The notes: a model not told the origin generated them from the sequence alone. DNA of 64,000 bases from an uncultured Planctomycetota bacterium (GCA_963737655.1 CAVTTN010000002.1:5248001-5312000), one strand, 5' to 3'. Shown: positions 1 through 64,000, counted from the first letter of the stretch. Program-made: numbers and translations.

Positions 1-558
1 AAGTGCCGCAACTCCCCGTTCGCCATCTACTTCCGGTTCGACACGCCCGAGCCCGGCAAGGAAGTCGTCTACGCCGAGGGGCGGTACGACAACCAGATGA
101 TCGCCCACAGCGTCGGCTTCAGCCGGAAGCTGATCCCCCGGATCAAGGTCGCGCCCACCTCCGCCCTGGCCATGCGAGGCAACCGCCACCCGATCACCGA
201 GGCGGGCCTGTTGAACCTGACCAACCGGCTGATCAACTTCCGCAAGATGGACCTGGACGACCCCGAGGCCGGGACCACCCTGGACCGCTGGGCCGACCCC
301 GCCTCGGGCCGGACCTGGCTCCGCTCGATCCACACCCACCCGCACTTCTCCGAGTCTCGCCCCTTCCAGTACATCGAGGTCCTGTACGACCCGGAAACCC
401 GAATTCCTCACAAGATCACCAGTTACGACTGGCCCAGGCCGGGCGAGACCGGGCCGAGGAAGCTCGCCGAGCAGTACCAGTACGACGACCTGGACCTCAA
501 GGCCCCGCTGACCGACCTGGACTTCGACCCGGCCAACCCGGCGTACGACTTCCAGTAG
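1..558 (+). CDS. DUF1571-family protein, 5'-truncated by window edge
   Basis: Frame open from base 1 (KCRNSPFAIYFRFDTPEPGKEVVYAEGRYDNQMIAH...HPITEAG...EQYQYDDL...DFDPANPAYDF), resembling planctomycete DUF1571. Confidence 0.75.
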   Translation, partial: KCRNSPFAIYFRFDTPEPGKEVVYAEGRYDNQMIAHSVGFSRKLIPRIKVAPTSALAMRGNRHPITEAGLLNLTNRLINFRKMDLDDPEAGTTLDRWADPASGRTWLRSIHTHPHFSESRPFQYIEVLYDPETRIPHKITSYDWPRPGETGPRKLAEQYQYDDLDLKAPLTDLDFDPANPAYDFQ

Positions 559-721
559 GGTCCGGTTCGGCCCGGGACTCCCGAGACCCGATCCCACCGG
601 TTTTCGACTGGAAGCCGAGGCCCGGGTATGGCATCGTGGACGGTGAGGGCCCTTCCTCTCCGCCGTGCCGGGGCCTCGACCAGTCACGCCTCTCTCGCGG
701 AACGGGATAGGATCGCGTCCC

Positions 722-1009
722 ATGGCCAGGACCACCGTCGGCTGCTCCGAGCCCGGCTGCGCCGAGCCGGCCGCCTACAAGATCGCCGCCCCCTGGAGCG
801 ACGGAAGCTTTTCCGAGCTCAAAACTTACGGCCACGCCTGCGCCGACCACCTCGGCAGCGTCTTCCGCGCCGCCGAGCAACGTCGCCAGGAATATCAGCC
901 CGGGCCCGGCGAGACCATCGAAGAAATCGGCCTCTACCGCTACGAACAGGGCCGACGCGACCGCCAGCTCCAGAGGCTCTGGGGCCTCGAAGAGAATTAC
1001 CGCTCGTAA
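722..1009 (+). CDS. small hypothetical protein, possible Cys/His metal-binding motif
   Basis: MARTTVGCSEPGC...YKIAAPWSDG...ELKTYGHACADHL; coding-like composition. Confidence 0.7.
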   Translation: MARTTVGCSEPGCAEPAAYKIAAPWSDGSFSELKTYGHACADHLGSVFRAAEQRRQEYQPGPGETIEEIGLYRYEQGRRDRQLQRLWGLEENYRS

Positions 1010-1011
1010 GC

Positions 1012-1032
1012 GGTGCATTTCATGCACCCTAC
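1012..1032 (-). repeat. GTAG-type REP, family A (GTAG-GGTGCAT-GAA-ATGCACC)
   Basis: GGTGCATTTCATGCACCCTAC; identical copies at 17365, 22436, 23592/23618/23644, 30538 and 30684. Confidence 0.9.
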
Positions 1033-1475
1033 GGGCGGAGAGCCTTGGTGATCTCGCGGAGGTTCCTCGCGTTCTGGCCGAGGTCCGCCTTGCCGATCCG
1101 CGATTGGCTGTGGCCGGTGATCCGGGTCCCGTGCGGGATGGGCTCGAATTTCAGGCGGATATCGTCCACGAACCGCCAGACGAGCGTCTTGTGGGTGGCG
1201 TGAAGAGTCCCCGAACCCGGGTCGGCCGACTCGACCCGCCATCGAGGCAATCGCCGGAGGATCGCCTCGGCCTTGCTCACCGATTCGGCCACCGGCAACG
1301 GCCAATCGACGGCCCGGAGCCCGGGGTCGGCGGCGTTTTCGGCGATGTCGGCCCAGTTCTTCGAGAACCCGTCCCAGAACGACATCAAAACCCCCACGCC
1401 CAGGGTCAAGACCGCGGCCGCCGCGAGCCGACGGGCCCGGGATCGACGTTTCGGAAGGGCCGGAGGATCGCTCAC
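1029..1475 (-). CDS. DUF1499-family membrane-anchored protein
   Basis: N-terminal TM; LHATHKTLVWRFVDDI and SQSRIGKADLGQNARN motifs. Confidence 0.8.
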   Translation of the reverse strand: MSDPPALPKRRSRARRLAAAAVLTLGVGVLMSFWDGFSKNWADIAENAADPGLRAVDWPLPVAESVSKAEAILRRLPRWRVESADPGSGTLHATHKTLVWRFVDDIRLKFEPIPHGTRITGHSQSRIGKADLGQNARNLREITKALRP

Positions 1476-1597
1476 GGATGCGGCTCGCCCGGTTTCTCGG
1501 CCCAGGACCGCCTTATTGTGATCGCGCCGGCAAGGGAATCATCGGGACCGCCGGCCGATTCGATCAGGGTCGAAGGAAAGAATGGCGAGGAGGCGAC

Positions 1598-2140
1598 ATG
1601 GCCGGCGCTTTCCCCAGGAGATTCACGCTGGCCGACGCGATGATCCTCGTAGCGGCGGCGGGAGCCGGCCTGGCGGGCGCACGATGGTGGTACCGCCAGC
1701 CCGGCTTCGTCAACCCGTCGTCGCTGGACGTCCAATCCTCGACCGAGCTCGTCGCCTGGGCCCTCATGCCGTTCATTCCGGCCCTGGCGATGATTCGGCT
1801 GAAGGGGCCCCGTCCTCGTCGTCGCAAGCTCTTGCGGGAATCGGGGTTCCAGGCGATCACGGCGAGCGGGCTGGGGGTGGTCGCGGCCCTCCTGACGGGC
1901 CGATGGGGCATCCGTCCGGGTTGGTCGAGCCTCGGCTACGGGATCGGCAGCGGCGCGCCGGACATGGTCGGGCCGGCGGTGGCGATCTCCTGGCTCCTGA
2001 CCGGCCTGGCCGGGGCCCGGAGGTCCCGACCCGGGGCGATCGACCGTTCGGGGAGGGCCCTGGGCTGGCTCTGGATCGCGGTCTGGGCCTCTCGCTGCGC
2101 GCTCTTGCCCGACTCCTTGATCCGGATGTGGATCGGTTGA
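1598..2140 (+). CDS. hypothetical multi-pass membrane protein
   Basis: GGAGG RBS; RRFTLADAMILVAA start; several hydrophobic segments. Confidence 0.7.
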   Translation: MAGAFPRRFTLADAMILVAAAGAGLAGARWWYRQPGFVNPSSLDVQSSTELVAWALMPFIPALAMIRLKGPRPRRRKLLRESGFQAITASGLGVVAALLTGRWGIRPGWSSLGYGIGSGAPDMVGPAVAISWLLTGLAGARRSRPGAIDRSGRALGWLWIAVWASRCALLPDSLIRMWIG

Positions 2141-2296
2141 TGCCTCCGATGGGTCCGGGCGTCTCCCGGTCGTCACAACCGGACCGTCCCTCACCCTCGT
2201 CCTAATGGGCCGTTGGCTCGGGATTTCGGGCGTCGGGCGATGGAACGCGGGCTCGGCTCGCGACGATATAACGGTCGGTCAAGCCCGCCTCGGGGG

Positions 2297-2310
2297 CCGG
2301 CAGGAGCCGG
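2297..2310 (+). promoter_or_regulatory. putative CsrA-binding hairpin in the fliW leader
   Basis: CCGGC-AGGA-GCCGG perfect stem with GGA loop. Confidence 0.5.
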
Positions 2311-2438
2311 AATGCTCGGGGCGGGTCCGTCGTCCGCGGGATGCGTCGTGGCCGCGTGGCCTTCTTCACCGAGGGCGACGCGCCGGGTCGGGGGCTTCCC
2401 AGCGCCTCCGCCCCGACGTCCCAGGGAGGGAACAGGAA

Positions 2439-2915
2439 GTGAACATCGTCACGACCCGCTTCGGACCCGTTCAGGTCGAGGAGTCGGACTTCGTCCGGAT
2501 CCCCGAGGGCCTGGTCGGTTTCCGAGGCCACACGTTGTATGTCCAGATGCCCGACCCGGTTGTGTCCGGCCTCTGGTGGCTCCAGTCCGCCAGCGCCCCG
2601 GACGTGGCCTTCGCGATCGTGGCCCCTCCCCTGGCCGTCTCCGATTACCGGGTCGAGCTCCGACCCGGCGACCGCACGGCCCTGGAGCTGGACGACGAGC
2701 GATCCGCGCTGATCTACGTGATCCTCAACCGGGGCGAGGGGGGCGGCCTGGTGGTCAACCTCCAGGGCCCCCTGGTGTTCAACCCGGCGAAGCGGCTCGG
2801 CCGCCAGCTGGTGCTGACCTCCAGCCGATACGCGGTCCGGTTCCCCCTGGAAGGCCCGGCCGCGTCGCCCACCCTGCCCCTGAAGACCTCCTCGACGCTT
2901 CGAGCGTCCGCCTAG
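2439..2915 (+). CDS. fliW: flagellar assembly factor / CsrA antagonist FliW
   Basis: GTG start after GGAGG; TTRFG, PEGLVGF, WLQS and VNLQGPLVFN...GRQLVL motifs; directly upstream of csrA. Confidence 0.9.
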   Translation: MNIVTTRFGPVQVEESDFVRIPEGLVGFRGHTLYVQMPDPVVSGLWWLQSASAPDVAFAIVAPPLAVSDYRVELRPGDRTALELDDERSALIYVILNRGEGGGLVVNLQGPLVFNPAKRLGRQLVLTSSRYAVRFPLEGPAASPTLPLKTSSTLRASA

Positions 2916-3023
2916 GTCGTCGGGGCACCGGGGCGAGGGCCCCGGGACCTCCCGGAGACGGCCTCCTACGGCCCGATCCGCGAGGTTTCGACCCCCGCCC
3001 AGGCCCGGCGGACCCCCGGGCGG

Positions 3024-3043
3024 CGTGACCACGGACGGTCACG
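3024..3043 (+). promoter_or_regulatory. putative CsrA-binding hairpin upstream of csrA
   Basis: CGTGACC-ACGGAC-GGTCACG: 7-bp stem with ANGGA hexaloop. Confidence 0.6.
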
Positions 3044-3145
3044 GGTCGCGGACCCAGTCGCCCGCCCCCAGGACGCCCGCCGAGCCTCATGCCCGCCAGC
3101 CGTGCCGAGCCGAGCCGAGCAGAGCAGGAGGAAGGAGCCCGAACG

Positions 3146-3412
3146 ATGCTTGTGCTGTCCCGCCACCGCGACGAATCCATCATCATCGGCGATGACATCG
3201 TCATCACCGTGGTGGACATCCGGGGCGACAAGGTCCGATTGGGGATCGCGGCCCCGATCGAGATCAGCGTGCACCGCCAGGAGGTGTACGAGGCGATCCA
3301 GCGAGAGAACCGGCAGGCCAGCCGCCTGGACCCCCAGGACGCCCGCCAGCTCGACGCCCTCAGCCCCCCGATCCGTCGCGACCTCCGTCGCGCCCGGCCC
3401 GAAGGCGCCTGA
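3146..3412 (+). CDS. csrA: carbon storage regulator CsrA
   Basis: MLVLSRHRDESIIIGDDIVITVVDIRGDKVRLGIAAPIEISVHRQEVY. Confidence 0.97.
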   Translation: MLVLSRHRDESIIIGDDIVITVVDIRGDKVRLGIAAPIEISVHRQEVYEAIQRENRQASRLDPQDARQLDALSPPIRRDLRRARPEGA

Positions 3413-4148
3413 GGCCCCGATCGGCCTTCGCCCCCTTTTCAACCCCACGCCTGCCCGGCCGCCGAACCCCCCTCAGGGATCGCGCGGCCGGTCTCTTTTT
3501 TCCACCTCCCCTGCCCTGCCCCGCCCCGCCCTCACCCCTTCGATCGTCCTCCCCCCGCACCAGTCACCATCGCGACCCGCCCCCGGCGGCGATCAGGTTT
3601 CTTGTGAAATTCAGAGGTTTTCGATCTCGCAATCGTGGATTTCGAACCGATTCACGAGACAAGATCGCGCGTGTTTGAAATCGCCTGAAATCGAAGACGG
3701 CCGATCGATCCTTCGAGAATGCAACCCATTGGCCCGATTGCGCTTAACTCACACGTTTCTGAGAAACCCACATTTCTGAATTCCTACCCATGCGCACTTC
3801 CGTTGCGCGGCGGATTTGGCTTGTTTTTTGGCCCGAACCGCGAATCAAACGAGGAAAGTGTTGTCAAGTTCGTCCCGGATGATGTCCGCTTGACGCGCTC
3901 TGGGATCGGCATCCGAAACAAGCCGAAGCCTCGTGGGGTCAACCTCGTGTCACGAGGCCCGCCCGCCCGACGTTCGAGGGTCCAGGGGATCGCGGGGCCG
4001 GGAGCCGGCCTCCCCCGATGGAACCATCGAGGGTGATCGCCCCGGACTTCCGGAAAATTCGCTTGCTCCGGCCGTGGGTCGGGCCTTAACCTGTCAATTC
4101 GAGAATGCGTCGGGCGGACGGGATTCGGATCGACAGGCGCTCGAATCC

Positions 4149-4646
4149 ATGAGTCTTGATTCGGATCATGCCAAAGGTGAGTCCCCCTTGTCCGCGAGGC
4201 TGTCGATCCGGGGTGTGTCCCACGCATGTTTGCTTGTGTCGGTGATCCTGGCCGAGCTGGGGGCGACCCTGCTCATGGACCGCCCTGCGCTCCTCCAGCC
4301 TTCGGTGCCTTGCTTCCCCCCGATGGCGCCGAGCCGGGCCGAGACGACCATCCAGGTTCCGGTGGTCAATCGGTCGGGCCGACCGATCCGGATCGTGGGC
4401 ATCCCGAGGCCGGGCGGCCAGCCGGGCCTCTTCCGGGGATCGGGCACATCGGTGACGATCCCGCCGTGGGGCCGGGTCTGGGTGCCGATCTCGGGGGCCA
4501 TGATCCGCTCGGGCCGAGGTCTGGCGAGGCTCGTCGCCCTGACCGACGACCCCGATTTGCCCCGGTTCGAGCTGCTCGTGGACACCGGCCGCATCCCGTT
4601 CACGCCCCCGTCGCCCACGGGTCCGTCCGGCCCGACGACCCCCTGA
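4149..4646 (+). CDS. hypothetical protein, N-terminal TM plus Ig-like (DUF1573-like) domain
   Basis: Hydrophobic segment then VPVVNRSGRPIRIVG...VTIPP...LTDDP; start uncertain. Confidence 0.5.
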   Translation: MSLDSDHAKGESPLSARLSIRGVSHACLLVSVILAELGATLLMDRPALLQPSVPCFPPMAPSRAETTIQVPVVNRSGRPIRIVGIPRPGGQPGLFRGSGTSVTIPPWGRVWVPISGAMIRSGRGLARLVALTDDPDLPRFELLVDTGRIPFTPPSPTGPSGPTTP

Positions 4647-4669
4647 TCGATCCGTCGCGAGGATCGTCG

Positions 4670-5794
4670 ATGGCCGACCTGAAAATGCGTTGCTCTTTCC
4701 GAGAGATTCATGTCTTCGCGATTTTCTGCGTCCTCGGAGCGCCGGCCCTGGCCGACGAGGCGACCGTGGCGAGGGTCCGCGCCGAGTTCCCGGAGGCCGT
4801 GATCGCGATGGACGAGGCGCTCAAGCACGTCCGGATCGTCGCGACCGTGGACGAGGTGGCAACGCCCCGAGGATCGACCGTGGCGAAGGCCCGGACCTAC
4901 CGCCTCGAATACAGCCGCTCGGGGCCTCTCCAGAAGCTGGTCCGAATCGAGGGCGAGGAAGGCACCGACGGCTATCAAAAGCGGGTGCTGTGCCAGGCGC
5001 CTTCCTACGCCTTCTGGGCCGACCAGGCGGGGAAAGCCCCGGGGCTGGCCCTCATGGGCTTCGACTGGGGTTTGAGCGAACATATGGATCAAGAAATAAG
5101 CATTCATAAATATGAAGTCGTTCTACAATTCACGAGAACGACCTATCCCCTGCGCGACATGATCGCCGAGCCTTCGTTCCAGGTCGTCGGGGCGACGACG
5201 GCGGTAGAAAACGGCGAGGAGGTCGTCAAGTTCGAGGTCTCTCACGTCGCGTTCATCCCGAGGCTCTACAATCCGGCCACCAAGAAGACGGAGCCGAAGC
5301 ATGACTTGAGGCGCACCCGGTTCACGGCGGTCCCCGGGCGGGGCTGGGCAATCACGCGATGGGAGCCTCTCTTCGGCGATCGGCCCTGGCCGCCACAACC
5401 CTTCGTTTACGGGACGCTCGAATCCGCGAAGGACGGCCGAACCCCCGCCGTCCCGGCCCGGATGGTCTACCACACAACACGCTCCCACGCGACGACCGTC
5501 TACACCACGTTCGAATTCGCCAATCTGCCGGACTCCGAGTTCACGCTAGCCTCGGTCGGCCTGCCCGAGGTCGCCGACCCCGGGACCGGCTCGAAGAGGC
5601 CGTGGGCGGCCTACGCGCTCCTGGCCGCGTCGGCGGCGCTGCTGGTCCTTTCGATCGTCCTGAGGTGGTGGTCGCGGGGACGACCTCCGGGCGAACCCGG
5701 GCCCCTCGTCGCGCCTCCGGGACCTGGCGATCCCTCCAGCGAGGCCGCTCCGGCGATCGGACCCGTCCCGTCCCTCAACGAGAATGGACGTTAG
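4670..5794 (+). CDS. exported protein with C-terminal GLPE-TM-basic anchor
   Basis: Signal-like N-terminus ending ALA; C-terminal EFTLASVGLPEV, TM helix, RWWSR. Confidence 0.65.
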   Translation: MADLKMRCSFREIHVFAIFCVLGAPALADEATVARVRAEFPEAVIAMDEALKHVRIVATVDEVATPRGSTVAKARTYRLEYSRSGPLQKLVRIEGEEGTDGYQKRVLCQAPSYAFWADQAGKAPGLALMGFDWGLSEHMDQEISIHKYEVVLQFTRTTYPLRDMIAEPSFQVVGATTAVENGEEVVKFEVSHVAFIPRLYNPATKKTEPKHDLRRTRFTAVPGRGWAITRWEPLFGDRPWPPQPFVYGTLESAKDGRTPAVPARMVYHTTRSHATTVYTTFEFANLPDSEFTLASVGLPEVADPGTGSKRPWAAYALLAASAALLVLSIVLRWWSRGRPPGEPGPLVAPPGPGDPSSEAAPAIGPVPSLNENGR

Positions 5795-5823
5795 AATATG
5801 CATGACTTTCGTATAAATAAGTC

Positions 5824-6012
5824 GTGAAATATTGATCTTGCCCGCGCCTTCCCTCTCCGTCCGATCCGCTCCGAAACCGAGCTCGATCGGGCGATCGCGG
5901 TGGCCGACTCGTTGAGCGATCGCTCTGAGCTTGCGTCCGCGCAATATGATTACCTGATGGTTCTTTGCCGGATCATCGAGCGCTATGAGGACGTCCACCA
6001 CCGGATGCCCTC
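5824..6012 (+). pseudogene. higA: HigA-type antitoxin N-terminal remnant
   Basis: Frame from 5834 reads DLARAFPLRPIRSETELDRAIAVADSLSDRSELASAQYDYLMVLCRIIERYEDVHHRMP; in-frame stop at 5825, no HTH, no toxin gene; absent from ORF track. Confidence 0.7.
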
Positions 6013-6038
6013 GGACGGCCCGGGGCCGTTTGGGGGGT

Positions 6039-6599
6039 TCAATCCAGGTCGATGATGAATTCCTCGTCCTCGTCGTCGAAGAGGAATTGCGGAGGGGGGC
6101 CGTCGGGGTCGTCGGGGCGGGGGTTGGTCCGGCCGGGGGTGGGGAGGGCCGATTCGAGGCTGGGCGGCGGGAATTCGAGCGACGGGCCCGGCGGGGCGAA
6201 CGCGGGAGCCGGCGCGGGTCGGCCGAAGTTGGCCGGGGGGGCCGGCGAACGGGTCGAAGCCGCCGTTGCTGCGGGACGCTTCCAGCGGGCTTCCTCGGAG
6301 GGGCTGGGCAGGTCGTCCGGGCCGAGGTAGACCTTGAACTTGACCCGGCCGATCGTCAGACGGTCATTGGGTAGGAGCGCCGCCCACGCCACCTTCTGGC
6401 CGTTGACCTTCGTGCCGTTGGTGCTCACCAGGTCGCGGATCATCAGCAGGCCGTCGGTCCGGACGATCACCGCATGCCTCTTCGAGAGGCTCGGGTGGTC
6501 GATGGTCGCATCGCAGAAGGCCCGGCGGCCGACGACCGTCACGTCGCGGACGATCGGGATCGGCGGGCCTCCGTCCAGGGGCACAAGCTCGGCTTTCAT
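6039..6599 (-). CDS. FHA domain protein with Pro-rich/acidic tail
   Basis: VGR...SLSKRHA...DLVSTNGTKVNG FHA motifs. Confidence 0.92.
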   Translation of the reverse strand: MKAELVPLDGGPPIPIVRDVTVVGRRAFCDATIDHPSLSKRHAVIVRTDGLLMIRDLVSTNGTKVNGQKVAWAALLPNDRLTIGRVKFKVYLGPDDLPSPSEEARWKRPAATAASTRSPAPPANFGRPAPAPAFAPPGPSLEFPPPSLESALPTPGRTNPRPDDPDGPPPQFLFDDEDEEFIIDLD

Positions 6600-6847
6600 C
6601 GGCGGCTCGGCGAGGGAGGATGGGGAGACGGGACGTCGCGTCGCTTCCGTTCCATCATGGCCGTCGGGCCGCCCCGGGGCAAGCCGGATCGCGGCGTGAA
6701 GGGTGGTCGGCGTGGCCCGGCCGGGGGCGAGTCGCCTTTTCGACCCGGGCGAAACCCCGGGGGGGCGTCCGGGGTATCGGTTTCCGTCCTGGCGACGATC
6801 CCGACGCGACGACGAACGCCGGCCTCGGCCCTCCGGAGGGGCAAATC

Positions 6848-8587
6848 ATGTTCTTGCGCCATGCGGTTTGGATCCTGATCGGCCTGGTGGGTGCCTCGGC
6901 GAGGGCCGACGGGCCCGACCCGTCTCGACTGGTGGGGAAGGACGCCTTCCTCTATGCCGAGGTCTCGCGGCCCGAGGCGCTGTTCGACCGCGTCCTGAGC
7001 GAGCGGGTCGGGCGGCTATTGAAGGCGGTCCCGGGGTATGACAAGCTGCTCGATCGGCCCGAGCTCGGCCATGTGAAGGCCGTGGTCGAGGTGGTCACGA
7101 CGCAGCTCGGAACGTCCCCGGAGAAGGCCGCTCGCGACCTTTTGGGCGGCGGGGTCGTCCTGGCCGTCGAGGGGGAAAAGGCGCCGGAGCGGGTCTTCCT
7201 GATCGTCTCGCCCCGGGACCTCGGGTTCCTCGAAAAGGCCCACGATAAGCTCCGGGATCTCGCCCGCCAGGACGCGGCGACGAAGGGGAACCCCGATCCG
7301 GTGAAGGAATCGGAGCATCGGGGCGTGAAGATCTATAGCGTGGGCCCGACGGAGGCGCACGCGATCGTCGATGGGAAACTGCTCGTGGCCAACGGCCCCG
7401 AGACGCTCAAGATGCTGATCGGCCGGGCGAAGGGGGACGCCTTCGCGACGATCGCCGACGACGAGGGCTGGAAGGCCCGCCGGGCGGCCCGGGACCCCGA
7501 GGGCCTGGCCTGGGCCCAGGCCCGGGTGGACCGCCTCCGGGCCAACGACCCCAGGATGTTCGGCGGGTCGGAGGGCAAGCCGCCGGCGGCCACGTTCCTG
7601 TTCGCCAACTGGGCGGAGGCCGTCCGCAAGGCGGACTGGGCGACGCTCGGCCTGTCGTGGACCGACAATCGCCTGGCCGCCGAGCTGACGGTTTCGACGC
7701 CCCACGGCGGCTATTCCGAGACGTTGCGCAAGTTCCTGCCGCCCAAGGGGGACGCGGCCCCCAGGCCGGTGAAGGTGCCCGGGATGATCGCCAGCGGCGG
7801 CGCCTGGCGAGACCTCGCGGCGATCTGGGACGTCCGCGCCGACCTGCTGCCCCCCGAGAGCGTCCAGGGGCTGTCGCAGCTCGACACCCAGGCCGGGACG
7901 TTCTTCGGCGGTCGCGATTTCGGCACCGGGGTGCTCGGTGCGCTCGGGCCGAAGCTGCGGGTCGTGGTGGCCGATCAGGATTTCTCCTCGATGAAGCCCA
8001 CGCCCGACCTGAAATACCCGGCCGTCGCCCTGATCCTCGACCTGAAGCCGGAGGATGAGGAGTTCGCCGTCCGGCTGAAGTCGGCGTTCCAGTCGTTCAT
8101 CGGCCTGGCGAACCTCGGGGCGGCGCAGTCGAAGGCCCCGCCGTTGATGCTCGGGACCGAGACGGTGGACGGGGTCGCGATCTCGACGGCGAAGTTCCTG
8201 GCGCCGAAGGCCCCGGCGCCGGGGCCGGTCGATCCCCGGTTCAACTTCACCCCGTCGGCCATGCAGGTGGGCGACCAGTTCGTCATCAGCTCGGGCCTGG
8301 GACTGGCCAAGGACCTGGTCTCGGCCCTGAAGGAGCCGAGGAAGGCGACCGAGTCCACCCTGTTGATCGACGCCGACGGCGCCGCCCTCGCCCGCCTCTT
8401 CGAGAAGAACCGCGAGCGGCTGGTGTCGCAGAACATGCTGGAAAAAGGCAACCCCCGGGCCCGGGCCGAGGGCGAGGTCGGCCTCTTCCTCGACCTCCTG
8501 AAGTATCTCGGACGAGGGACGCTCTCGGCCGAGGACCGGGCGGATTCGGTCCGAGTGAAGGCGGAGTTTTCTCTGGATGCGAAGTGA
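6848..8587 (+). CDS. secreted hypothetical protein (DUF3352-like)
   Basis: Signal peptide ending ARA; upstream of DUF1800/DUF1501. Confidence 0.7.
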   Translation: MFLRHAVWILIGLVGASARADGPDPSRLVGKDAFLYAEVSRPEALFDRVLSERVGRLLKAVPGYDKLLDRPELGHVKAVVEVVTTQLGTSPEKAARDLLGGGVVLAVEGEKAPERVFLIVSPRDLGFLEKAHDKLRDLARQDAATKGNPDPVKESEHRGVKIYSVGPTEAHAIVDGKLLVANGPETLKMLIGRAKGDAFATIADDEGWKARRAARDPEGLAWAQARVDRLRANDPRMFGGSEGKPPAATFLFANWAEAVRKADWATLGLSWTDNRLAAELTVSTPHGGYSETLRKFLPPKGDAAPRPVKVPGMIASGGAWRDLAAIWDVRADLLPPESVQGLSQLDTQAGTFFGGRDFGTGVLGALGPKLRVVVADQDFSSMKPTPDLKYPAVALILDLKPEDEEFAVRLKSAFQSFIGLANLGAAQSKAPPLMLGTETVDGVAISTAKFLAPKAPAPGPVDPRFNFTPSAMQVGDQFVISSGLGLAKDLVSALKEPRKATESTLLIDADGAALARLFEKNRERLVSQNMLEKGNPRARAEGEVGLFLDLLKYLGRGTLSAEDRADSVRVKAEFSLDAK

Positions 8588-8665
8588 GAGGCGGGGCAAG
8601 GAGCCGGGGGCGGGGAAAATGGTGTCCGATCGGCTCTGTCGAAAACCCCGGTGATGGAGAGGAAT

Positions 8666-8739
8666 CGAGCAGGTCCGACTTCAGTCGGGCCTACAAAACA
8701 AGACGTTTTTGTAGGCCCGACTGAAGTCGGACCTGCTCG
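8666..8739. repeat. REPIN-like inverted doublet, REP family B (GTAGGCCCGACTGAAGTCGGACC)
   Basis: 33-bp perfect inverted arms 8666-8698 and 8707-8739, each with an internal hairpin; related copy at 34920. Confidence 0.85.
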
Positions 8740-8835
8740 TTGGACCTCGGCGAACCGGGTTTTCTTCCTCGACGGACCCGATCGGACACCATTCCCCCTC
8801 CCCTGGCACCATGACCCCCGATCCCGGGAGCTTTT

Positions 8836-10191
8836 ATGTTCAATTCCTTGATGGATGACCCGGCGAGGGCGTGGTCGCCTTACGAGCCGGGGCCCGATTC
8901 GCCGTGGGACGCCCCGAGGGTCGCCCATCTCCACCGGCGGGCGGGGTTCTCGGCGCCGTGGCGGGTGGTGGTCCGGGACGTGACCGAGGGGCCGTCGGCG
9001 ACCCTGGCGAGGCTCCTGGATGGGGAATCGGCGACGGCCGACGGCACCCCCGCCGACGAGTTCGAGGCCCAGAGCGACCGGATGGCCGAGAGGATGAGCG
9101 TCTCGGCGGCCCTGACCCGGCTCCAGGGCCTCTGGCTCTACCGGATGATCTTCTCGCCGCATCCGCTCCGCGAGCGGATGACCCTGTTCTGGCACAACCA
9201 CTTCGCCACCAGCCAGGCGAAGGTGAACAACTCGGCGATGATGCAGAGGCAGAACGGCCTGCTGCGCCGCCATGCCCTGGGGGATTTCGGCGCCCTGCTG
9301 AAGGAGATGGCGAGAGACCCGGCGATGCTCGTCTGGCTCGACTCCTCGGCCAACCGCAAGGCCCATCCCAACGAGAACTTCGCCCGGGAGATCATGGAAC
9401 TCTTCAGCCTCGGGCGGGGCAAGTACTCGGAAAAAGACATCCAGGAGGCGGCCCGCGCGTTCACCGGGTCGTTCGTCCAGAACGACCGCTATCAGAACGT
9501 CCCGAGCCAGCACGACGACGGCGAGAAGACCCTCCTGGGCCGCACCGGGCGGTTCTCGGGCGACGACGTGGCGGCGATCCTCCTGGAACAGCCCTCGTGC
9601 GCCGAGTTCGTGGCCGGGAAGCTGTTCCGCATGTTCGTCAGCGACGTGGACGCCCCCTCTCCGGCGCTGATCGCCCCGGTGGCCGAGGCGTTCCGCAAGG
9701 CGAATTATGACGTGAAGGCGCCGATTTCCCTGATCCTCAAGTCGAAATTGTTCCACGACCCGGCCATGAAGAGGAAAAGGGTGAAGTCGCCGGTGGAGTT
9801 CGCCGTGGGGACGGTCCGCAGCCTCGAGATCCTCGAGCCGACCGTCTCGGCCGACTCCCTGGCCGACGCCTGCTCGCGGATGGGCCAATCGCTCTACGCC
9901 CCCCCGAGCGTGGCCGGCTGGGACGGCGGCCCGGCGTGGATCAACACCACGACCTCGCTCGCCCGGTCGAATTTCGTCCTCGCCCTGCTGGGCAAGGAGG
10001 ACAAGGGGCTCGGCGGCCGGTTCGTTCCCGAGCAACTCATGAAAAAGTACGGGGCCGACGATCCGGGCCGGTTCTTCGCGGACTTGCTGGTCCAGGATGC
10101 GTTCGATGGGTGGGTTCGTGCCAAATTGACGGGCACGGCCCGGGAGGTGGCGACCCTGGTGCTCACGGCCCCGGAATATCAACTGGGTTAG
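8836..10191 (+). CDS. DUF1800-family protein
   Basis: HLHRRAGF, LRERMTLFWHNHFATS, PNENFAREIMELFSLG, PPSVAGW. Confidence 0.92.
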   Translation: MFNSLMDDPARAWSPYEPGPDSPWDAPRVAHLHRRAGFSAPWRVVVRDVTEGPSATLARLLDGESATADGTPADEFEAQSDRMAERMSVSAALTRLQGLWLYRMIFSPHPLRERMTLFWHNHFATSQAKVNNSAMMQRQNGLLRRHALGDFGALLKEMARDPAMLVWLDSSANRKAHPNENFAREIMELFSLGRGKYSEKDIQEAARAFTGSFVQNDRYQNVPSQHDDGEKTLLGRTGRFSGDDVAAILLEQPSCAEFVAGKLFRMFVSDVDAPSPALIAPVAEAFRKANYDVKAPISLILKSKLFHDPAMKRKRVKSPVEFAVGTVRSLEILEPTVSADSLADACSRMGQSLYAPPSVAGWDGGPAWINTTTSLARSNFVLALLGKEDKGLGGRFVPEQLMKKYGADDPGRFFADLLVQDAFDGWVRAKLTGTAREVATLVLTAPEYQLG

Positions 10192-10226
10192 GGCGGATCA
10201 CGGCCGGGTTGCCCTCGACGGGTTTT

Positions 10227-10285
10227 GGAGGGCAGGCCCTGGCCTGCCGTCTCCGCGAATCCCGGCAGGCCGAGGCCTGCCCTAC
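10227..10285. repeat. REP doublet, family C (G(T/G)AG-GGCAGGCC-nn-GGCCTGCC)
   Basis: GGAGGGCAGGCCCTGGCCTGCC at 10227-10248 and inverted copy ending CTAC at 10264-10285. Confidence 0.7.
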
Positions 10286-10327
10286 GACAAGCCATGCTCG
10301 ATCACGACCTCCACGGAGCCAATCGCC

Positions 10328-11557
10328 ATGATGACCCGCCGAGATTTGCTCAAGGCGTCCCTGATCGCGATGGGGGCGCCGACGATCCCCGGGTTCCTCG
10401 CCTCGACGGCCCGGGCCGACTCGAAGGCCAATGACCGCGTCCTGGTGGTCGTCCAGCTCCTGGGCGGCAACGACGGTTTGAACACCGTGGTCCCCCACGG
10501 GTTCGACGGCTACTCCCGGGGCCGAAAGGCCCTCCGGCTGCCGACCGGCCAGCTTCACAAGATCACCCCGGAGATCGGCCTGCATCCGGGGATGGGCAAG
10601 ATGGCGAAGCTCCTAGAAGACGGCAAGCTGGCGATCTTGCAGGGGATCGGCTACCCCAACCCCGATCGCTCGCACTTCCGGTCGATGGAGATCTGGGAGA
10701 CCGCCCGGACGGAAACCGGGGCGCTCGAAACCGGGTGGCTCGGCCGGGCCCTGGACGCCTCCCCGGCCCCTCCGGGCGGCGACATCGCCGCTCTCCACGT
10801 CGGTTCGAGGCGCCTCCCCCTGGCGATGAAGGCGAAGGACAGCGACGTGCCGAGCCTGGAGACCCTGGAGCAGTACCGGCTGAAGGTCTCGGGCGACGAC
10901 GCCGAGAAGCGGAAGGCCCGGGAGGCGATCGACGGCGTGGCCCGGGTCGATCGCGGCGACGATCCCCTGCTCGGGTTCCTCCGCCGGAGCACCCTGGCGG
11001 CGTACGACTCCAGCAAGAGGCTCGAAGCCCTGGCGGCGAAGCCCTCGGGCGACTCGAAATATCCCAACTACGGGCTGGCGAAGCGGTTGGAGCTGATCGC
11101 CGGGATCGTCAAGGCGGGGTTCGGGACGCGGATCTATTACACGTCCCTGGATGGGTTCGACACCCACGCCAACCAGGCCAACGCCCACGCGGCCCTGCTG
11201 ACCGAGCTTTCCGACTCGGTCGAGGCGTTCCACAAGGACCTGGCCGGAGCCGGCCAGGGGGACCGCGTGGCGGTCCTGGCGTTCAGCGAGTTCGGCCGGA
11301 GGGTGGCGGAGAACGCCTCGGCCGGCACCGACCACGGCGCGGCGGCCCCGGTGTTCCTGGTCGGGCCGGTGGCGAAGGCCGGCCTGATCGGCGATCATCC
11401 GAAATTCGACGACCTGGACGACGGCGACCTGAAGCACCACACGGACTTCCGCCGGGTCTACGCCGGGTTGCTCGAAGGCTGGCTGGGGATGCCCAGCGAG
11501 CCGATCCTGGGGCCCGGGTTCCCCGCCTTGCCCCTCTTCACGACGAAGCTGGGCTAG
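10328..11557 (+). CDS. DUF1501-family protein with Tat signal
   Basis: TRRDLLK; GGNDGLN, SHFRS, GFDTH, SEFGR, GTDHG. Confidence 0.92.
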   Translation: MMTRRDLLKASLIAMGAPTIPGFLASTARADSKANDRVLVVVQLLGGNDGLNTVVPHGFDGYSRGRKALRLPTGQLHKITPEIGLHPGMGKMAKLLEDGKLAILQGIGYPNPDRSHFRSMEIWETARTETGALETGWLGRALDASPAPPGGDIAALHVGSRRLPLAMKAKDSDVPSLETLEQYRLKVSGDDAEKRKAREAIDGVARVDRGDDPLLGFLRRSTLAAYDSSKRLEALAAKPSGDSKYPNYGLAKRLELIAGIVKAGFGTRIYYTSLDGFDTHANQANAHAALLTELSDSVEAFHKDLAGAGQGDRVAVLAFSEFGRRVAENASAGTDHGAAAPVFLVGPVAKAGLIGDHPKFDDLDDGDLKHHTDFRRVYAGLLEGWLGMPSEPILGPGFPALPLFTTKLG

Positions 11558-11835
11558 GGCCCGCCAGGAATCCGCCGAGGGCGCGAGGAAACCGCCGTCC
11601 CGGGCCTCGGGGCGGCGGTTCCTGGTTTGTGGAGGGGCCGGAAGTCGGTTTCCCCCGCGAGTTTGCACGATTGGCCCTGGGTTTGCGGATTTGTTGAAGG
11701 GTCGATTCGGGTCGTCCGGCCTGGGGCGACCAAAATCGGCGCGTCCGGCGACCTTTCTTCGCGAAACGCTCGTAGGATTCGGGTAACCTTGACTTCACGA
11801 GACGCCGCAACGACCCGCTCCGCGGAGAGTCCGCA

Positions 11836-14322
<2,487 letters not shown>

Positions 14323-14353
14323 GCCCCCGATCGCCTCGAACCGATCGCAAGAA

Positions 14354-14391
14354 ACCGCCCACGCCCCGGCCTAACCCGGGGCGTGGGCGGT
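14354..14391. terminator. GC-rich hairpin, probable terminator
   Basis: ACCGCCCACGCCCCGG / CCGGGGCGTGGGCGGT, 16-bp stem after the stop; no clear U-tract on + strand. Confidence 0.6.
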
Positions 14392-14530
14392 ACTTCGTCG
14401 AGTCCCCGCTCGCCTCCCGCGAACCCGGCGGAGGAGGGCCGCCGAGGGTTGTCCCCGGGCCTCGCCGTCGCTAGGGTGGTGGGGAAGTCGCCCCCTGAGC
14501 GGGGTAGGCCGGGCCCGAAAGACGACGACC

Positions 14531-14935
14531 ATGCACGTGGAATTCGTGATCGTGGGTGTCCCCGTCTCGAACCAGTCCGCGGGCAGTCCCGCCCTTCACG
14601 CGTGGCGGGCGGCCGTGGAAGCCGAGGCGAGGAAGACCTGGGCCGGTCCTCCGCTCATGGGTAAACTGAAGGCGGTTATCATCAACTTTCATACGGGGGA
14701 GAAGCCGTCACTTGACCTGGACAACATGTCCAAGCCGATCCTGGACGTCTTGCAAGACCTGGTCTACGACGATGATCGACAGGTCCGCCAGGCCGAACTC
14801 ACCCACGTACGGATCGATGCCCCATTCGTGTTTGTCGGGGCCTCCAAGCTCATCGTGGCCGCCGTGCAATCCGGCGGTGAGTTTGTCTATGTGAGGATCG
14901 AGGACCCGCTCGACCCGTTCCCATTACCCTCGTGA
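14531..14935 (+). CDS. RusA-family endodeoxyribonuclease
   Basis: G-x-P-VS; DLDNMSKPILD...YDDDRQV catalytic motif. Confidence 0.85.
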   Translation: MHVEFVIVGVPVSNQSAGSPALHAWRAAVEAEARKTWAGPPLMGKLKAVIINFHTGEKPSLDLDNMSKPILDVLQDLVYDDDRQVRQAELTHVRIDAPFVFVGASKLIVAAVQSGGEFVYVRIEDPLDPFPLPS

Positions 14936-15627
14936 TCTTCGTCATGGAATTCGAACAGGAACTGAATCGTCTGGCCGAGACCTATCGTGGCCGCGGCTAC
15001 GACGTGGGCGTGAGGCCCGGACCGGACCAACTCCCCGCGTTCGCCCGGGATTTCCGGGTCGAGATCGTCGGTCGTCGAGGGGCCGAGGGGGTCCTCGTCG
15101 CGGTCCGGAAGGACCGCGACGAGGTGGCGGCCGACGCCGACATGCAGCGATATGCCGAGACGACCGGGGCCCAACCGGGGTGGCGATTCGATTTCGCCAT
15201 CCTCGAATCCGAGCCTCCGAACCTTCGAGAAGGGCGAGGCGCGAAGGAGTTCTCCGAGGACGACATGACCCAGGCGCTGGAGCAAGCCCGGGAGCTCGCC
15301 CGCCTGGGCTTCACTCGGTTCGCGGTCGTCGCGGCCTGGGCCACCCTGGAGGCCGCCATGAGGATGCGGCTTCGGGCCTTCGGCCGGGACGCCGGTTGGG
15401 GGAGCCCGCCCCGACAGATGGCCAAGGAGCTGTTCTCGTCCGGGGCGCTGGCCCCGGACGAGTTCCGTCGAATCGACGACGTGTCCCGGCTTCGGAACCA
15501 GGTCGTCCACGGCTTCGCGCCGCCGCCCTCGGTGCCCGGGGAACCCGAGGCGGAGGTGGTCGAGTTCCTGAGCCAGGTCGCTCGCCGCCTCGTCCGCGAA
15601 TCCTCGCCCGCGGCCCAGTCGGCCTGA
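14932..15627 (+). CDS. REase/AHJR-like N-terminal domain plus HEPN-like C-terminal domain
   Basis: YRGRGYDV..P...LPAF N-terminus; AWATLEAAMR and RNQVVH (RxxxxH, 15493-15510); GTGA overlap with RusA gene. Confidence 0.7.
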   Translation: MIFVMEFEQELNRLAETYRGRGYDVGVRPGPDQLPAFARDFRVEIVGRRGAEGVLVAVRKDRDEVAADADMQRYAETTGAQPGWRFDFAILESEPPNLREGRGAKEFSEDDMTQALEQARELARLGFTRFAVVAAWATLEAAMRMRLRAFGRDAGWGSPPRQMAKELFSSGALAPDEFRRIDDVSRLRNQVVHGFAPPPSVPGEPEAEVVEFLSQVARRLVRESSPAAQSA

Positions 15628-15695
15628 GTGAGTCCGCGATCCGCCCGCTCGATCCCGGGCGCCCCGACGCGAGGGAACGAGGCTGACGGCTCGCC

Positions 15696-17279
15696 TCAGT
15701 GACGGAAATGCCTCCGGCCCGTGAGGACCATCGCCAGGCCGTTCTCGTCGCACGAGGCGAACGTCTCGGCGTCGCGCCGCGAGCCTCCGGGCTGGACGAT
15801 CGCCGTGACGCCCGCCTTCGCCGCGAGGTCCGGGCCGTCCCGGAACGGGAAGAAGGCGTCGGAGGCGAGCACCGCGCCCCTGGCCCGGTCTCCGGCCTTC
15901 TCGATCGCGATCTTGACCGAGTCCAGCCGGCTCATCTGGCCGGCGCCCACGCCCACGATCTGAGTCCCCTTCGCCAGGACGATCGCGTTGGACTTCACCG
16001 CCGAACAGACCTTCCACGCGAACGCCAAAGCCAGCCGCTCCTCGGCCGTCGGCGGCCGTTTCGTCGGGACGTCCCCGCCTGCCGAGACGTCGTCCTCCAC
16101 GCCGTCCCAGTCCTGGACGAGCAGGCCGCCCTCCACCCGTCTCAGGTCCAGCCCGGCCCGGTCGCTCGCCGAGGACGGCCCGATCGGCGCCTCGGTGGCG
16201 AGCAATCGCACGCTGTTCTTCCACGTCGGCTTGGTGGTCAGGAGCTCCATCGCCTCGGCCGAGAACCCGGGGGCGATGATGCATTCGAGGAACCGGCCCG
16301 GGACGACCATCCGCTCGGCCGTCGCTCGATCGACCTCGCGATTCACGCCCACGATCCCGCCGAAGGCGCTCACGGGGTCCCCTTCATACGCCAGCTCGAA
16401 CGCCTCGGACGGCGACCCGGCCACCGCCGCCCCGCACGGGTTGTTGTGCTTCAGGACCACGCTGGCCGGCTCCGCGAACAGCTTCAGGAGCCGGAGGGCC
16501 GAGTCCAGGTCGAGCAGGTTGTTGTACGAGAGCTCCTTGCCGTGGAGGATCTTGGCGTTCGCCAGGACGGCCCCCCTCGGCGACGGCTCGGCATAGAACG
16601 CCGCGTTTTGATGGGGGTTTTCCCCGTATCGGAGGACCTGCTGGCGCTCGAACTGGAGCGTCAGCTTCGTCGGGAATTCGTCGCGCTCCACCTGGCGGCC
16701 GAGATACTCGGCGATGGCGGCCTCGTAGCGGGCGGTCCGGCGGAAGACCTCCAGGGCCAGGCTTCTCCTCAGCTCCAGGGTCGTCCCGCTCAGGCGGGCG
16801 AGCTCGTCCAGGAGGGGGCCGTACTGGTCGGGCGAGGTGACCACGGCCACATGCTCATGATTCTTGGCGGCCCCTCGGAGGAGGCTCGGCCCGCCGATGT
16901 CGATGTTCTCGATCGCCTCCTCGAAGGTCGTCGCCGGGCGGGCGATGGTGGCCTCGAACGGGTAGAGGTTCACCACGACGAGGTCGATCGGCTCGATCCC
17001 CTGGGAGGCGAGGGCGGCCATGTCCTCGGGGACATCCCGGCGGGCGAGGATGCCGCCGTGGAGCTTCGGGTGGAGCGTCTTGACCCGGCCGCCGAGGATC
17101 TCGGGCTGGCCGGTGTACTCGGCCACCTCATCGACCTCGATCCCGGCCGCCTCCAGGGCCATCCGGGTCCCGCCGCTGGCCAGGAGATGCACGCCATGAC
17201 CGGCCAGCTCGCGGGCCAGCTCGATCAATCCAGTCTTGTCCGAGACGCTCAGCAAGGCCCGACGGATGGGTAAAATCAT
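15696..17279 (-). CDS. purH: bifunctional AICAR transformylase/IMP cyclohydrolase
   Basis: RRALLSVSDK, GRVKTLHP, IDIGGP, YGENPHQ, KHNNPCG, ASDAFFPF, RHFRH. Confidence 0.98.
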   Translation of the reverse strand: MILPIRRALLSVSDKTGLIELARELAGHGVHLLASGGTRMALEAAGIEVDEVAEYTGQPEILGGRVKTLHPKLHGGILARRDVPEDMAALASQGIEPIDLVVVNLYPFEATIARPATTFEEAIENIDIGGPSLLRGAAKNHEHVAVVTSPDQYGPLLDELARLSGTTLELRRSLALEVFRRTARYEAAIAEYLGRQVERDEFPTKLTLQFERQQVLRYGENPHQNAAFYAEPSPRGAVLANAKILHGKELSYNNLLDLDSALRLLKLFAEPASVVLKHNNPCGAAVAGSPSEAFELAYEGDPVSAFGGIVGVNREVDRATAERMVVPGRFLECIIAPGFSAEAMELLTTKPTWKNSVRLLATEAPIGPSSASDRAGLDLRRVEGGLLVQDWDGVEDDVSAGGDVPTKRPPTAEERLALAFAWKVCSAVKSNAIVLAKGTQIVGVGAGQMSRLDSVKIAIEKAGDRARGAVLASDAFFPFRDGPDLAAKAGVTAIVQPGGSRRDAETFASCDENGLAMVLTGRRHFRH

Positions 17280-17364
17280 GTCCGCTGGATCAAATGCACC
17301 CACCGATCTCCGACCGGCGACGCGCGAGAAGGAATCGGAAAGCCGGCTCCGCCGGCCCGGGCCT

Positions 17365-17385
17365 GGTGCATTTCATGCACCCTAC
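17365..17385 (-). repeat. REP family A
   Basis: GGTGCATTTCATGCACCCTAC between coaD and purH. Confidence 0.9.
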
Positions 17386-17412
17386 AAGATGCGCCTCGTC
17401 CCGACAAGCCGC

Positions 17413-17910
17413 TCAGATCGCTCGCACCACCCGGATCTTGGCCAGGATCGGCTCGATCACCCCCTCCGGCACGAACTTGCTGAGCGACCCCTCGCCGCCG
17501 AGCGAGGCGATTTGCTTGATCAGCGTGCTGGAGATGTGCGAGTGCTCGCCGTCGGCCATCAGGAAGACCGTCTCGATCGTCGGGTCGAGCCTCTGGTTCG
17601 TCAGCGTCATGCTGAACTCGTATTCCATGTCGGAGAGCGTGCGGACCCCTCGCAAGATGATCCTCGCGCCGATCCGGCGGACGAAATTCACGGCGAGGTC
17701 GGCGAACGGCTCGACCGAGACGTTCGCATACGGGGCGACGACCTTCCTCGCCAGATCGACACGTTCATCAATATCGAACAGCATCGCCTTGTTCGGGTTC
17801 ACGCCGATGCCGACGACCAGATGGTCGAACAGGCGGGCGCCGCGCTCGATCACGTCGAGGTGGCCGAGCGTCAGGGGGTCGAACGTGCCGGTGAAGACGG
17901 CCGTCTTCAT
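17413..17910 (-). CDS. coaD: pantetheine-phosphate adenylyltransferase
   Basis: GTFDPLTLGHLD, RGVR..SD.EYE, ISSTLIK. Confidence 0.97.
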   Translation of the reverse strand: MKTAVFTGTFDPLTLGHLDVIERGARLFDHLVVGIGVNPNKAMLFDIDERVDLARKVVAPYANVSVEPFADLAVNFVRRIGARIILRGVRTLSDMEYEFSMTLTNQRLDPTIETVFLMADGEHSHISSTLIKQIASLGGEGSLSKFVPEGVIEPILAKIRVVRAI

Positions 17911-19037
17911 GATTCGCCCAGGGCCTCCCGGAGCCGCCCGAGGTCGTCGTCATCGTTGTAAATATGGGCGCTGATCCGCACCTTGCCGCGACGGCACGCC
18001 AAAGCCACGCCCCGATCGCGGGCCCGGCGGACGAACCCATCGGGATCGACGCCCTTTTTCTCCAGGGGGACGATCCCCGACAAATCCTCCGGCCGATCCG
18101 ACCCGCAGACCGTCCAGCCGGCCGACCGGGCCGCCTCCCGGACGAGCGCGGCGCGGTCGAGGATCCGTTCCGAGACGGCCTCCTTGCCGATTTCGAGCAA
18201 CAATCCCAGGCTCGCCCCCAATGCCTGCAACCCCGGCATGTTCAGGGTGCCGCCCTCCCACCTCTGGGCGTTGGGCTTGAGCGTGAAGTCGATCCCCGGC
18301 GCGTTGTACGACCCGGTCACGCTGTGCCAGCCCACCCCCAGCGGCCTCAGCCGCTCGATCCACTCGCGGCGGACGTACAGCAGGCCCGCCCCCTCGGGCC
18401 CGAGCAGCCACTTGTGGCCGTCGGCGGCGAGGAAGTCGATCGGGGTTCTTGAAACGTCGATGGTGAGCGGCCCGAGGCCCTGGATCGCATCGACGAAGAA
18501 CGCGATCCCGCGGCTCCGGCAAAGCTCGCCCAGGACGTCCAGGTCATTGCGGAACCCGGAGGCGAACTCGACATGGCTGATCGTGAGCACTCGCGTCTTC
18601 GAGTCGATCGCCGAGGCGAGGTCCTCGACCCAGACCCGGCCGTCGCGGCTGGGGACCGTCCTCAGCTCGACCCCGCGATCCTTCAGGTTCATCCAGGGGT
18701 AAATGTTCGAGGGATATTCCTCGGCGGCGGTCACGACGTTGTCGCCGTCGGCCCAGGGGAAGCCTTCGGCGACGAGGCCGATCCCCTGCGTGGTGCTGTT
18801 GACGAAGGCGATCTCCTCCGCGAGGGCGCCGATCAATCGGGCCATGTCGCGGCGGAGCGTGTCGAGCTTGCGCTCCCACATCGGCCAGTGGACGACGCCA
18901 TGATGTTCCTGCTCGTCGGCCCAGGCGCGGACGGCGTCCCCCGAGCGTCGGGGCAGCGGGGAGACGGCGGCGTGGTCGAAGTACGCCCAGCGCTCGGTCA
19001 CGGGGAATTCCTGGAGGCGGAGGGCGTCCCAGTCCAT
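17907..19037 (-). CDS. class V PLP-dependent aminotransferase / cysteine desulfurase-like
   Basis: YFDHAA, DAIQ, GHKWLLGPEG; ATGA overlap with coaD. Confidence 0.9.
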   Translation of the reverse strand: MDWDALRLQEFPVTERWAYFDHAAVSPLPRRSGDAVRAWADEQEHHGVVHWPMWERKLDTLRRDMARLIGALAEEIAFVNSTTQGIGLVAEGFPWADGDNVVTAAEEYPSNIYPWMNLKDRGVELRTVPSRDGRVWVEDLASAIDSKTRVLTISHVEFASGFRNDLDVLGELCRSRGIAFFVDAIQGLGPLTIDVSRTPIDFLAADGHKWLLGPEGAGLLYVRREWIERLRPLGVGWHSVTGSYNAPGIDFTLKPNAQRWEGGTLNMPGLQALGASLGLLLEIGKEAVSERILDRAALVREAARSAGWTVCGSDRPEDLSGIVPLEKKGVDPDGFVRRARDRGVALACRRGKVRISAHIYNDDDDLGRLREALGES

Positions 19038-19144
19038 CGCGGGCCTTTCGTCCTTCGGGGTCGATCGATGAGCCTTCCAGGGTAGCGGCGAGGGCGTCGG
19101 TCCGCCATCCCGGCAGGAATCGGCGGGCGATTTCGGATTGGTGA

Positions 19145-19172
19145 TTGACACGCCCGGGGATTGGTTTACGGT
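19145..19172 (+). promoter_or_regulatory. possible sigma70 promoter
   Basis: TTGACA-N16-TACGGT upstream of the 19224 ATG. Confidence 0.35.
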
Positions 19173-19223
19173 ATCAGGGGAAGGAACCGAGTGCCGCCGA
19201 ATGCGCCGAGGGGAGGCCGTCCC

Positions 19224-19767
19224 ATGCGTCTCGCCACCGTGGCCCTGATCGCCCTCTGGGTCGCCCTGCCCGACCCGGCGCCCGCCTCCGCCGACGACGG
19301 CCTCGCCTCGGTCGCCCGGGCCGAGCGGGCCCGGACGATCGAGAAGAGGAAAGAGAAGAAGGCCAAGGCCGCCCAGGCCCGCCGCTCGGCCGCCACCCGG
19401 ACCGGGCCCAGCAACCTCCCGCCGGCCAACGACCTCGGCGCCGTGATCCTGCGCCAATCAACAGGCCCGGGCGATGAGCTCCGGCTACAACCCGGCGATG
19501 GACCTGCTGAACTACCCGAGCCCGTCCCCCTCCGGCAACGCGGCCAGCCCGATGATGCCGGGCGTCTCGCCGTTCGGCTACGGCTCCGGGATCGTCTCGG
19601 GCTATTCGCTGACCCTCTCGCAGGCCGCCACGAACGGACAGTTCGTGGTCCCCAACGGAGGCGCGGTCCAGGGGTTCCAGGTGACCAACGGCACGCTCTC
19701 ACTCGTCCCCGGAGCGCCCGCCGCCGCCGCACCGGCCAGCCCGGTCACGATCAACCGGGGCAATTGA
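19224..19767 (+). CDS. secreted hypothetical protein (one apparent frameshift at ~19455)
   Basis: Signal peptide MRLATVALIALW...ASA joins the 19474-19767 ORF after a 1-nt shift. Confidence 0.55.
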
Positions 19768-19801
19768 GGCCCTCCCCCGACGCCGAGGCCGTCCGCCGAT
19801 C

Positions 19802-20017
19802 ATGACCAGACCCTCGCGACCGGTGATGGGGACGCTCCTGGCCCACGCCCTGGCGCTCTTCACCGCCACGATGCTGGGGGTCGCCTTCGGGGTGGCCCTC
19901 GGCGACGTGGCGATCGGCATCGCGCTGGGCGGGGGCTTCTACCCGGCCTTCCTGAGCCTGCCGACGACCAAACCCTCCAAGCCCGGGCCCGACCCGGAGG
20001 TGACCGGCGGCGGGTGA
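19802..20017 (+). CDS. small membrane protein
   Basis: Two hydrophobic Gly-rich helices. Confidence 0.5.
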   Translation: MTRPSRPVMGTLLAHALALFTATMLGVAFGVALGDVAIGIALGGGFYPAFLSLPTTKPSKPGPDPEVTGGG

Positions 20018-20044
20018 GACTCGTGACCGTCGGATTCGCCCGGC

Positions 20045-21182
<1,138 letters not shown>

Positions 21183-21190
<8 letters not shown>

Positions 21191-22424
21191 GAGGGGCCGC
21201 CTCCCGCCTCGGGCCGGAGGGCCTCCGCAACACGGCCGCCGCGAGGTGGCCGCCGAAGCCGATCGAGAGCTTCAGCGCGGCCCGGATCTCGCGGGCCTTG
21301 CCGACGTGCGGCGTGCCGTCGAGGTCGCACGCGGGGTCGGGGTCGTCGAGGTTCAGGGTGGGAGGGACGAAGCCGTCCCGGATGGCCAAACAGGTGATCG
21401 CCAGCTCGGCCGCCCCGGCGGCGCCGAGCAAATGGCCGATCTGCGGCTTGTTCGCCGAGCAGGAGATCGAATCCGCATGACCGCCGAACGCCGATCGGAT
21501 CGCCCGGCATTCCAGCGGGTCATTCTGGCGAGTCGCCGTCCCGTGGACGTTGACATGATCGATCTCGGAGGCGTCCACGTCGGCATTCGCCAGGGCCCGG
21601 CGGATCAGGTGGGCGAGGCCGGACGGATCGGGGTTCAAGTCGGTGAGATGATAGGCATCCGAGCCGAAGGCGCCGCCGGAGAACTCGGCATAGGGCAAGA
21701 CGCCGCGACCCCGGGCGTGCCCCTCGCGTTCGAGGACGAGGACGGCGGCCCCCTCGCCGGGGAGGAAGCCGGATCGGGCCCGGTCCCAGGGGCGGACGGC
21801 CCGGGCCGGGTCGCCCTCGACGCGGGCCAGGACCCTCATGTTGCGGAACGCGCCGAGGACCAGCGGATGGAGCGAGGCATCGGCGGCCCCCACGAGGGCG
21901 AGGTCGCAGGCGCCCAGGCGGATCAGGTCGGCGCCCTGGATCGCGGCGAGGACGCCCGAGGCGCACGCGGCGATCGGGGCGAGGCTCGGGCCCCGGAAAT
22001 CATGGACGTGCGAGATCCCGGCCGCCCAGGCGTCCGGCCAGGCCCCCCGCCAGCCCGAGGCGGCCGAAAGCGCCTCGGAACCCCCCTCGCGGAGCGACTT
22101 GTGGCCGAGAGCCAGGCGGACGAGGTCCCCCTTGCTCAGGGAGAGGACCGTGGCGACGCGGTCGCGGTCGATGTCGGATTCACGGCCGATCCCCGCGTCG
22201 GCGACGGCCTCCATCGCGGCCTTCCGCCCGTGCTCGCTCGGCCGATGGTCGCTGTGCCGGACCGGACACCCGACGAATTCGGAGGAGGCCGGGTCGAACT
22301 TCTCCCCGAGCCGCCGGAGGCCGCATTGCCCGCCCTTCAGCCCATCCCACGAGGGCTCTCGGCCTCCTCCCAGGCCCGTATAGAGGCCGATCCCGGTGAT
22401 CCAGACCCGCTCGGCGAGGCGCAT
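21183..22424 (-). CDS. FabF/FabB-like beta-ketoacyl-ACP synthase
   Basis: AACASG, VHGTAT and KPQIGHLLGAAG (Cys-His-His), GFGG; overlaps the bioF start. Confidence 0.9.
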
Positions 22425-22435
22425 CAGATCCACCT

Positions 22436-22581
22436 GTAGGGTGCATGAAATGCACCAGCCCGCGGCGGCCGTCCGGCCGCCTACCGCTCTCCGAACCTCG
22501 TCGCAGGGATGGAATGGACCCGGGGAGAAGGAGGGCGGGCGTGGCCCGCCGCGTCCGTCCGGTGCATTCCCTGCACCCTAC
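22436..22581. repeat. REPIN: inverted pair of family A REPs (second copy degenerate)
   Basis: GTAGGGTGCATGAAATGCACC at 22436 and GGTGCATTCCCTGCACCCTAC at 22561. Confidence 0.85.
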
Positions 22582-23542
22582 CTCGCCGGCCTCGGCCGCA
22601 ACCCCAGGGTCGCGAACATCCGGCGGTCGGCGTCGAGCTCGGGGTTCGCGGTCGTCAGGAGTTTTTCGCCGGCGAAGATCGAGTTGGCGCCGGCGAGGAA
22701 GCAGAGGGCCTGGTCCTGCTCGGTCATGTTCACGCGACCGGCCGAGAGCCGGACCATCGCCGTCGGCATCAGGATTCGCGCCGTGGCGATCATGCGGACC
22801 ATCTCCCAGATCGCCACCTTCGGCCGATCGGCCAGCGGGGTCCCCTCGACGGCCACCAAAGCGTTGATGGGCACGCTCTCGGGGGCTCGGGCAGGGAGGC
22901 GAGGGTGTGGAGCATGGCCACGCGGTCGTCGTCGGTCTCGCCGAGGCCGACGATCCCGCCGCAGCAGACCGAGATCCCGGCGTTGCGGACGTGCCCCAGC
23001 GTTTCCAAACGATCGTCATACGTTCTCGTGCGGATGATTTCGCCGTAATGCTCCGGGGACGTGTCGAGGTTGTGGTTGTAGGCGTCGAGCCCGGCGTCCT
23101 TGAGCTTCTCGGCCTGGTCGGGGGTGAGCATGCCGAGGGTGCAGCAGACCTCCAGGCCGCCGAGCGCCTTCACGCCCCGGACCATCTCCAGGACGCGGTC
23201 GAACTGGGCGTTGTCCTTGACCTCTCGCCAGGCCGCGCCCATGCAGAACCGGGTGGCGCCGCCGTCCCGGGCGTTCTTCGCGGCGGCGAGGACATTTTCG
23301 ACCTCCATCAGCGGCTCGGCCTTCACCGAGGTCGAATACCGCGCGGCCTGGGGGCAATACGCGCAATCCTCGGGGCAGCCGCCCGTCTTGACGCTCAGCA
23401 AGACGCAGACCTGGATCTCGCCCGGGTCGTGGTGGAGGCGGTGGACCGCGCCGGCCCGGGCGATCAGCTCCAGCAAGGGGGCATGGTAGATCTCGGCCAC
23501 TTCGGAACGGCTCGGGGGGGCGGTGGTCGCCGTCGTCATCAT
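22578..23542 (-). CDS. bioB: biotin synthase (frameshift at G5 run 22881-22885)
   Basis: [16 protein letters not shown]; restoring one base gives PEPPESVPIN...RLSAGR...GANSIF.GEKLLTT. Confidence 0.95.
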
Positions 23543-23582
23543 GCGAGGGGGTTCCGCTGCGGAGGGCTGAGTTTGGTTGGTG

Positions 23583-23664
23583 CTACATGACGGTGCATTT
23601 CATGCACCCTACATGACGGTGCATTTCATGCACCCTACATGACGGTGCATTTCATGCACCCTAC
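23583..23664. repeat. tandem array of three family A REPs, 26-bp period
   Basis: (CTACATGACGGTGCATTTCATGCACC)x3 + CTAC, exact. Confidence 0.95.
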
Positions 23665-23667
23665 GGG

Positions 23668-23876
23668 TCAGGACCTTCGGGAGGACTTGCAGATGACCAT
23701 GATGGCGATCCCGGCGAAGAGGCCCATCGCGAGGTAGCCGTAGAGGGGGTCTCCGCTGCTTTCTTCCTCGGCGCGACCGTGGCGGCGCCGTCCTGGGGCT
23801 GGGCGGAGGCGAAACCTGGGGCCAGCCCGGCGAGGAGGGCGGCGAGGGTCAGGGCCCGGGCGAATCGGCGGATCAT
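23668..23876 (-). CDS. small exported/membrane protein (frameshift at ~23775)
   Basis: Signal peptide MIRRFARALTLAALLAG...ASA; shifted frame AEEESSGDPLYGYLAMGLFAGIAIMVICKSSRRS*; ATGA overlap with upstream gene. Confidence 0.65.
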
Positions 23877-24463
23877 CGGGGAGGCTCCCGGAGAAGACCG
23901 GCCCGCGAGCGGGCCTTGAGTTCGACCACGGCGGCGGCGGAAGGGGCCGCCGGGGCGGGCAGCCATTGGACCAGCGGGCGGACCCGGCGGCGGAACTCGG
24001 CCCGGGCCATCGCCACCGCCTTCCACGCCGGGCCTCGGGAGCGGAGGTGCCCCACGTAGTCGTCCAGCTCCACGCCCCAGAACCGATACAGCCGGTTGCG
24101 GAACGCGAACGAGCCGTCGCCCGGCGGCAGGGGGAAGCTCGGCGGGGGCTCGGCGTAGACGAAGGCGAGCAGGGCGCGGAAGCCGGGCCCGAACAGGCTC
24201 TGCCACCGGGCCAGGCCGTCGAGGTCGTCGGTCGTGACCCAGTTCTCCCAGGCCCTCCGCCCCACGACGGTCTTGCCGCGCTTCCCCTTGACCTCCACCA
24301 CCAGGTTCAGCCCGCCCCTCACATATAGCAGAAAATCGGGGCTCTTGAGACCCCCCTCGTCCGAAATCGCGCGCTTCGCCTCGTCCACCGCCACGCACGG
24401 CACCTTCCGCGACCGGATGAACGCCTCGAAGGCGGCCTCGTAATGGTTCGAGCGATCGGCCAT
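23873..24463 (-). CDS. HYExAFE-family protein (PD-(D/E)XK-like)
   Basis: NHYEAAFE, KSPDF, EVKG. Confidence 0.88.
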   Translation of the reverse strand: MADRSNHYEAAFEAFIRSRKVPCVAVDEAKRAISDEGGLKSPDFLLYVRGGLNLVVEVKGKRGKTVVGRRAWENWVTTDDLDGLARWQSLFGPGFRALLAFVYAEPPPSFPLPPGDGSFAFRNRLYRFWGVELDDYVGHLRSRGPAWKAVAMARAEFRRRVRPLVQWLPAPAAPSAAAVVELKARSRAGLLREPPR

Positions 24464-24473
24464 GACGATCCTT

Positions 24474-24953
24474 TTACCTCGACCCCAAAACCACCAGCCC
24501 GTTCGCCGGGCCCGTCGCCTTCGGCCTCTTCCTCGGAGGGAGCACGGCCTCGGCGTATTCCCAGATCTGCTCCGGGGTCTCGAACACCTTGTCGAAGCTC
24601 CAATCGGTGTCGTACTCGCAATCGTCCGTGCTGTATTCCTGGCAGATCTTCGGCCGGTTGAAATAGATCCCGCAGCGATCGTCCTTCGTCAGGTACTGGC
24701 ATTTCGTCATCACGACGAGATACCACGTCGTCTTGCCCTTCTTCGTCTCGGTGTAGACCAAAGTCTTGCCGTGGGCGAGGTACCAGCGGATCGAGTCGTA
24801 ATCGTCCCAGGTCGAGGGCGTGTCGATCGGCAGCGAGAAATAGCGGCAGCACTTGCCGTGGCAATGGTCGCACAGGCACTCGCCGGGCTTCAGCTCGTCG
24901 CGAGAGGGCTTGCGTTTGCGCGTGCCGGCGGTCGCCACGGTCGAGGGTTCCAT
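24474..24953 (-). CDS. YkgJ-family Cys-cluster (Zn/Fe-chelating) protein
   Basis: CDHCHGKCC...CQYL...CGIY..RPKIC. Confidence 0.9.
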   Translation of the reverse strand: MEPSTVATAGTRKRKPSRDELKPGECLCDHCHGKCCRYFSLPIDTPSTWDDYDSIRWYLAHGKTLVYTETKKGKTTWYLVVMTKCQYLTKDDRCGIYFNRPKICQEYSTDDCEYDTDWSFDKVFETPEQIWEYAEAVLPPRKRPKATGPANGLVVLGSR

Positions 24954-25002
24954 CGGGGACGGGGAACCGGGTGATGGGTGATCGCGACGGACCACGAACC
25001 GC

Positions 25003-26447
25003 TCACGCCATCAACGCCGGGACGACGTTACCATGAACGTCCGTGAGGCGGAAGTCCCGGCCCTGGAACTTGAACGTGAGCCTCGTGTGGTCGATGCCCA
25101 GGAGCCTCAGCACGGTGGCGTTGAGGTCGTGGATGTGGACCGGGTCCTTCACCACATTATAGCAGTAATCGTCCGTCTCGCCGTGGGAGATGCCCGGCTT
25201 CACGCCGCCCCCGGCCATCCAGACGCTGAAGCATCGGCCGTGGTGGTCGCGTCCGTAGTTCGTCTTCGTCAGGGCGCCCTGGGAGTAGACCGTGCGGCCG
25301 AACTCGCCGCCCCAGATCACGAGGGTCTCGTCGAGCAGGCCCTTGCGCTTCAGGTCCCGGATCAGCGCGGCGGCCGGGCGATCGACGTCCTTGCACTGGC
25401 CGCGGATCTGCCGGGGGAGGTCGCCGTGCTGGTCCCACCCTCGGTGCATCAACTGGATGAACCGGACCCCTCGCTCGGCCATCCTCCGGGCGAGCAGGCA
25501 GTTGCGGGCGAAGCCGCCGTCCTCGGTCGAGTCGGTGATCCCGTAGAGGTCCAGGGTCTCCTTCGACTCGCCCTTGAGGTCGGTCAGCTCGGGGACGCTC
25601 GCTTGCATCCGATACGCCATCTCGTATTGAGCAATCCTCGTGTTGATCTCGGGGTCGCCGAACGACTGAGCGGCCATCGCGTTGAGGCGGGAGAGGCCGT
25701 CGAGCATGGCGCGGCGGTCGTCGCGATCGACGCCCGGCGGGTTCGAGAGGTAGAGGACCGGGTCGTCCCCCGATCGGAACCGCACGCCCTGATGCTTCGA
25801 CGGCAGGAAGCCGCTGCCCCAGAGTCGCGAGAAGATCGGCTGGTCGGTCTTGTTGCCGCTGCCCTGGGAGATCATCACGACGAACGCGGGGAGGTCGGAA
25901 TTCTCGCTGCCCAGGCCGTAGGACAGCCACGCGCCCAGGCTCGGGCGGCCCGGCTGCTGGGAGCCGGTCTGGATATACGTCGTGGCCGGGTCGTGGTTGA
26001 TCGCCTCGGTGTTCACGCTCCGGACGATCGCGATCTCGTCGGCGATCGACCCGATGTTCGGCAGCAATTCGCTGACCCACGCGCCGGATTGCCCGTGCTG
26101 CTTGAACTCGAACATCGGCGCCACGCACGGGAACGACGCCTGGCCGGAGGTCATCCCGGTGATCCTCTGGCCCATCCGGATCGAGCCGGGAAGCTCCTGG
26201 CCGTGGTGCTCCTTGAGCTTCGGCTTGTAGTCGAACAGGTCGATATGGCTGGGCCCGCCGCTCATGAACAGGTAAATCACCCGCTTCGCCTTCGGCGCGA
26301 AGTGGAGGGCGGGCAACGCCCCCCCTCGGCGGCGAAAAGCTCGGGGTTCAGCAAGGACGCCAGCGCCGCCGCGCCGATGCCGGTGGCGGCCCGGCCGAAG
26401 AACTGGCGGCGGGTCTGGATCTGATGAGATTCGCGGGCGGGGTCCAT
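25003..26447 (-). CDS. DUF1501-family protein with Tat signal (frameshift at C7 run 26319-26325)
   Basis: [36 protein letters not shown]. Confidence 0.92.
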
Positions 26448-26481
26448 CGGCGGTCCTCGTGGGGATTGTTCGGGCTTCGGA

Positions 26482-26994
26482 TCAGGCCGAGCGGGCCTCC
26501 GCGATCGACCACCCGGACGTCGCCAGGACGTCCCGGGCGGCGAACATCGTGACGTCCGAGAAGAGGAGGCGGACCGTCCAGCCGTTGCTCAGGAGGATCT
26601 CGTGAGAGAACTCGTCGGGCGCGCCACCGGGGCCGACCTCGTCGGCCATCCACCGGATGTCGGTCGAACAGAGATCGGGCGGCAGGGCCTGGCGATCGAT
26701 GGCCGGCTCGGCGGTCGTCCGGTAGACGAGGAGCACGAGGTCCCGAGGGGGCGATTCGGGGCGGACCTGGACGAAGAATCCCGCCTCGCCGTCGGCCAGG
26801 AGCGACACCTCGGCGTCGTGGAGCGAATAGGTCTCCAGGAGCCTCGCCAGATCGCTCGGGAGCGAGTCGCGGACCGCGTCGAGCCGGAGCCGGTAGCGCC
26901 TCTCGGCCTCTTGCCAGGCGGCATCGGCGGCGTCCATCGCGGCGTCGTCCCCGGCCTGGAGGTCGGCGTAGAGGGCCGGTGTGAAGTAGTTCAT
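26482..26994 (-). CDS. acidic hypothetical protein (MNYFTP...LHDA), putative antitoxin/immunity
   Basis: MNYFTPALY...WQEAERRY...SLHDAEV...WMADEV...HEILLSNGW; ATGA-coupled to upstream gene. Confidence 0.7.
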   Translation of the reverse strand: MNYFTPALYADLQAGDDAAMDAADAAWQEAERRYRLRLDAVRDSLPSDLARLLETYSLHDAEVSLLADGEAGFFVQVRPESPPRDLVLLVYRTTAEPAIDRQALPPDLCSTDIRWMADEVGPGGAPDEFSHEILLSNGWTVRLLFSDVTMFAARDVLATSGWSIAEARSA

Positions 26995-27320
26995 GGAGTC
27001 TTGCTCCGGCAGCCGTCGGTCTCGTAGAAGGTGTGCCCGATCGGCGGCGGGCGAAGTTGCTGGAAATGCGGGAGGGCGCCGGGCCCGGCGGCGATCTTGT
27101 GAGGGGGGGTGCCTCATCGATGGGCCGACCGCCTCCTCGATCCTCCGGGCCAGGGACCGATTGCCCGCCTGGTCCTCCCCGCAAACGACCACGTCCAGGC
27201 CGAGCCCCTCCTCGCGACCGCATCTTCCTCGGTGATCGGGTCGCCCCGGAGGACCGCGCCTCGCGAACCCGGCTCAGCCTGGTGAATCGTCGGTTCCGGG
27301 AGCGCCTCCTCCTCGTCCAT
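26991..27320 (-). CDS. small His-motif hypothetical protein (two apparent frameshifts), putative toxin
   Basis: Reconstructed ...GLDVVVCGEDQAGNRSLARRIEEAVGPSMRHPPHKIAAGPGALPHFQQLRPPPIGHTFYETDGCRSKTP*; shifts at C4 ~27205 and G7 27103-27109. Confidence 0.6.
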
Positions 27321-27321
27321 C

Positions 27322-30300
27322 TTAACCTTTCGTCACCGCCTCATCGAGGTTCAGGATCATCCCGGCGACCGTCCCATACGCGGCGAGCTCGGCCGGGTCG
27401 AGCGCGCGGTCCCTCGGCGATTCGCCCACTTCGAGGAACTTCTCGGCCTTCGACGGGTCACGCCGGAACGCGGCGAGCTCGCGGTCGAAGACCTCGCGGA
27501 GGATCGCACGCTCCTCGGGCTTCGGCCGTCTCGACGTCGCCAGCCGGAACGCGAAGGCGAGGCGGTCGTCGATCGAGGCGCCTCCCTCCTTCATCATCCT
27601 CTGGCCGAGGTTTCTCGACGCCTCGACGTAGGTGGGATCGTTCAGCAGGACCAGGGCCTGGAGCGGGGTGTTCGTCGTGGCCCTCCGGACCGTGCAAATC
27701 TCGCGGTCGGGGGCGTCGAACGTGGAGAGCGACGGCGGCGGGCTCGTCCTCTTCCAGAAGGTGTACATGGTCCGGCGGTAGAGGTCGTCGCCGTGGCTCT
27801 GCACGTAGGTTTGCGCGGTCCAGGCCGCGCCGTCGGCCCGGGACATCAGCTCCTCCCACAGCCCCTTCGGCTGATAGGGCGAGACGCTGGGCCCGCCGAT
27901 CTTCTCCTTCAACAGGCCGCTGACGAACAGCGCCTCGTCGCGGACGAACTCGGCCTGGAGCCGATGCCTCGTCCCTCGGGCGAGCAGGCGGTTCTCCGGG
28001 TCTCTTCGCGAGCCCTTCGGCCGACGCGGCCGAGGATTGCCGGTAGGCCGCCGAGGTGACCATCAGCCGGACCATCTTCTTGAGGTCCCACGGCCGGGAG
28101 CCGTCGGTGGGACTCGCGAACTCGACGGCCAGCCAGTCGAGCAATTCGGGGTGGCTGGGCGGCTCGCCCTGGGTGCCGAAATCCTCGCTGGTCTTCACCA
28201 GCCCCGTGCCGAACATCGCTTGCCAGACGCGGTTGATCGCGACCCGGCTCGTCAGCGGGTGCGCCGGATCGACCAGCCATCGGGCCAGGCCCAGCCGGTT
28301 CGACGGGGCGTCCTTGGGCAACGGCGGGAGGAACGCCGGGGTCGTCGCCCGGACCTTCTCCCCCTTCTTGTCGTACTGGCCGCGGACCAGGATGAACGTG
28401 TCGCGAGGGGCCGCCATCTCGGCCATGACCATCGCCGTCGGGGCGTTCTTGTCGATCTCCGCCCTCGCCTTCTTCACGGCCGAGAGCCTCTCCGATCGCG
28501 ATCGGCACGAAGGGTCGATCTCGGCCCGGTAGTAGGCGCGGACCGCGGCCTTCTGCGCGTCGGTCCTCGACCCGGGCTCGACGGCCAGGGCCTCGCGGAC
28601 CGCCTTCGGCAACGCCTCGATCCCCACCGCGTTGGCCGACGGCGACGCGGCCAGCCGGAACTTGCCGGGATGGTGCCCCCGGAACACGGACTGGAACGCC
28701 AGGGTCACGCGGACCTCCGCCCCCGAGACCGGCCGATCCAGGGCGAACGCGATCCAGTGGGGCTTCCCCTGCTCGGGGTCGATCGCCCAGCCCGAGCTGG
28801 GCCTGTCGTCGATCGCCAGGGACGGCGGGAAATCCGTCTGGCTGAAGTCGGCCGCCGCGGCGCGGATCCTCACGCCCTTCGGCGTCCCGTCGGCGATCTC
28901 CTCGATCTTCACGTCGGTCAGGACGACGTTCCCATTCACCGACCGCCCCGGCCCTCCGTTGGGCTGGCGGGGGTCGGCGGGCATCTCCAGGCGGACCGCC
29001 GCGACGGGCCGACCGTCTCCCTTGAGAGTGACGGTGTAGGTCTCGCGGTCGGGGTTGGGGCCGTCGGCGACGATCGTCCGGTCCTCGGCGACGGTCAGGG
29101 TCGCCCCTCCGGCCGAGAGCGCCTCCTTCACCTCCGGCGCCCTCCATTCGGCCGGGTCGCCGAGCGATCGCTCCCAGGCGGTCTGGGCGGCATCGACCTC
29201 GGGCATCGGCCCGGCGAGCCCGGTTTCGAGGGCCTGCGCCTCCGTCGCCAGGCGGTCGAGCTCGGCCTTCTGGTCGCTCGACGGGACGCGGATCATCGGC
29301 TCGGCGTTGCCCTTGGAGCCGTCCAGCCCCTTCTCCGGGACGTTGTGGAAGAACGCGAACAGGCCGTAATATTCGGACTGCTTGATCGGGTCGAACTTGT
29401 GGTCGTGGCACTGGCGCAGCCGACCGTCAGGCCGAGCCAGACCGTCGCCGTCGTGTTCACCCGGTCCACGATGTAGGCGGTGTGGTACTCCTCGGGGACC
29501 GCGCCGCCCTCGAAATTGATCATGTGGTTGCGGTTGAATCCGCTGGCGACCTTCTGGTCGGTCGAGGGCTCCGGGAGGAGGTCGCCGGCGATTTGCTCGA
29601 CGGTGAACTGGTCGAACGGCTTGTTGGTGTTGAAGGCGTCGATGACCCAGGCCCTCCAGCGGCTCATGTCGCGGCCGGAGTCGATGTGGTAGCCGTGGGT
29701 GTCGGCGAACCGGGCGGCGTCGAGCCAGTCGACGGCCATCCGCTCGCCGAACCGGGGGGACGCGAGCAGGCGATCGACGAGCTTTTCATAAGCGTTTGGC
29801 GACGCGTCGGCGAGGAAGGCATCGACCTCCGCCAGGGACGGCGGCAGGCCGGTCAGGTCGAGCGTCAAGCGACGAATCAGGGCCTCTTTCGGGGCCTCGG
29901 GCGAGGGCGCGAGGCCCTCCCGCTCGATCCTCGCGAGGAGGAAGCGGTCGATCGGGTTTTTCGGCCAGGAATGGTCGCGGACGGCCGGGATCTCGGGCCG
30001 TTTCGGCGCCAAGAACGCCCAGTGCGTGGCGAATTCGGCCCCCTCGGCGATCCAGCGGCGGAGGAGGGCGCGGTCGGCGTCGGAGAGGGTCTTGTTCGTC
30101 GATTTCGGCGGCATGACCGGCCCCTTGCGGGCCGGGTCGATCATCTTCAGGAGCCGCGATTTGTCCGGCTCCCCCGGGACGATCGCCACCGACCCCGATT
30201 CGGCCGGCTTCAAGGCCTCGTCGCGGACGTCCAGCCGCAGGCCGGACTCGCGGGCCTCCGCGTCCGGGCCGTGGCAGGCGAAGCACTTATCCGCCAGGAT

Positions 30301-30441
30301 CGGCCGGATCTCGCGGTCGAAATCGACCCGAGAGGGAGGCGGCGGATCGGCGGCCCTCGCCTTCGAGGGAATCCCGCTCACGGCCGCCGCGAGGGTCAGC
30401 GCAACCATCGGAACGAAACTGGGGCGGGGTTCCGCTCTCAT
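27322..30441 (-). CDS. planctomycete cytochrome c / DUF1549-DUF1553 (PSD1) protein (frameshifts at ~29413 and ~28005)
   Basis: CFACHG and CAQCH(DHKFDP) heme motifs; WLDAARFADT, PPSHPELLDWLA, TPLQALVLLND. Confidence 0.9.
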
Positions 30442-30503
30442 GGGAAGGTCTCGCGGGCGGGGTTCGATCGAGGCCGAGGCAAGGCAAGGCGGGCGATCCC
30501 CCG

Positions 30504-30532
30504 ATTATCCCCTTCCGGCCCTCTCGTCGCAA
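30504..30532 (-). promoter_or_regulatory. putative sigma70 promoter of the PSD1 operon
   Basis: TTGCGA-N17-GATAAT on minus strand. Confidence 0.45.
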
Positions 30533-30533
30533 C

Positions 30534-30708
30534 CAACGTAGGGTGCATGAAATGCACCAGGTCCGTCCGCGGCGGCCATCGGCCGCCCACCGCCCTCTCC
30601 CCCTCCGCCTCGTCGTGGCTCGTCGTGGGAGGAATGCGGGTGGACGTGGGAAGCGGAGGGCGGCCGACGGCCGCCGCGGGCCTGGTGCATTTCATGCACC
30701 CTACGTTG
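30534..30708. repeat. REPIN: inverted pair of family A REPs with partly complementary spacer
   Basis: CAACGTAGGGTGCATGAAATGCACCAGG ... CCTGGTGCATTTCATGCACCCTACGTTG. Confidence 0.9.
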
Positions 30709-30734
30709 ACTTCCCTCCCCCAATCGACTAATCT
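30706..30734 (+). promoter_or_regulatory. putative sigma70 promoter of blaI-like operon
   Basis: TTGACT-N17-TAATCT. Confidence 0.5.
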
Positions 30735-30777
30735 TCTCGACGTTCGACGAGTTTAACCCACCGAACGAGCGACAACG

Positions 30778-31167
30778 ATGTCCGATCCGCTGACCCCGGC
30801 CGAGTGGAAGGTCATGAAGATCGTCTGGGCCCGGGGCTCGTGCGCGGCCCGGGACGTTTATGAGGAGGCCGGGCGGGAGTTCGGATGGGCGCCGACGACC
30901 GCGAAGACGGTGCTCCGCCGATTGGTCGAGAAGGGGTGTTTGACGACCTCGGCCGTGGGCAACAGCTTCTTGTACCGGCCGGCCCCGACGGCCGTGCAAT
31001 CGTCCTTGCTCGGCGCCGCCGATACGTTGCTGGATCAGGTCCTGGACGGGACGACGGGGCTGGTCCTTTCCCACCTGGTGAAGAGGAGCAAGCTCTCGGC
31101 CAGGGAGCTGGCGGAGCTTCGCGCCTTGCTCGACTCGCATTCCCCCCACGACGAGGGCCGATCATGA
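30778..31167 (+). CDS. BlaI/MecI/CopY-family repressor
   Basis: LTPAEWKVMKIVW...WAPTTAKTVLRRLVEKG...FLYRP. Confidence 0.93.
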   Translation: MSDPLTPAEWKVMKIVWARGSCAARDVYEEAGREFGWAPTTAKTVLRRLVEKGCLTTSAVGNSFLYRPAPTAVQSSLLGAADTLLDQVLDGTTGLVLSHLVKRSKLSARELAELRALLDSHSPHDEGRS

Positions 31168-34100
31168 ACCTTGCGGCCGATTGGGTCGATCGGATGGCGG
31201 TCCCGTGGGCCTCGGCGATGGCCCGGACGTGCCTGGAGTCGTCGGCGGTTCTGGCCCTGGTGGGGGCGGTGTGGTGGCTCGGCCGCAAGAGGCTCTCGGC
31301 GGCGACGCTTCACGCCCTGTTCTTGCTGGTCCTGGTGAAGCTGGCCGTGCCGATCCCGCTGAGCCTGCCGGTGCCGGCGTCGTGGGGCCGATTCTCCCCC
31401 TCGACGGCCTCCGACCGCGTCGCCTCGTGGGCCTCCGCGCCGCAAGCGGACCCCGCGGCGGTCGTCCCCTTCGACGAGCTCCATCGACCGATCCCGCGAA
31501 ACCCCTCGGAGACGGTCGTCTCGACCGCCCCCGAGATCCCGCCCGATCCGCCGGAGGCCGCGCCGCGATGGACCGCTCGATCGGTCCTCCTGATGGGCTG
31601 GGCGGGGGTCGTCCTCGCGCTCCTGGCTCGCTTGATCGGGGCGCATCTGGCGATGGATCGGCTGGTCAGGCGTTGTCCGGTCGTCGATCCGGACGCGCTG
31701 GGGATCGACGCCTCGGGGCTGGCGAATCGATGCGGATTGAAGCGCCCGGTGCCGATGGTGGCGGTCCCGGGGCTCGGTTCTCCGGCGGTCTGGGGGTTCG
31801 TCCGGCCGAGGGTCCTCGTGCCTCCCGACCTGGCCGATGGGATGACCTCGGAGGGTTTGCGGTGGGTGATCCTCCATGAGCTGGTCCACGTCCGCCGCCG
31901 GGACGCCTGGATCGGCCTGTTCCAGAGGCTCGTGCAGATCGCCTATTTCTTCCACCCGGCGGCGTGGATCGCGAACCGGGCGATCGACGCCCATCGCGAA
32001 TTCGCCTGCGACGACGCGGCGACGGCCCTGGCCGGGCTCCCTCGGTTCGCGTGCGGCGCGGGGTTCCTCTCGGTCGTCGAGAGGGTCGGCGCCTCCCGGT
32101 CGCGGTTCTCGCCGTCGCCGGGCCTGTTCGACGAGAAATCGCTGATCCGGAGGCGTCTGATGCGCATCCTCGACGGCCGGAGGCCGCTCCGCGCGGGCCT
32201 GTCGCTCGGCTCCCTCGCCCTGATCGCGGTCGTGGCCCTCGTCGGGCTGCCCCGGCTCAAGGCCCAGGAGGAGAAGGCGAAAGCGAAGGCCCCGGCGGCC
32301 GAAGAAGTCGCCGGGCGGGCCATCGAGGTCCTCGTCCTGGCCGAGGAAGACGGCCGACCGATCGCCGGGGCGACGGTCGAGGCGACCGCCTTTCGAGGGC
32401 TCCTGGAGAAGTCGGATTTCGTGACCGATGCCCAGGGCCGATGCCGGGTCGCGATCGGCGAGCCCGCCCCGAGCGGCTTCTCCCTCTCCGCGTCGGCTCC
32501 GGGCCGCGTCCCCCTGTCGGTCGGCTGGAACGAGGACGGGCCGACCTCGAAGATCCCGGACTCCTCCACCTTCCGGCTGCCTCGGGGCGAGGCGATCTCG
32601 GGCCGGGTCGTGGACGAGGGAGGCAAGCCGATCGCCGGGGCGAAGGTCTTTCCGTGGTTGAACGGCGGAGTCGGGCCGAAGGGAGAAGCGTTCGCCTCGG
32701 GGGATCTCGCCTCGGCGACGACCGACGCCGACGGCCGATGGTCGGCGGCCCTCTTGCCCAGGGGCGTCGGGCCCGATCAGGACGTTTTGTTCCGCCTGAA
32801 GCATCCGGACTTCGTCAGCGACCGCCAGGGGTATCCTTCAAGCCGATCGCGGAAGGTCCGGGCCCTCCGGGACGGCTCGGCCTCGTGGACGATGAACCGA
32901 GGCAGGCCGGTCCGGGGCGTGGTGCTCGACCCGGCCGGTCGTCCCGTGGCCGGGGCCCCGGTGGCCCTGTCGTTCTCCCGGAGCGACGGCGACGAGGAGA
33001 GGACGACGACCGACGATCGCGGCGAGTTCGGCTTCGGCCACGTCGAGGGGCCTCGCCTGACCCTGAGCGTGGAGAAGGCCGGATTCGGCCCGGCGGTCCT
33101 GGCCGTCGATTCGCCGGCGGCGTCGCCCTTCACGATCCGCCTGGAACCCGGGACGCCCTTGACCGGCCGGGTCGTGGACCATGCGGGCGAGCCGGTGGCC
33201 GAGGCCCTGGTGAAACTCGATGACTTCGCCGGCAGCCGGGCCTGGCGGTGGACAACGCGCACCGGCCCCGACGGCCGGTTCCGGTGGAACGACGGACCGG
33301 CTCGGGGCGCCGTCTACTTCAATGTGTCGAAGCCCCCGAGCTCGGCCCTCGGCCGGATGTTCGCCGCCGGATCTCACGATGGGACCGTGGTCCTCGGCCC
33401 GATCCAGAGGCTTCTGGGCACGGTCGTCGATGACGAGACGGGCAAGCCGATCGAGACGTTCCAGTTGATCCCCGGATGGGGGGCCGGCGACGGCGTCTCC
33501 TGGCGGCGGGACGGCAGCATGAAGACGTTGAAGGGCGGCAAGTTCGACCTCACCGGCCTGTTCCCCGACCAGGACATGGTTCGCTCTCTGCGGATCGAGG
33601 CCGACGGCTACCTGCCGGGGACTTCCGAACCGTTCAAGGACAACGAGGCGGAGGTCGAGTTCGCCTTCCGCCTGAAGCGAGGCGCCTCGCTCGGAGGGAC
33701 CGTCCGGGACCGCGAGGGGAGGCCGGTCCCGGGCGTGAAGATCGCCGTGACCGAGAGGTTCCGCGAGCTGGAGTTCAGCAACGGCCAGCTCGGCGACTTC
33801 GTCCAGGCCACGAAGCCGTTCGCGAAGACCGGGCCCGACGGCCATTACGAGTTCCGCCCCCAGGACCAGGCGTATGGCCTCTTCGCGTATCACGAAACGG
33901 GCTATGCCCGGAGGTCGGCCGAGGAGCGGGTGAAGTCCGGCGACCTCACCTTGGAGCCGTGGGGGCGCATCGAAGGGCGGGCGATCGTCCAGGGCCAGCC
34001 GCTGGCGGACACGCCGATCCGGCTCACCCTGGACGCCACCGACGAACACTCGATGTTTTATGATTATTATGAATACGATGCAAAAACCGACGCCGAGGGC

Positions 34101-34616
34101 AAGTTCGTGGTGGAGCACGTCCCGGAGGGGGTGGCCCACGCCTCGACCGGCACGAGGTTCGGCAAGGACGCCGGGCCGTTCGGCGTGGTGTCGTCGCCCC
34201 GGCGGATGATCGCGGCCGGGCAGACGCTCGAACTGGACATCGGCGGCGAGGGGGAGGCGGTCGTCGGCACGCTCTCGGTGCCGGACCTCGTGCCGATCAG
34301 CACGGTCCGCGGCCGGTTGGTGCTCAAGGGCCCGCCGATGCCCGCGCGAGTCGAGGTCAAGGGCGACCGCGACGCCGCCTTCCTGGCCCACTTCAACGCC
34401 TATCGATCTCCGGAAGGGCGCGAATCGCGGCTGGCCGAGCGGTATTACGGGCTGAAGGTCGAGAAGACGGGGAAATTCCGGGCCGTGGAAGTCGTCCCCG
34501 GGACGTACACGCTCTCGTTCTGGGTCGGCGAGGACTTCCAGAAACCCGCCCTGACCCGGGAGATCACCGTGGGCAAGACGCGTTTGGACCTGGGGACGAT
34601 CGCCTTCCCGAAGTGA
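31164..34616 (+). CDS. BlaR1-like M56 peptidase with carboxypeptidase-regulatory-like repeats
   Basis: TM helices, HELVH, FFHP, REFACD; repeated GRVVD..GKPIAGA...TDADGR; ATGA overlap with repressor. Confidence 0.92.
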   Translation: MNLAADWVDRMAVPWASAMARTCLESSAVLALVGAVWWLGRKRLSAATLHALFLLVLVKLAVPIPLSLPVPASWGRFSPSTASDRVASWASAPQADPAAVVPFDELHRPIPRNPSETVVSTAPEIPPDPPEAAPRWTARSVLLMGWAGVVLALLARLIGAHLAMDRLVRRCPVVDPDALGIDASGLANRCGLKRPVPMVAVPGLGSPAVWGFVRPRVLVPPDLADGMTSEGLRWVILHELVHVRRRDAWIGLFQRLVQIAYFFHPAAWIANRAIDAHREFACDDAATALAGLPRFACGAGFLSVVERVGASRSRFSPSPGLFDEKSLIRRRLMRILDGRRPLRAGLSLGSLALIAVVALVGLPRLKAQEEKAKAKAPAAEEVAGRAIEVLVLAEEDGRPIAGATVEATAFRGLLEKSDFVTDAQGRCRVAIGEPAPSGFSLSASAPGRVPLSVGWNEDGPTSKIPDSSTFRLPRGEAISGRVVDEGGKPIAGAKVFPWLNGGVGPKGEAFASGDLASATTDADGRWSAALLPRGVGPDQDVLFRLKHPDFVSDRQGYPSSRSRKVRALRDGSASWTMNRGRPVRGVVLDPAGRPVAGAPVALSFSRSDGDEERTTTDDRGEFGFGHVEGPRLTLSVEKAGFGPAVLAVDSPAASPFTIRLEPGTPLTGRVVDHAGEPVAEALVKLDDFAGSRAWRWTTRTGPDGRFRWNDGPARGAVYFNVSKPPSSALGRMFAAGSHDGTVVLGPIQRLLGTVVDDETGKPIETFQLIPGWGAGDGVSWRRDGSMKTLKGGKFDLTGLFPDQDMVRSLRIEADGYLPGTSEPFKDNEAEVEFAFRLKRGASLGGTVRDREGRPVPGVKIAVTERFRELEFSNGQLGDFVQATKPFAKTGPDGHYEFRPQDQAYGLFAYHETGYARRSAEERVKSGDLTLEPWGRIEGRAIVQGQPLADTPIRLTLDATDEHSMFYDYYEYDAKTDAEGKFVVEHVPEGVAHASTGTRFGKDAGPFGVVSSPRRMIAAGQTLELDIGGEGEAVVGTLSVPDLVPISTVRGRLVLKGPPMPARVEVKGDRDAAFLAHFNAYRSPEGRESRLAERYYGLKVEKTGKFRAVEVVPGTYTLSFWVGEDFQKPALTREITVGKTRLDLGTIAFPK

Positions 34617-34649
34617 GCGAATTCGAGGGAGGTTGAACCGCCAATTCGA

Positions 34650-34871
34650 GGGGGATTGAACCGCCAAGACGCCAAGATCGCCAAGGTGAATAAGAGGAGA
34701 AGAAGAGGAGAGGAGAGGAGAAGACAAGAAGAGGAGAAGAAGAGATTTCAAAACTCTTCTCTGATTACTTTCTCTTTTTATTAACTTGTCTTTTCTTATT
34801 AACTTGTCTTCTCTTTTTCCTCTCGTTTTGTCCTCCTTGGCGATCTTGGCGTCTTGGCGGTTCAATCCCCC
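34650..34871. mobile_element. MITE-like element with 37-bp perfect terminal inverted repeats and purine/pyrimidine-skewed core
   Basis: GGGGGATTGAACCGCCAAGACGCCAAGATCGCCAAGG (34650-34686) and its reverse complement (34835-34871); partial duplicate of the left end at ~34620-34644. Confidence 0.65.
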
Positions 34872-34919
34872 CGGATTTCAGGCGTGGGCCGAGGCGGCGC
34901 CGATCTTGAACGGATTTTC

Positions 34920-34945
34920 GCAGGCCCGACTGAAGTCGGACCTAC
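34920..34945 (-). repeat. REP family B, single copy
   Basis: GCAGGCCCGACTGAAGTCGGACCTAC. Confidence 0.8.
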
Positions 34946-34996
34946 TCGTATGCTCATTCTCACCGAGGTTTTCTGCAGGGCACCGAAGGGTGCGTT

Positions 34997-35449
34997 TCAG
35001 GCCCCGGAGAGCGGGATCTCGTGATACGCCAGCGCCCATTCCTTCATGAAGCGGACTTGGTGGGGATCGACCCGGTAGACGATCAGGTCGGGGTTGTCGA
35101 TCGACCCGAGGTACTGGCGGAGCAAGGGGTTGGCGTCCCAGATCTCCTGGAGGACGGCTCGATCCGAGACGAGGGCGGCGGTCCCGGTGATCCTCACCTG
35201 GTCGTGGTGGTCGTCGAGATAGACGAGCTCGACCCGGGGATTGGCGGCGATCTCGGCGGTCTTGTGATAGGCCCGCAAGTTGGCGATGAAGACGGTGAAC
35301 CCCTCGGTCTTCACCGGGGAGACCGGGCGGACCCGGGGCTGGTCGCCGTCGATCGTGGCGAGGTGGGGGAAGCGGTCGGCCTGGACGACGGCCAGGGCGA
35401 GCTCGCGGAGCCGTCCGGGTTCGATCGGTTCGGGCAATGGCTTGCTCAT
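34997..35449 (-). CDS. pyridoxamine 5'-phosphate oxidase-like (FMN split barrel) protein
   Basis: LATIDGDQPRVRPV...KTAEIAANPRVEL...QVRITG. Confidence 0.88.
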   Translation of the reverse strand: MSKPLPEPIEPGRLRELALAVVQADRFPHLATIDGDQPRVRPVSPVKTEGFTVFIANLRAYHKTAEIAANPRVELVYLDDHHDQVRITGTAALVSDRAVLQEIWDANPLLRQYLGSIDNPDLIVYRVDPHQVRFMKEWALAYHEIPLSGA

Positions 35450-35711
35450 CGGCGGAGGCCCTTCGAGACCGGGTTTCGGGGGGACGTGCCGGCCCCGAGG
35501 ATAGGGTGTAGCTCCCGAATCTGGAGCTTTTTTTCGGGTGCCTCCGGTTCGAGAACCGGGGGCACCCCAGGAGTTCCAGATTCCAGAGCGATACCCCCGA
35601 GGATACCGGATCGGGCGTCGTCGATCATTGATCGGGCCTCCGGGCGTGGTCATGATGGAGGGCCTGGAGAGAGAGACCGCGCGAGGGCGTCCCTTTTGGG
35701 GAGACACCGGG

Positions 35712-38700
35712 ATGAGACGGAGCTTCCTCGGCTGGGCGGCGGTGGCGTCGGCCCTCCTCGCGACCGGCCCGGCCCGAGGGGAGCGGACGGTGTGGGTCGT
35801 GGCCATCGGCGTGGAGGCGCACGACGACCCGGCGTTGGGCGCGAACCCGGGGGCCCGGGCCTCGGCCGAGGCGGTGGCGACGTGGTTCCGGGGGATGGGG
35901 GCGTCGGCCCGGGTGGCGTTGCTGACCGATTCGGCGCCCAAATCCTCGGACAACGCCGACCGCCGGGCCCGGATCGAGCGAGGGGCGCCGCTCCGGGCCG
36001 ATTCCGAGACGATCCGCTGGGCCCTGGGCCGGTGGATCGCCTTCCGGTCGTCCGAGGAGGCGAGCGTGGTCATCTATTTCGCCGGCAAGACGGCCCGGGC
36101 CGGCGGGGAGGCGTTTCGCCAGCAGCTGGTGCCCGTCGATGGCGAGGCGAAGGCGCCGGAGAGGCGCGGGGTGGCCCTGGAGCGGGACTATTTCGCCGCG
36201 AACCTGTCGGCCCGGTCGCGGAGGCCCACGCTCCTGCTCCTGGACACCGCCCCGGCCCCTTCGGAGAAGAGGACGGTGGTCGCGGCCGACGACCCGGGCG
36301 AACGATGGCTCGTCCGGCTGGCGCCGGCCGGTCAGAACGCCTCGGCGTGGCTGGCGGCGGAGTCGGCCCCGCCGGACCTCTCCGCCAGGGCCGGGCGGTC
36401 GGCCCTGGCCTCGGCGTTCGTCGCGGCGATGGGCGACCCGAAGGCCCCCCGGGCCTTGCCCGAGGCGCTGGGGAGGCTCCGTCGCGACCCGGGATTGGCC
36501 CGCCAGGGGTTCCGCACGGTCGGCGTGGTCCCGCCGTCGTGGTCGCTCGGGCCGGAGCCGGGGCCGAGGGTCGAGCCGGCCCCGGCCGAGCTGCTGATCA
36601 AGCGGGGGCATAGCGACGTGGTCACGGCCGCCTTCTTCTCGGCCGACACCGACCGGCTCTTCACCGCCGGCAAGGACGCCACGATCCGCGTCTGGCTCCG
36701 CGACGACGCGACGGCCCGGGCGTTGAGCGATCCGGCCCGGCGGCTGGAGCCTCCGCCGTTGCTCAACGTCCTGACGCACAACGAGAACGAGATCCGCGGC
36801 GTGGCGATGAGCCCGGACGAGCGATGGGTCGTCAGCGGCGACAACCTCGGGGGGGTCTGGGCGTGGGACGCCCTCCGGCGGTCGGCGTTCCGGCTGAACG
36901 AGCCCGGGCCCGGCCCGGCCGGTCGTGGCCGTGGGGTTCCTGCCGGGATCGGGCCGCCTGGCGGCCGTGATGGAGGAGCGGCTCTGGATCTGGGACGCGA
37001 TCGGCCCGGATTCGCGGCCCCGGGCCATCACCCCTCCGCGATCGACGTCCAGGGCCGCATTCGCGACGGCCGAGGGCGGGGCGGCGGCGGCGGCCTCGGG
37101 CTTCGACGGCCGAATCCGGGTCTTCGACGCCTCGGGCCGCGAGGTCCTGGTGCTCTCGCCGTTCGAGGGGCCGGAGGCGGCCGAGGGGGTCGCGACCCGG
37201 GGGCCGGCGATCTCGGCCGACGGCTCGACGGTGGCCGCCGGGACGTCGTCCGGCGCGCTCTGGGCCTGGAGGCTCGCGGAGGCCGGGGGCTCGTGGAAGG
37301 CGGGCGAGCCGGTCCGCCGGGAGACGCTCGGGGACGTGAAGGAGGTGGCCGTCTCGGCCGAGGGCGGGACCGTGGCGGCGGCCTCCGGCAACCGGGTCCA
37401 CCTGGTCCCGACCGCTCCGGGCCAGGCCGATCGCGCGGTGGCCTTGACCGGGGCGACCGCGCCGATGGCCTTCTCGCCCGACGGCCGATGGCTCGTGGCG
37501 ACCGGAGAGCGAGGCGGCTCGGGGGCGTGGGGGGGGACGGTCCTGTGGAGGCTCGATCCCCGGGCCCTCCCCCTGATCTGGCCGCTCCGCAACCCCGAGG
37601 CGGACCGGCCCGGGGGGGTGGCGGCGCCCCCGGTGACCTCGGCCCTGGCGTTCTCGCCCGACGGCCGGGCCCTGGTCCTGGCCGACACCTCGGGAGAGGT
37701 GCGGGCCTGGGACCTCCCCTCGGGCGAACGCCGGGCGACGATCCCGGCCGGGGCGGGCAAGGTCGGCCAGATCGCCGCGGCGCCCGAGGGCTCGCTCCTC
37801 CTGCAGATCACCGCCCTGCCCGACGGCATCGCCCGGGCCTGGGACCTCCGCGTCAACGCCCAGGGGATCGAGAACGTGGCCGCGCCCCTGCCGGCCGTCG
37901 AGGGCGCGCGGTGGGACGCCGGCGCCGTCCTCCCCGGAGATCGCGGGATCGTCCTGACCTGCTCCGAGGACCTCCACAAGGTCCACGTCGTCGATCCGGT
38001 CTCCGGCCGGAAGAAGGCGGACCTGGAATGGCCCAGGGACTCGCAGACCGGCGCCTTCCTGCCCCGGTCCTTCACCACGATCGCCGCCACGGCCGACGGC
38101 CATTACGCGGCCGGGGGCAGCGCCCAGGAGCTCAGCGGCCCGGCCTGCGTGTGGGACCTGGAGAAAGGGACGTTGCTGTTCACCTATCGGGACGAGAAGT
38201 ACGGCGTGAAGGTCGTGGCGTTCCCGCCCGAGGGCAACGCCGTCCTGGCGGGGATGACCGACGGCTCGGCCCGCCTTTTGAGCCTGGAGCCCGAGCCCCG
38301 GGTGCTCAAGGCCTATGACACCGGCGACGGCTCGGAGGTCACGGCCCTGGCGATCCACCCGAAGGACGGCCGGATCGTGGCCGTGGGGAGCCGGTTCGGG
38401 CGGGTCGCGGTGTTCGGCCCGGGGGACGGCCCTCCTCGCGAATTCCTGGCCCGAGGAGCGCGGATCAGCCCGGTCACGGCCCTGGCCTTCACGCCCGACG
38501 GCACCCACCTGGCCGCCTCCCGGGAGAACGAGAAGGCCCCGTGGCTCTGGACGACCGACGACCCGGCCCGCCCGATCCGCCTGGTCGGCCATACCGAGAG
38601 GGTCGCCTCGCTCCTGGCCTGGCCCGGGTCGCGCGTCCTGTTCGAGCGCCGGGGACGACGGGACCATCCGGGCCTGGTCGGTCCGGGACGGCTCGGCCCT

Positions 38701-40087
38701 GGGGACGCTCACGACCCTGGCCGACTCGACCGAGTGGGTCGCCTTCACCCCGGACGGGCTCTTCGACGGCTCGCCCGTCGGCTGGAGGCGGGTGGCGTGG
38801 CGGATGCCGGGGTTCCTGGAAGTCCGCCCGGTGGGCCTGTTCTTCAACGACTTCCGCGCCTCCGGGCTGGTCCGACGCATCCTCAAGGCGGACCGGCCGA
38901 GCCCCAAGGGGCTGACGATCGGCCAACGCCCCGCGCCCAGGGTCACCTTGACCGGCCCCGAGTCCTCGACCCTGGAGAAGCCCGAGGCCGTCCTGAAGGT
39001 CTCGCTGAGGGACGAGGGCGGCGGGATCGGCCGGCTGACCGCCTCGAGGACCGGGCCCGACGGCGTCCTCACGCCGATCCGGCCGGGCGGCCCGGGCGCC
39101 TCGGGCGTGGGCGGGTCGAGGGAGCTGGAAATGATCATCGCCCTGTTCCCGGGGGAGAACCGGATCGAGGTCCGCGCCGGCAATGAGGACGACTCGGAGC
39201 AATCCGCCCCGCAGACCCTGGTGCTGACCTACGCCCCGCCGAAGCCCGTGGCGGTCGCCCCCCGGCTCCACGTCCTGGCCGTCGGGGTCAGCCGCTACCG
39301 GGTGGACGGGATCTCCCTGAAATACCCGGCCGGCGACGCCCTGGCGATCGCCGAGCTGTTCCGCGCCCGCAGCCCGGCCGTCTTCGGCCGGGGCCACGTG
39401 ACGGTCGCCCCGGTCCTGACCGACGAGAAGGCCACCAAGGCGGCGATCCTCGACGCCCTCCGCGGCCTCGTGGCGACGACCCGGCCCGAGGACACGGTGG
39501 TCCTCTACCTCGCCGGTCATGGCGTGGTCAGCCCGGACCGAGACGGCCGCGACGCCTATTATTTCTGCCCCCACGACGTCGATCCGGCCGACGGGCCGGG
39601 CCTGACGATCTCGGCGATCTCGACCGACGAGCTGGCCCGGGCCCTGTGCGAGTCCCCGTCCGGGCGGACCGCCTCGCGACGGGTGCTGATCCTGGACACC
39701 TGCGGGGCCGGACAGGTCCTGGCCGACCTGCCCGCGAAGCTGATCGGCATCCTCGACGCCTCGGCCCGGGACCGAGGGCAGATGATGATCGCGGCGAGTT
39801 CGGCGCGAGGCAAGGCCGACGAGTCGGAGAAGCTCCGCCACGGCATCCTGACCTATACCCTGCTGGCCGCCCTCGGCGCCGTGCCCCGGGCCCCCGAGAT
39901 CCTCCCCGCCACCATCGAGAACGCCCCCGGAGACCTCATCGACGCCAGGATCTGGTTCCACTTCGCCAGCGACTGGGCCCGGGACGTCGGAGAGAAGGTC
40001 CGGGTGGACGAGCCGCCGTCGGTCCAGGTCTCCTCGCCCGTCCCGCAGATCAACCTGTTCCGCATCGATCGCCCGGGGGGCCGGTGA
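35712..40087 (+). CDS. secreted pseudo-caspase + WD40 propellers + Ig-like + active caspase (C14) protein (frameshifts at ~36910 and ~38644)
   Basis: Signal peptide; N-terminal YFAGK/LLLDTA; WD repeats (GHSDVV...AGKDATIRVW, AFSPDGR); WVAFTPDGLFD; C-terminal YLAGHG and ILDTCG. Confidence 0.85.
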
Positions 40088-40126
40088 CCGGGCGGACCCT
40101 CGGGGAATCGGCACCGATCCTCGCGT

Positions 40127-42608
40127 CTACCGCCCCCGGGCCCGGCGATCGGGGCATTCCAGGACGATGCGGAACCCCAGGTCATTGGGGAGGGTCCCGT
40201 CGTCGGGGACGACCTGGGCGGGCGTCATCGGGTCGCCCTGGGCGGGTTCGGTGCGGAAGGAGCCTCCCCGGACGAGGAACGAGCCGGACTGGCCCTCGGC
40301 GGCGTCCCGGCACCATTCTCGGGCGTTGCCGGCGAGGCTCAAGACGCCCTGTTCGGTCACGTCCCCCGAGAAGGGGTGCTGGACCGGGAACAGGGGGATC
40401 GGGAGGTTGGCGATCCCGGGAGGGGCGATCCCTCGGAGGTTCGCCCAGGGGTCGCCGGGGGCCGGCCTCCGGCCCTGGGGCATCCAGGCGAAGACGTGAA
40501 CCAGCGGCTTGCCCCCGGACCGGGCCGCGTATTCCCACTGGAGGCTCGTCGGCATCCGGCCGAAGTGGGAGCGGGCGAACGCCCGGGCCATCGCGTGGCT
40601 GACGGCCACGGCCGGATACGCCTCCGCCTGGGCCGGCGGTTGGCCGTCGAAGGCGAAGAAATTCTCCAGGCCGGACATCGCATCGGACCACCGGAGAGGA
40701 TCGCCGGGGGGCTGGCCCACCTGGAGGAACCGGCGGAACTCGCCGTTGGTCACCTCGGTGGCCTGGAGGTAGAACGGCGGGACGACGACCGCCTTGTTGC
40801 TCCCCCCGGCGCGAACTCGCCTCGGGGGAGCCGGACGAACGGCGTGCCGTCGGACTGCCGGACGATCCTCCGGGGCCAGCCGTCCTCGTCCAGGTCCGAG
40901 CCCTCGGCCCGGGCGTACCCTTCGGGGAGATACACGTTGTCCGTCGAGAGCAGGAACTTGACCCCGTCCTCCTCGCGGATCACGGCCCCGGGCCACGGGG
41001 TATCGATCCCGTCCGGCGCCAGGGGGACGCAGCCCAGCGACTTCCACGAGGCCAGCGGCGGAGTCGGAGTCGGCGGCGGAGTCGGTGTCGGTGTCGGTGT
41101 CGGTGTTGGGGTCGGTGTTGGGGTCGGCGGAGTCGGCCTCGTTCGGTCCGCGACCGGGAACAGGAATGCCCGGATCGGCCCCCGGGCCGCGAAGCCCGAC
41201 GCCCCCAGGCCGACCAGGACGACCGCCGCGACCAACCACCGCAAGCCCGCCCCGGACCCCGGCCCCGGCTCCCGCTCCGGTCGAGGCGCGACCGGGTGAT
41301 CCGGGAACCGGCCGATCGGCGGCGGCGGGGCCTCGGCGGCGACGGGGATCGGCATCGGCATCGGCATCGGAGTCGGAGTCGGGGTCGGCGGATGGGAGAG
41401 GACCTCGCCCGACTCCTCCATCGAGGGCAGGGATTGCGGCGCGAGGTGAGGAAGCCGAGTGGGAGGCGAGGCCAGGCCGTCGCGGTTCATCGGCGGGGCC
41501 GTCGAGGCCAGGCCCAGGGCCTGGAGGAACTCGTCGGCGAGCTCGCGGGCCGACTGCGGGCGGTCGGCCGGGTTCTTGGCCAGGCACCTCATCACCAGCC
41601 TCTCGACGGCCCCGGGGACCCGGACCTCCGGGTTGGCCGCGCCGAATGGCGGGGGGGCCTTGGACAGGTGGTCGTTCAGGACCATCTGCGGAGTCCCCCG
41701 GAACGGCCGATAGCCGGTGAGCATCTCGTAGATCAGGACGCCCACGGAGTACAGGTCGCTCCGGCCGTCGAGCTCTCGGCGCCCCGGCACTGCTCGGGGC
41801 TGGAGTAATACGTCGTGCCGAGGAAGCAGCCGGGCAGGGTGCGGAGGCCGTCGTCCAGGGAGTCGTCCTGGCGGATCTTGGCGATCCCGAAGTCCAGGAC
41901 CTTGAGGTTCCGGCCCGGCGGCCGGCCGTCGACGAGCATCAGGTTCGACGGCTTGAGGTCGCGGTGGACCACCTCCAAAACGTGGGCGACCTGGAGGACG
42001 TCGCACAGGGGCTCGACGACGTGGGAGACCCATTCCAGGTCCATCGGCCGGCCGGGCCGGAGCAGGGCGTTGAGGCTCTTGCCGCGGATGTACTCCATCT
42101 CGATGAAGGCCGAATCCTTGGCGAGCCGGGCGTCGTGGACGGCCACGGCGTTGGGGTGATCCAGCCGGGCCATCACCCGGGCCTCGCGGAGGAACCGGGC
42201 CCGGACCTGGGGATCGGTGGCGATCGCCGGGCTGATCAGCTTCAGGGCGCGCTCGGCGTCGAGCTCGGCGTGGCGGACCAGCCACACCGACCCCATCCCG
42301 CCGGAGCCCAGCTGGCGCTCGACCCGGTATCGGCCGAAGAGCACCTGCCCGGGCTCGGGCTCGTCGCCCACGGACATCGACGCCAGGAGCTCCGACGACC
42401 CGACCACCGCCGGGCCGCCGGTCCCGGGCGGAGGCGGCGGGAGCAACGGGGGCGGCGTCGCCTCGTCCCGGCCCCGGGGCCGCGTCTCGGGCGACCAGCC
42501 CGGCGCCACGCCCCACGAGCTGGGCGCGCCCGGATCGTCGGACGCGGCGAACTGCGACCGCGTCTTCGGATCGACCGGATCGGGCTGTCCCGCCTGGGGT
42601 TGCGACAT
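40127..42608 (-). CDS. membrane Ser/Thr kinase with Pro/Thr linker and C-terminal FGE-sulfatase (SUMF1)-like domain (frameshifts at ~41775 and C6 run ~40802)
   Basis: GSGGMG, ALK, HRDLKPSN, DFG, SPEQ, SDLYSVG; TM; (PT)n; TEVTN, PTSLQWEYAAR, GNAREW, RGGSF, LGFR. Confidence 0.9.
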
Positions 42609-42892
42609 CCGCCACGCTCCCAACCGAGGGCCGCGACGCGCCCCGGACCACCGGACCTCTCGCGGGCCTCCTTCCAGATATACGCGATCTCCGCCGCCCA
42701 TTCCAAGCTTTCCGCCGTCACGCCCGACGGTTTTCCCCGTCCCCTCCCCTCCGGCCTCGGGCCGCCGGCCCCGGCTCCCCCCCGATGCGTTCGATAGTTC
42801 GAAATATCTCCGAAATAACACCGGTCCCTTGACAGCCCCCGCGGCCCCACTGATGATCCCCTTCCAATCCGCGCGTGTCACTTCTTTTTCGT

Positions 42893-42920
42893 TTGACACG
42901 CCACGGGTGCCTTGTACATT
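42893..42920 (+). promoter_or_regulatory. possible sigma70 promoter of the giant beta-helix gene
   Basis: TTGACA-N16-TACATT in an AT-richer divergent intergenic region. Confidence 0.45.
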
Positions 42921-43032
42921 GGACTTCGGTCGATCTCCCAGTTCCCCCATTTCCCCGTTGCATCAATTATCTACCCATCCCCCCTAATCGATATTCATGC
43001 CCGATGTGGGGGATTTTTCCGGAGCCCAACCG

Positions 43033-46000
43033 ATGCGGCAGGGCAAGGCGAAGGCGCGACATCTCGGCTACGATCGCCGGCGATCTCATGGGCGGCTGAG
43101 CCTGGAGGCCCTGGAGCCCCGGCAGCTCTTAGCGACCCTCACGGTGACCATGTCGGGCGATGCCGCCGGGGCGACGGGGACGCTCCGCGATGAGCTTTCC
43201 AAGGCCAACTCGCCGGGCGGCGACTCGATCGTCTTCGACCTGCAGGACCAGAATCCGGACGCCGGTAACAACGAGACCATCACCCTGAATTCCCCGGTCA
43301 CCGTCGGCGGGATGGTCACGATCCAGGGGATCGCCGTCGGCGGGACCCATTCGACGATCACGATCGATGGCGGGGGCAAGGCGTTCGACGGCCTGATCCT
43401 CACGGGCGACGCGAACTCGCTGAGGAACCTGACGGTCAACGACTTCGGCGGCAGCGGCGTGGTGATCCAGGGCGGCACCGGCGACACGATCGTCGGCAGC
43501 TTCCTCGGCACCGACTCCAGGGGGGCGGCGGCCATCGCCAACGGCGGGGCCGGCATCCTGATCATGGCCGGCGGCAGCACGATCGGCGCCCTGGCCATGC
43601 CCAACGTGATCTCCGGCAACGGCGGCGCGGGCGTGTCGATCGCCGGGACGGCCTCGGGCAACGTCCTGATCGGCAACAAGCTCGGCGTCGGCGCCGACGG
43701 CACCACCCCCCTGCCCAACAGCATCGGCGTGGGCCTCAGCGGAGTGACCGGCAACACCATCGGCCCGGGCAACGTGATCGCCGGCAACCTGGCCGAAGGG
43801 GTCCGGATCGACGGCGGCTCGAAGAACGTCGTCACGGGCTCCTACCTCGGCACCGACCCCGCCGGGGACGACCTCCACAACGGCACCTTCGGCGTGGTGA
43901 TCGGCCCCGCCACGGCCTCGGACGGCAACACCATCGGCGGGGCCGCCGTCGCCGACGGCAACACCATCGCCTTCAACCCCACGAGCGTCCGCGTCCACTC
44001 CGGCACCGGCAACTCGATCCTCACCAACTCGATCCACGACAACAAGACCGCCGGGATCGCCCTGGACCCGGGCGCCAACGAGGACGTGACCGCGCCGACC
44101 GTGAACGCCGCCCTCGATTTCTCGGCGACTTACACCACCCGTCAGGGCGTGATCGCCCGGGGGACCGTGACCGGGGTTCTCGGGGCCGACGGCAAGTACC
44201 TCGTCCAGTTCTTCTCCGACCCGGCCGCCGACGCCAACCTCGACGAGGGCCGGACGTTCCTCGGCAGCACCGTCGTGACCGTCGCCGCCGGGACCGGCGC
44301 GTTCGACGTGGACCTGACCGGGACCGTCGCCGTGGGCGACTACATCACGGCCACCGCGACGACGCCGACCGGCAGCACCTCGATGTTCTCGGCCGCGACG
44401 AAGACGACCGACGCGCTCCTCGTGACGACCACCGGCAACGACCCCGCGACGCCCGGCACCCTGCCCTACGCCCTCCAGGCCGCCAACGACCACAAGAACG
44501 CCACCGACCGCATCCACTTCGACATCTTCTCCGGCCCATTCGTGATCGCGCCAACCGATACGCTGACGGCGACCGACCCGGTCATCATCGACGGCACCTC
44601 GCAGATTGGCTACACCACGACCCCGATCATCGAGATCAGCGGGGCGAACGCGCCGACGACCTCCGACGGCCTCGTCTTCGACGCCGGATCGGGCGGGAGC
44701 GCCCTGGTGGGCGTGGCGGTCTACGGGTTCGGAGGCACCGCCGCCCCCCTGGCCAGCAACGTCGTCCTGAACTCCGACGGCGACGCCATCGCGGCCGATT
44801 TCCTCGGCCTCCAGCCCGACGGCACCGCCCTGAACACCGGGGTTGGGCTGACGGTCAAGTCGGCGAGCAACACCATCGGCGGGTCCGGCGCGGTCACGAT
44901 CGGCCCGGCGGGGGCGTCCGTGACGGTCGCGAACCCCGGCAACCTGATCTCGGGCAACGCGGGCGATGGCATCCTCCTGACCGGCGCCGGGGCGACCGGC
45001 AACCGCGTCCTGGGCAGCACGATCGGCGCCGATGTGACCGGGGCGACGGCCGTCCCCAACGGCGGATCGGGCGTGACGATCGTCTCCGGGGCCTCTTTGA
45101 ACACGATCGGCGGGTCGAAGGCCGGCGAGGGGAACCTGATCTCCGGCAACGCGGGGTCCGGCGTGTCGATCACCGGGACGACCGCCACGAGCAACCTCCT
45201 GCTCGGCAACTTCGTCGGCACCACGGCCGACGGCAAGTCCGTCCTGGCCGGGACCTCGCAGCCGACGGGCGTGTTCCTCGACACGACGACCGGCAACACG
45301 ATCGGCGCCGGCAACGTCGTCTCGGGCGGCACCTCGGCGAACGTCGAGATCAACGGCGGGTCGAAGAACGTCGTGTCCGGCAGCTTCGTGGGGACGAACG
45401 CCAGCGGCTCGGCGGCCCTGGCCGGCACCTCGCCCACCGATGGCGTGTATGTGAACGGATCGGCGTCGAACACGATCACCGGGAACCTGATCTCGGGGAA
45501 CGCGACCGGGGTGGTCCTCTCCGCGGCCGGCGCCACCGACAACGTCGTGATCTCGAACCGGATCGGCACGGATGCGGCGGGCTCGGCGGCGGTGGGCAAC
45601 AACGTCGGCGTGAGCGTCGATACCAACGCCTCGGGCAACGCCATCGGCCAGAGCGGCTCGGGCAACCTGATCTCGGGGAACTCCGCCGACGGCATCCAGA
45701 TCATCAACAACGGCGCCTCCGCCAACACCATCGCCGGCAACACGATCGGCCTGGACCTCTCCGGCTCGGCCAAGCTCGCCAACGGCGGGGCCGGCCTGAA
45801 CGTCGGCAACTCGTCGCTCCTCCTGATCGGCGGCAGTGCCACCGGCGCCGGCAACGTGATCGCCGGCAACGCCCACGAGGGGGTCATCCTGGGCTCCACC
45901 AGCCCGGCCCTCTCCAACACGATCCAGGGCAACGCCATCGGCACCGACCGCGCCGGGACCGCCACGACCCTGGGCAACGGCGCCGACGGCATCCTGATCA

Positions 46001-49000
46001 AGAACGGTTCGGATTCGAACCTGATCGGCGCCTCCCAGGCCGACGCCCAGGCGCACGCCGGCGCCGCGTTCGACCTCACCCCATCCCCCTCCGGCAACAC
46101 GATCGCGTACAACGGGGGGGACGGCGTCCACATCGTGGATGCCACCCTCCCCGCCCCGGCGGCCGGCGGCCAGTCGGTCTCGATCCTCTCCAACGCCATC
46201 TTCCTGAACGTCGGCGGCGGGATCGTGATCGGCCCGCTGAGCAACATCGACCCGGGCACCGGCAAGACCGTCCAGGCCCCGGCGATCGCCGTCTTGACCT
46301 TCTCGGCGCCGTTCACCGCCCATGAAGACACCTACATCACGGCCACCGTGACCGGCGGGCCGAACACCACCTACACCGTGCAGTTCTTCGACAACGCCAC
46401 GAACGACGACGAAGGGCGGACCCTCCTCGGCACCCGGACCGTGACGACCGACGCCTCCGGGTCCGCGACCTTCACCGCCCAGGTCAGCGGGTTCGCCGAC
46501 CTCAACGGCTTCTACACGGCCACGCTCACGTCGCCCGACGGCAGCACCTCGGAGTTCTCGGCGACGACGAAGGCGACCGATGCCCTGGTCGTCACGAACG
46601 CCAACGCCACCGGCCCCGGCTCGCTGAACACCGCCATCGCCAACGCCGATTTCCACGCCGGCGTCGCCGACATCGTCCACTTCAACATCCCCGCCGCGCC
46701 GACTCCGTACACGATCGCCCTGAACGGCACCCCCCTGCCGGCGATCACCGACCCGATCAGCTTCGATTACACGGGCCAAGCCGGCTACGACGCCAAGACC
46801 TGCGTGCCGATCATCGTCCTCGACGGCACGAACACGCCGGGAGACGGCCTGAGCCTCTCGGGCAACGCCGGGGGAGCTCGATCTCCGGGTTCGTGATCGA
46901 GAACTTCGCCACGGGCAACGGGATCAGCGTCAACAGCGTGCCGAACGTCGCGATTTATTGCGACTACATCGGCACCGACTTCACCGGCAACGCCAAGGCG
47001 AGCAACGGCCTGGACGGCATCCTGATCGCCGGCAACTCGCCCGGGACGACGATCGGCGCCTCGTCCGCCCCGTCTCCCCTGATCGTCGGCGGCAACCTTC
47101 AGAACGGCATCGAGATCAAAACGACCGTCTCCGGGACGACGATCCTCGACACGAACGTCGGCATCGGCGCCGACGGCAAGACGGCCGTGGCGAACTCTCT
47201 GGACGGCATCCTCGTCAACAACGCCCCGGGCGTGACGATCGGGCCGAGGAACGTGATCTCGGCGAACCTTCAGAACGGCGTGGACATCGTCGGAGATCCC
47301 GCCTCGAAAACGATCGTCCGAGCTAGCTTGATTGGCACCGACTCGCTCGGCACGCTCGCCCGAGGGAACGCCAGGGACGGCATCCTGATCACCAACGCCT
47401 CGCACGTGACGATCGGAGGAGCCGCCCCGGCCGACCTCAACGTCATCTCGGCGAACAAGGGCAACGGCATCGAGACCGTCGGCTCGACCGTGACGGGCAC
47501 GCTGATCACCGGCGACTATATCGGCACCACGCTCGACGGCAAGCTCGCCCTCGGAAACGGCGGCTGGGGCGTCTCGATCGGCGGAGGCACGGCGAACACG
47601 ATTGGCTCGACGGCCGCGAGCCCGACGTTCCTGATCTCGGCCAACAGCCTCGGCGGAGTGGCCCTGGGATCGTCGATGAGCGCGATCGTCAACGGCTACC
47701 TCGGCACGGCGATCGACGGCAAGACGGCCCTGGGGAACATCGGCGACGGCGTGCTGGTCACGGCGAAGAACAACACGCTGACGGGCCTGGTGATCTCCGC
47801 GAACACCGGCAACGGCGTGAACGTGACGGGGGCGTCGGTCACGGGGACGGTCATCCAGAAGAGCTTCATCGGCACCACGTTCGACGGCCTCACCCCTCTG
47901 GGCAACTCGCTGACGGGGATCATCCTCGGCAGCGGCGCCTCGGCCGCGACGATCGGCGGATCGGCGGCGGGCGCGGGCAACGTGATCTCGGCCAACAGCG
48001 CCGGGGGCATCGCGATCAGCGGGGCGGCCACGGTCTCGGGCAGCCTGGTCGAGGGGAACACGATCGGGGCGAACGTCAACGGCCTCGGCGGCTCGATCTT
48101 CGGCAACACGGGCAACGGGGTGGTGATCTCCGGGGTACCGGGCAACACCGTCTCCGGCAACCTCGTCGCGCACAACACCGCCAACGGGATCGAGGCGGCC
48201 GGCAACTCGCTGGATCGGTTCCTGAACAACACCGTGACCGCCAACACGCTGGCCGGGATCTTCCTGAACGTCACGCTGGCCAGCACCATCTCGGGCAACT
48301 CGATCACCGGGAACCTGGGCGATGGGGTGACGGTCGCCGATGGCGTCCTGGACCTCGTCGCGTCGAACACCATCACCGGCAACGGGGCCGAAGGGGTCGA
48401 TTTCTCCGGGACGACCTCCAGCACGATCTCCGGCAACGGGGTCTCGACCAACGGCGCCGACGGCGTCCTGATCGCGGGCGGCGGCGGGAACCTGATCTCC
48501 GGCAACGGGATCTCGACCAACGGATTCGACGGCCTTGGCATCGTGAGCTCGCCGAGCAATACGGCCACGGTGAACACGATCTCCGACAACGGCGGGATCG
48601 GCGTCTCGCTCAACTCCGCGTCCACGAATACCATCGGCGGGTCGGCCGCGGGCCTCGGCAACCTGATCACCGGCAACGCCTCCCGGGGCGTCCAGGTCGT
48701 GGGTGGGTCGGCGAACCTGTTCCTGGCCAACACGATCGGCGGGGCCGGCGCGGCGGCCAACGGCTCCGACGGCGTTTATCTTGGCGTCACGACCTCCGGC
48801 AACACCATCGGCGCCGGCAACCTGATCTCCGGCAACAAGGGCAACGGCATCCAGATCGAGTCCACCGGCTCGGCCAACCTGATCATCGGCGCGTTGATCG
48901 GGACGACCGCCGACGGCAAGTCGGCCCTCGGCAACTCGATCAACGGCGTCCTCGTCTTCGGCCCGAACAACACGATCGGCGCCGGCACCGTGATCTCGGG

Positions 49001-52000
49001 CAACAAGGCCAACGGCGTCCAGATCGACGGCCTGAACGGGTCTCCCGCCTCGACCGCGAACGGCAACATCCTCACCGGCGTCCTGATCGGGCTGAACCAG
49101 GCCGGGACGGCCGCGATCCCCAACGGCGGCAACGGCGTCCTGATCCTGAATTCGGCCTCGGGCAACGTGGTCGATTCCTCGGTCATCTCCGGGAACTCGC
49201 TGAACGGCGTGGCGATCGTCGGCTACCAGACGACCGGCAACATCGTCGATAAGACCTATCTCGGCACGTCGGCCGACGGCAAGTCCGCGATCGGCAACGG
49301 CGGCGATGGCGTGTTGTTGCAGGATTCGAACGGCAACATCATCGGCTCGGGCGACGTGATCTCGGCCAACGCGGGCAATGGCGTCGAGATTTCGGGGTCT
49401 CTGGCCAGCGCGAACCTGGTGACCGGCGCCCTGATCGGCACCGACGTCTCGGGGTTGAAGCCCCTGGGCAATGCCGGCAACGGCGTCCTGGTCACGAACT
49501 CGGCCTCGTTCACCACGATCTCGGCGACGACCACTTCGGCCAACAAGCTCAACGGCGTGGCCCTGGTCGGCACCGCCACCACGAGCAATGTGCTGTTCTC
49601 CGACAAGATCGGCGTGACGAGCGATGGGAAGGCGTCGCTGGGCAACGGCGGCCTGGGGCTTTTGCTCGATGGTTCCCATCAGAACACGATCGGCGGGGCG
49701 ACCTCGGACACCGTGAATCAGGTCTCGGGCAACTCGCTGGGCGGGGTGCTCGTGACCGGCTTGACCGCGTTCGGCAACGTGTTCCCGGGGAACCTGATCG
49801 GGACGGATGTGACCGGCAAGCTCGTCCTCCCGGGCGATTCGGGCGATGGCTTGACGATCTCCAACGCGCCTCGCAACACCGTGGGCCAGGGGAACGTGAT
49901 CTCGGGGTATCTCGGCAACGGATTGGTGATCACCGGGGCGTCGGCGACCGGGAACCTCGTCACGGGCGTGCTGATCGGGACCGATCAGGCCGGGACGGTC
50001 GCCCTGGGGAACTCGCTCGATGGCGCGGTGATCGGGGGAGGGGCGTCGGGCAACACGATCACCCTCTCGGTCATCTCGGCGAACAAGGGGGACGGCCTGG
50101 CGATCGTCGGCGGGTCATCTGGGAACCTGGTGACGAAGTCGTACATCGGCACGATGTCCAGCGGCTTCGGGGCCCTGGGCAACGGCGGGCTGGGCGTCCG
50201 GATCGACTCGTCGGCGAAGAACACGATCGGCGGGGCGTCGGTCGGCGGGGTGATCGCGGCCAACGGATCGGGCGGCGTGTTGATCCACGGAGCGGCGGCC
50301 TCGGGCAACCTGATCGAGGGGTACTACGTCGGGACGGACGCCTCGGGGATCGCCTCCCCCGTGGCGCCGAGGCTCAATCCCGGCAACGGGATCACCGTGA
50401 GCTCGGCGCCGAACACGACGATCCGAGGCGACGTGATCGGCGCCTTCGCCGGAAGCGGGATCGCCCTGACCGGCCCGGGGACGACCGCCACCTTGATCGT
50501 CGGCGACCAGATCGGCACGGACCGCTTCGGGCTGTCGTCGGCCCTGGGCAACGCGGTCGATGGCGTCCTGATCACCGGCGGGGCGGCGGCGACGACGATC
50601 GGCGGATCGGCGACGGCCGACCGCAACGTGATCGTCAAGAACGGCAACGGGATCGAGGTCACCGGAGCCGGCTCGGGAACGTTGATCCAGGGGAACGATG
50701 TCGGTGTCGGGGCCGACGGCTTCCTGATCCTGTCGAACGTCAACGGGGTCGTCGCGGTGGACTCGCCGGACGTCGCGGTGATCGGCAACGTGATCTCGGG
50801 CAACGGGACGGGCCTCTCGGTCCTGGGGATCACCGGGACGGTGGACGTCCGGGGGAACCTGATCGGCGTGGACTCGACCGGCGCGAAGGCCCGGGGCAAC
50901 GGCCAGGGCGTGGTGATCGCCAGCTCCAACGGGGTCCACCTGGGAGGCCCGGCCGATTCGGATCGCAACGTGATCTCCGGGAGCAACCTGGGCGCGGGCG
51001 GGTCGTTCGCCAATCCCGTCGGCGTGACCTTGACGAGTGACCCGGGCGCCCTGGTCCAGAACAACAATATCGGGACCGATTCGACGGGCGAGGTGGCGAT
51101 CGGCAACGGCGATTTCGGGCTGGCCCTGCTGGCGATGGACCATGCCACGATCACCGGCAACGTGATCTCGGCGAACCTGGAGGGCATCCGGGCCGACACG
51201 CTCACGGTGTCCCTCCTGACCGACAACAAGATCGGGACCGACGCGAAGGGGACGGCCGCCCTGGGCAACACGCTCGACGGGATCGAGCTGATCCGGTCGG
51301 CCGACAACACGATCGGCGCGGGCAACATCGTCTCGGCCAACGGCCTGGACGGGATCGCGATCGAGGGGCCCGACTCGGGCAACGACTCCGGGCCGAGCAC
51401 CGGGAACCTGATCTCGGGGGTGAAGGTCGGCACCGACGCCTCGGGGGCCGCCCCCCTGGGCAACGCCGGCAACGGCGTGATCCTGATCGGGGGCGGGAGC
51501 CACGGGACGGTGATCCTCAACTCGCTGGTCGCCGCCAACCGACAGAACGGCGTGGCGATCGTGGACGGGGCCCCGCTGAACGTCGTGATCGGCAGCACGA
51601 TCGGCGCCGGGACGACCGACGCGGCCGGGACCCTGGGCAATGGCCTGGACGGCGTGAGGATCGCCTCCGGGGCCCACGACAACCTGATCCTCCAGAGCGT
51701 GATCTCCGGCAACGCCGGGGACGGCGTGGGGATCGCCGACCAGGAGACGAGCAACAACCTCATCCTGAACAGCAAGATCGGCACCGACCCGACCGGCACC
51801 GCCGCCGTGCCCAACGGCGGCTCCGGCGTGTTGATCCAGGACGCCGGGTTCAACCAGGTCGGGCCGAACAACCAGATCTCCGGCAACCGCTTCCACGGCG
51901 TGGCGGTCGTCGGGGCGACGGCGGGTGCCAACGCGATCACCGGCAACGTCATCGGGATGACGGCCGACCTGACCCACGCCCTGCCCAACGGCCAGGTCGG

Positions 52001-54115
52001 CGTCCTGCTCTCCGACGCCCAGTTCACGATCATCGGCGGCGCCTACGGGAACGGCGGCAACTTCATCTCCGGGAACGCCGGGGGCGGGATCGCCCTGTAC
52101 AACGGGTCGGGCGACACGCAGATCTTCGGCAACGTGATCGGGATGGGCGCCGACGGCAACATCCCGGCCGGGACGGTCACCAATGGCGCGGTCCCGGGCA
52201 TCCTGATCTCGGACTCCCACTCGACGACCGTCGGCGGCCTCCTGGGCTCGACCGGCAACGTGATCTCGCGGAACACCGGCGACGGGATCGACGTGTTCGG
52301 CTCGGCCTCGGCCGCGACGGCGATCCTCGGCAACTTCATCGGCACCCTTCCCGGCGGCGGAGGGGCCGCGCCCAACGGCCTGGTCGTGACCCAGGCGTCG
52401 GGGCCGCTGAAGGGCGTGGGCCTGGCCGAGGGGGACGGCGTCCTCGTCGTGGGCGCGTCGGGCGTGACCATCGGCGGGTCCGGCTCGGCGGGCAACGTGA
52501 TCTCGGGCAACCTCAAGAACGGCGTCGAGTTCCAGTCGGCAGCGAGCGCCGTGGTCCAGGGCAACAAGATCGGCACCGACGCTTCCGGGACGATCCGGAT
52601 CGCCAACGGCCTGCCGTTCGGCCCGGGATCGCGGATGGAGTTGGCCGATTCCGGCGGGGTGATCGACTCGGAGTTCCTCAACGACGCCGGGGGCAACCCG
52701 GTCAGCCTCAAGAACGCCTATTCCAACGGCGTCCTGGTGGTCGATTCGCCGGGGGCGACGATCGGAGGCGCGGGCGGGCTGGGCAACGTGCTCTCGGGCA
52801 ATGGCTCGAACGGCCTGGTCCTCCAGGGATCGGGGACGTCCGGCGCGTCGGTCGGGGGCAACGTGATCGGCCTGGCGGCCGGGGGTTCGGTGCCCTCGGT
52901 CAGCCTGGGCAACTACGGCGACGGCATCCTGATCGACGGATCGGGGAAGAACGCGATCGGGGCCCCCGGCTCGGGCAACATCATCGCGGCCAACGGGTTC
53001 ACCCGGAGCACGACGTTCCCGACGACCTCGGACCTCACCGCCGGGGTGTTCCTCCAGGGTCAAGGGGCGTCGGGCAACGTCCTCCGGGGCAACACGATCG
53101 GCTCGGACGCCTCGGGGACGACCCGGGCCCCCTGCCCGATCACCTGGTCAATCCGTTCGGCGTGGTGGCCCAGACCGGCGGCCTCGGCGGCGTCTTCCAG
53201 CCGGCCGGCGTGTTCGTCCTGGATGCCCCGAAGAACACGATCGGCGGCGTCCTCGGGTCGTCGGGCAACGTGATCTCGGGCAACGGGTTCGTCGGGGTGG
53301 ACGTCCGGAGCAAGATCGCGGGCTTCGCCACCCAGGCCGACCAGGACGGCGACGGCGGGGACGGCACGCTCGCCGGGGGCAACCTGATCGTCGGCAACTT
53401 CGTCGGGACCAACGCCTCGGGCGGCTCCACGGTGCCCAACGGCTCGACGATCTCGACCGGCACGGTCGGGGCGGGGATCTACGTGAACAAGGCGTCGAAC
53501 ACCACGATCGGGGGCAGCCGGGCCGACGGCGCCGGCAACGTGGTCTCCAACAACCAGGCCTCCGGCGTGGAGATCCTGGGCGACCCGAAGGGGAACACCC
53601 CCAACGGCGCCGGCACGCTCGTCCAGGGCAACATCATCGGCCTGGACCCGACCGGGATGATGGCCCTGGCGAACCTGGCCGACGGCGTGTATGTGGTCAA
53701 CGCCCCGGGAGCGACGATCGGCGGGGTCGGCTCGCCGTTCGTGATCGGCAACGTGATCTCGGGCAACGGGGCCGACGGCATCCACCTGTTCGACTCGGGG
53801 ACCGTCGGCACCCGGATCGGCTCGAACTTCCTCGGGACGGACATCCTGGGCAAGACGAAGACGGGCGTCGGCAACTGCGCCTACGGCATCCTGATCGACG
53901 ACGGCGTGAAGGACGCCAAGGTCTTGAACGGGTCGCAGAGGAACTTCGGCAACGGCTTCGGGCCGGTCCGCGATACGAGGCTCGACTCGTCGGCCGAGCA
54001 CGTCCCGGCCGGCGCCCGCTTGGGCGGCGGGATGGTCTGCACCCCGGGCCAGACCATGAAGGCCAAGGCCCGGCTCCTGCATCACTTCAAGACGGCGAAG
54101 ACGGCCAAGGGCTGA
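43033..54115 (+). CDS. giant (~3,700 aa) parallel beta-helix repeat surface protein with planctomycete export leader (frameshifts at G5 ~46870 and C5 ~53129)
   Basis: RRRSHGRLSLEALEPRQLLAT leader; dozens of GNVISGN/IGTDxxG/GNxxDGV repeats; two YxVQFF...EGRTxLG...GSTSxFS modules; three ORFs join on adding one base at each run. Confidence 0.88.
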
Positions 54116-54191
54116 GAGAGGTTGCCATGCTCGGGGGTCATCGCCCACGAAGACGTGGGCATGACTCCCGGGGATGGCATCGAGCCCGCGA

Positions 54192-55700
54192 TCATCGGAC
54201 GGCCACCGGGGGCGCCCGGCGCCGACTCCCGGCATGCCGATCCCCCGGCCGTTGCCGCCGAACCGCAGGTTGAAGAGGGCCACGATCTCGTAGTCGAACG
54301 GCTTCGGGCCGGTGATCGGGGTCACGTAGGCGAGCGTCAGGAACGCCCTCTGGCGGAGGACCACCGTGGTCCCGAACGTCAGGTTCACGATGTCCGGCTG
54401 GCTGGCCGGGTCGTTGGTGTGGAACCCTCGGTGGTTCAGGGGGACGTTCAGGTGGGTCTCGAACGTCGGGACGATCGCCGTGACCAGCGCGTTCTTCTGC
54501 TTGTTCTGGTAGGCGTAGTAGCCGATGGCCAGGTCCTCGAAGAGGATCGTGGAATCGTTCGGGTCGGTCGGCACGGCGATGGCGGTGAAGCCCTGGAGGT
54601 ACGCCCGTCCCTGGGAGAAGAGGTAGCCGACGAACGGCTGGATCTGGGTGTTGCGGAAGCCGACGATGTTGTTATAGCCGCCGAAGGATTTCGGGCCGGT
54701 CGGCAGGGAGAGGTCCATGCCGAGGGTCAGGAGCTTCCTCCAGTCGTCGCTGGCCATCAGCACATACTTGCCGAAGACGCTGAGGTTGCCGAGGGCCGAG
54801 TGCGTCCCCCCGTAGCCGGGCTGGAAGCTGTCCACGACGATCGTGTTGACCGGCTCGCGGAGGCCGAAGGAGGCCCGGCCGTCGAGGAACGTCTTCTCGA
54901 AGCCGAACAGCTCGCGATAGGCGCGGACGTGGGTGATCGGGGCGAGGACCCTCTGGTTGTAGGAGCGATTGATGTTGTCGTAGAAGTTGAAGTCGCCAAA
55001 AATCCGGTCGATCGGCCGGGGGTCTGGTTCTCGGCGATCTTGAAGCCCCGGATCGGGGCGCTGAGGCCCTTGATCGGCCGGGGGGCGGAGGGGGCGGAGC
55101 CGGGGGGCAGCTCGCTGCCGGTTCCGGCGGCCTGGTAGATGCGGAACGGGAGCATGTCGCCGATGATCCCGGGGGGGGCGCCTCCCGAGCTGAGGCCCTG
55201 GCCCTCCTCGGAGGAGACCGCGGCGCCCGGAGCGGCGGCGCCTCCGGTCGCGCCGAGGCCGCCGGAAGTCCCGTAGGGGCTGGCCATCCCCGGCGCGGTC
55301 GCCCCTCCCGAGGCCATGGCCGTGTTCGGCGATCGGAACTCGGGGGCGCCGAGGGCGGCCCCCTGGAGGGTCATCCCCAGGAACCCCTTGCCGTGGCCGT
55401 GGCCGTGGCCCCGGCCTCCGCACGGGCAATTCGGCCGTGTACAGGCCGGAGAGCCCGGCAGGCCCTGCGGGCTCGCCTTCGCCGGAGGTGCCTGGGGCGT
55501 CGGTAGGGGGGCGAACGGGCCGGCGCCTGGGGGCTCACGACCTCGGACTCACCCCGGGCGGCCCCGGGCGCCGAAGATTCCGGACGCGCGTTCTGGAAAT
55601 AGGCCGACTGGTACGGCGGGTCGTCGGCCCGGGCAATCCCGACCGTCAGGCCGATCAGCGTGAACGCGGCCCCGAGAGCGGCGTAATGCTTTTGATCCAT
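54192..55700 (-). CDS. putative outer-membrane beta-barrel protein (apparent frameshifts at G runs ~55506, ~55018 and ~54208)
   Basis: Signal peptide MDQKHYAALGAAFTLIGLTVGIARA; Pro/Gly linker; FKIAENQTPRPIDRIF; amphipathic strands ending EIVALFNLRF. Confidence 0.7.
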
Positions 55701-56018
55701 CGAATCGGGCTCCTGAGTCGTCCGATTAGGATTTTCGTCCGAACGGCCCCGCTCGGGACCGTACATGCCTTCAGGGGTGGGTCGATTCGAGGGCGGTCCG
55801 GTTGCGCCGGAACCCCGGATTCGTCAACCTCTAGCTGGGATATCGACCATCGGGATTTTTCGGTTTGCAGAATTCGGCCTCTTCCGACAATGATTACTAT
55901 TGTGCGGTTTGCCCCGGCCATGCGAGCGCTCGCCCCGCGAGGAGGCGGCCGCCGTCTCGGGTCGATCGCGTCGAGGCGAGGGGGCCGGCCCGAGGTCGGG
56001 CGCGGGGAGAGGGCAGCC

Positions 56019-59000
56019 ATGAGCGGAGCGTCCGGTCGTCCGGGGGCGATGTGGGGACTCACCGTCCTCCTGAGCATGGTCGCGGCGATGGCCTGGGCCT
56101 CGCCGTCCCGGGCGCAGTATGCGTCCCGGAAGTTCGTGGACGAGCCGATCCTGGTCAACACCGGCGAGGGGCACACGGCCCCGGTGGAGGCCCTGGTCTT
56201 CGACCCCGACACCGGCCGGCTGCTCTCCGGAGGGGACGACAAGGTCATCCACGTCTGGGGCCCGGCCGAGGACGGCCCCCGGCCGCTCCAGACCCTCCGG
56301 CCGCCGATCTGGAGGGGTTTCGGCGGCAGCGTCTGGGCGATGGCGATCAGCCCGGTGGCCGACGCCCAGGGGCAGCGGTGGCTGGCCGTCGCCGGCTATG
56401 GGGTGGCGGCGCAGAGGGGGGAGATCCTCCTGTACCGCTACCCCGGGATCGCCGCCCAGGCGACCGGGGATCTCGTGAAGAAGCTGCCCCCGACCCAGGA
56501 TGGCGGCCTGCCCATCGCCGACCCGGGGCATACCGAACCGGTCCGCGCCCTGGCCTTCTCCCCGGATGGCCGACGGCTCGCCTCGGCCGGGCGCGACGGC
56601 TCGGCGCGAGTCTGGGACCTGGCCACCGGGACGGCGATCGTCTTGAACGTCGGCCCCGGCGAGATCCTCCGAGGCGTGGCGTTCACGCCCGACGGCCGCC
56701 TGGTCGTCACCGGCGGCAACGACGGACTGCTCCGGCTCTGGGACCCCTCCCGGCCCGCCCGGCCAATCCACCAGGTCGGGCCGTTCGACGCCCGAGACAA
56801 TGGCCGCCTGGCGCGATCCAGTGCCTGGCGATCCGCCGGGATGGCCGGGCCGTGATCCTGGGGACCGAGGGGGGCCGGCTCATCCAGGTCGGCCTCCAGG
56901 GCGCGGCCTTCGGCGGGTTCGAAGACCTCCTCCCGGAACGCAAGGACCGCGGGTCGGTGGAGTCCCTGGCGATCAGCCCCGACGGCCTGAAGGTCGCCGC
57001 CGGGGTGATCCTCCGGCGGATCGCCGACCCCCGGGAGCTGCCCGACAGCCGGTCCGAGGTCGTCGTGATCCGCCTGGACACCAGGCTCCCGGACCGGCCG
57101 TCGATGCCCAGCGAGTCGAAGGTCTATGCCTGCGCCTTCTCGGCCGACGGCTCCCGGCTGGCGTTCGCCGACGGGGCCAAGGTGGTCGTCCAGGACCTGG
57201 CCGCCGGGGGAAGCGCGCGGACCCTCAGGGGTCGCGGGGCGGCGATCCCGGCCCTCGGCTTCCTTCGAGACGGCCTGACCGTCGGCTTCGCCCGGTCCCG
57301 GCCCGATCCCGGCTCGGTCCCCTCGTATCGAGGCTTCGACCTCCTCCAACGCCGGGCCGTCCCGGTCCGGGGCGAGGCCCTTCAAGGGGCCGTTACGACC
57401 GACCGCGGCCTGACGATCCGGCCGGCGACCCAGTATTCGCTGAACGTCCTGGACGAGGCCAATCGCGGCTGGACCCTGAATCTCGACTCGAACATGGACG
57501 GCCGATGGCGGTCGTTCAGCTTCTTGCCGGGTCGGCCCCGGCCGATGGTGGCCGTGGGCTGCCGGGTGGGCACGGTCCTGTTCCGGCTCGACGCCGACGG
57601 CCGGGCGGTCCGCACCCACATCTTCGCCGGCCATTCCGGGGACGTCCTGGCCCTCGCCCCCTCGCCCGACGGCAAGTGGCTGGCGACCGGCTCGGAAGAC
57701 CAGACCATCCGGCTCTGGTCGCTCGAGGGCTGCGACCGCCCGGCCGAGCTCGGGGCCACGTTCCTCGCCTCGCCCAATGGCCAGACGGTCGTGGGCGACG
57801 TCCGGCCCATGTCCTTCGCCGAGACCGTCGGCATGAAGCCGGGGGACGTGATCGAGACGTTCCAGTTGAACGATCCCAGGCCCGGATCGCCGACGCTCCT
57901 CCCCTCCCGAGAGGAGTTCCTGAAGAAGATCGCCGAGGGGATCGAGCCCAACACCAAGGTCTCCTTCCACGCCCGCCGCAAGGGGTTCGCGCCGAACGAC
58001 CCGGCCGGCGTCGCCAAGTATGGGACGAGCCTCCGGGACGGCCCGACCCTGACCCTGTTCCCGACCGAGGACCGCGAATGGGTCCTGTGGACGCCCCAGG
58101 GGTATTATGACTCGTCGGTCGAGGGGGATTTCTCGTTCCTGGGCTGGCAGAAGAACCGGGGAAGCCTGGACGGCTGGAAGCCGTCGTTGTTCTTCCGGAT
58201 CAGCGAGTTCGAGCGCGAGCTGAGGAGGCCGGAGGTCCTGGATCGCCTGATCCGGACCGGTCGGATTCGCCCGGCCCTGGCCTCGTCGGCGAAGCCGACG
58301 CTCCGGGCGGCGACGCCCCTTCCTCCGCCGCCCCCGAGGACGCTCGCCCAGGGCTTGCCGAAGGCGCCGAGGGGACCGCTGGTCCGCCCCTCTCCGCCTC
58401 CGGCCGTGGCGACGATCCCCCGCCCTCCGGCCGACGCCCGGCTCGTCCTGGCGACCCCGCCGTCGATCCGGTTCCTCGGGCCCTCGCACCGCGAAGGGGC
58501 GGCCGTCGTCTCCCTGATCCAGACGGTCGAGGTCCGGGTCCAGGTCGAGCCCCAGGACGGCCGTCCGGTGGTCGGGCTGGAGGCGACCGTCGAGGCCTCG
58601 GCCGTCCCGGGCTACCCTCGGCAGATCGCCCCTCGGGCCCAGGCGTTCGAGGACACCTTCCGCGCCTCGCTCCAGCCGGGGCTGAACCGGGTGGTCGTCC
58701 GGGCCCGGAACGACCGGGACAAGGCGGGCGAGGCATCCCTGGAGATCTATTTCGCCGACCCGAAGCCCCGGCCGCCCCGGGTCCTCCTCGTGGCGATCGC
58801 CGCGGGCGCCTTCCCCCAGGCCCCCGAGCACGACATCCGGTTCGCCGAGAAGGACGCCCCGGCCGCCCTGAACGCCCTGAAGGGCCTGGCCGACCGGAGC
58901 AAGCTGGACGTCGAGATGATCGGCCCGCTGACCGGCCAGGCCGCCACCTCGGCCCAGATCGACGGCGTCCTGGACGGCCTCGACCAGGCCATCGAGCGCC

Positions 59001-59581
59001 GGACCGTCCATCCCGGGGACACCGTCGTGATGTTCCTGGAGTCGCACTTCCTCCGGTTCGGTGCCGCCTCGGCGGAGGGGTTCGCCGGGGCCGACCTGAC
59101 CTCGCCGCCCTCGCCGAAGGCGACCATCCCGGCGGCGAAGCTCGCCCACGTCCTCGGCCGCCTCCGCACCGAGGCCCGATGCCAGGTCGTCCTCATGATC
59201 GACGCGATCCACGACGGCGCCTCGCCCCAGCTCCAGACCCGCCCGTTCGATGATTGGGTCCGCGAGCTGACCTTCCGCAAGGGCGTGATCACCGTGATCG
59301 CCTCCAAGGACCTGCCCAGCCTCCGGGGCAACGACCTCGGCCTGTTCGCCTGGGGCCTCACCCAGATCGACCAGCCCCGCAATCGCCAGAGGTTCCTGGG
59401 AATCCGCCGGCCCGAGGTCCCCCTGACGCTCGACGAGCTCGGCCGGGCCCTGTCGGGGGTCGTGGGAGAGGAAAGCAACAGCGAGCAGGCCGTCGGCTAC
59501 TACATCCCGGCCAGCCTCAGCCACCGGACCCCATTCCTCGCCCCGCCGACCGACGGCGGTCGGGTGGTCCGGGCGAAGTGA
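56019..59581 (+). CDS. secreted WD40 + PDZ + Ig-like + pseudo-caspase protein (frameshift at ~56808)
   Basis: Signal peptide; GHT...GGDDKVIHVW, AGRDGSARVWD; PDZ-like VRPMSFAETVGMKPGDVI; WVLWTPQGYYD; C-terminal FLESH/IDAIH. Confidence 0.85.
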
Positions 59582-59610
59582 GGTGACGGGGGCCGGCCCC
59601 CGGTCCCCGG

Positions 59611-61647
59611 CTACTTCTCCAGGAGCCGCTCGTCTTCATAGCCGACCTGGACGACGGCCAGCAAGCGGCCCTTGCGGCGGAACTCGGCGGTGGTGAAGGT
59701 GCGGGCCTCCTTCTGGCCGCCGACGACCCGCAGGGCCCGGCTCGTGTCCTCGGCGAAGAAGGCGGCGGTGATCAGGCCGAGGCTCTCGGCGGGGTCGCGG
59801 CGGGAGCCTTCGTCCTGGGGCACGTTCTCGAACCGGAATCGTTGGAGCTCGAACGCGCCGGCCTCCCCCGGGGCGTTGGCCGCGGCCCTGGGGATCGAGA
59901 ACCCCTCGATCTCGGTCGATCCGCCGGGTTCCAGGACCCACGGACGGCCCGCCTCGGCCGTCTCGGCGGCCTTGCCCAGGGTGTTCACGCCGTCGATCCT
60001 CAGGACCACGCCCACCCGGCGATCGGAGCGGTTGGTCAGCCGGACCTTGAAGACCTCGCCGTCCCGGGCCCCGACGATTCGGAGCCTGGGATCGAGGGCC
60101 CGGGCGGCCGGATCGTTCGGGACGGCGTTCTCGCGGGGGACCTTCGGCCGCCATCGCGTCGAGGCGTCCACCGCGGCCCCGGGACGGCCGTCGGCCGAGA
60201 GCAGCTCGACGCGGAACGGGAAGTCCTCGGCCCAGACCGCAACCTGGGGCCGGGCGAGGTCCACCGGCGGGGCCGGCTGGGGCGGCCCCGGCGGCCGTTC
60301 CGGAGGGCGGTTGTCCAGAGACCGGCCGATCTCGGCGGCCAGCGCCTCGTCCAGCTTCAGCCGTCCGCCGAGGCGCGCGACCGAGCCCCCTTCGGCCGCG
60401 AACAGCTCGCACTGGACGCCCATCGCCGCGTCCGAGACGCTCAGATCGCCCACGACCGAGGCCGACGGAGGCCCCGGGCGGCAGTCCGCGGCGGAGGCGT
60501 CGCGATCGACCCGGTAGGCGCCCGGCTCCGTCGGCGCGAGCCGGGCCAGCTCGTCGCCGATCGACCGGGCCAGGAGGCCGGGCAAGGGGTAGCGGGCCAG
60601 CCCCGCCCTCGCCCCGGCGACCTTCACGCGGAACTCCTTCGGCACGCCCACGCTCGGGTACTTGCGGAGCCGGACCTCCTCGTCCAGGAGCGCGGCCATC
60701 CGTCGCGAGAGGTCGTCCACCGGCTCGGGGCGGAGGCTCAGCAAGGGCGGATCGCCGTCGATCTCCCGGGAGAGCTCGCGGGCCGGGGTCTGCTCGGGAT
60801 GGTTCAGGGCCCGGATCGTCAGCGGGACGTGCTCATGGGTGTAGTTGGCCACCTCGGTGGCGGTCAATCGGCCGTCGCCGTCGGCGTCGGCGGCCCCTTC
60901 CAGGGCGCGGCGGAGCCAGTAGGTGAAGACGCTCTGGTTCCTCTCGGGCCATTCCCAGCTCGACTGGCCGTCCCGGCAGCTCTCCAGGACCACGAACGAG
61001 TTCCTCGGCACGGCACGGCCGCCCTCGGCCGGGCGGGCCGGGCCGGTGGCGATCGGGTTGGGCTGCACCGACTTGCCGCCGGGCAGGGCCCGGCCCCCGG
61101 TGTCCAGGCAGCAGTCCAGGATCAGGAACTTGGTCGTCGCCGGGCAGCCGTTGAGGTAGACCCCCAACGTCCCGGCCTTCAGGAACGTGTCGGGCGCCTT
61201 CGGGTCGGCGTCGATCGGGACGAGGTGCGGCTTGCCGTCGATCAGGAGGCCGTGGCCGCTGAAGAAGAACAAGAGCGAGTCGCCGGGCCGGATCTCGTGG
61301 AGGAACTTCGGCAGCCGGGTCGTCAGGTTGGCGAACGTCGGCCGGAGGCCCGGCCCCGAATCGTCGGCCATCTGGAGGATGTGGTCGTCCGCCACCCCCG
61401 CGCGCTCGACCAGGGTCCGCCGGAGGCCGCGGACGTCGGCCAGGGGGACGCGCAGGTCGGGGATCGCCGGGCTCTCGTAGTCCTGGGCCGCGATCAGGAC
61501 GGCCCACTGCTCGGCGGGCCGTCCGGGCTCGCCCTGGGCCTGGACCGAACCGGCCGTCCCCAGGGCCGCCATCAGCCCGAGGAACGGCCCGTACCCCGGG
61601 AGGAACCGCCGCATTCGCCGTCGAACGCTCGTCGAGGGGCCGATCAT
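59611..61647 (-). CDS. secreted caspase-family (C14) peptidase with uncharacterised C-terminal domains
   Basis: Signal-like region; WAVLIAAQDY, FFFSGHG, ILDCC, SVFTYWL, GAADADGDGRLT; C-terminal VRLTNRS...IDGVNT...LGLITAAFF. Confidence 0.88.
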   Translation of the reverse strand: MIGPSTSVRRRMRRFLPGYGPFLGLMAALGTAGSVQAQGEPGRPAEQWAVLIAAQDYESPAIPDLRVPLADVRGLRRTLVERAGVADDHILQMADDSGPGLRPTFANLTTRLPKFLHEIRPGDSLLFFFSGHGLLIDGKPHLVPIDADPKAPDTFLKAGTLGVYLNGCPATTKFLILDCCLDTGGRALPGGKSVQPNPIATGPARPAEGGRAVPRNSFVVLESCRDGQSSWEWPERNQSVFTYWLRRALEGAADADGDGRLTATEVANYTHEHVPLTIRALNHPEQTPARELSREIDGDPPLLSLRPEPVDDLSRRMAALLDEEVRLRKYPSVGVPKEFRVKVAGARAGLARYPLPGLLARSIGDELARLAPTEPGAYRVDRDASAADCRPGPPSASVVGDLSVSDAAMGVQCELFAAEGGSVARLGGRLKLDEALAAEIGRSLDNRPPERPPGPPQPAPPVDLARPQVAVWAEDFPFRVELLSADGRPGAAVDASTRWRPKVPRENAVPNDPAARALDPRLRIVGARDGEVFKVRLTNRSDRRVGVVLRIDGVNTLGKAAETAEAGRPWVLEPGGSTEIEGFSIPRAAANAPGEAGAFELQRFRFENVPQDEGSRRDPAESLGLITAAFFAEDTSRALRVVGGQKEARTFTTAEFRRKGRLLAVVQVGYEDERLLEK

Positions 61648-61953
61648 GGTCCACCGTCCTCCGAACCTCGGCCGACCATCCTCGTCGCGAGGTCCCATCC
61701 CAAACTTCCCCCCGGGGCCGGGCCAGACGATCAGGGCCAACGGCGCGGAAGACCGAAGGAGGAGCCGCGTCGCCCCACCCCCGGCCAGGCCCCCGCCTCA
61801 TCGGCGCGGGCCCTCCTCTTCTACGACGCTCTTCCTCGCCGTTCCGGAGGATTCCCCCGAATCCGGCCCCCGGTGTCAGCAAATCCCCGAATCCATCCCG
61901 AATCTCACAAATCGCAACATCCAAGCACACATCCAACCGAAATCGGATTCCGG

Positions 61954-63357
61954 TCACGCCAGGATCGGGCGAACGACCTGGCCGCTGACGTCCGTGAGCC
62001 GGAAGTCCCGGCCCTGGAAGCGGTAAAGGAGCCGCTTGTGGTCGATCCCCAGGAGGTGGAGCAGCGTCGCGTGGAGGTCGTGGACGTGGACGACGTCCTC
62101 CACGGCGGCGTACCCCAGCTCGTCGGTCTTGCCGTGGGCGATCCCGCCCTTGATCCCTCCGCCGGCCATCCACATCGAGAATCCCTTGATGTGGTGGTCG
62201 CGGCCGTTGCCCTGGGCCATCGGCGTCCGGCCGAACTCGCCCCCCCAGACCACCAGGGTCTCGTCGAGCATCCCCCTCTGCTTCAGGTCGGCGATCAGGG
62301 CGGCCGAGGGCCGATCGACCTCCTCGCACTTCAGCTTGATGTCCTCGCGAATCCCGCCGTGGTGGTCCCAGTCGCGATGATAGAGCTGGATGAACCGGAC
62401 GCCTCGCTCGGCCAGTCGCCGGGCCAGCAGGCAATTCGCGCCGAACGAGCCGTCGGCCCCCCTGGTCCCGTACATCTCCAGGGTCCTGGCCGACTCGCCC
62501 GAGAGGTCCATCAGCCCCGGGACGCTGCTCTGCATCCGGAACGCCATCTCATACTGCGAGATCCTCGTGGCGATCTCGGGGTCATCGACGACCGACGGGT
62601 TCGCGGCGTTCAGGGCGTTGATCGTCTCGATCGCCTCCCTCTGCCGGCCCTCGGAGACGCCCGGCGGGCGAGTCAGATAGAGGACCGGGTCCCCCTTGCC
62701 CCGGAGGTGGACGCCCTGGAACTTGCTCGGGAGGAACCCGCTGTGCCACTGGCGAGAGGCGATCGGCTGGTTCTGCCCCCCTCGGCCCGAGGACGTGAGG
62801 ACCACGAACCCGGGCAGGTCCTCGGACTCGGTCCCCAGCCCATAGGTGACCCACGACCCCATGCTCGGCCGCCCCGAGATGGTGGTCCCGGTGTTCATGA
62901 AGGTATGGGCCGGGTCGTGGTTGATCGCCTCGGTGACCATCGACCGCACGACGCAGATCTCGTCGGCGATCGAGCCGATCCTCGGCAGGAGCGAGCAGAT
63001 CTCCAGCCCGGACTGGCCGTATTTCGCGAACGGATGCTGAGGGGCCAGGCATCGCAACGACTGCCCCTGCAACTGGGCGATCGGCTGGCCCCTGGTGAAC
63101 GACTCGGGCATCGGCTGGCCGTCGCGTCTGGCCAGCTCGGGCTTGGGGTCGAGCGTCTCCAGGTGGCTGGGGCCGCCGGCCATGCTCAGGAAGATCACCC
63201 TCTTGGCCTTCGGCGCGAAGTGAAGCGGGTTCACCACGCCCGAGGCGCGATCGGCCGCGAGCAGGGCCGACGGGTCGAGCAAGGAGGCCAGCGCCACCGA
63301 GCCGACCCCCCGGGCCGCCTGTCCCAGGAACGCTCGTCGTTGGAGGAGGTGAGTCAT
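61954..63357 (-). CDS. DUF1501-family protein with Tat signal
   Basis: QRRAFL; AKRVIFLSMAGGPSH, WDHH, GEFGRTP, GRDHH. Confidence 0.92.
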   Translation of the reverse strand: MTHLLQRRAFLGQAARGVGSVALASLLDPSALLAADRASGVVNPLHFAPKAKRVIFLSMAGGPSHLETLDPKPELARRDGQPMPESFTRGQPIAQLQGQSLRCLAPQHPFAKYGQSGLEICSLLPRIGSIADEICVVRSMVTEAINHDPAHTFMNTGTTISGRPSMGSWVTYGLGTESEDLPGFVVLTSSGRGGQNQPIASRQWHSGFLPSKFQGVHLRGKGDPVLYLTRPPGVSEGRQREAIETINALNAANPSVVDDPEIATRISQYEMAFRMQSSVPGLMDLSGESARTLEMYGTRGADGSFGANCLLARRLAERGVRFIQLYHRDWDHHGGIREDIKLKCEEVDRPSAALIADLKQRGMLDETLVVWGGEFGRTPMAQGNGRDHHIKGFSMWMAGGGIKGGIAHGKTDELGYAAVEDVVHVHDLHATLLHLLGIDHKRLLYRFQGRDFRLTDVSGQVVRPILA

Positions 63358-63569
63358 GAGGCGATCCCGGAAAGGGTGGATGTCTCGTCGGTGCGTCCCG
63401 ATCGGTTCGCAAAAGTTCCGAAATTGGAATTATTCTGCGATGCAAACCTCGTCGGATTCAGAACTTCGGAGAAAGCCGCACGGAGATTTCGAACGCCTGA
63501 GGATTGGAAAAAGTCCGTTCCGTCCGATTCGGAGGTCTCGAAGGCCCGTTCCCTCTGTAGCATCGTGTT

Positions 63570-63668
63570 CGGCGTCGGGTGGCATGCCTACGTCTTCGTA
63601 GGCATGTCTTCGGTCAGACTTGAACCCAAGACATGCCTACGAAGACGTAGGCATGCCACCCGACGCCG
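63570..63668. repeat. REPIN-like inverted doublet, family D (GGGTGGCATGCCTACG-TCTT-CGTAGGCATG)
   Basis: 41-bp perfect inverted arms 63570-63610 and 63628-63668, each with an internal hairpin. Confidence 0.85.
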
Positions 63669-64000
63669 TCATGGTCTCGTGATGGTTTCGTGGAGGTTGA
63701 GCAGGACCCGGCACGTCGAGGCCCAGGCGGCGAGCTCCGCCGGCGCGAGGTCTTTGGGCATGGGACGTTGGCCGACGCCCAGGAACGCCTTCGCCGCCTC
63801 GGGGTCGGCCCGATATTGCTCCTCGTGCTTCTGAAAGAGGCTCGACAGCAAGGCCACCTCGGCGGCCGAGGGCCTCCGCGACAGCGCCTGGCCGAACGCC
63901 CAGACGATCCGGGCCTGGAGGTCCGACCCTCCTTCTCGCAACACCCTCTCGGCGAACGCCCGCGACGCCTCCACATACGTCGGGTCGTTCAGCAACACCA
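63669..64000 (-). CDS. DUF1553 (PSD1) protein C-terminus, truncated by window edge
   Basis: LLNDPTYVEASRA...LLNLHETITR. Confidence 0.88.
   Translation of the reverse strand, partial: VLLNDPTYVEASRAFAERVLREGGSDLQARIVWAFGQALSRRPSAAEVALLSSLFQKHEEQYRADPEAAKAFLGVGQRPMPKDLAPAELAAWASTCRVLLNLHETITRP

What the first reader, a model, noticed from the sequence alone, without database searches (positions are those of the whole stretch)
35712..61647. Candidate envelope system: three exported caspases, giant beta-helix protein, beta-barrel and membrane kinase
Seen: six contiguous genes form three convergent pairs: WD40-caspase >< kinase-FGE, beta-helix >< barrel, WD40-PDZ-caspase >< caspase. Every product has a signal peptide, export leader or TM, and no housekeeping gene intervenes. 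Established: C14 caspase-like domains use a His-Cys dyad, and CHAT proteases of the same clan are often encoded beside two-partner-secretion beta-helix/beta-barrel pairs. Inference: a planctomycete analogue in which periplasmic caspase complexes mature, release or monitor a surface filament and report to the cytoplasm through the kinase (adhesion, kin recognition or defence). I do not recognise it as a described system.
Basis: partly seen in the sequence, partly recalled or inferred. Interest (0 to 1): 0.88.

Follow-up and report, generated by a model that had tools for sequence, protein, structure and literature searches.

The report
Planctomycete caspase-kinase envelope module
Five of the six genes form a conserved cell-envelope gene module of one planctomycete family (a membrane kinase, an exported caspase-like protease, its catalytically dead partner, an outer-membrane channel and a giant surface protein) that in many relatives sits inside type VI secretion gene clusters, and it may be how these bacteria sense contact and trigger that weapon.

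Summary
The six genes, three convergent pairs and export signals are real; five genes carry frameshifts. Corrections: only two caspase domains keep His+Cys; the WD40-PDZ protein's caspase lacks Cys, and gene 1 carries a second, dead caspase domain. The barrel is a 12-stranded FapF/COG4313-like fold, not TpsB, so the two-partner-secretion analogy fails. Five genes (kinase-FGE, caspase, pseudocaspase, barrel, beta-helix) are a conserved Isosphaeraceae module: 46 of 52 pseudocaspase loci hold a partner, 17 all five; gene 6 is accessory. New: in 21 of 34 genomes holding both, the module lies in or beside a type VI secretion (T6SS) cluster; TssJ and the periplasmic TssM domain were found in 0 of 81 family genomes. 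Best reading (0.45): a trans-envelope contact-sensing relay that works like TagQRST-PpkA, with a TagR-family domain fused to the kinase and a caspase/pseudocaspase step. Against: this window's copy is divergent and far from T6SS genes, and 9 of 43 module genomes showed no TssB. No paper found describes it. The scan noted a related Gemmata cluster and the T6SS pseudocaspases on other DNA. All mechanism is inferred.

The parts
35712..40087 (+). Gene A (g1): signal peptide, N-terminal pseudocaspase (about 35790-36590, no His/Cys), WD40 propellers, Ig-like linker, C-terminal C14 caspase with His and Cys (about 39270-39880); frameshifts near 36915 and 38645
   Evidence: Pfam WD40 and Peptidase_C14 E 1e-10; alignments A1, A2, A6; N-terminal domain vs caspase profile 94.7%; collinear with intact 1,420-1,670-aa orthologues
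40127..42608 (-). Gene K (g2): Ser/Thr kinase with intact catalytic motifs, Pro/Thr linker, one TM (about 41190-41235), periplasmic FGE-sulfatase-like domain without the catalytic Cys pair; frameshifts near 41795 and 40815
   Evidence: Pfam Pkinase E 6e-28, FGE-sulfatase E 4e-18; motifs; TM hydropathy 2.29; 0 of 24 orthologous FGE domains have two Cys after the RGGS motif
42997..54115 (+). Gene H (g3): about 3,700-aa right-handed beta-helix protein with planctomycete export leader (near 43100) and a basic C-terminal tail; frameshifts near 46890 and 53170
   Evidence: Pfam Beta_helix E 1e-40, NosD; PF07595 E 0.011; leader census; tails of neighbours
54200..55700 (-). Barrel gene (g4): signal peptide, Pro/Gly-rich linker, conserved pre-barrel motif, predicted 12-stranded outer-membrane beta-barrel (about 54260-55010); frameshifts near 55505 and 55018; exact 3' end uncertain
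   Evidence: Translations; alignment A5; model of orthologue L045 pLDDT 73; FapF Z 21.4, COG4313 channel Z 20.5
56019..59581 (+). Gene B (g5): signal peptide, WD40 propellers, PDZ-like domain (about 57730-58060), Ig-like linker, C-terminal pseudocaspase (58760-59578; His kept, Cys absent); frameshift near 56810
   Evidence: Pfam WD40, PDZ; profile match to caspase 98.1%; alignments A3, A4, A11
59611..61647 (-). Gene 6: intact 678-aa protein; signal peptide, C14 caspase with His and Cys, then an unnamed two-domain part (alpha/beta plus beta-sandwich) whose stand-alone homologues lie near WD40-caspase genes in other planctomycetes; accessory to the module
   Evidence: Pfam Peptidase_C14 E 5e-15; same architecture in L004; profile hits; Atlas: unnamed Planctomycetota clusters, score 0.94

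Best explanation
The window holds a rearranged, divergent, stand-alone paralogue of a five-gene Isosphaeraceae envelope module (usual order H >< barrel <> B >< A < K) that most likely serves as the sensing and triggering accessory of the atypical planctomycete type VI secretion system. Model: (1) the leader-bearing beta-helix protein is displayed on the surface and contacts a neighbouring cell or surface [inferred]; (2) the FapF-like 12-stranded barrel exports or anchors it, or reports its state through its long periplasmic linker [fold shown on a model, role inferred]; (3) periplasmic B, a WD40-PDZ scaffold with a dead caspase domain, docks at the barrel and pairs with A's active caspase domain, switching it on or holding it off as an inactive partner [loss of Cys and co-occurrence shown, binding inferred]; (4) A cleaves or binds a periplasmic target, probably after Arg/Lys, and the signal reaches the non-catalytic FGE domain of K [dyad and two conserved Asp shown, substrate unknown]; (5) K dimerises, autophosphorylates and phosphorylates the FHA protein of the T6SS cluster, as PpkA does [by analogy]. 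In this genome the T6SS genes lie in four separate islands, so the window copy would act in trans or has been re-wired to another output. Gene 6 is an added second active caspase from a related planctomycete cluster type.
For: Module conserved: of 52 family loci of B, 34 have the barrel, 33 A, 30 K, 27 the helix, 17 all five, 46 at least one of A, K or barrel. A and B co-occur: 37 of 38 A-positive genomes have B. A keeps His+Cys in 24 of 24 paired loci, B lacks Cys in 24 of 24. T6SS link: B lies 13-72 kb from TssB on the same contig in 17 of the 34 genomes that have both, and next to TssK/ClpV or the T6SS protein X in 4 more; T6SS genes stand on both sides of module genes in G055, G081, G216, G181, G304, G227, G274, G020, in several different gene orders. 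These clusters hold a double-FHA protein. TagR, the periplasmic activator of PpkA, is COG1262 (PMC13584744, table passage), the FGE-sulfatase family (recalled) that K carries as a fusion. TssJ and IcmF_C were found in 0 of 81 family genomes, control positive. One of this genome's other copies abuts a vgrG gene.
Against: The window copy has no T6SS gene in 64 kb and its active caspase domain is no closer to the family profile than unrelated planctomycete caspases (99 vs 111 bits; branch 3.87). 9 of 43 B-positive and 7 of 38 A-positive family genomes gave no TssB match, among them genomes 94-99% complete, one with all five genes; 11 TssB-positive genomes gave no B match. None of the 15 loci shows a T6SS gene in its flanks. 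Barrel plus helix occur without A and B (barrel in 57 of 73 genomes), and about 66 proteins of this genome carry the same leader with only 4 barrels. Kin are not independent: shared ancestry of one island could explain much of the linkage. Kinase-FGE fusions are common in the phylum (PMC11032199, passage). No binding, cleavage or phosphorylation was shown.
Confidence: 0.45

Rival explanations
1. A Fap-like export and maturation line for the giant beta-helix protein, independent of T6SS: the barrel translocates the unfolded protein, the active caspase trims it or the barrel's linker, B chaperones, K monitors.
For: Barrel's best fold match is FapF, whose system needs the periplasmic cysteine protease FapD (PMC5557850, passages); a helix gene lies beside the barrel in 27 of 34 barrel-holding loci, usually tail to tail within 330 bp; complete modules exist in genomes with no TssB match; related kinase/caspase/barrel clusters outside the family show no T6SS gene in their flanks (L192, L202, L204).
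Against: FapF and the small-molecule channel COG4313 tie within 1 Z unit, so the fold does not show protein export; barrel and helix are found without any caspase partner; does not explain embedding in T6SS clusters in several gene orders.
Confidence: 0.25
2. Structural role: A, B, the barrel and the T6SS protein X build the periplasmic and outer-membrane part of the T6SS membrane complex in place of TssJ and the missing half of TssM, assembling through caspase-fold contacts, with A's protease activity as a maturation step.
For: TssJ and IcmF_C in 0 of 81 genomes; TssM frames are 493-614 aa with only the N-terminal domain; X is a TM pseudocaspase (93% profile match) found in 119 of 301 genomes, 118 of them TssB-positive, and lies directly upstream of K in several loci.
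Against: 14 of 45 TssB-positive family genomes gave no A match and 11 no B match; A was found only in this family while X spans the class, so A and B cannot be core parts; a 12-stranded barrel is too narrow for an Hcp tube (recalled).
Confidence: 0.12
3. Two loosely tied sub-modules (K+A; barrel+helix+B) that gather in envelope or conflict islands without one shared pathway; the window copy may in addition be decaying.
For: The halves are split in several genomes and in this one (copies at 4.16, 4.80 and 2.64 Mb hold only parts); the window copy has 5 detected frameshifts in K, A, B against 3 in the four other copies together and about 9 in 25 kb against 4 in 38 kb of control genes (a less sensitive method).
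Against: 37 of 38 A-positive genomes have B; B lost its Cys in the lineage that has A, whereas the single WD40-caspases of other families keep both residues; no in-frame stop, high third-position GC and intact catalytic motifs in the window.
Confidence: 0.13
4. A periplasmic defence or cell-death switch: envelope damage or an incoming toxin activates the caspase, which kills or arrests the cell.
For: Caspase, WD40, kinase and FGE/CLec domains recur in proposed conflict systems of multicellular bacteria (PMC10907252, passages); FGE-like proteins can be T6SS immunity proteins (title in a reference list).
Against: No NTPase, TIR or pore-forming effector was seen in the module; vertical, family-wide conservation is unlike patchy defence islands. 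PADLOC was not searched.
Confidence: 0.05

Closest known systems
T6SS threonine-phosphorylation pathway, TagQRST-PpkA-Fha1-PppA of Pseudomonas aeruginosa H1-T6SS (and RtkS-PpkA of Serratia)
   Same: Inner-membrane Ser/Thr kinase, a periplasmic FGE-family (COG1262) domain as input, an outer-membrane component, an FHA protein, all in or beside T6SS clusters (PMC13584744 and PMC6082577, passages).
   Different: FGE domain is fused to the kinase; the outer-membrane part is a beta-barrel, not a lipoprotein; no TagS/TagT seen among the neighbours; adds a caspase, two pseudocaspase domains and a giant beta-helix protein; the T6SS has no detectable TssJ or periplasmic TssM; module also occurs away from T6SS.
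Pseudomonas Fap secretion (FapF barrel + FapD C39 peptidase)
   Same: 12-stranded barrel with long N-terminal periplasmic linker, a periplasmic cysteine protease and a secreted beta-rich neighbour (PMC5557850, passages).
   Different: 8-10% identity; protease is clan CD C14, not C39; linker is Pro/Gly-rich by eye, no coiled coil seen; neighbour is 1,000-3,700 aa and larger; kinase and pseudocaspase have no Fap counterpart.
Multidomain bacterial C14 caspase homologues (orthocaspases/metacaspases with WD40 or FGE domains)
   Same: C14 fold, WD40 and FGE partners, N-terminal export signals, and frequent dyad loss in Planctomycetes (64% conservation) are described (PMC3501461, passages).
   Different: The passages seen describe domain architectures, not a conserved active/inactive gene pair with barrel, kinase and T6SS.
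Two-partner secretion (TpsA/TpsB, type Vb)
   Same: Giant beta-helix protein encoded next to an outer-membrane barrel.
   Different: No POTRA/Omp85 barrel, no TPS domain; genes convergent; leader is the planctomycete motif.
Caspase-8/cFLIP pair of animals (recalled, no call)
   Same: An active caspase paired with a paralogue that lost its catalytic Cys.
   Different: Periplasmic, WD40-linked, predicted Arg/Lys-type pocket; binding not shown.

Membership tests
Peptidase C14 (active) | Caspase fold with His-Cys dyad: gene 1 C-terminal domain and gene 6 | tested here: met
   PF00656 above cut-off for both; His and Cys present in the window and in 24 of 24 A orthologues
Peptidase C14 (active) | His-Cys dyad in gene 5 (B) | tested here: not met
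   Fold matches (98.1%) but Cys absent in the window and in 24 of 24 paired orthologues; His in 22 of 24; one family locus, L184, keeps both
Peptidase C14 (active) | His-Cys dyad in the N-terminal domain of gene 1 | tested here: not met
   Cys absent in 32 of 33 rows that span the column; the one with Cys lacks His
Peptidase C14 (active) | Proteolytic activity | not testable with these tools
   needs an assay
Two-partner secretion | TpsB: 16-stranded Omp85 barrel with POTRA domains | tested here: not met
   No POTRA/ShlB/Omp85 hit in Pfam or NCBIfam; model matches 12-stranded barrels best; FhaC only E 2e-4, TM 0.38/0.24
Two-partner secretion | TpsA: N-terminal TPS domain | tested here: not met
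   No such Pfam hit on the first 1,299 aa; planctomycete leader instead
FapF / COG4313 barrels | 12-stranded barrel with N-terminal segment entering the lumen | tested here: met
   Orthologue model aligns to FapF 88-406 over 235 residues, Z 21.4, rmsd 3.4, and to 4RL8 Z 20.5; PF13557 E 0.0016, below cut-off. Residues before 29 have pLDDT under 50, so the plug itself is uncertain
FapF / COG4313 barrels | Trimer, N-terminal coiled coil, polypeptide transport (FapF) | not tested
   N-terminus looks Pro/Gly-rich by eye; no oligomer or transport test
T6SS threonine-phosphorylation pathway | Membrane Ser/Thr kinase gene in the T6SS cluster | tested here: inconclusive
   Met for orthologous loci; not met for the window copy
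T6SS threonine-phosphorylation pathway | FHA protein in the T6SS cluster | tested here: met
   Double-FHA proteins in G055 and in this genome's 4.01 Mb island
T6SS threonine-phosphorylation pathway | TagR-family periplasmic domain | tested here: met
   PF03781 in K, non-catalytic; family-level only, orthology to TagR not tested
T6SS threonine-phosphorylation pathway | TagQ, TagS/TagT, PppA, TagF | not tested
   No dedicated search; none recognised among the neighbours scanned
T6SS threonine-phosphorylation pathway | Kinase phosphorylates Fha or TssL and controls firing | not testable with these tools
   needs phosphoproteomics and mutants
Formylglycine-generating enzyme (catalytic) | Cys pair after the RGGS motif (motif recalled) | tested here: not met
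   0 of 24 domains; absent in the window

The most novel reading that the evidence does not exclude
Planctomycetes have rebuilt the envelope side of the type VI secretion system from caspase-fold parts, and Isosphaeraceae gate it with a periplasmic protease switch made of an active caspase and a dedicated pseudocaspase partner that couples a surface beta-helix contact sensor and a FapF-like barrel to a receptor kinase: an extracytoplasmic, non-death caspase signalling cascade in bacteria.
Probability: 0.3. Interest if true: 0.9.

Novelty: new variant of a known kind. Interest (0 to 1): 0.72.

Why it matters
What exported bacterial caspase homologues do is an open question, and so is how planctomycete T6SSs work with no detectable TssJ or periplasmic TssM. 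This module ties the two together and names testable parts in cultured genera (Singulisphaera, Tundrisphaera, Tautonia records hold it): one catalytic Cys to mutate, one conserved pseudocaspase, one kinase with a likely FHA substrate, one barrel and one surface protein. If right it adds a protease-gated type of T6SS trigger and a bacterial caspase/pseudocaspase pair; if the Fap-like rival is right it points to an export route for some of the leader-bearing giant surface proteins of planctomycetes.

Tried and rejected
Two-partner secretion: rejected. A new metal site in B from its two conserved His: rejected, the second His is the ancestral residue after the catalytic Cys in active relatives. 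The caspase as general leader peptidase for the Arg-containing leader: set aside, about 66 proteins here carry the leader and A was found in one family only. Basic C-terminal tail as a barrel-specific signal: net charge of 3 or more in 26 of 27 barrel-adjacent helix frames (one is a fragment), but also in 11 of 28 other leader proteins against 23% of 1,643 control frames, so not specific. Gene 6 non-caspase part: model pLDDT 47.5, no fold match at E<=0.001, no PDB or Pfam hit; fold left open. A-family caspase profile found no solved relative at E<=0.01; the FGE profile found no chain named TagR. No sequencing run was listed, so frameshifts and expression were not checked on reads. 7 of 9 breaks have a run of 4 or more equal bases within 25 nt, against 54% at random: uninformative. 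The A-B complex prediction could not be run, no verdict. One search used an out-of-frame barrel query and served only as a lead. Literature searches without a describing paper: 0 papers; 0 papers; closed journals and bioRxiv supplements were not covered. Hsu et al. 2009 on TagR was not held.


Full report
Observation. The window is C2:5,248,001-5,312,000 of a 7.63 Mb, 68.7% GC assembly in three contigs, 87.7% complete. Six genes fill 35712-61647 as three convergent pairs, with nothing between them. I call them A (g1), K (g2), H (g3), barrel (g4), B (g5) and gene 6. Pfam confirms WD40 plus C14 caspase in A, kinase plus FGE-sulfatase in K, beta-helix in H, WD40 in B and C14 in gene 6. The PDZ-like part of B is weak here but 9 of 10 orthologous segments tested hit a PDZ model. 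Export signals were judged by hydropathy only. Five genes are split by about nine single frameshifts, with no in-frame stop and third-position GC above 0.9 over most of the tract. Control genes of this assembly gave 4 breaks in 38 kb by a less sensitive method, and the other module copies fewer than this one; no reads were listed. Sequencing error is likelier than decay, but this is not settled.

The caspases. There are four caspase-fold domains, not three, and two are dead. A's C-terminal domain and gene 6 keep His and Cys. B's domain matches the caspase profile (98.1%) but lacks the Cys in the window and in 24 of 24 orthologues from loci that also hold A, while A keeps His and Cys in 24 of 24; one family locus, L184, keeps both in B. 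A also has an N-terminal caspase-fold domain (94.7%) without Cys in 32 of 33 rows. Both A and B keep two invariant Asp residues at the places that give metacaspases their Arg/Lys preference (recalled). Lower-scoring WD40-caspases of other planctomycete families keep the dyad, which suggests a split into an active and an inactive partner in this family (inference).

The barrel. No Omp85, POTRA or TPS family was hit. A model of the orthologue in L045 (pLDDT 73) matches 12-stranded barrels: FapF first (Foldseek E 3e-9; Z 21.4, rmsd 3.4 over 235 residues) and the COG4313 channel tied (Z 20.5); FhaC is far down. FapF secretes amyloid subunits and needs the periplasmic cysteine protease FapD (PMC5557850, passages). 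The fold does not by itself show protein export.

Conservation. Full-length relatives of B in the named collection were 15 loci, all from Planctomycetota records and, where a genus is named, Tundrisphaera, Singulisphaera and Tautonia; I infer that family f1 is Isosphaeraceae. B-like matches were found in 43 of 73 family genomes and, with lower scores, in other families; A at E<=1e-40 in 38 of 73 and no other family; 37 of those 38 have B. I scored 52 B loci of about 20 kb (L041-L055, L151-L185, L187, L189; dropped: L150, a duplicate, and L186, L188, active-dyad forms; some genomes give more than one locus): barrel 34, A 33, K 30, helix 27, all five 17, at least one of A, K or barrel 46; among the 37 with full flanks all five in 16 and none in 3; among the 40 not used to build the profiles all five in 13. 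The usual order is H >< barrel <> B >< A < K; the window is a rearrangement. This genome has 3 B, 3 A, 3 K-with-FGE and 4 barrels; every B faces a barrel and every A touches a K. With the window left out of training, its A N-domain, B, barrel and FGE score above all non-family loci (145 vs 66, 436 vs 321, 351 vs 229, 157 vs 83 bits), but its active caspase domain does not (99 vs 111) and sits on a very long branch. Gene 6 is not core: a profile of its non-caspase part hit 0 of the 52 loci but 8 of 20 loci around active WD40-caspases, 5 of them outside the training set.

The T6SS link. Neighbours of several loci are TssH, TssD, TssK, TssG and VgrG. TssB was found in 45 of 73 family genomes: 34 have B and TssB, 9 B only, 11 TssB only, 19 neither (kin are not independent, so no p-value is claimed). 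In 17 of the 34, B lies 13-72 kb from TssB on one contig, where about 4% is expected per genome by chance; 4 more are linked through TssK/ClpV or protein X. Of the other 13, most lie on short contigs, but G131, G013, G165 and G015 show no link in the DNA seen. In G055 the order is ClpV, FHA, VgrG, short TssM, TssL, TssK, TssG, TssF, Hcp, TssC, TssB, helix, barrel, B, A, K, X, TssA; G216, G181, G227, G274, G304 and G020 embed module genes in other orders. These systems are atypical: TssJ and IcmF_C matched 0 of 81 family genomes with E. coli as positive control, TssM frames are 493-614 aa, and X, a membrane protein with another pseudocaspase domain (93.0%), is in 119 of 301 class genomes, 118 of them TssB-positive. 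In this genome T6SS genes lie in islands at 1.88, 4.00-4.03, 4.26-4.28 and 7.53 Mb; the window has none.

How it most likely works. Shown: gene content, topology by hydropathy, which domains are active, conservation, linkage. Inferred: everything else. In Pseudomonas the periplasmic COG1262 protein TagR activates the kinase PpkA, which phosphorylates the FHA protein and starts T6SS assembly; in Acinetobacter OmpA and TslA mark contact sites (PMC13584744, passages; PMC6082577, passages; PMC3953482, passages). K joins a kinase to a non-catalytic FGE domain, the clusters hold a double-FHA protein, and the other four genes span surface, outer membrane and periplasm. I therefore favour a contact-sensing relay: helix to barrel to B/A to K to FHA (0.45). 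The window copy would act in trans or on another output. Rivals: a Fap-like export and maturation line independent of T6SS (0.25), supported by complete modules in genomes with no TssB match and by barrel-helix pairs lying tail to tail; loosely tied sub-modules or a decaying copy (0.13); a structural stand-in for TssJ/TssM (0.12), weakened because 14 of 45 TssB-positive genomes gave no A match; a death switch (0.05).

What is known. Passages of PMC3501461 describe exported caspase homologues with WD40 or FGE domains and 64% dyad conservation in Planctomycetes; PMC11032199 reports periplasmic FGE domains as the third commonest kinase partner in the phylum; PMC8567305 treats the leader as a cell-surface motif; the passages searched in PMC13584744, a 2026 review of T6SS accessory factors, contain 'caspase', 'WD40' and 'planctomyc' 0 times. 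PMC10907252, PMC13713981 and PMC3482391 were seen as passages only. Nine searches listed no paper that describes this module, judged from titles and abstract starts; closed journals and supplements were not seen. The scan itself noted a related kinase/caspase/barrel cluster in Gemmata (e1-2978907) and the T6SS pseudocaspase proteins (e1-4081846); I read both after finding the same patterns, and they are not independent support.

Verdict. It is not a member of TPS; it may work like TagQRST-PpkA or like Fap without being a shown member of either. Novelty: new variant of a known kind. Interest 0.72; the boldest reading, a caspase/pseudocaspase switch gating a rebuilt T6SS, has probability 0.3 and would merit 0.9.

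Noticed in passing
G000:C2 4.000-4.004 Mb (L230:10041-13940) and 4.265-4.271 Mb; homologues class-wide: Large single-pass membrane protein X with an N-terminal pseudocaspase domain (and vWA in some) found in 119 of 301 Planctomycetia genomes, 118 of them TssB-positive; lies beside tssK-tssL-short tssM.
   Followed up: yes
Isosphaeraceae genomes: TssJ and the TssM C-terminal domain not found in 81 genomes searched; TssM frames are only about 500-600 aa.
   Followed up: yes
G000:C2 1.872-1.884, 4.134-4.171, 4.795-4.801, 2.638-2.645 Mb: Four more whole or partial copies of the module in this genome; the one at 4.13 Mb has about 29 kb of beta-helix coding sequence directly upstream of K and A; the one at 1.88 Mb abuts vgrG.
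   Followed up: partly
L028-L029, L207-L208, L195, L197, L206: A second cluster type: several exported active WD40-caspases in tandem with stand-alone homologues of gene 6's non-caspase part.
   Followed up: partly
L192, L193, L202, L204: In other families an active WD40-caspase lies with a kinase, a DUF4384 or haem-c/DUF4384 protein and (L192, L202, L204) the same barrel family; in L202 a leader-bearing surface protein follows the barrel.
   Followed up: partly
L032:12632-15241, L036: Caspase and FGE domains fused in one polypeptide (Pfam for L032; L036 by eye), hinting that the two domains work together.
   Followed up: no
G000:C2 6.441-6.444 Mb: Two tandem kinase matches of the K subfamily with no FGE domain or caspase partner detected nearby.
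   Followed up: no
window 30778-34616: BlaI-type repressor followed by a 1,243-aa BlaR1/M56 peptidase with carboxypeptidase-regulatory repeats, then a low-GC purine-rich repeat tract at about 34700-34830.
   Followed up: no
window 8836-11557, 25003-30441, 61954-63357: Ordinary planctomycete DUF1800/DUF1501 and PSCyt1-DUF1549-DUF1553/DUF1501 genes; purH, aminotransferases and a ketoacyl synthase at 15.7-22.4 kb.
   Followed up: no
whole genome: 67 matches to the planctomycete export-leader pattern (one looks spurious); many of the large ones end in a basic tail.
   Followed up: partly
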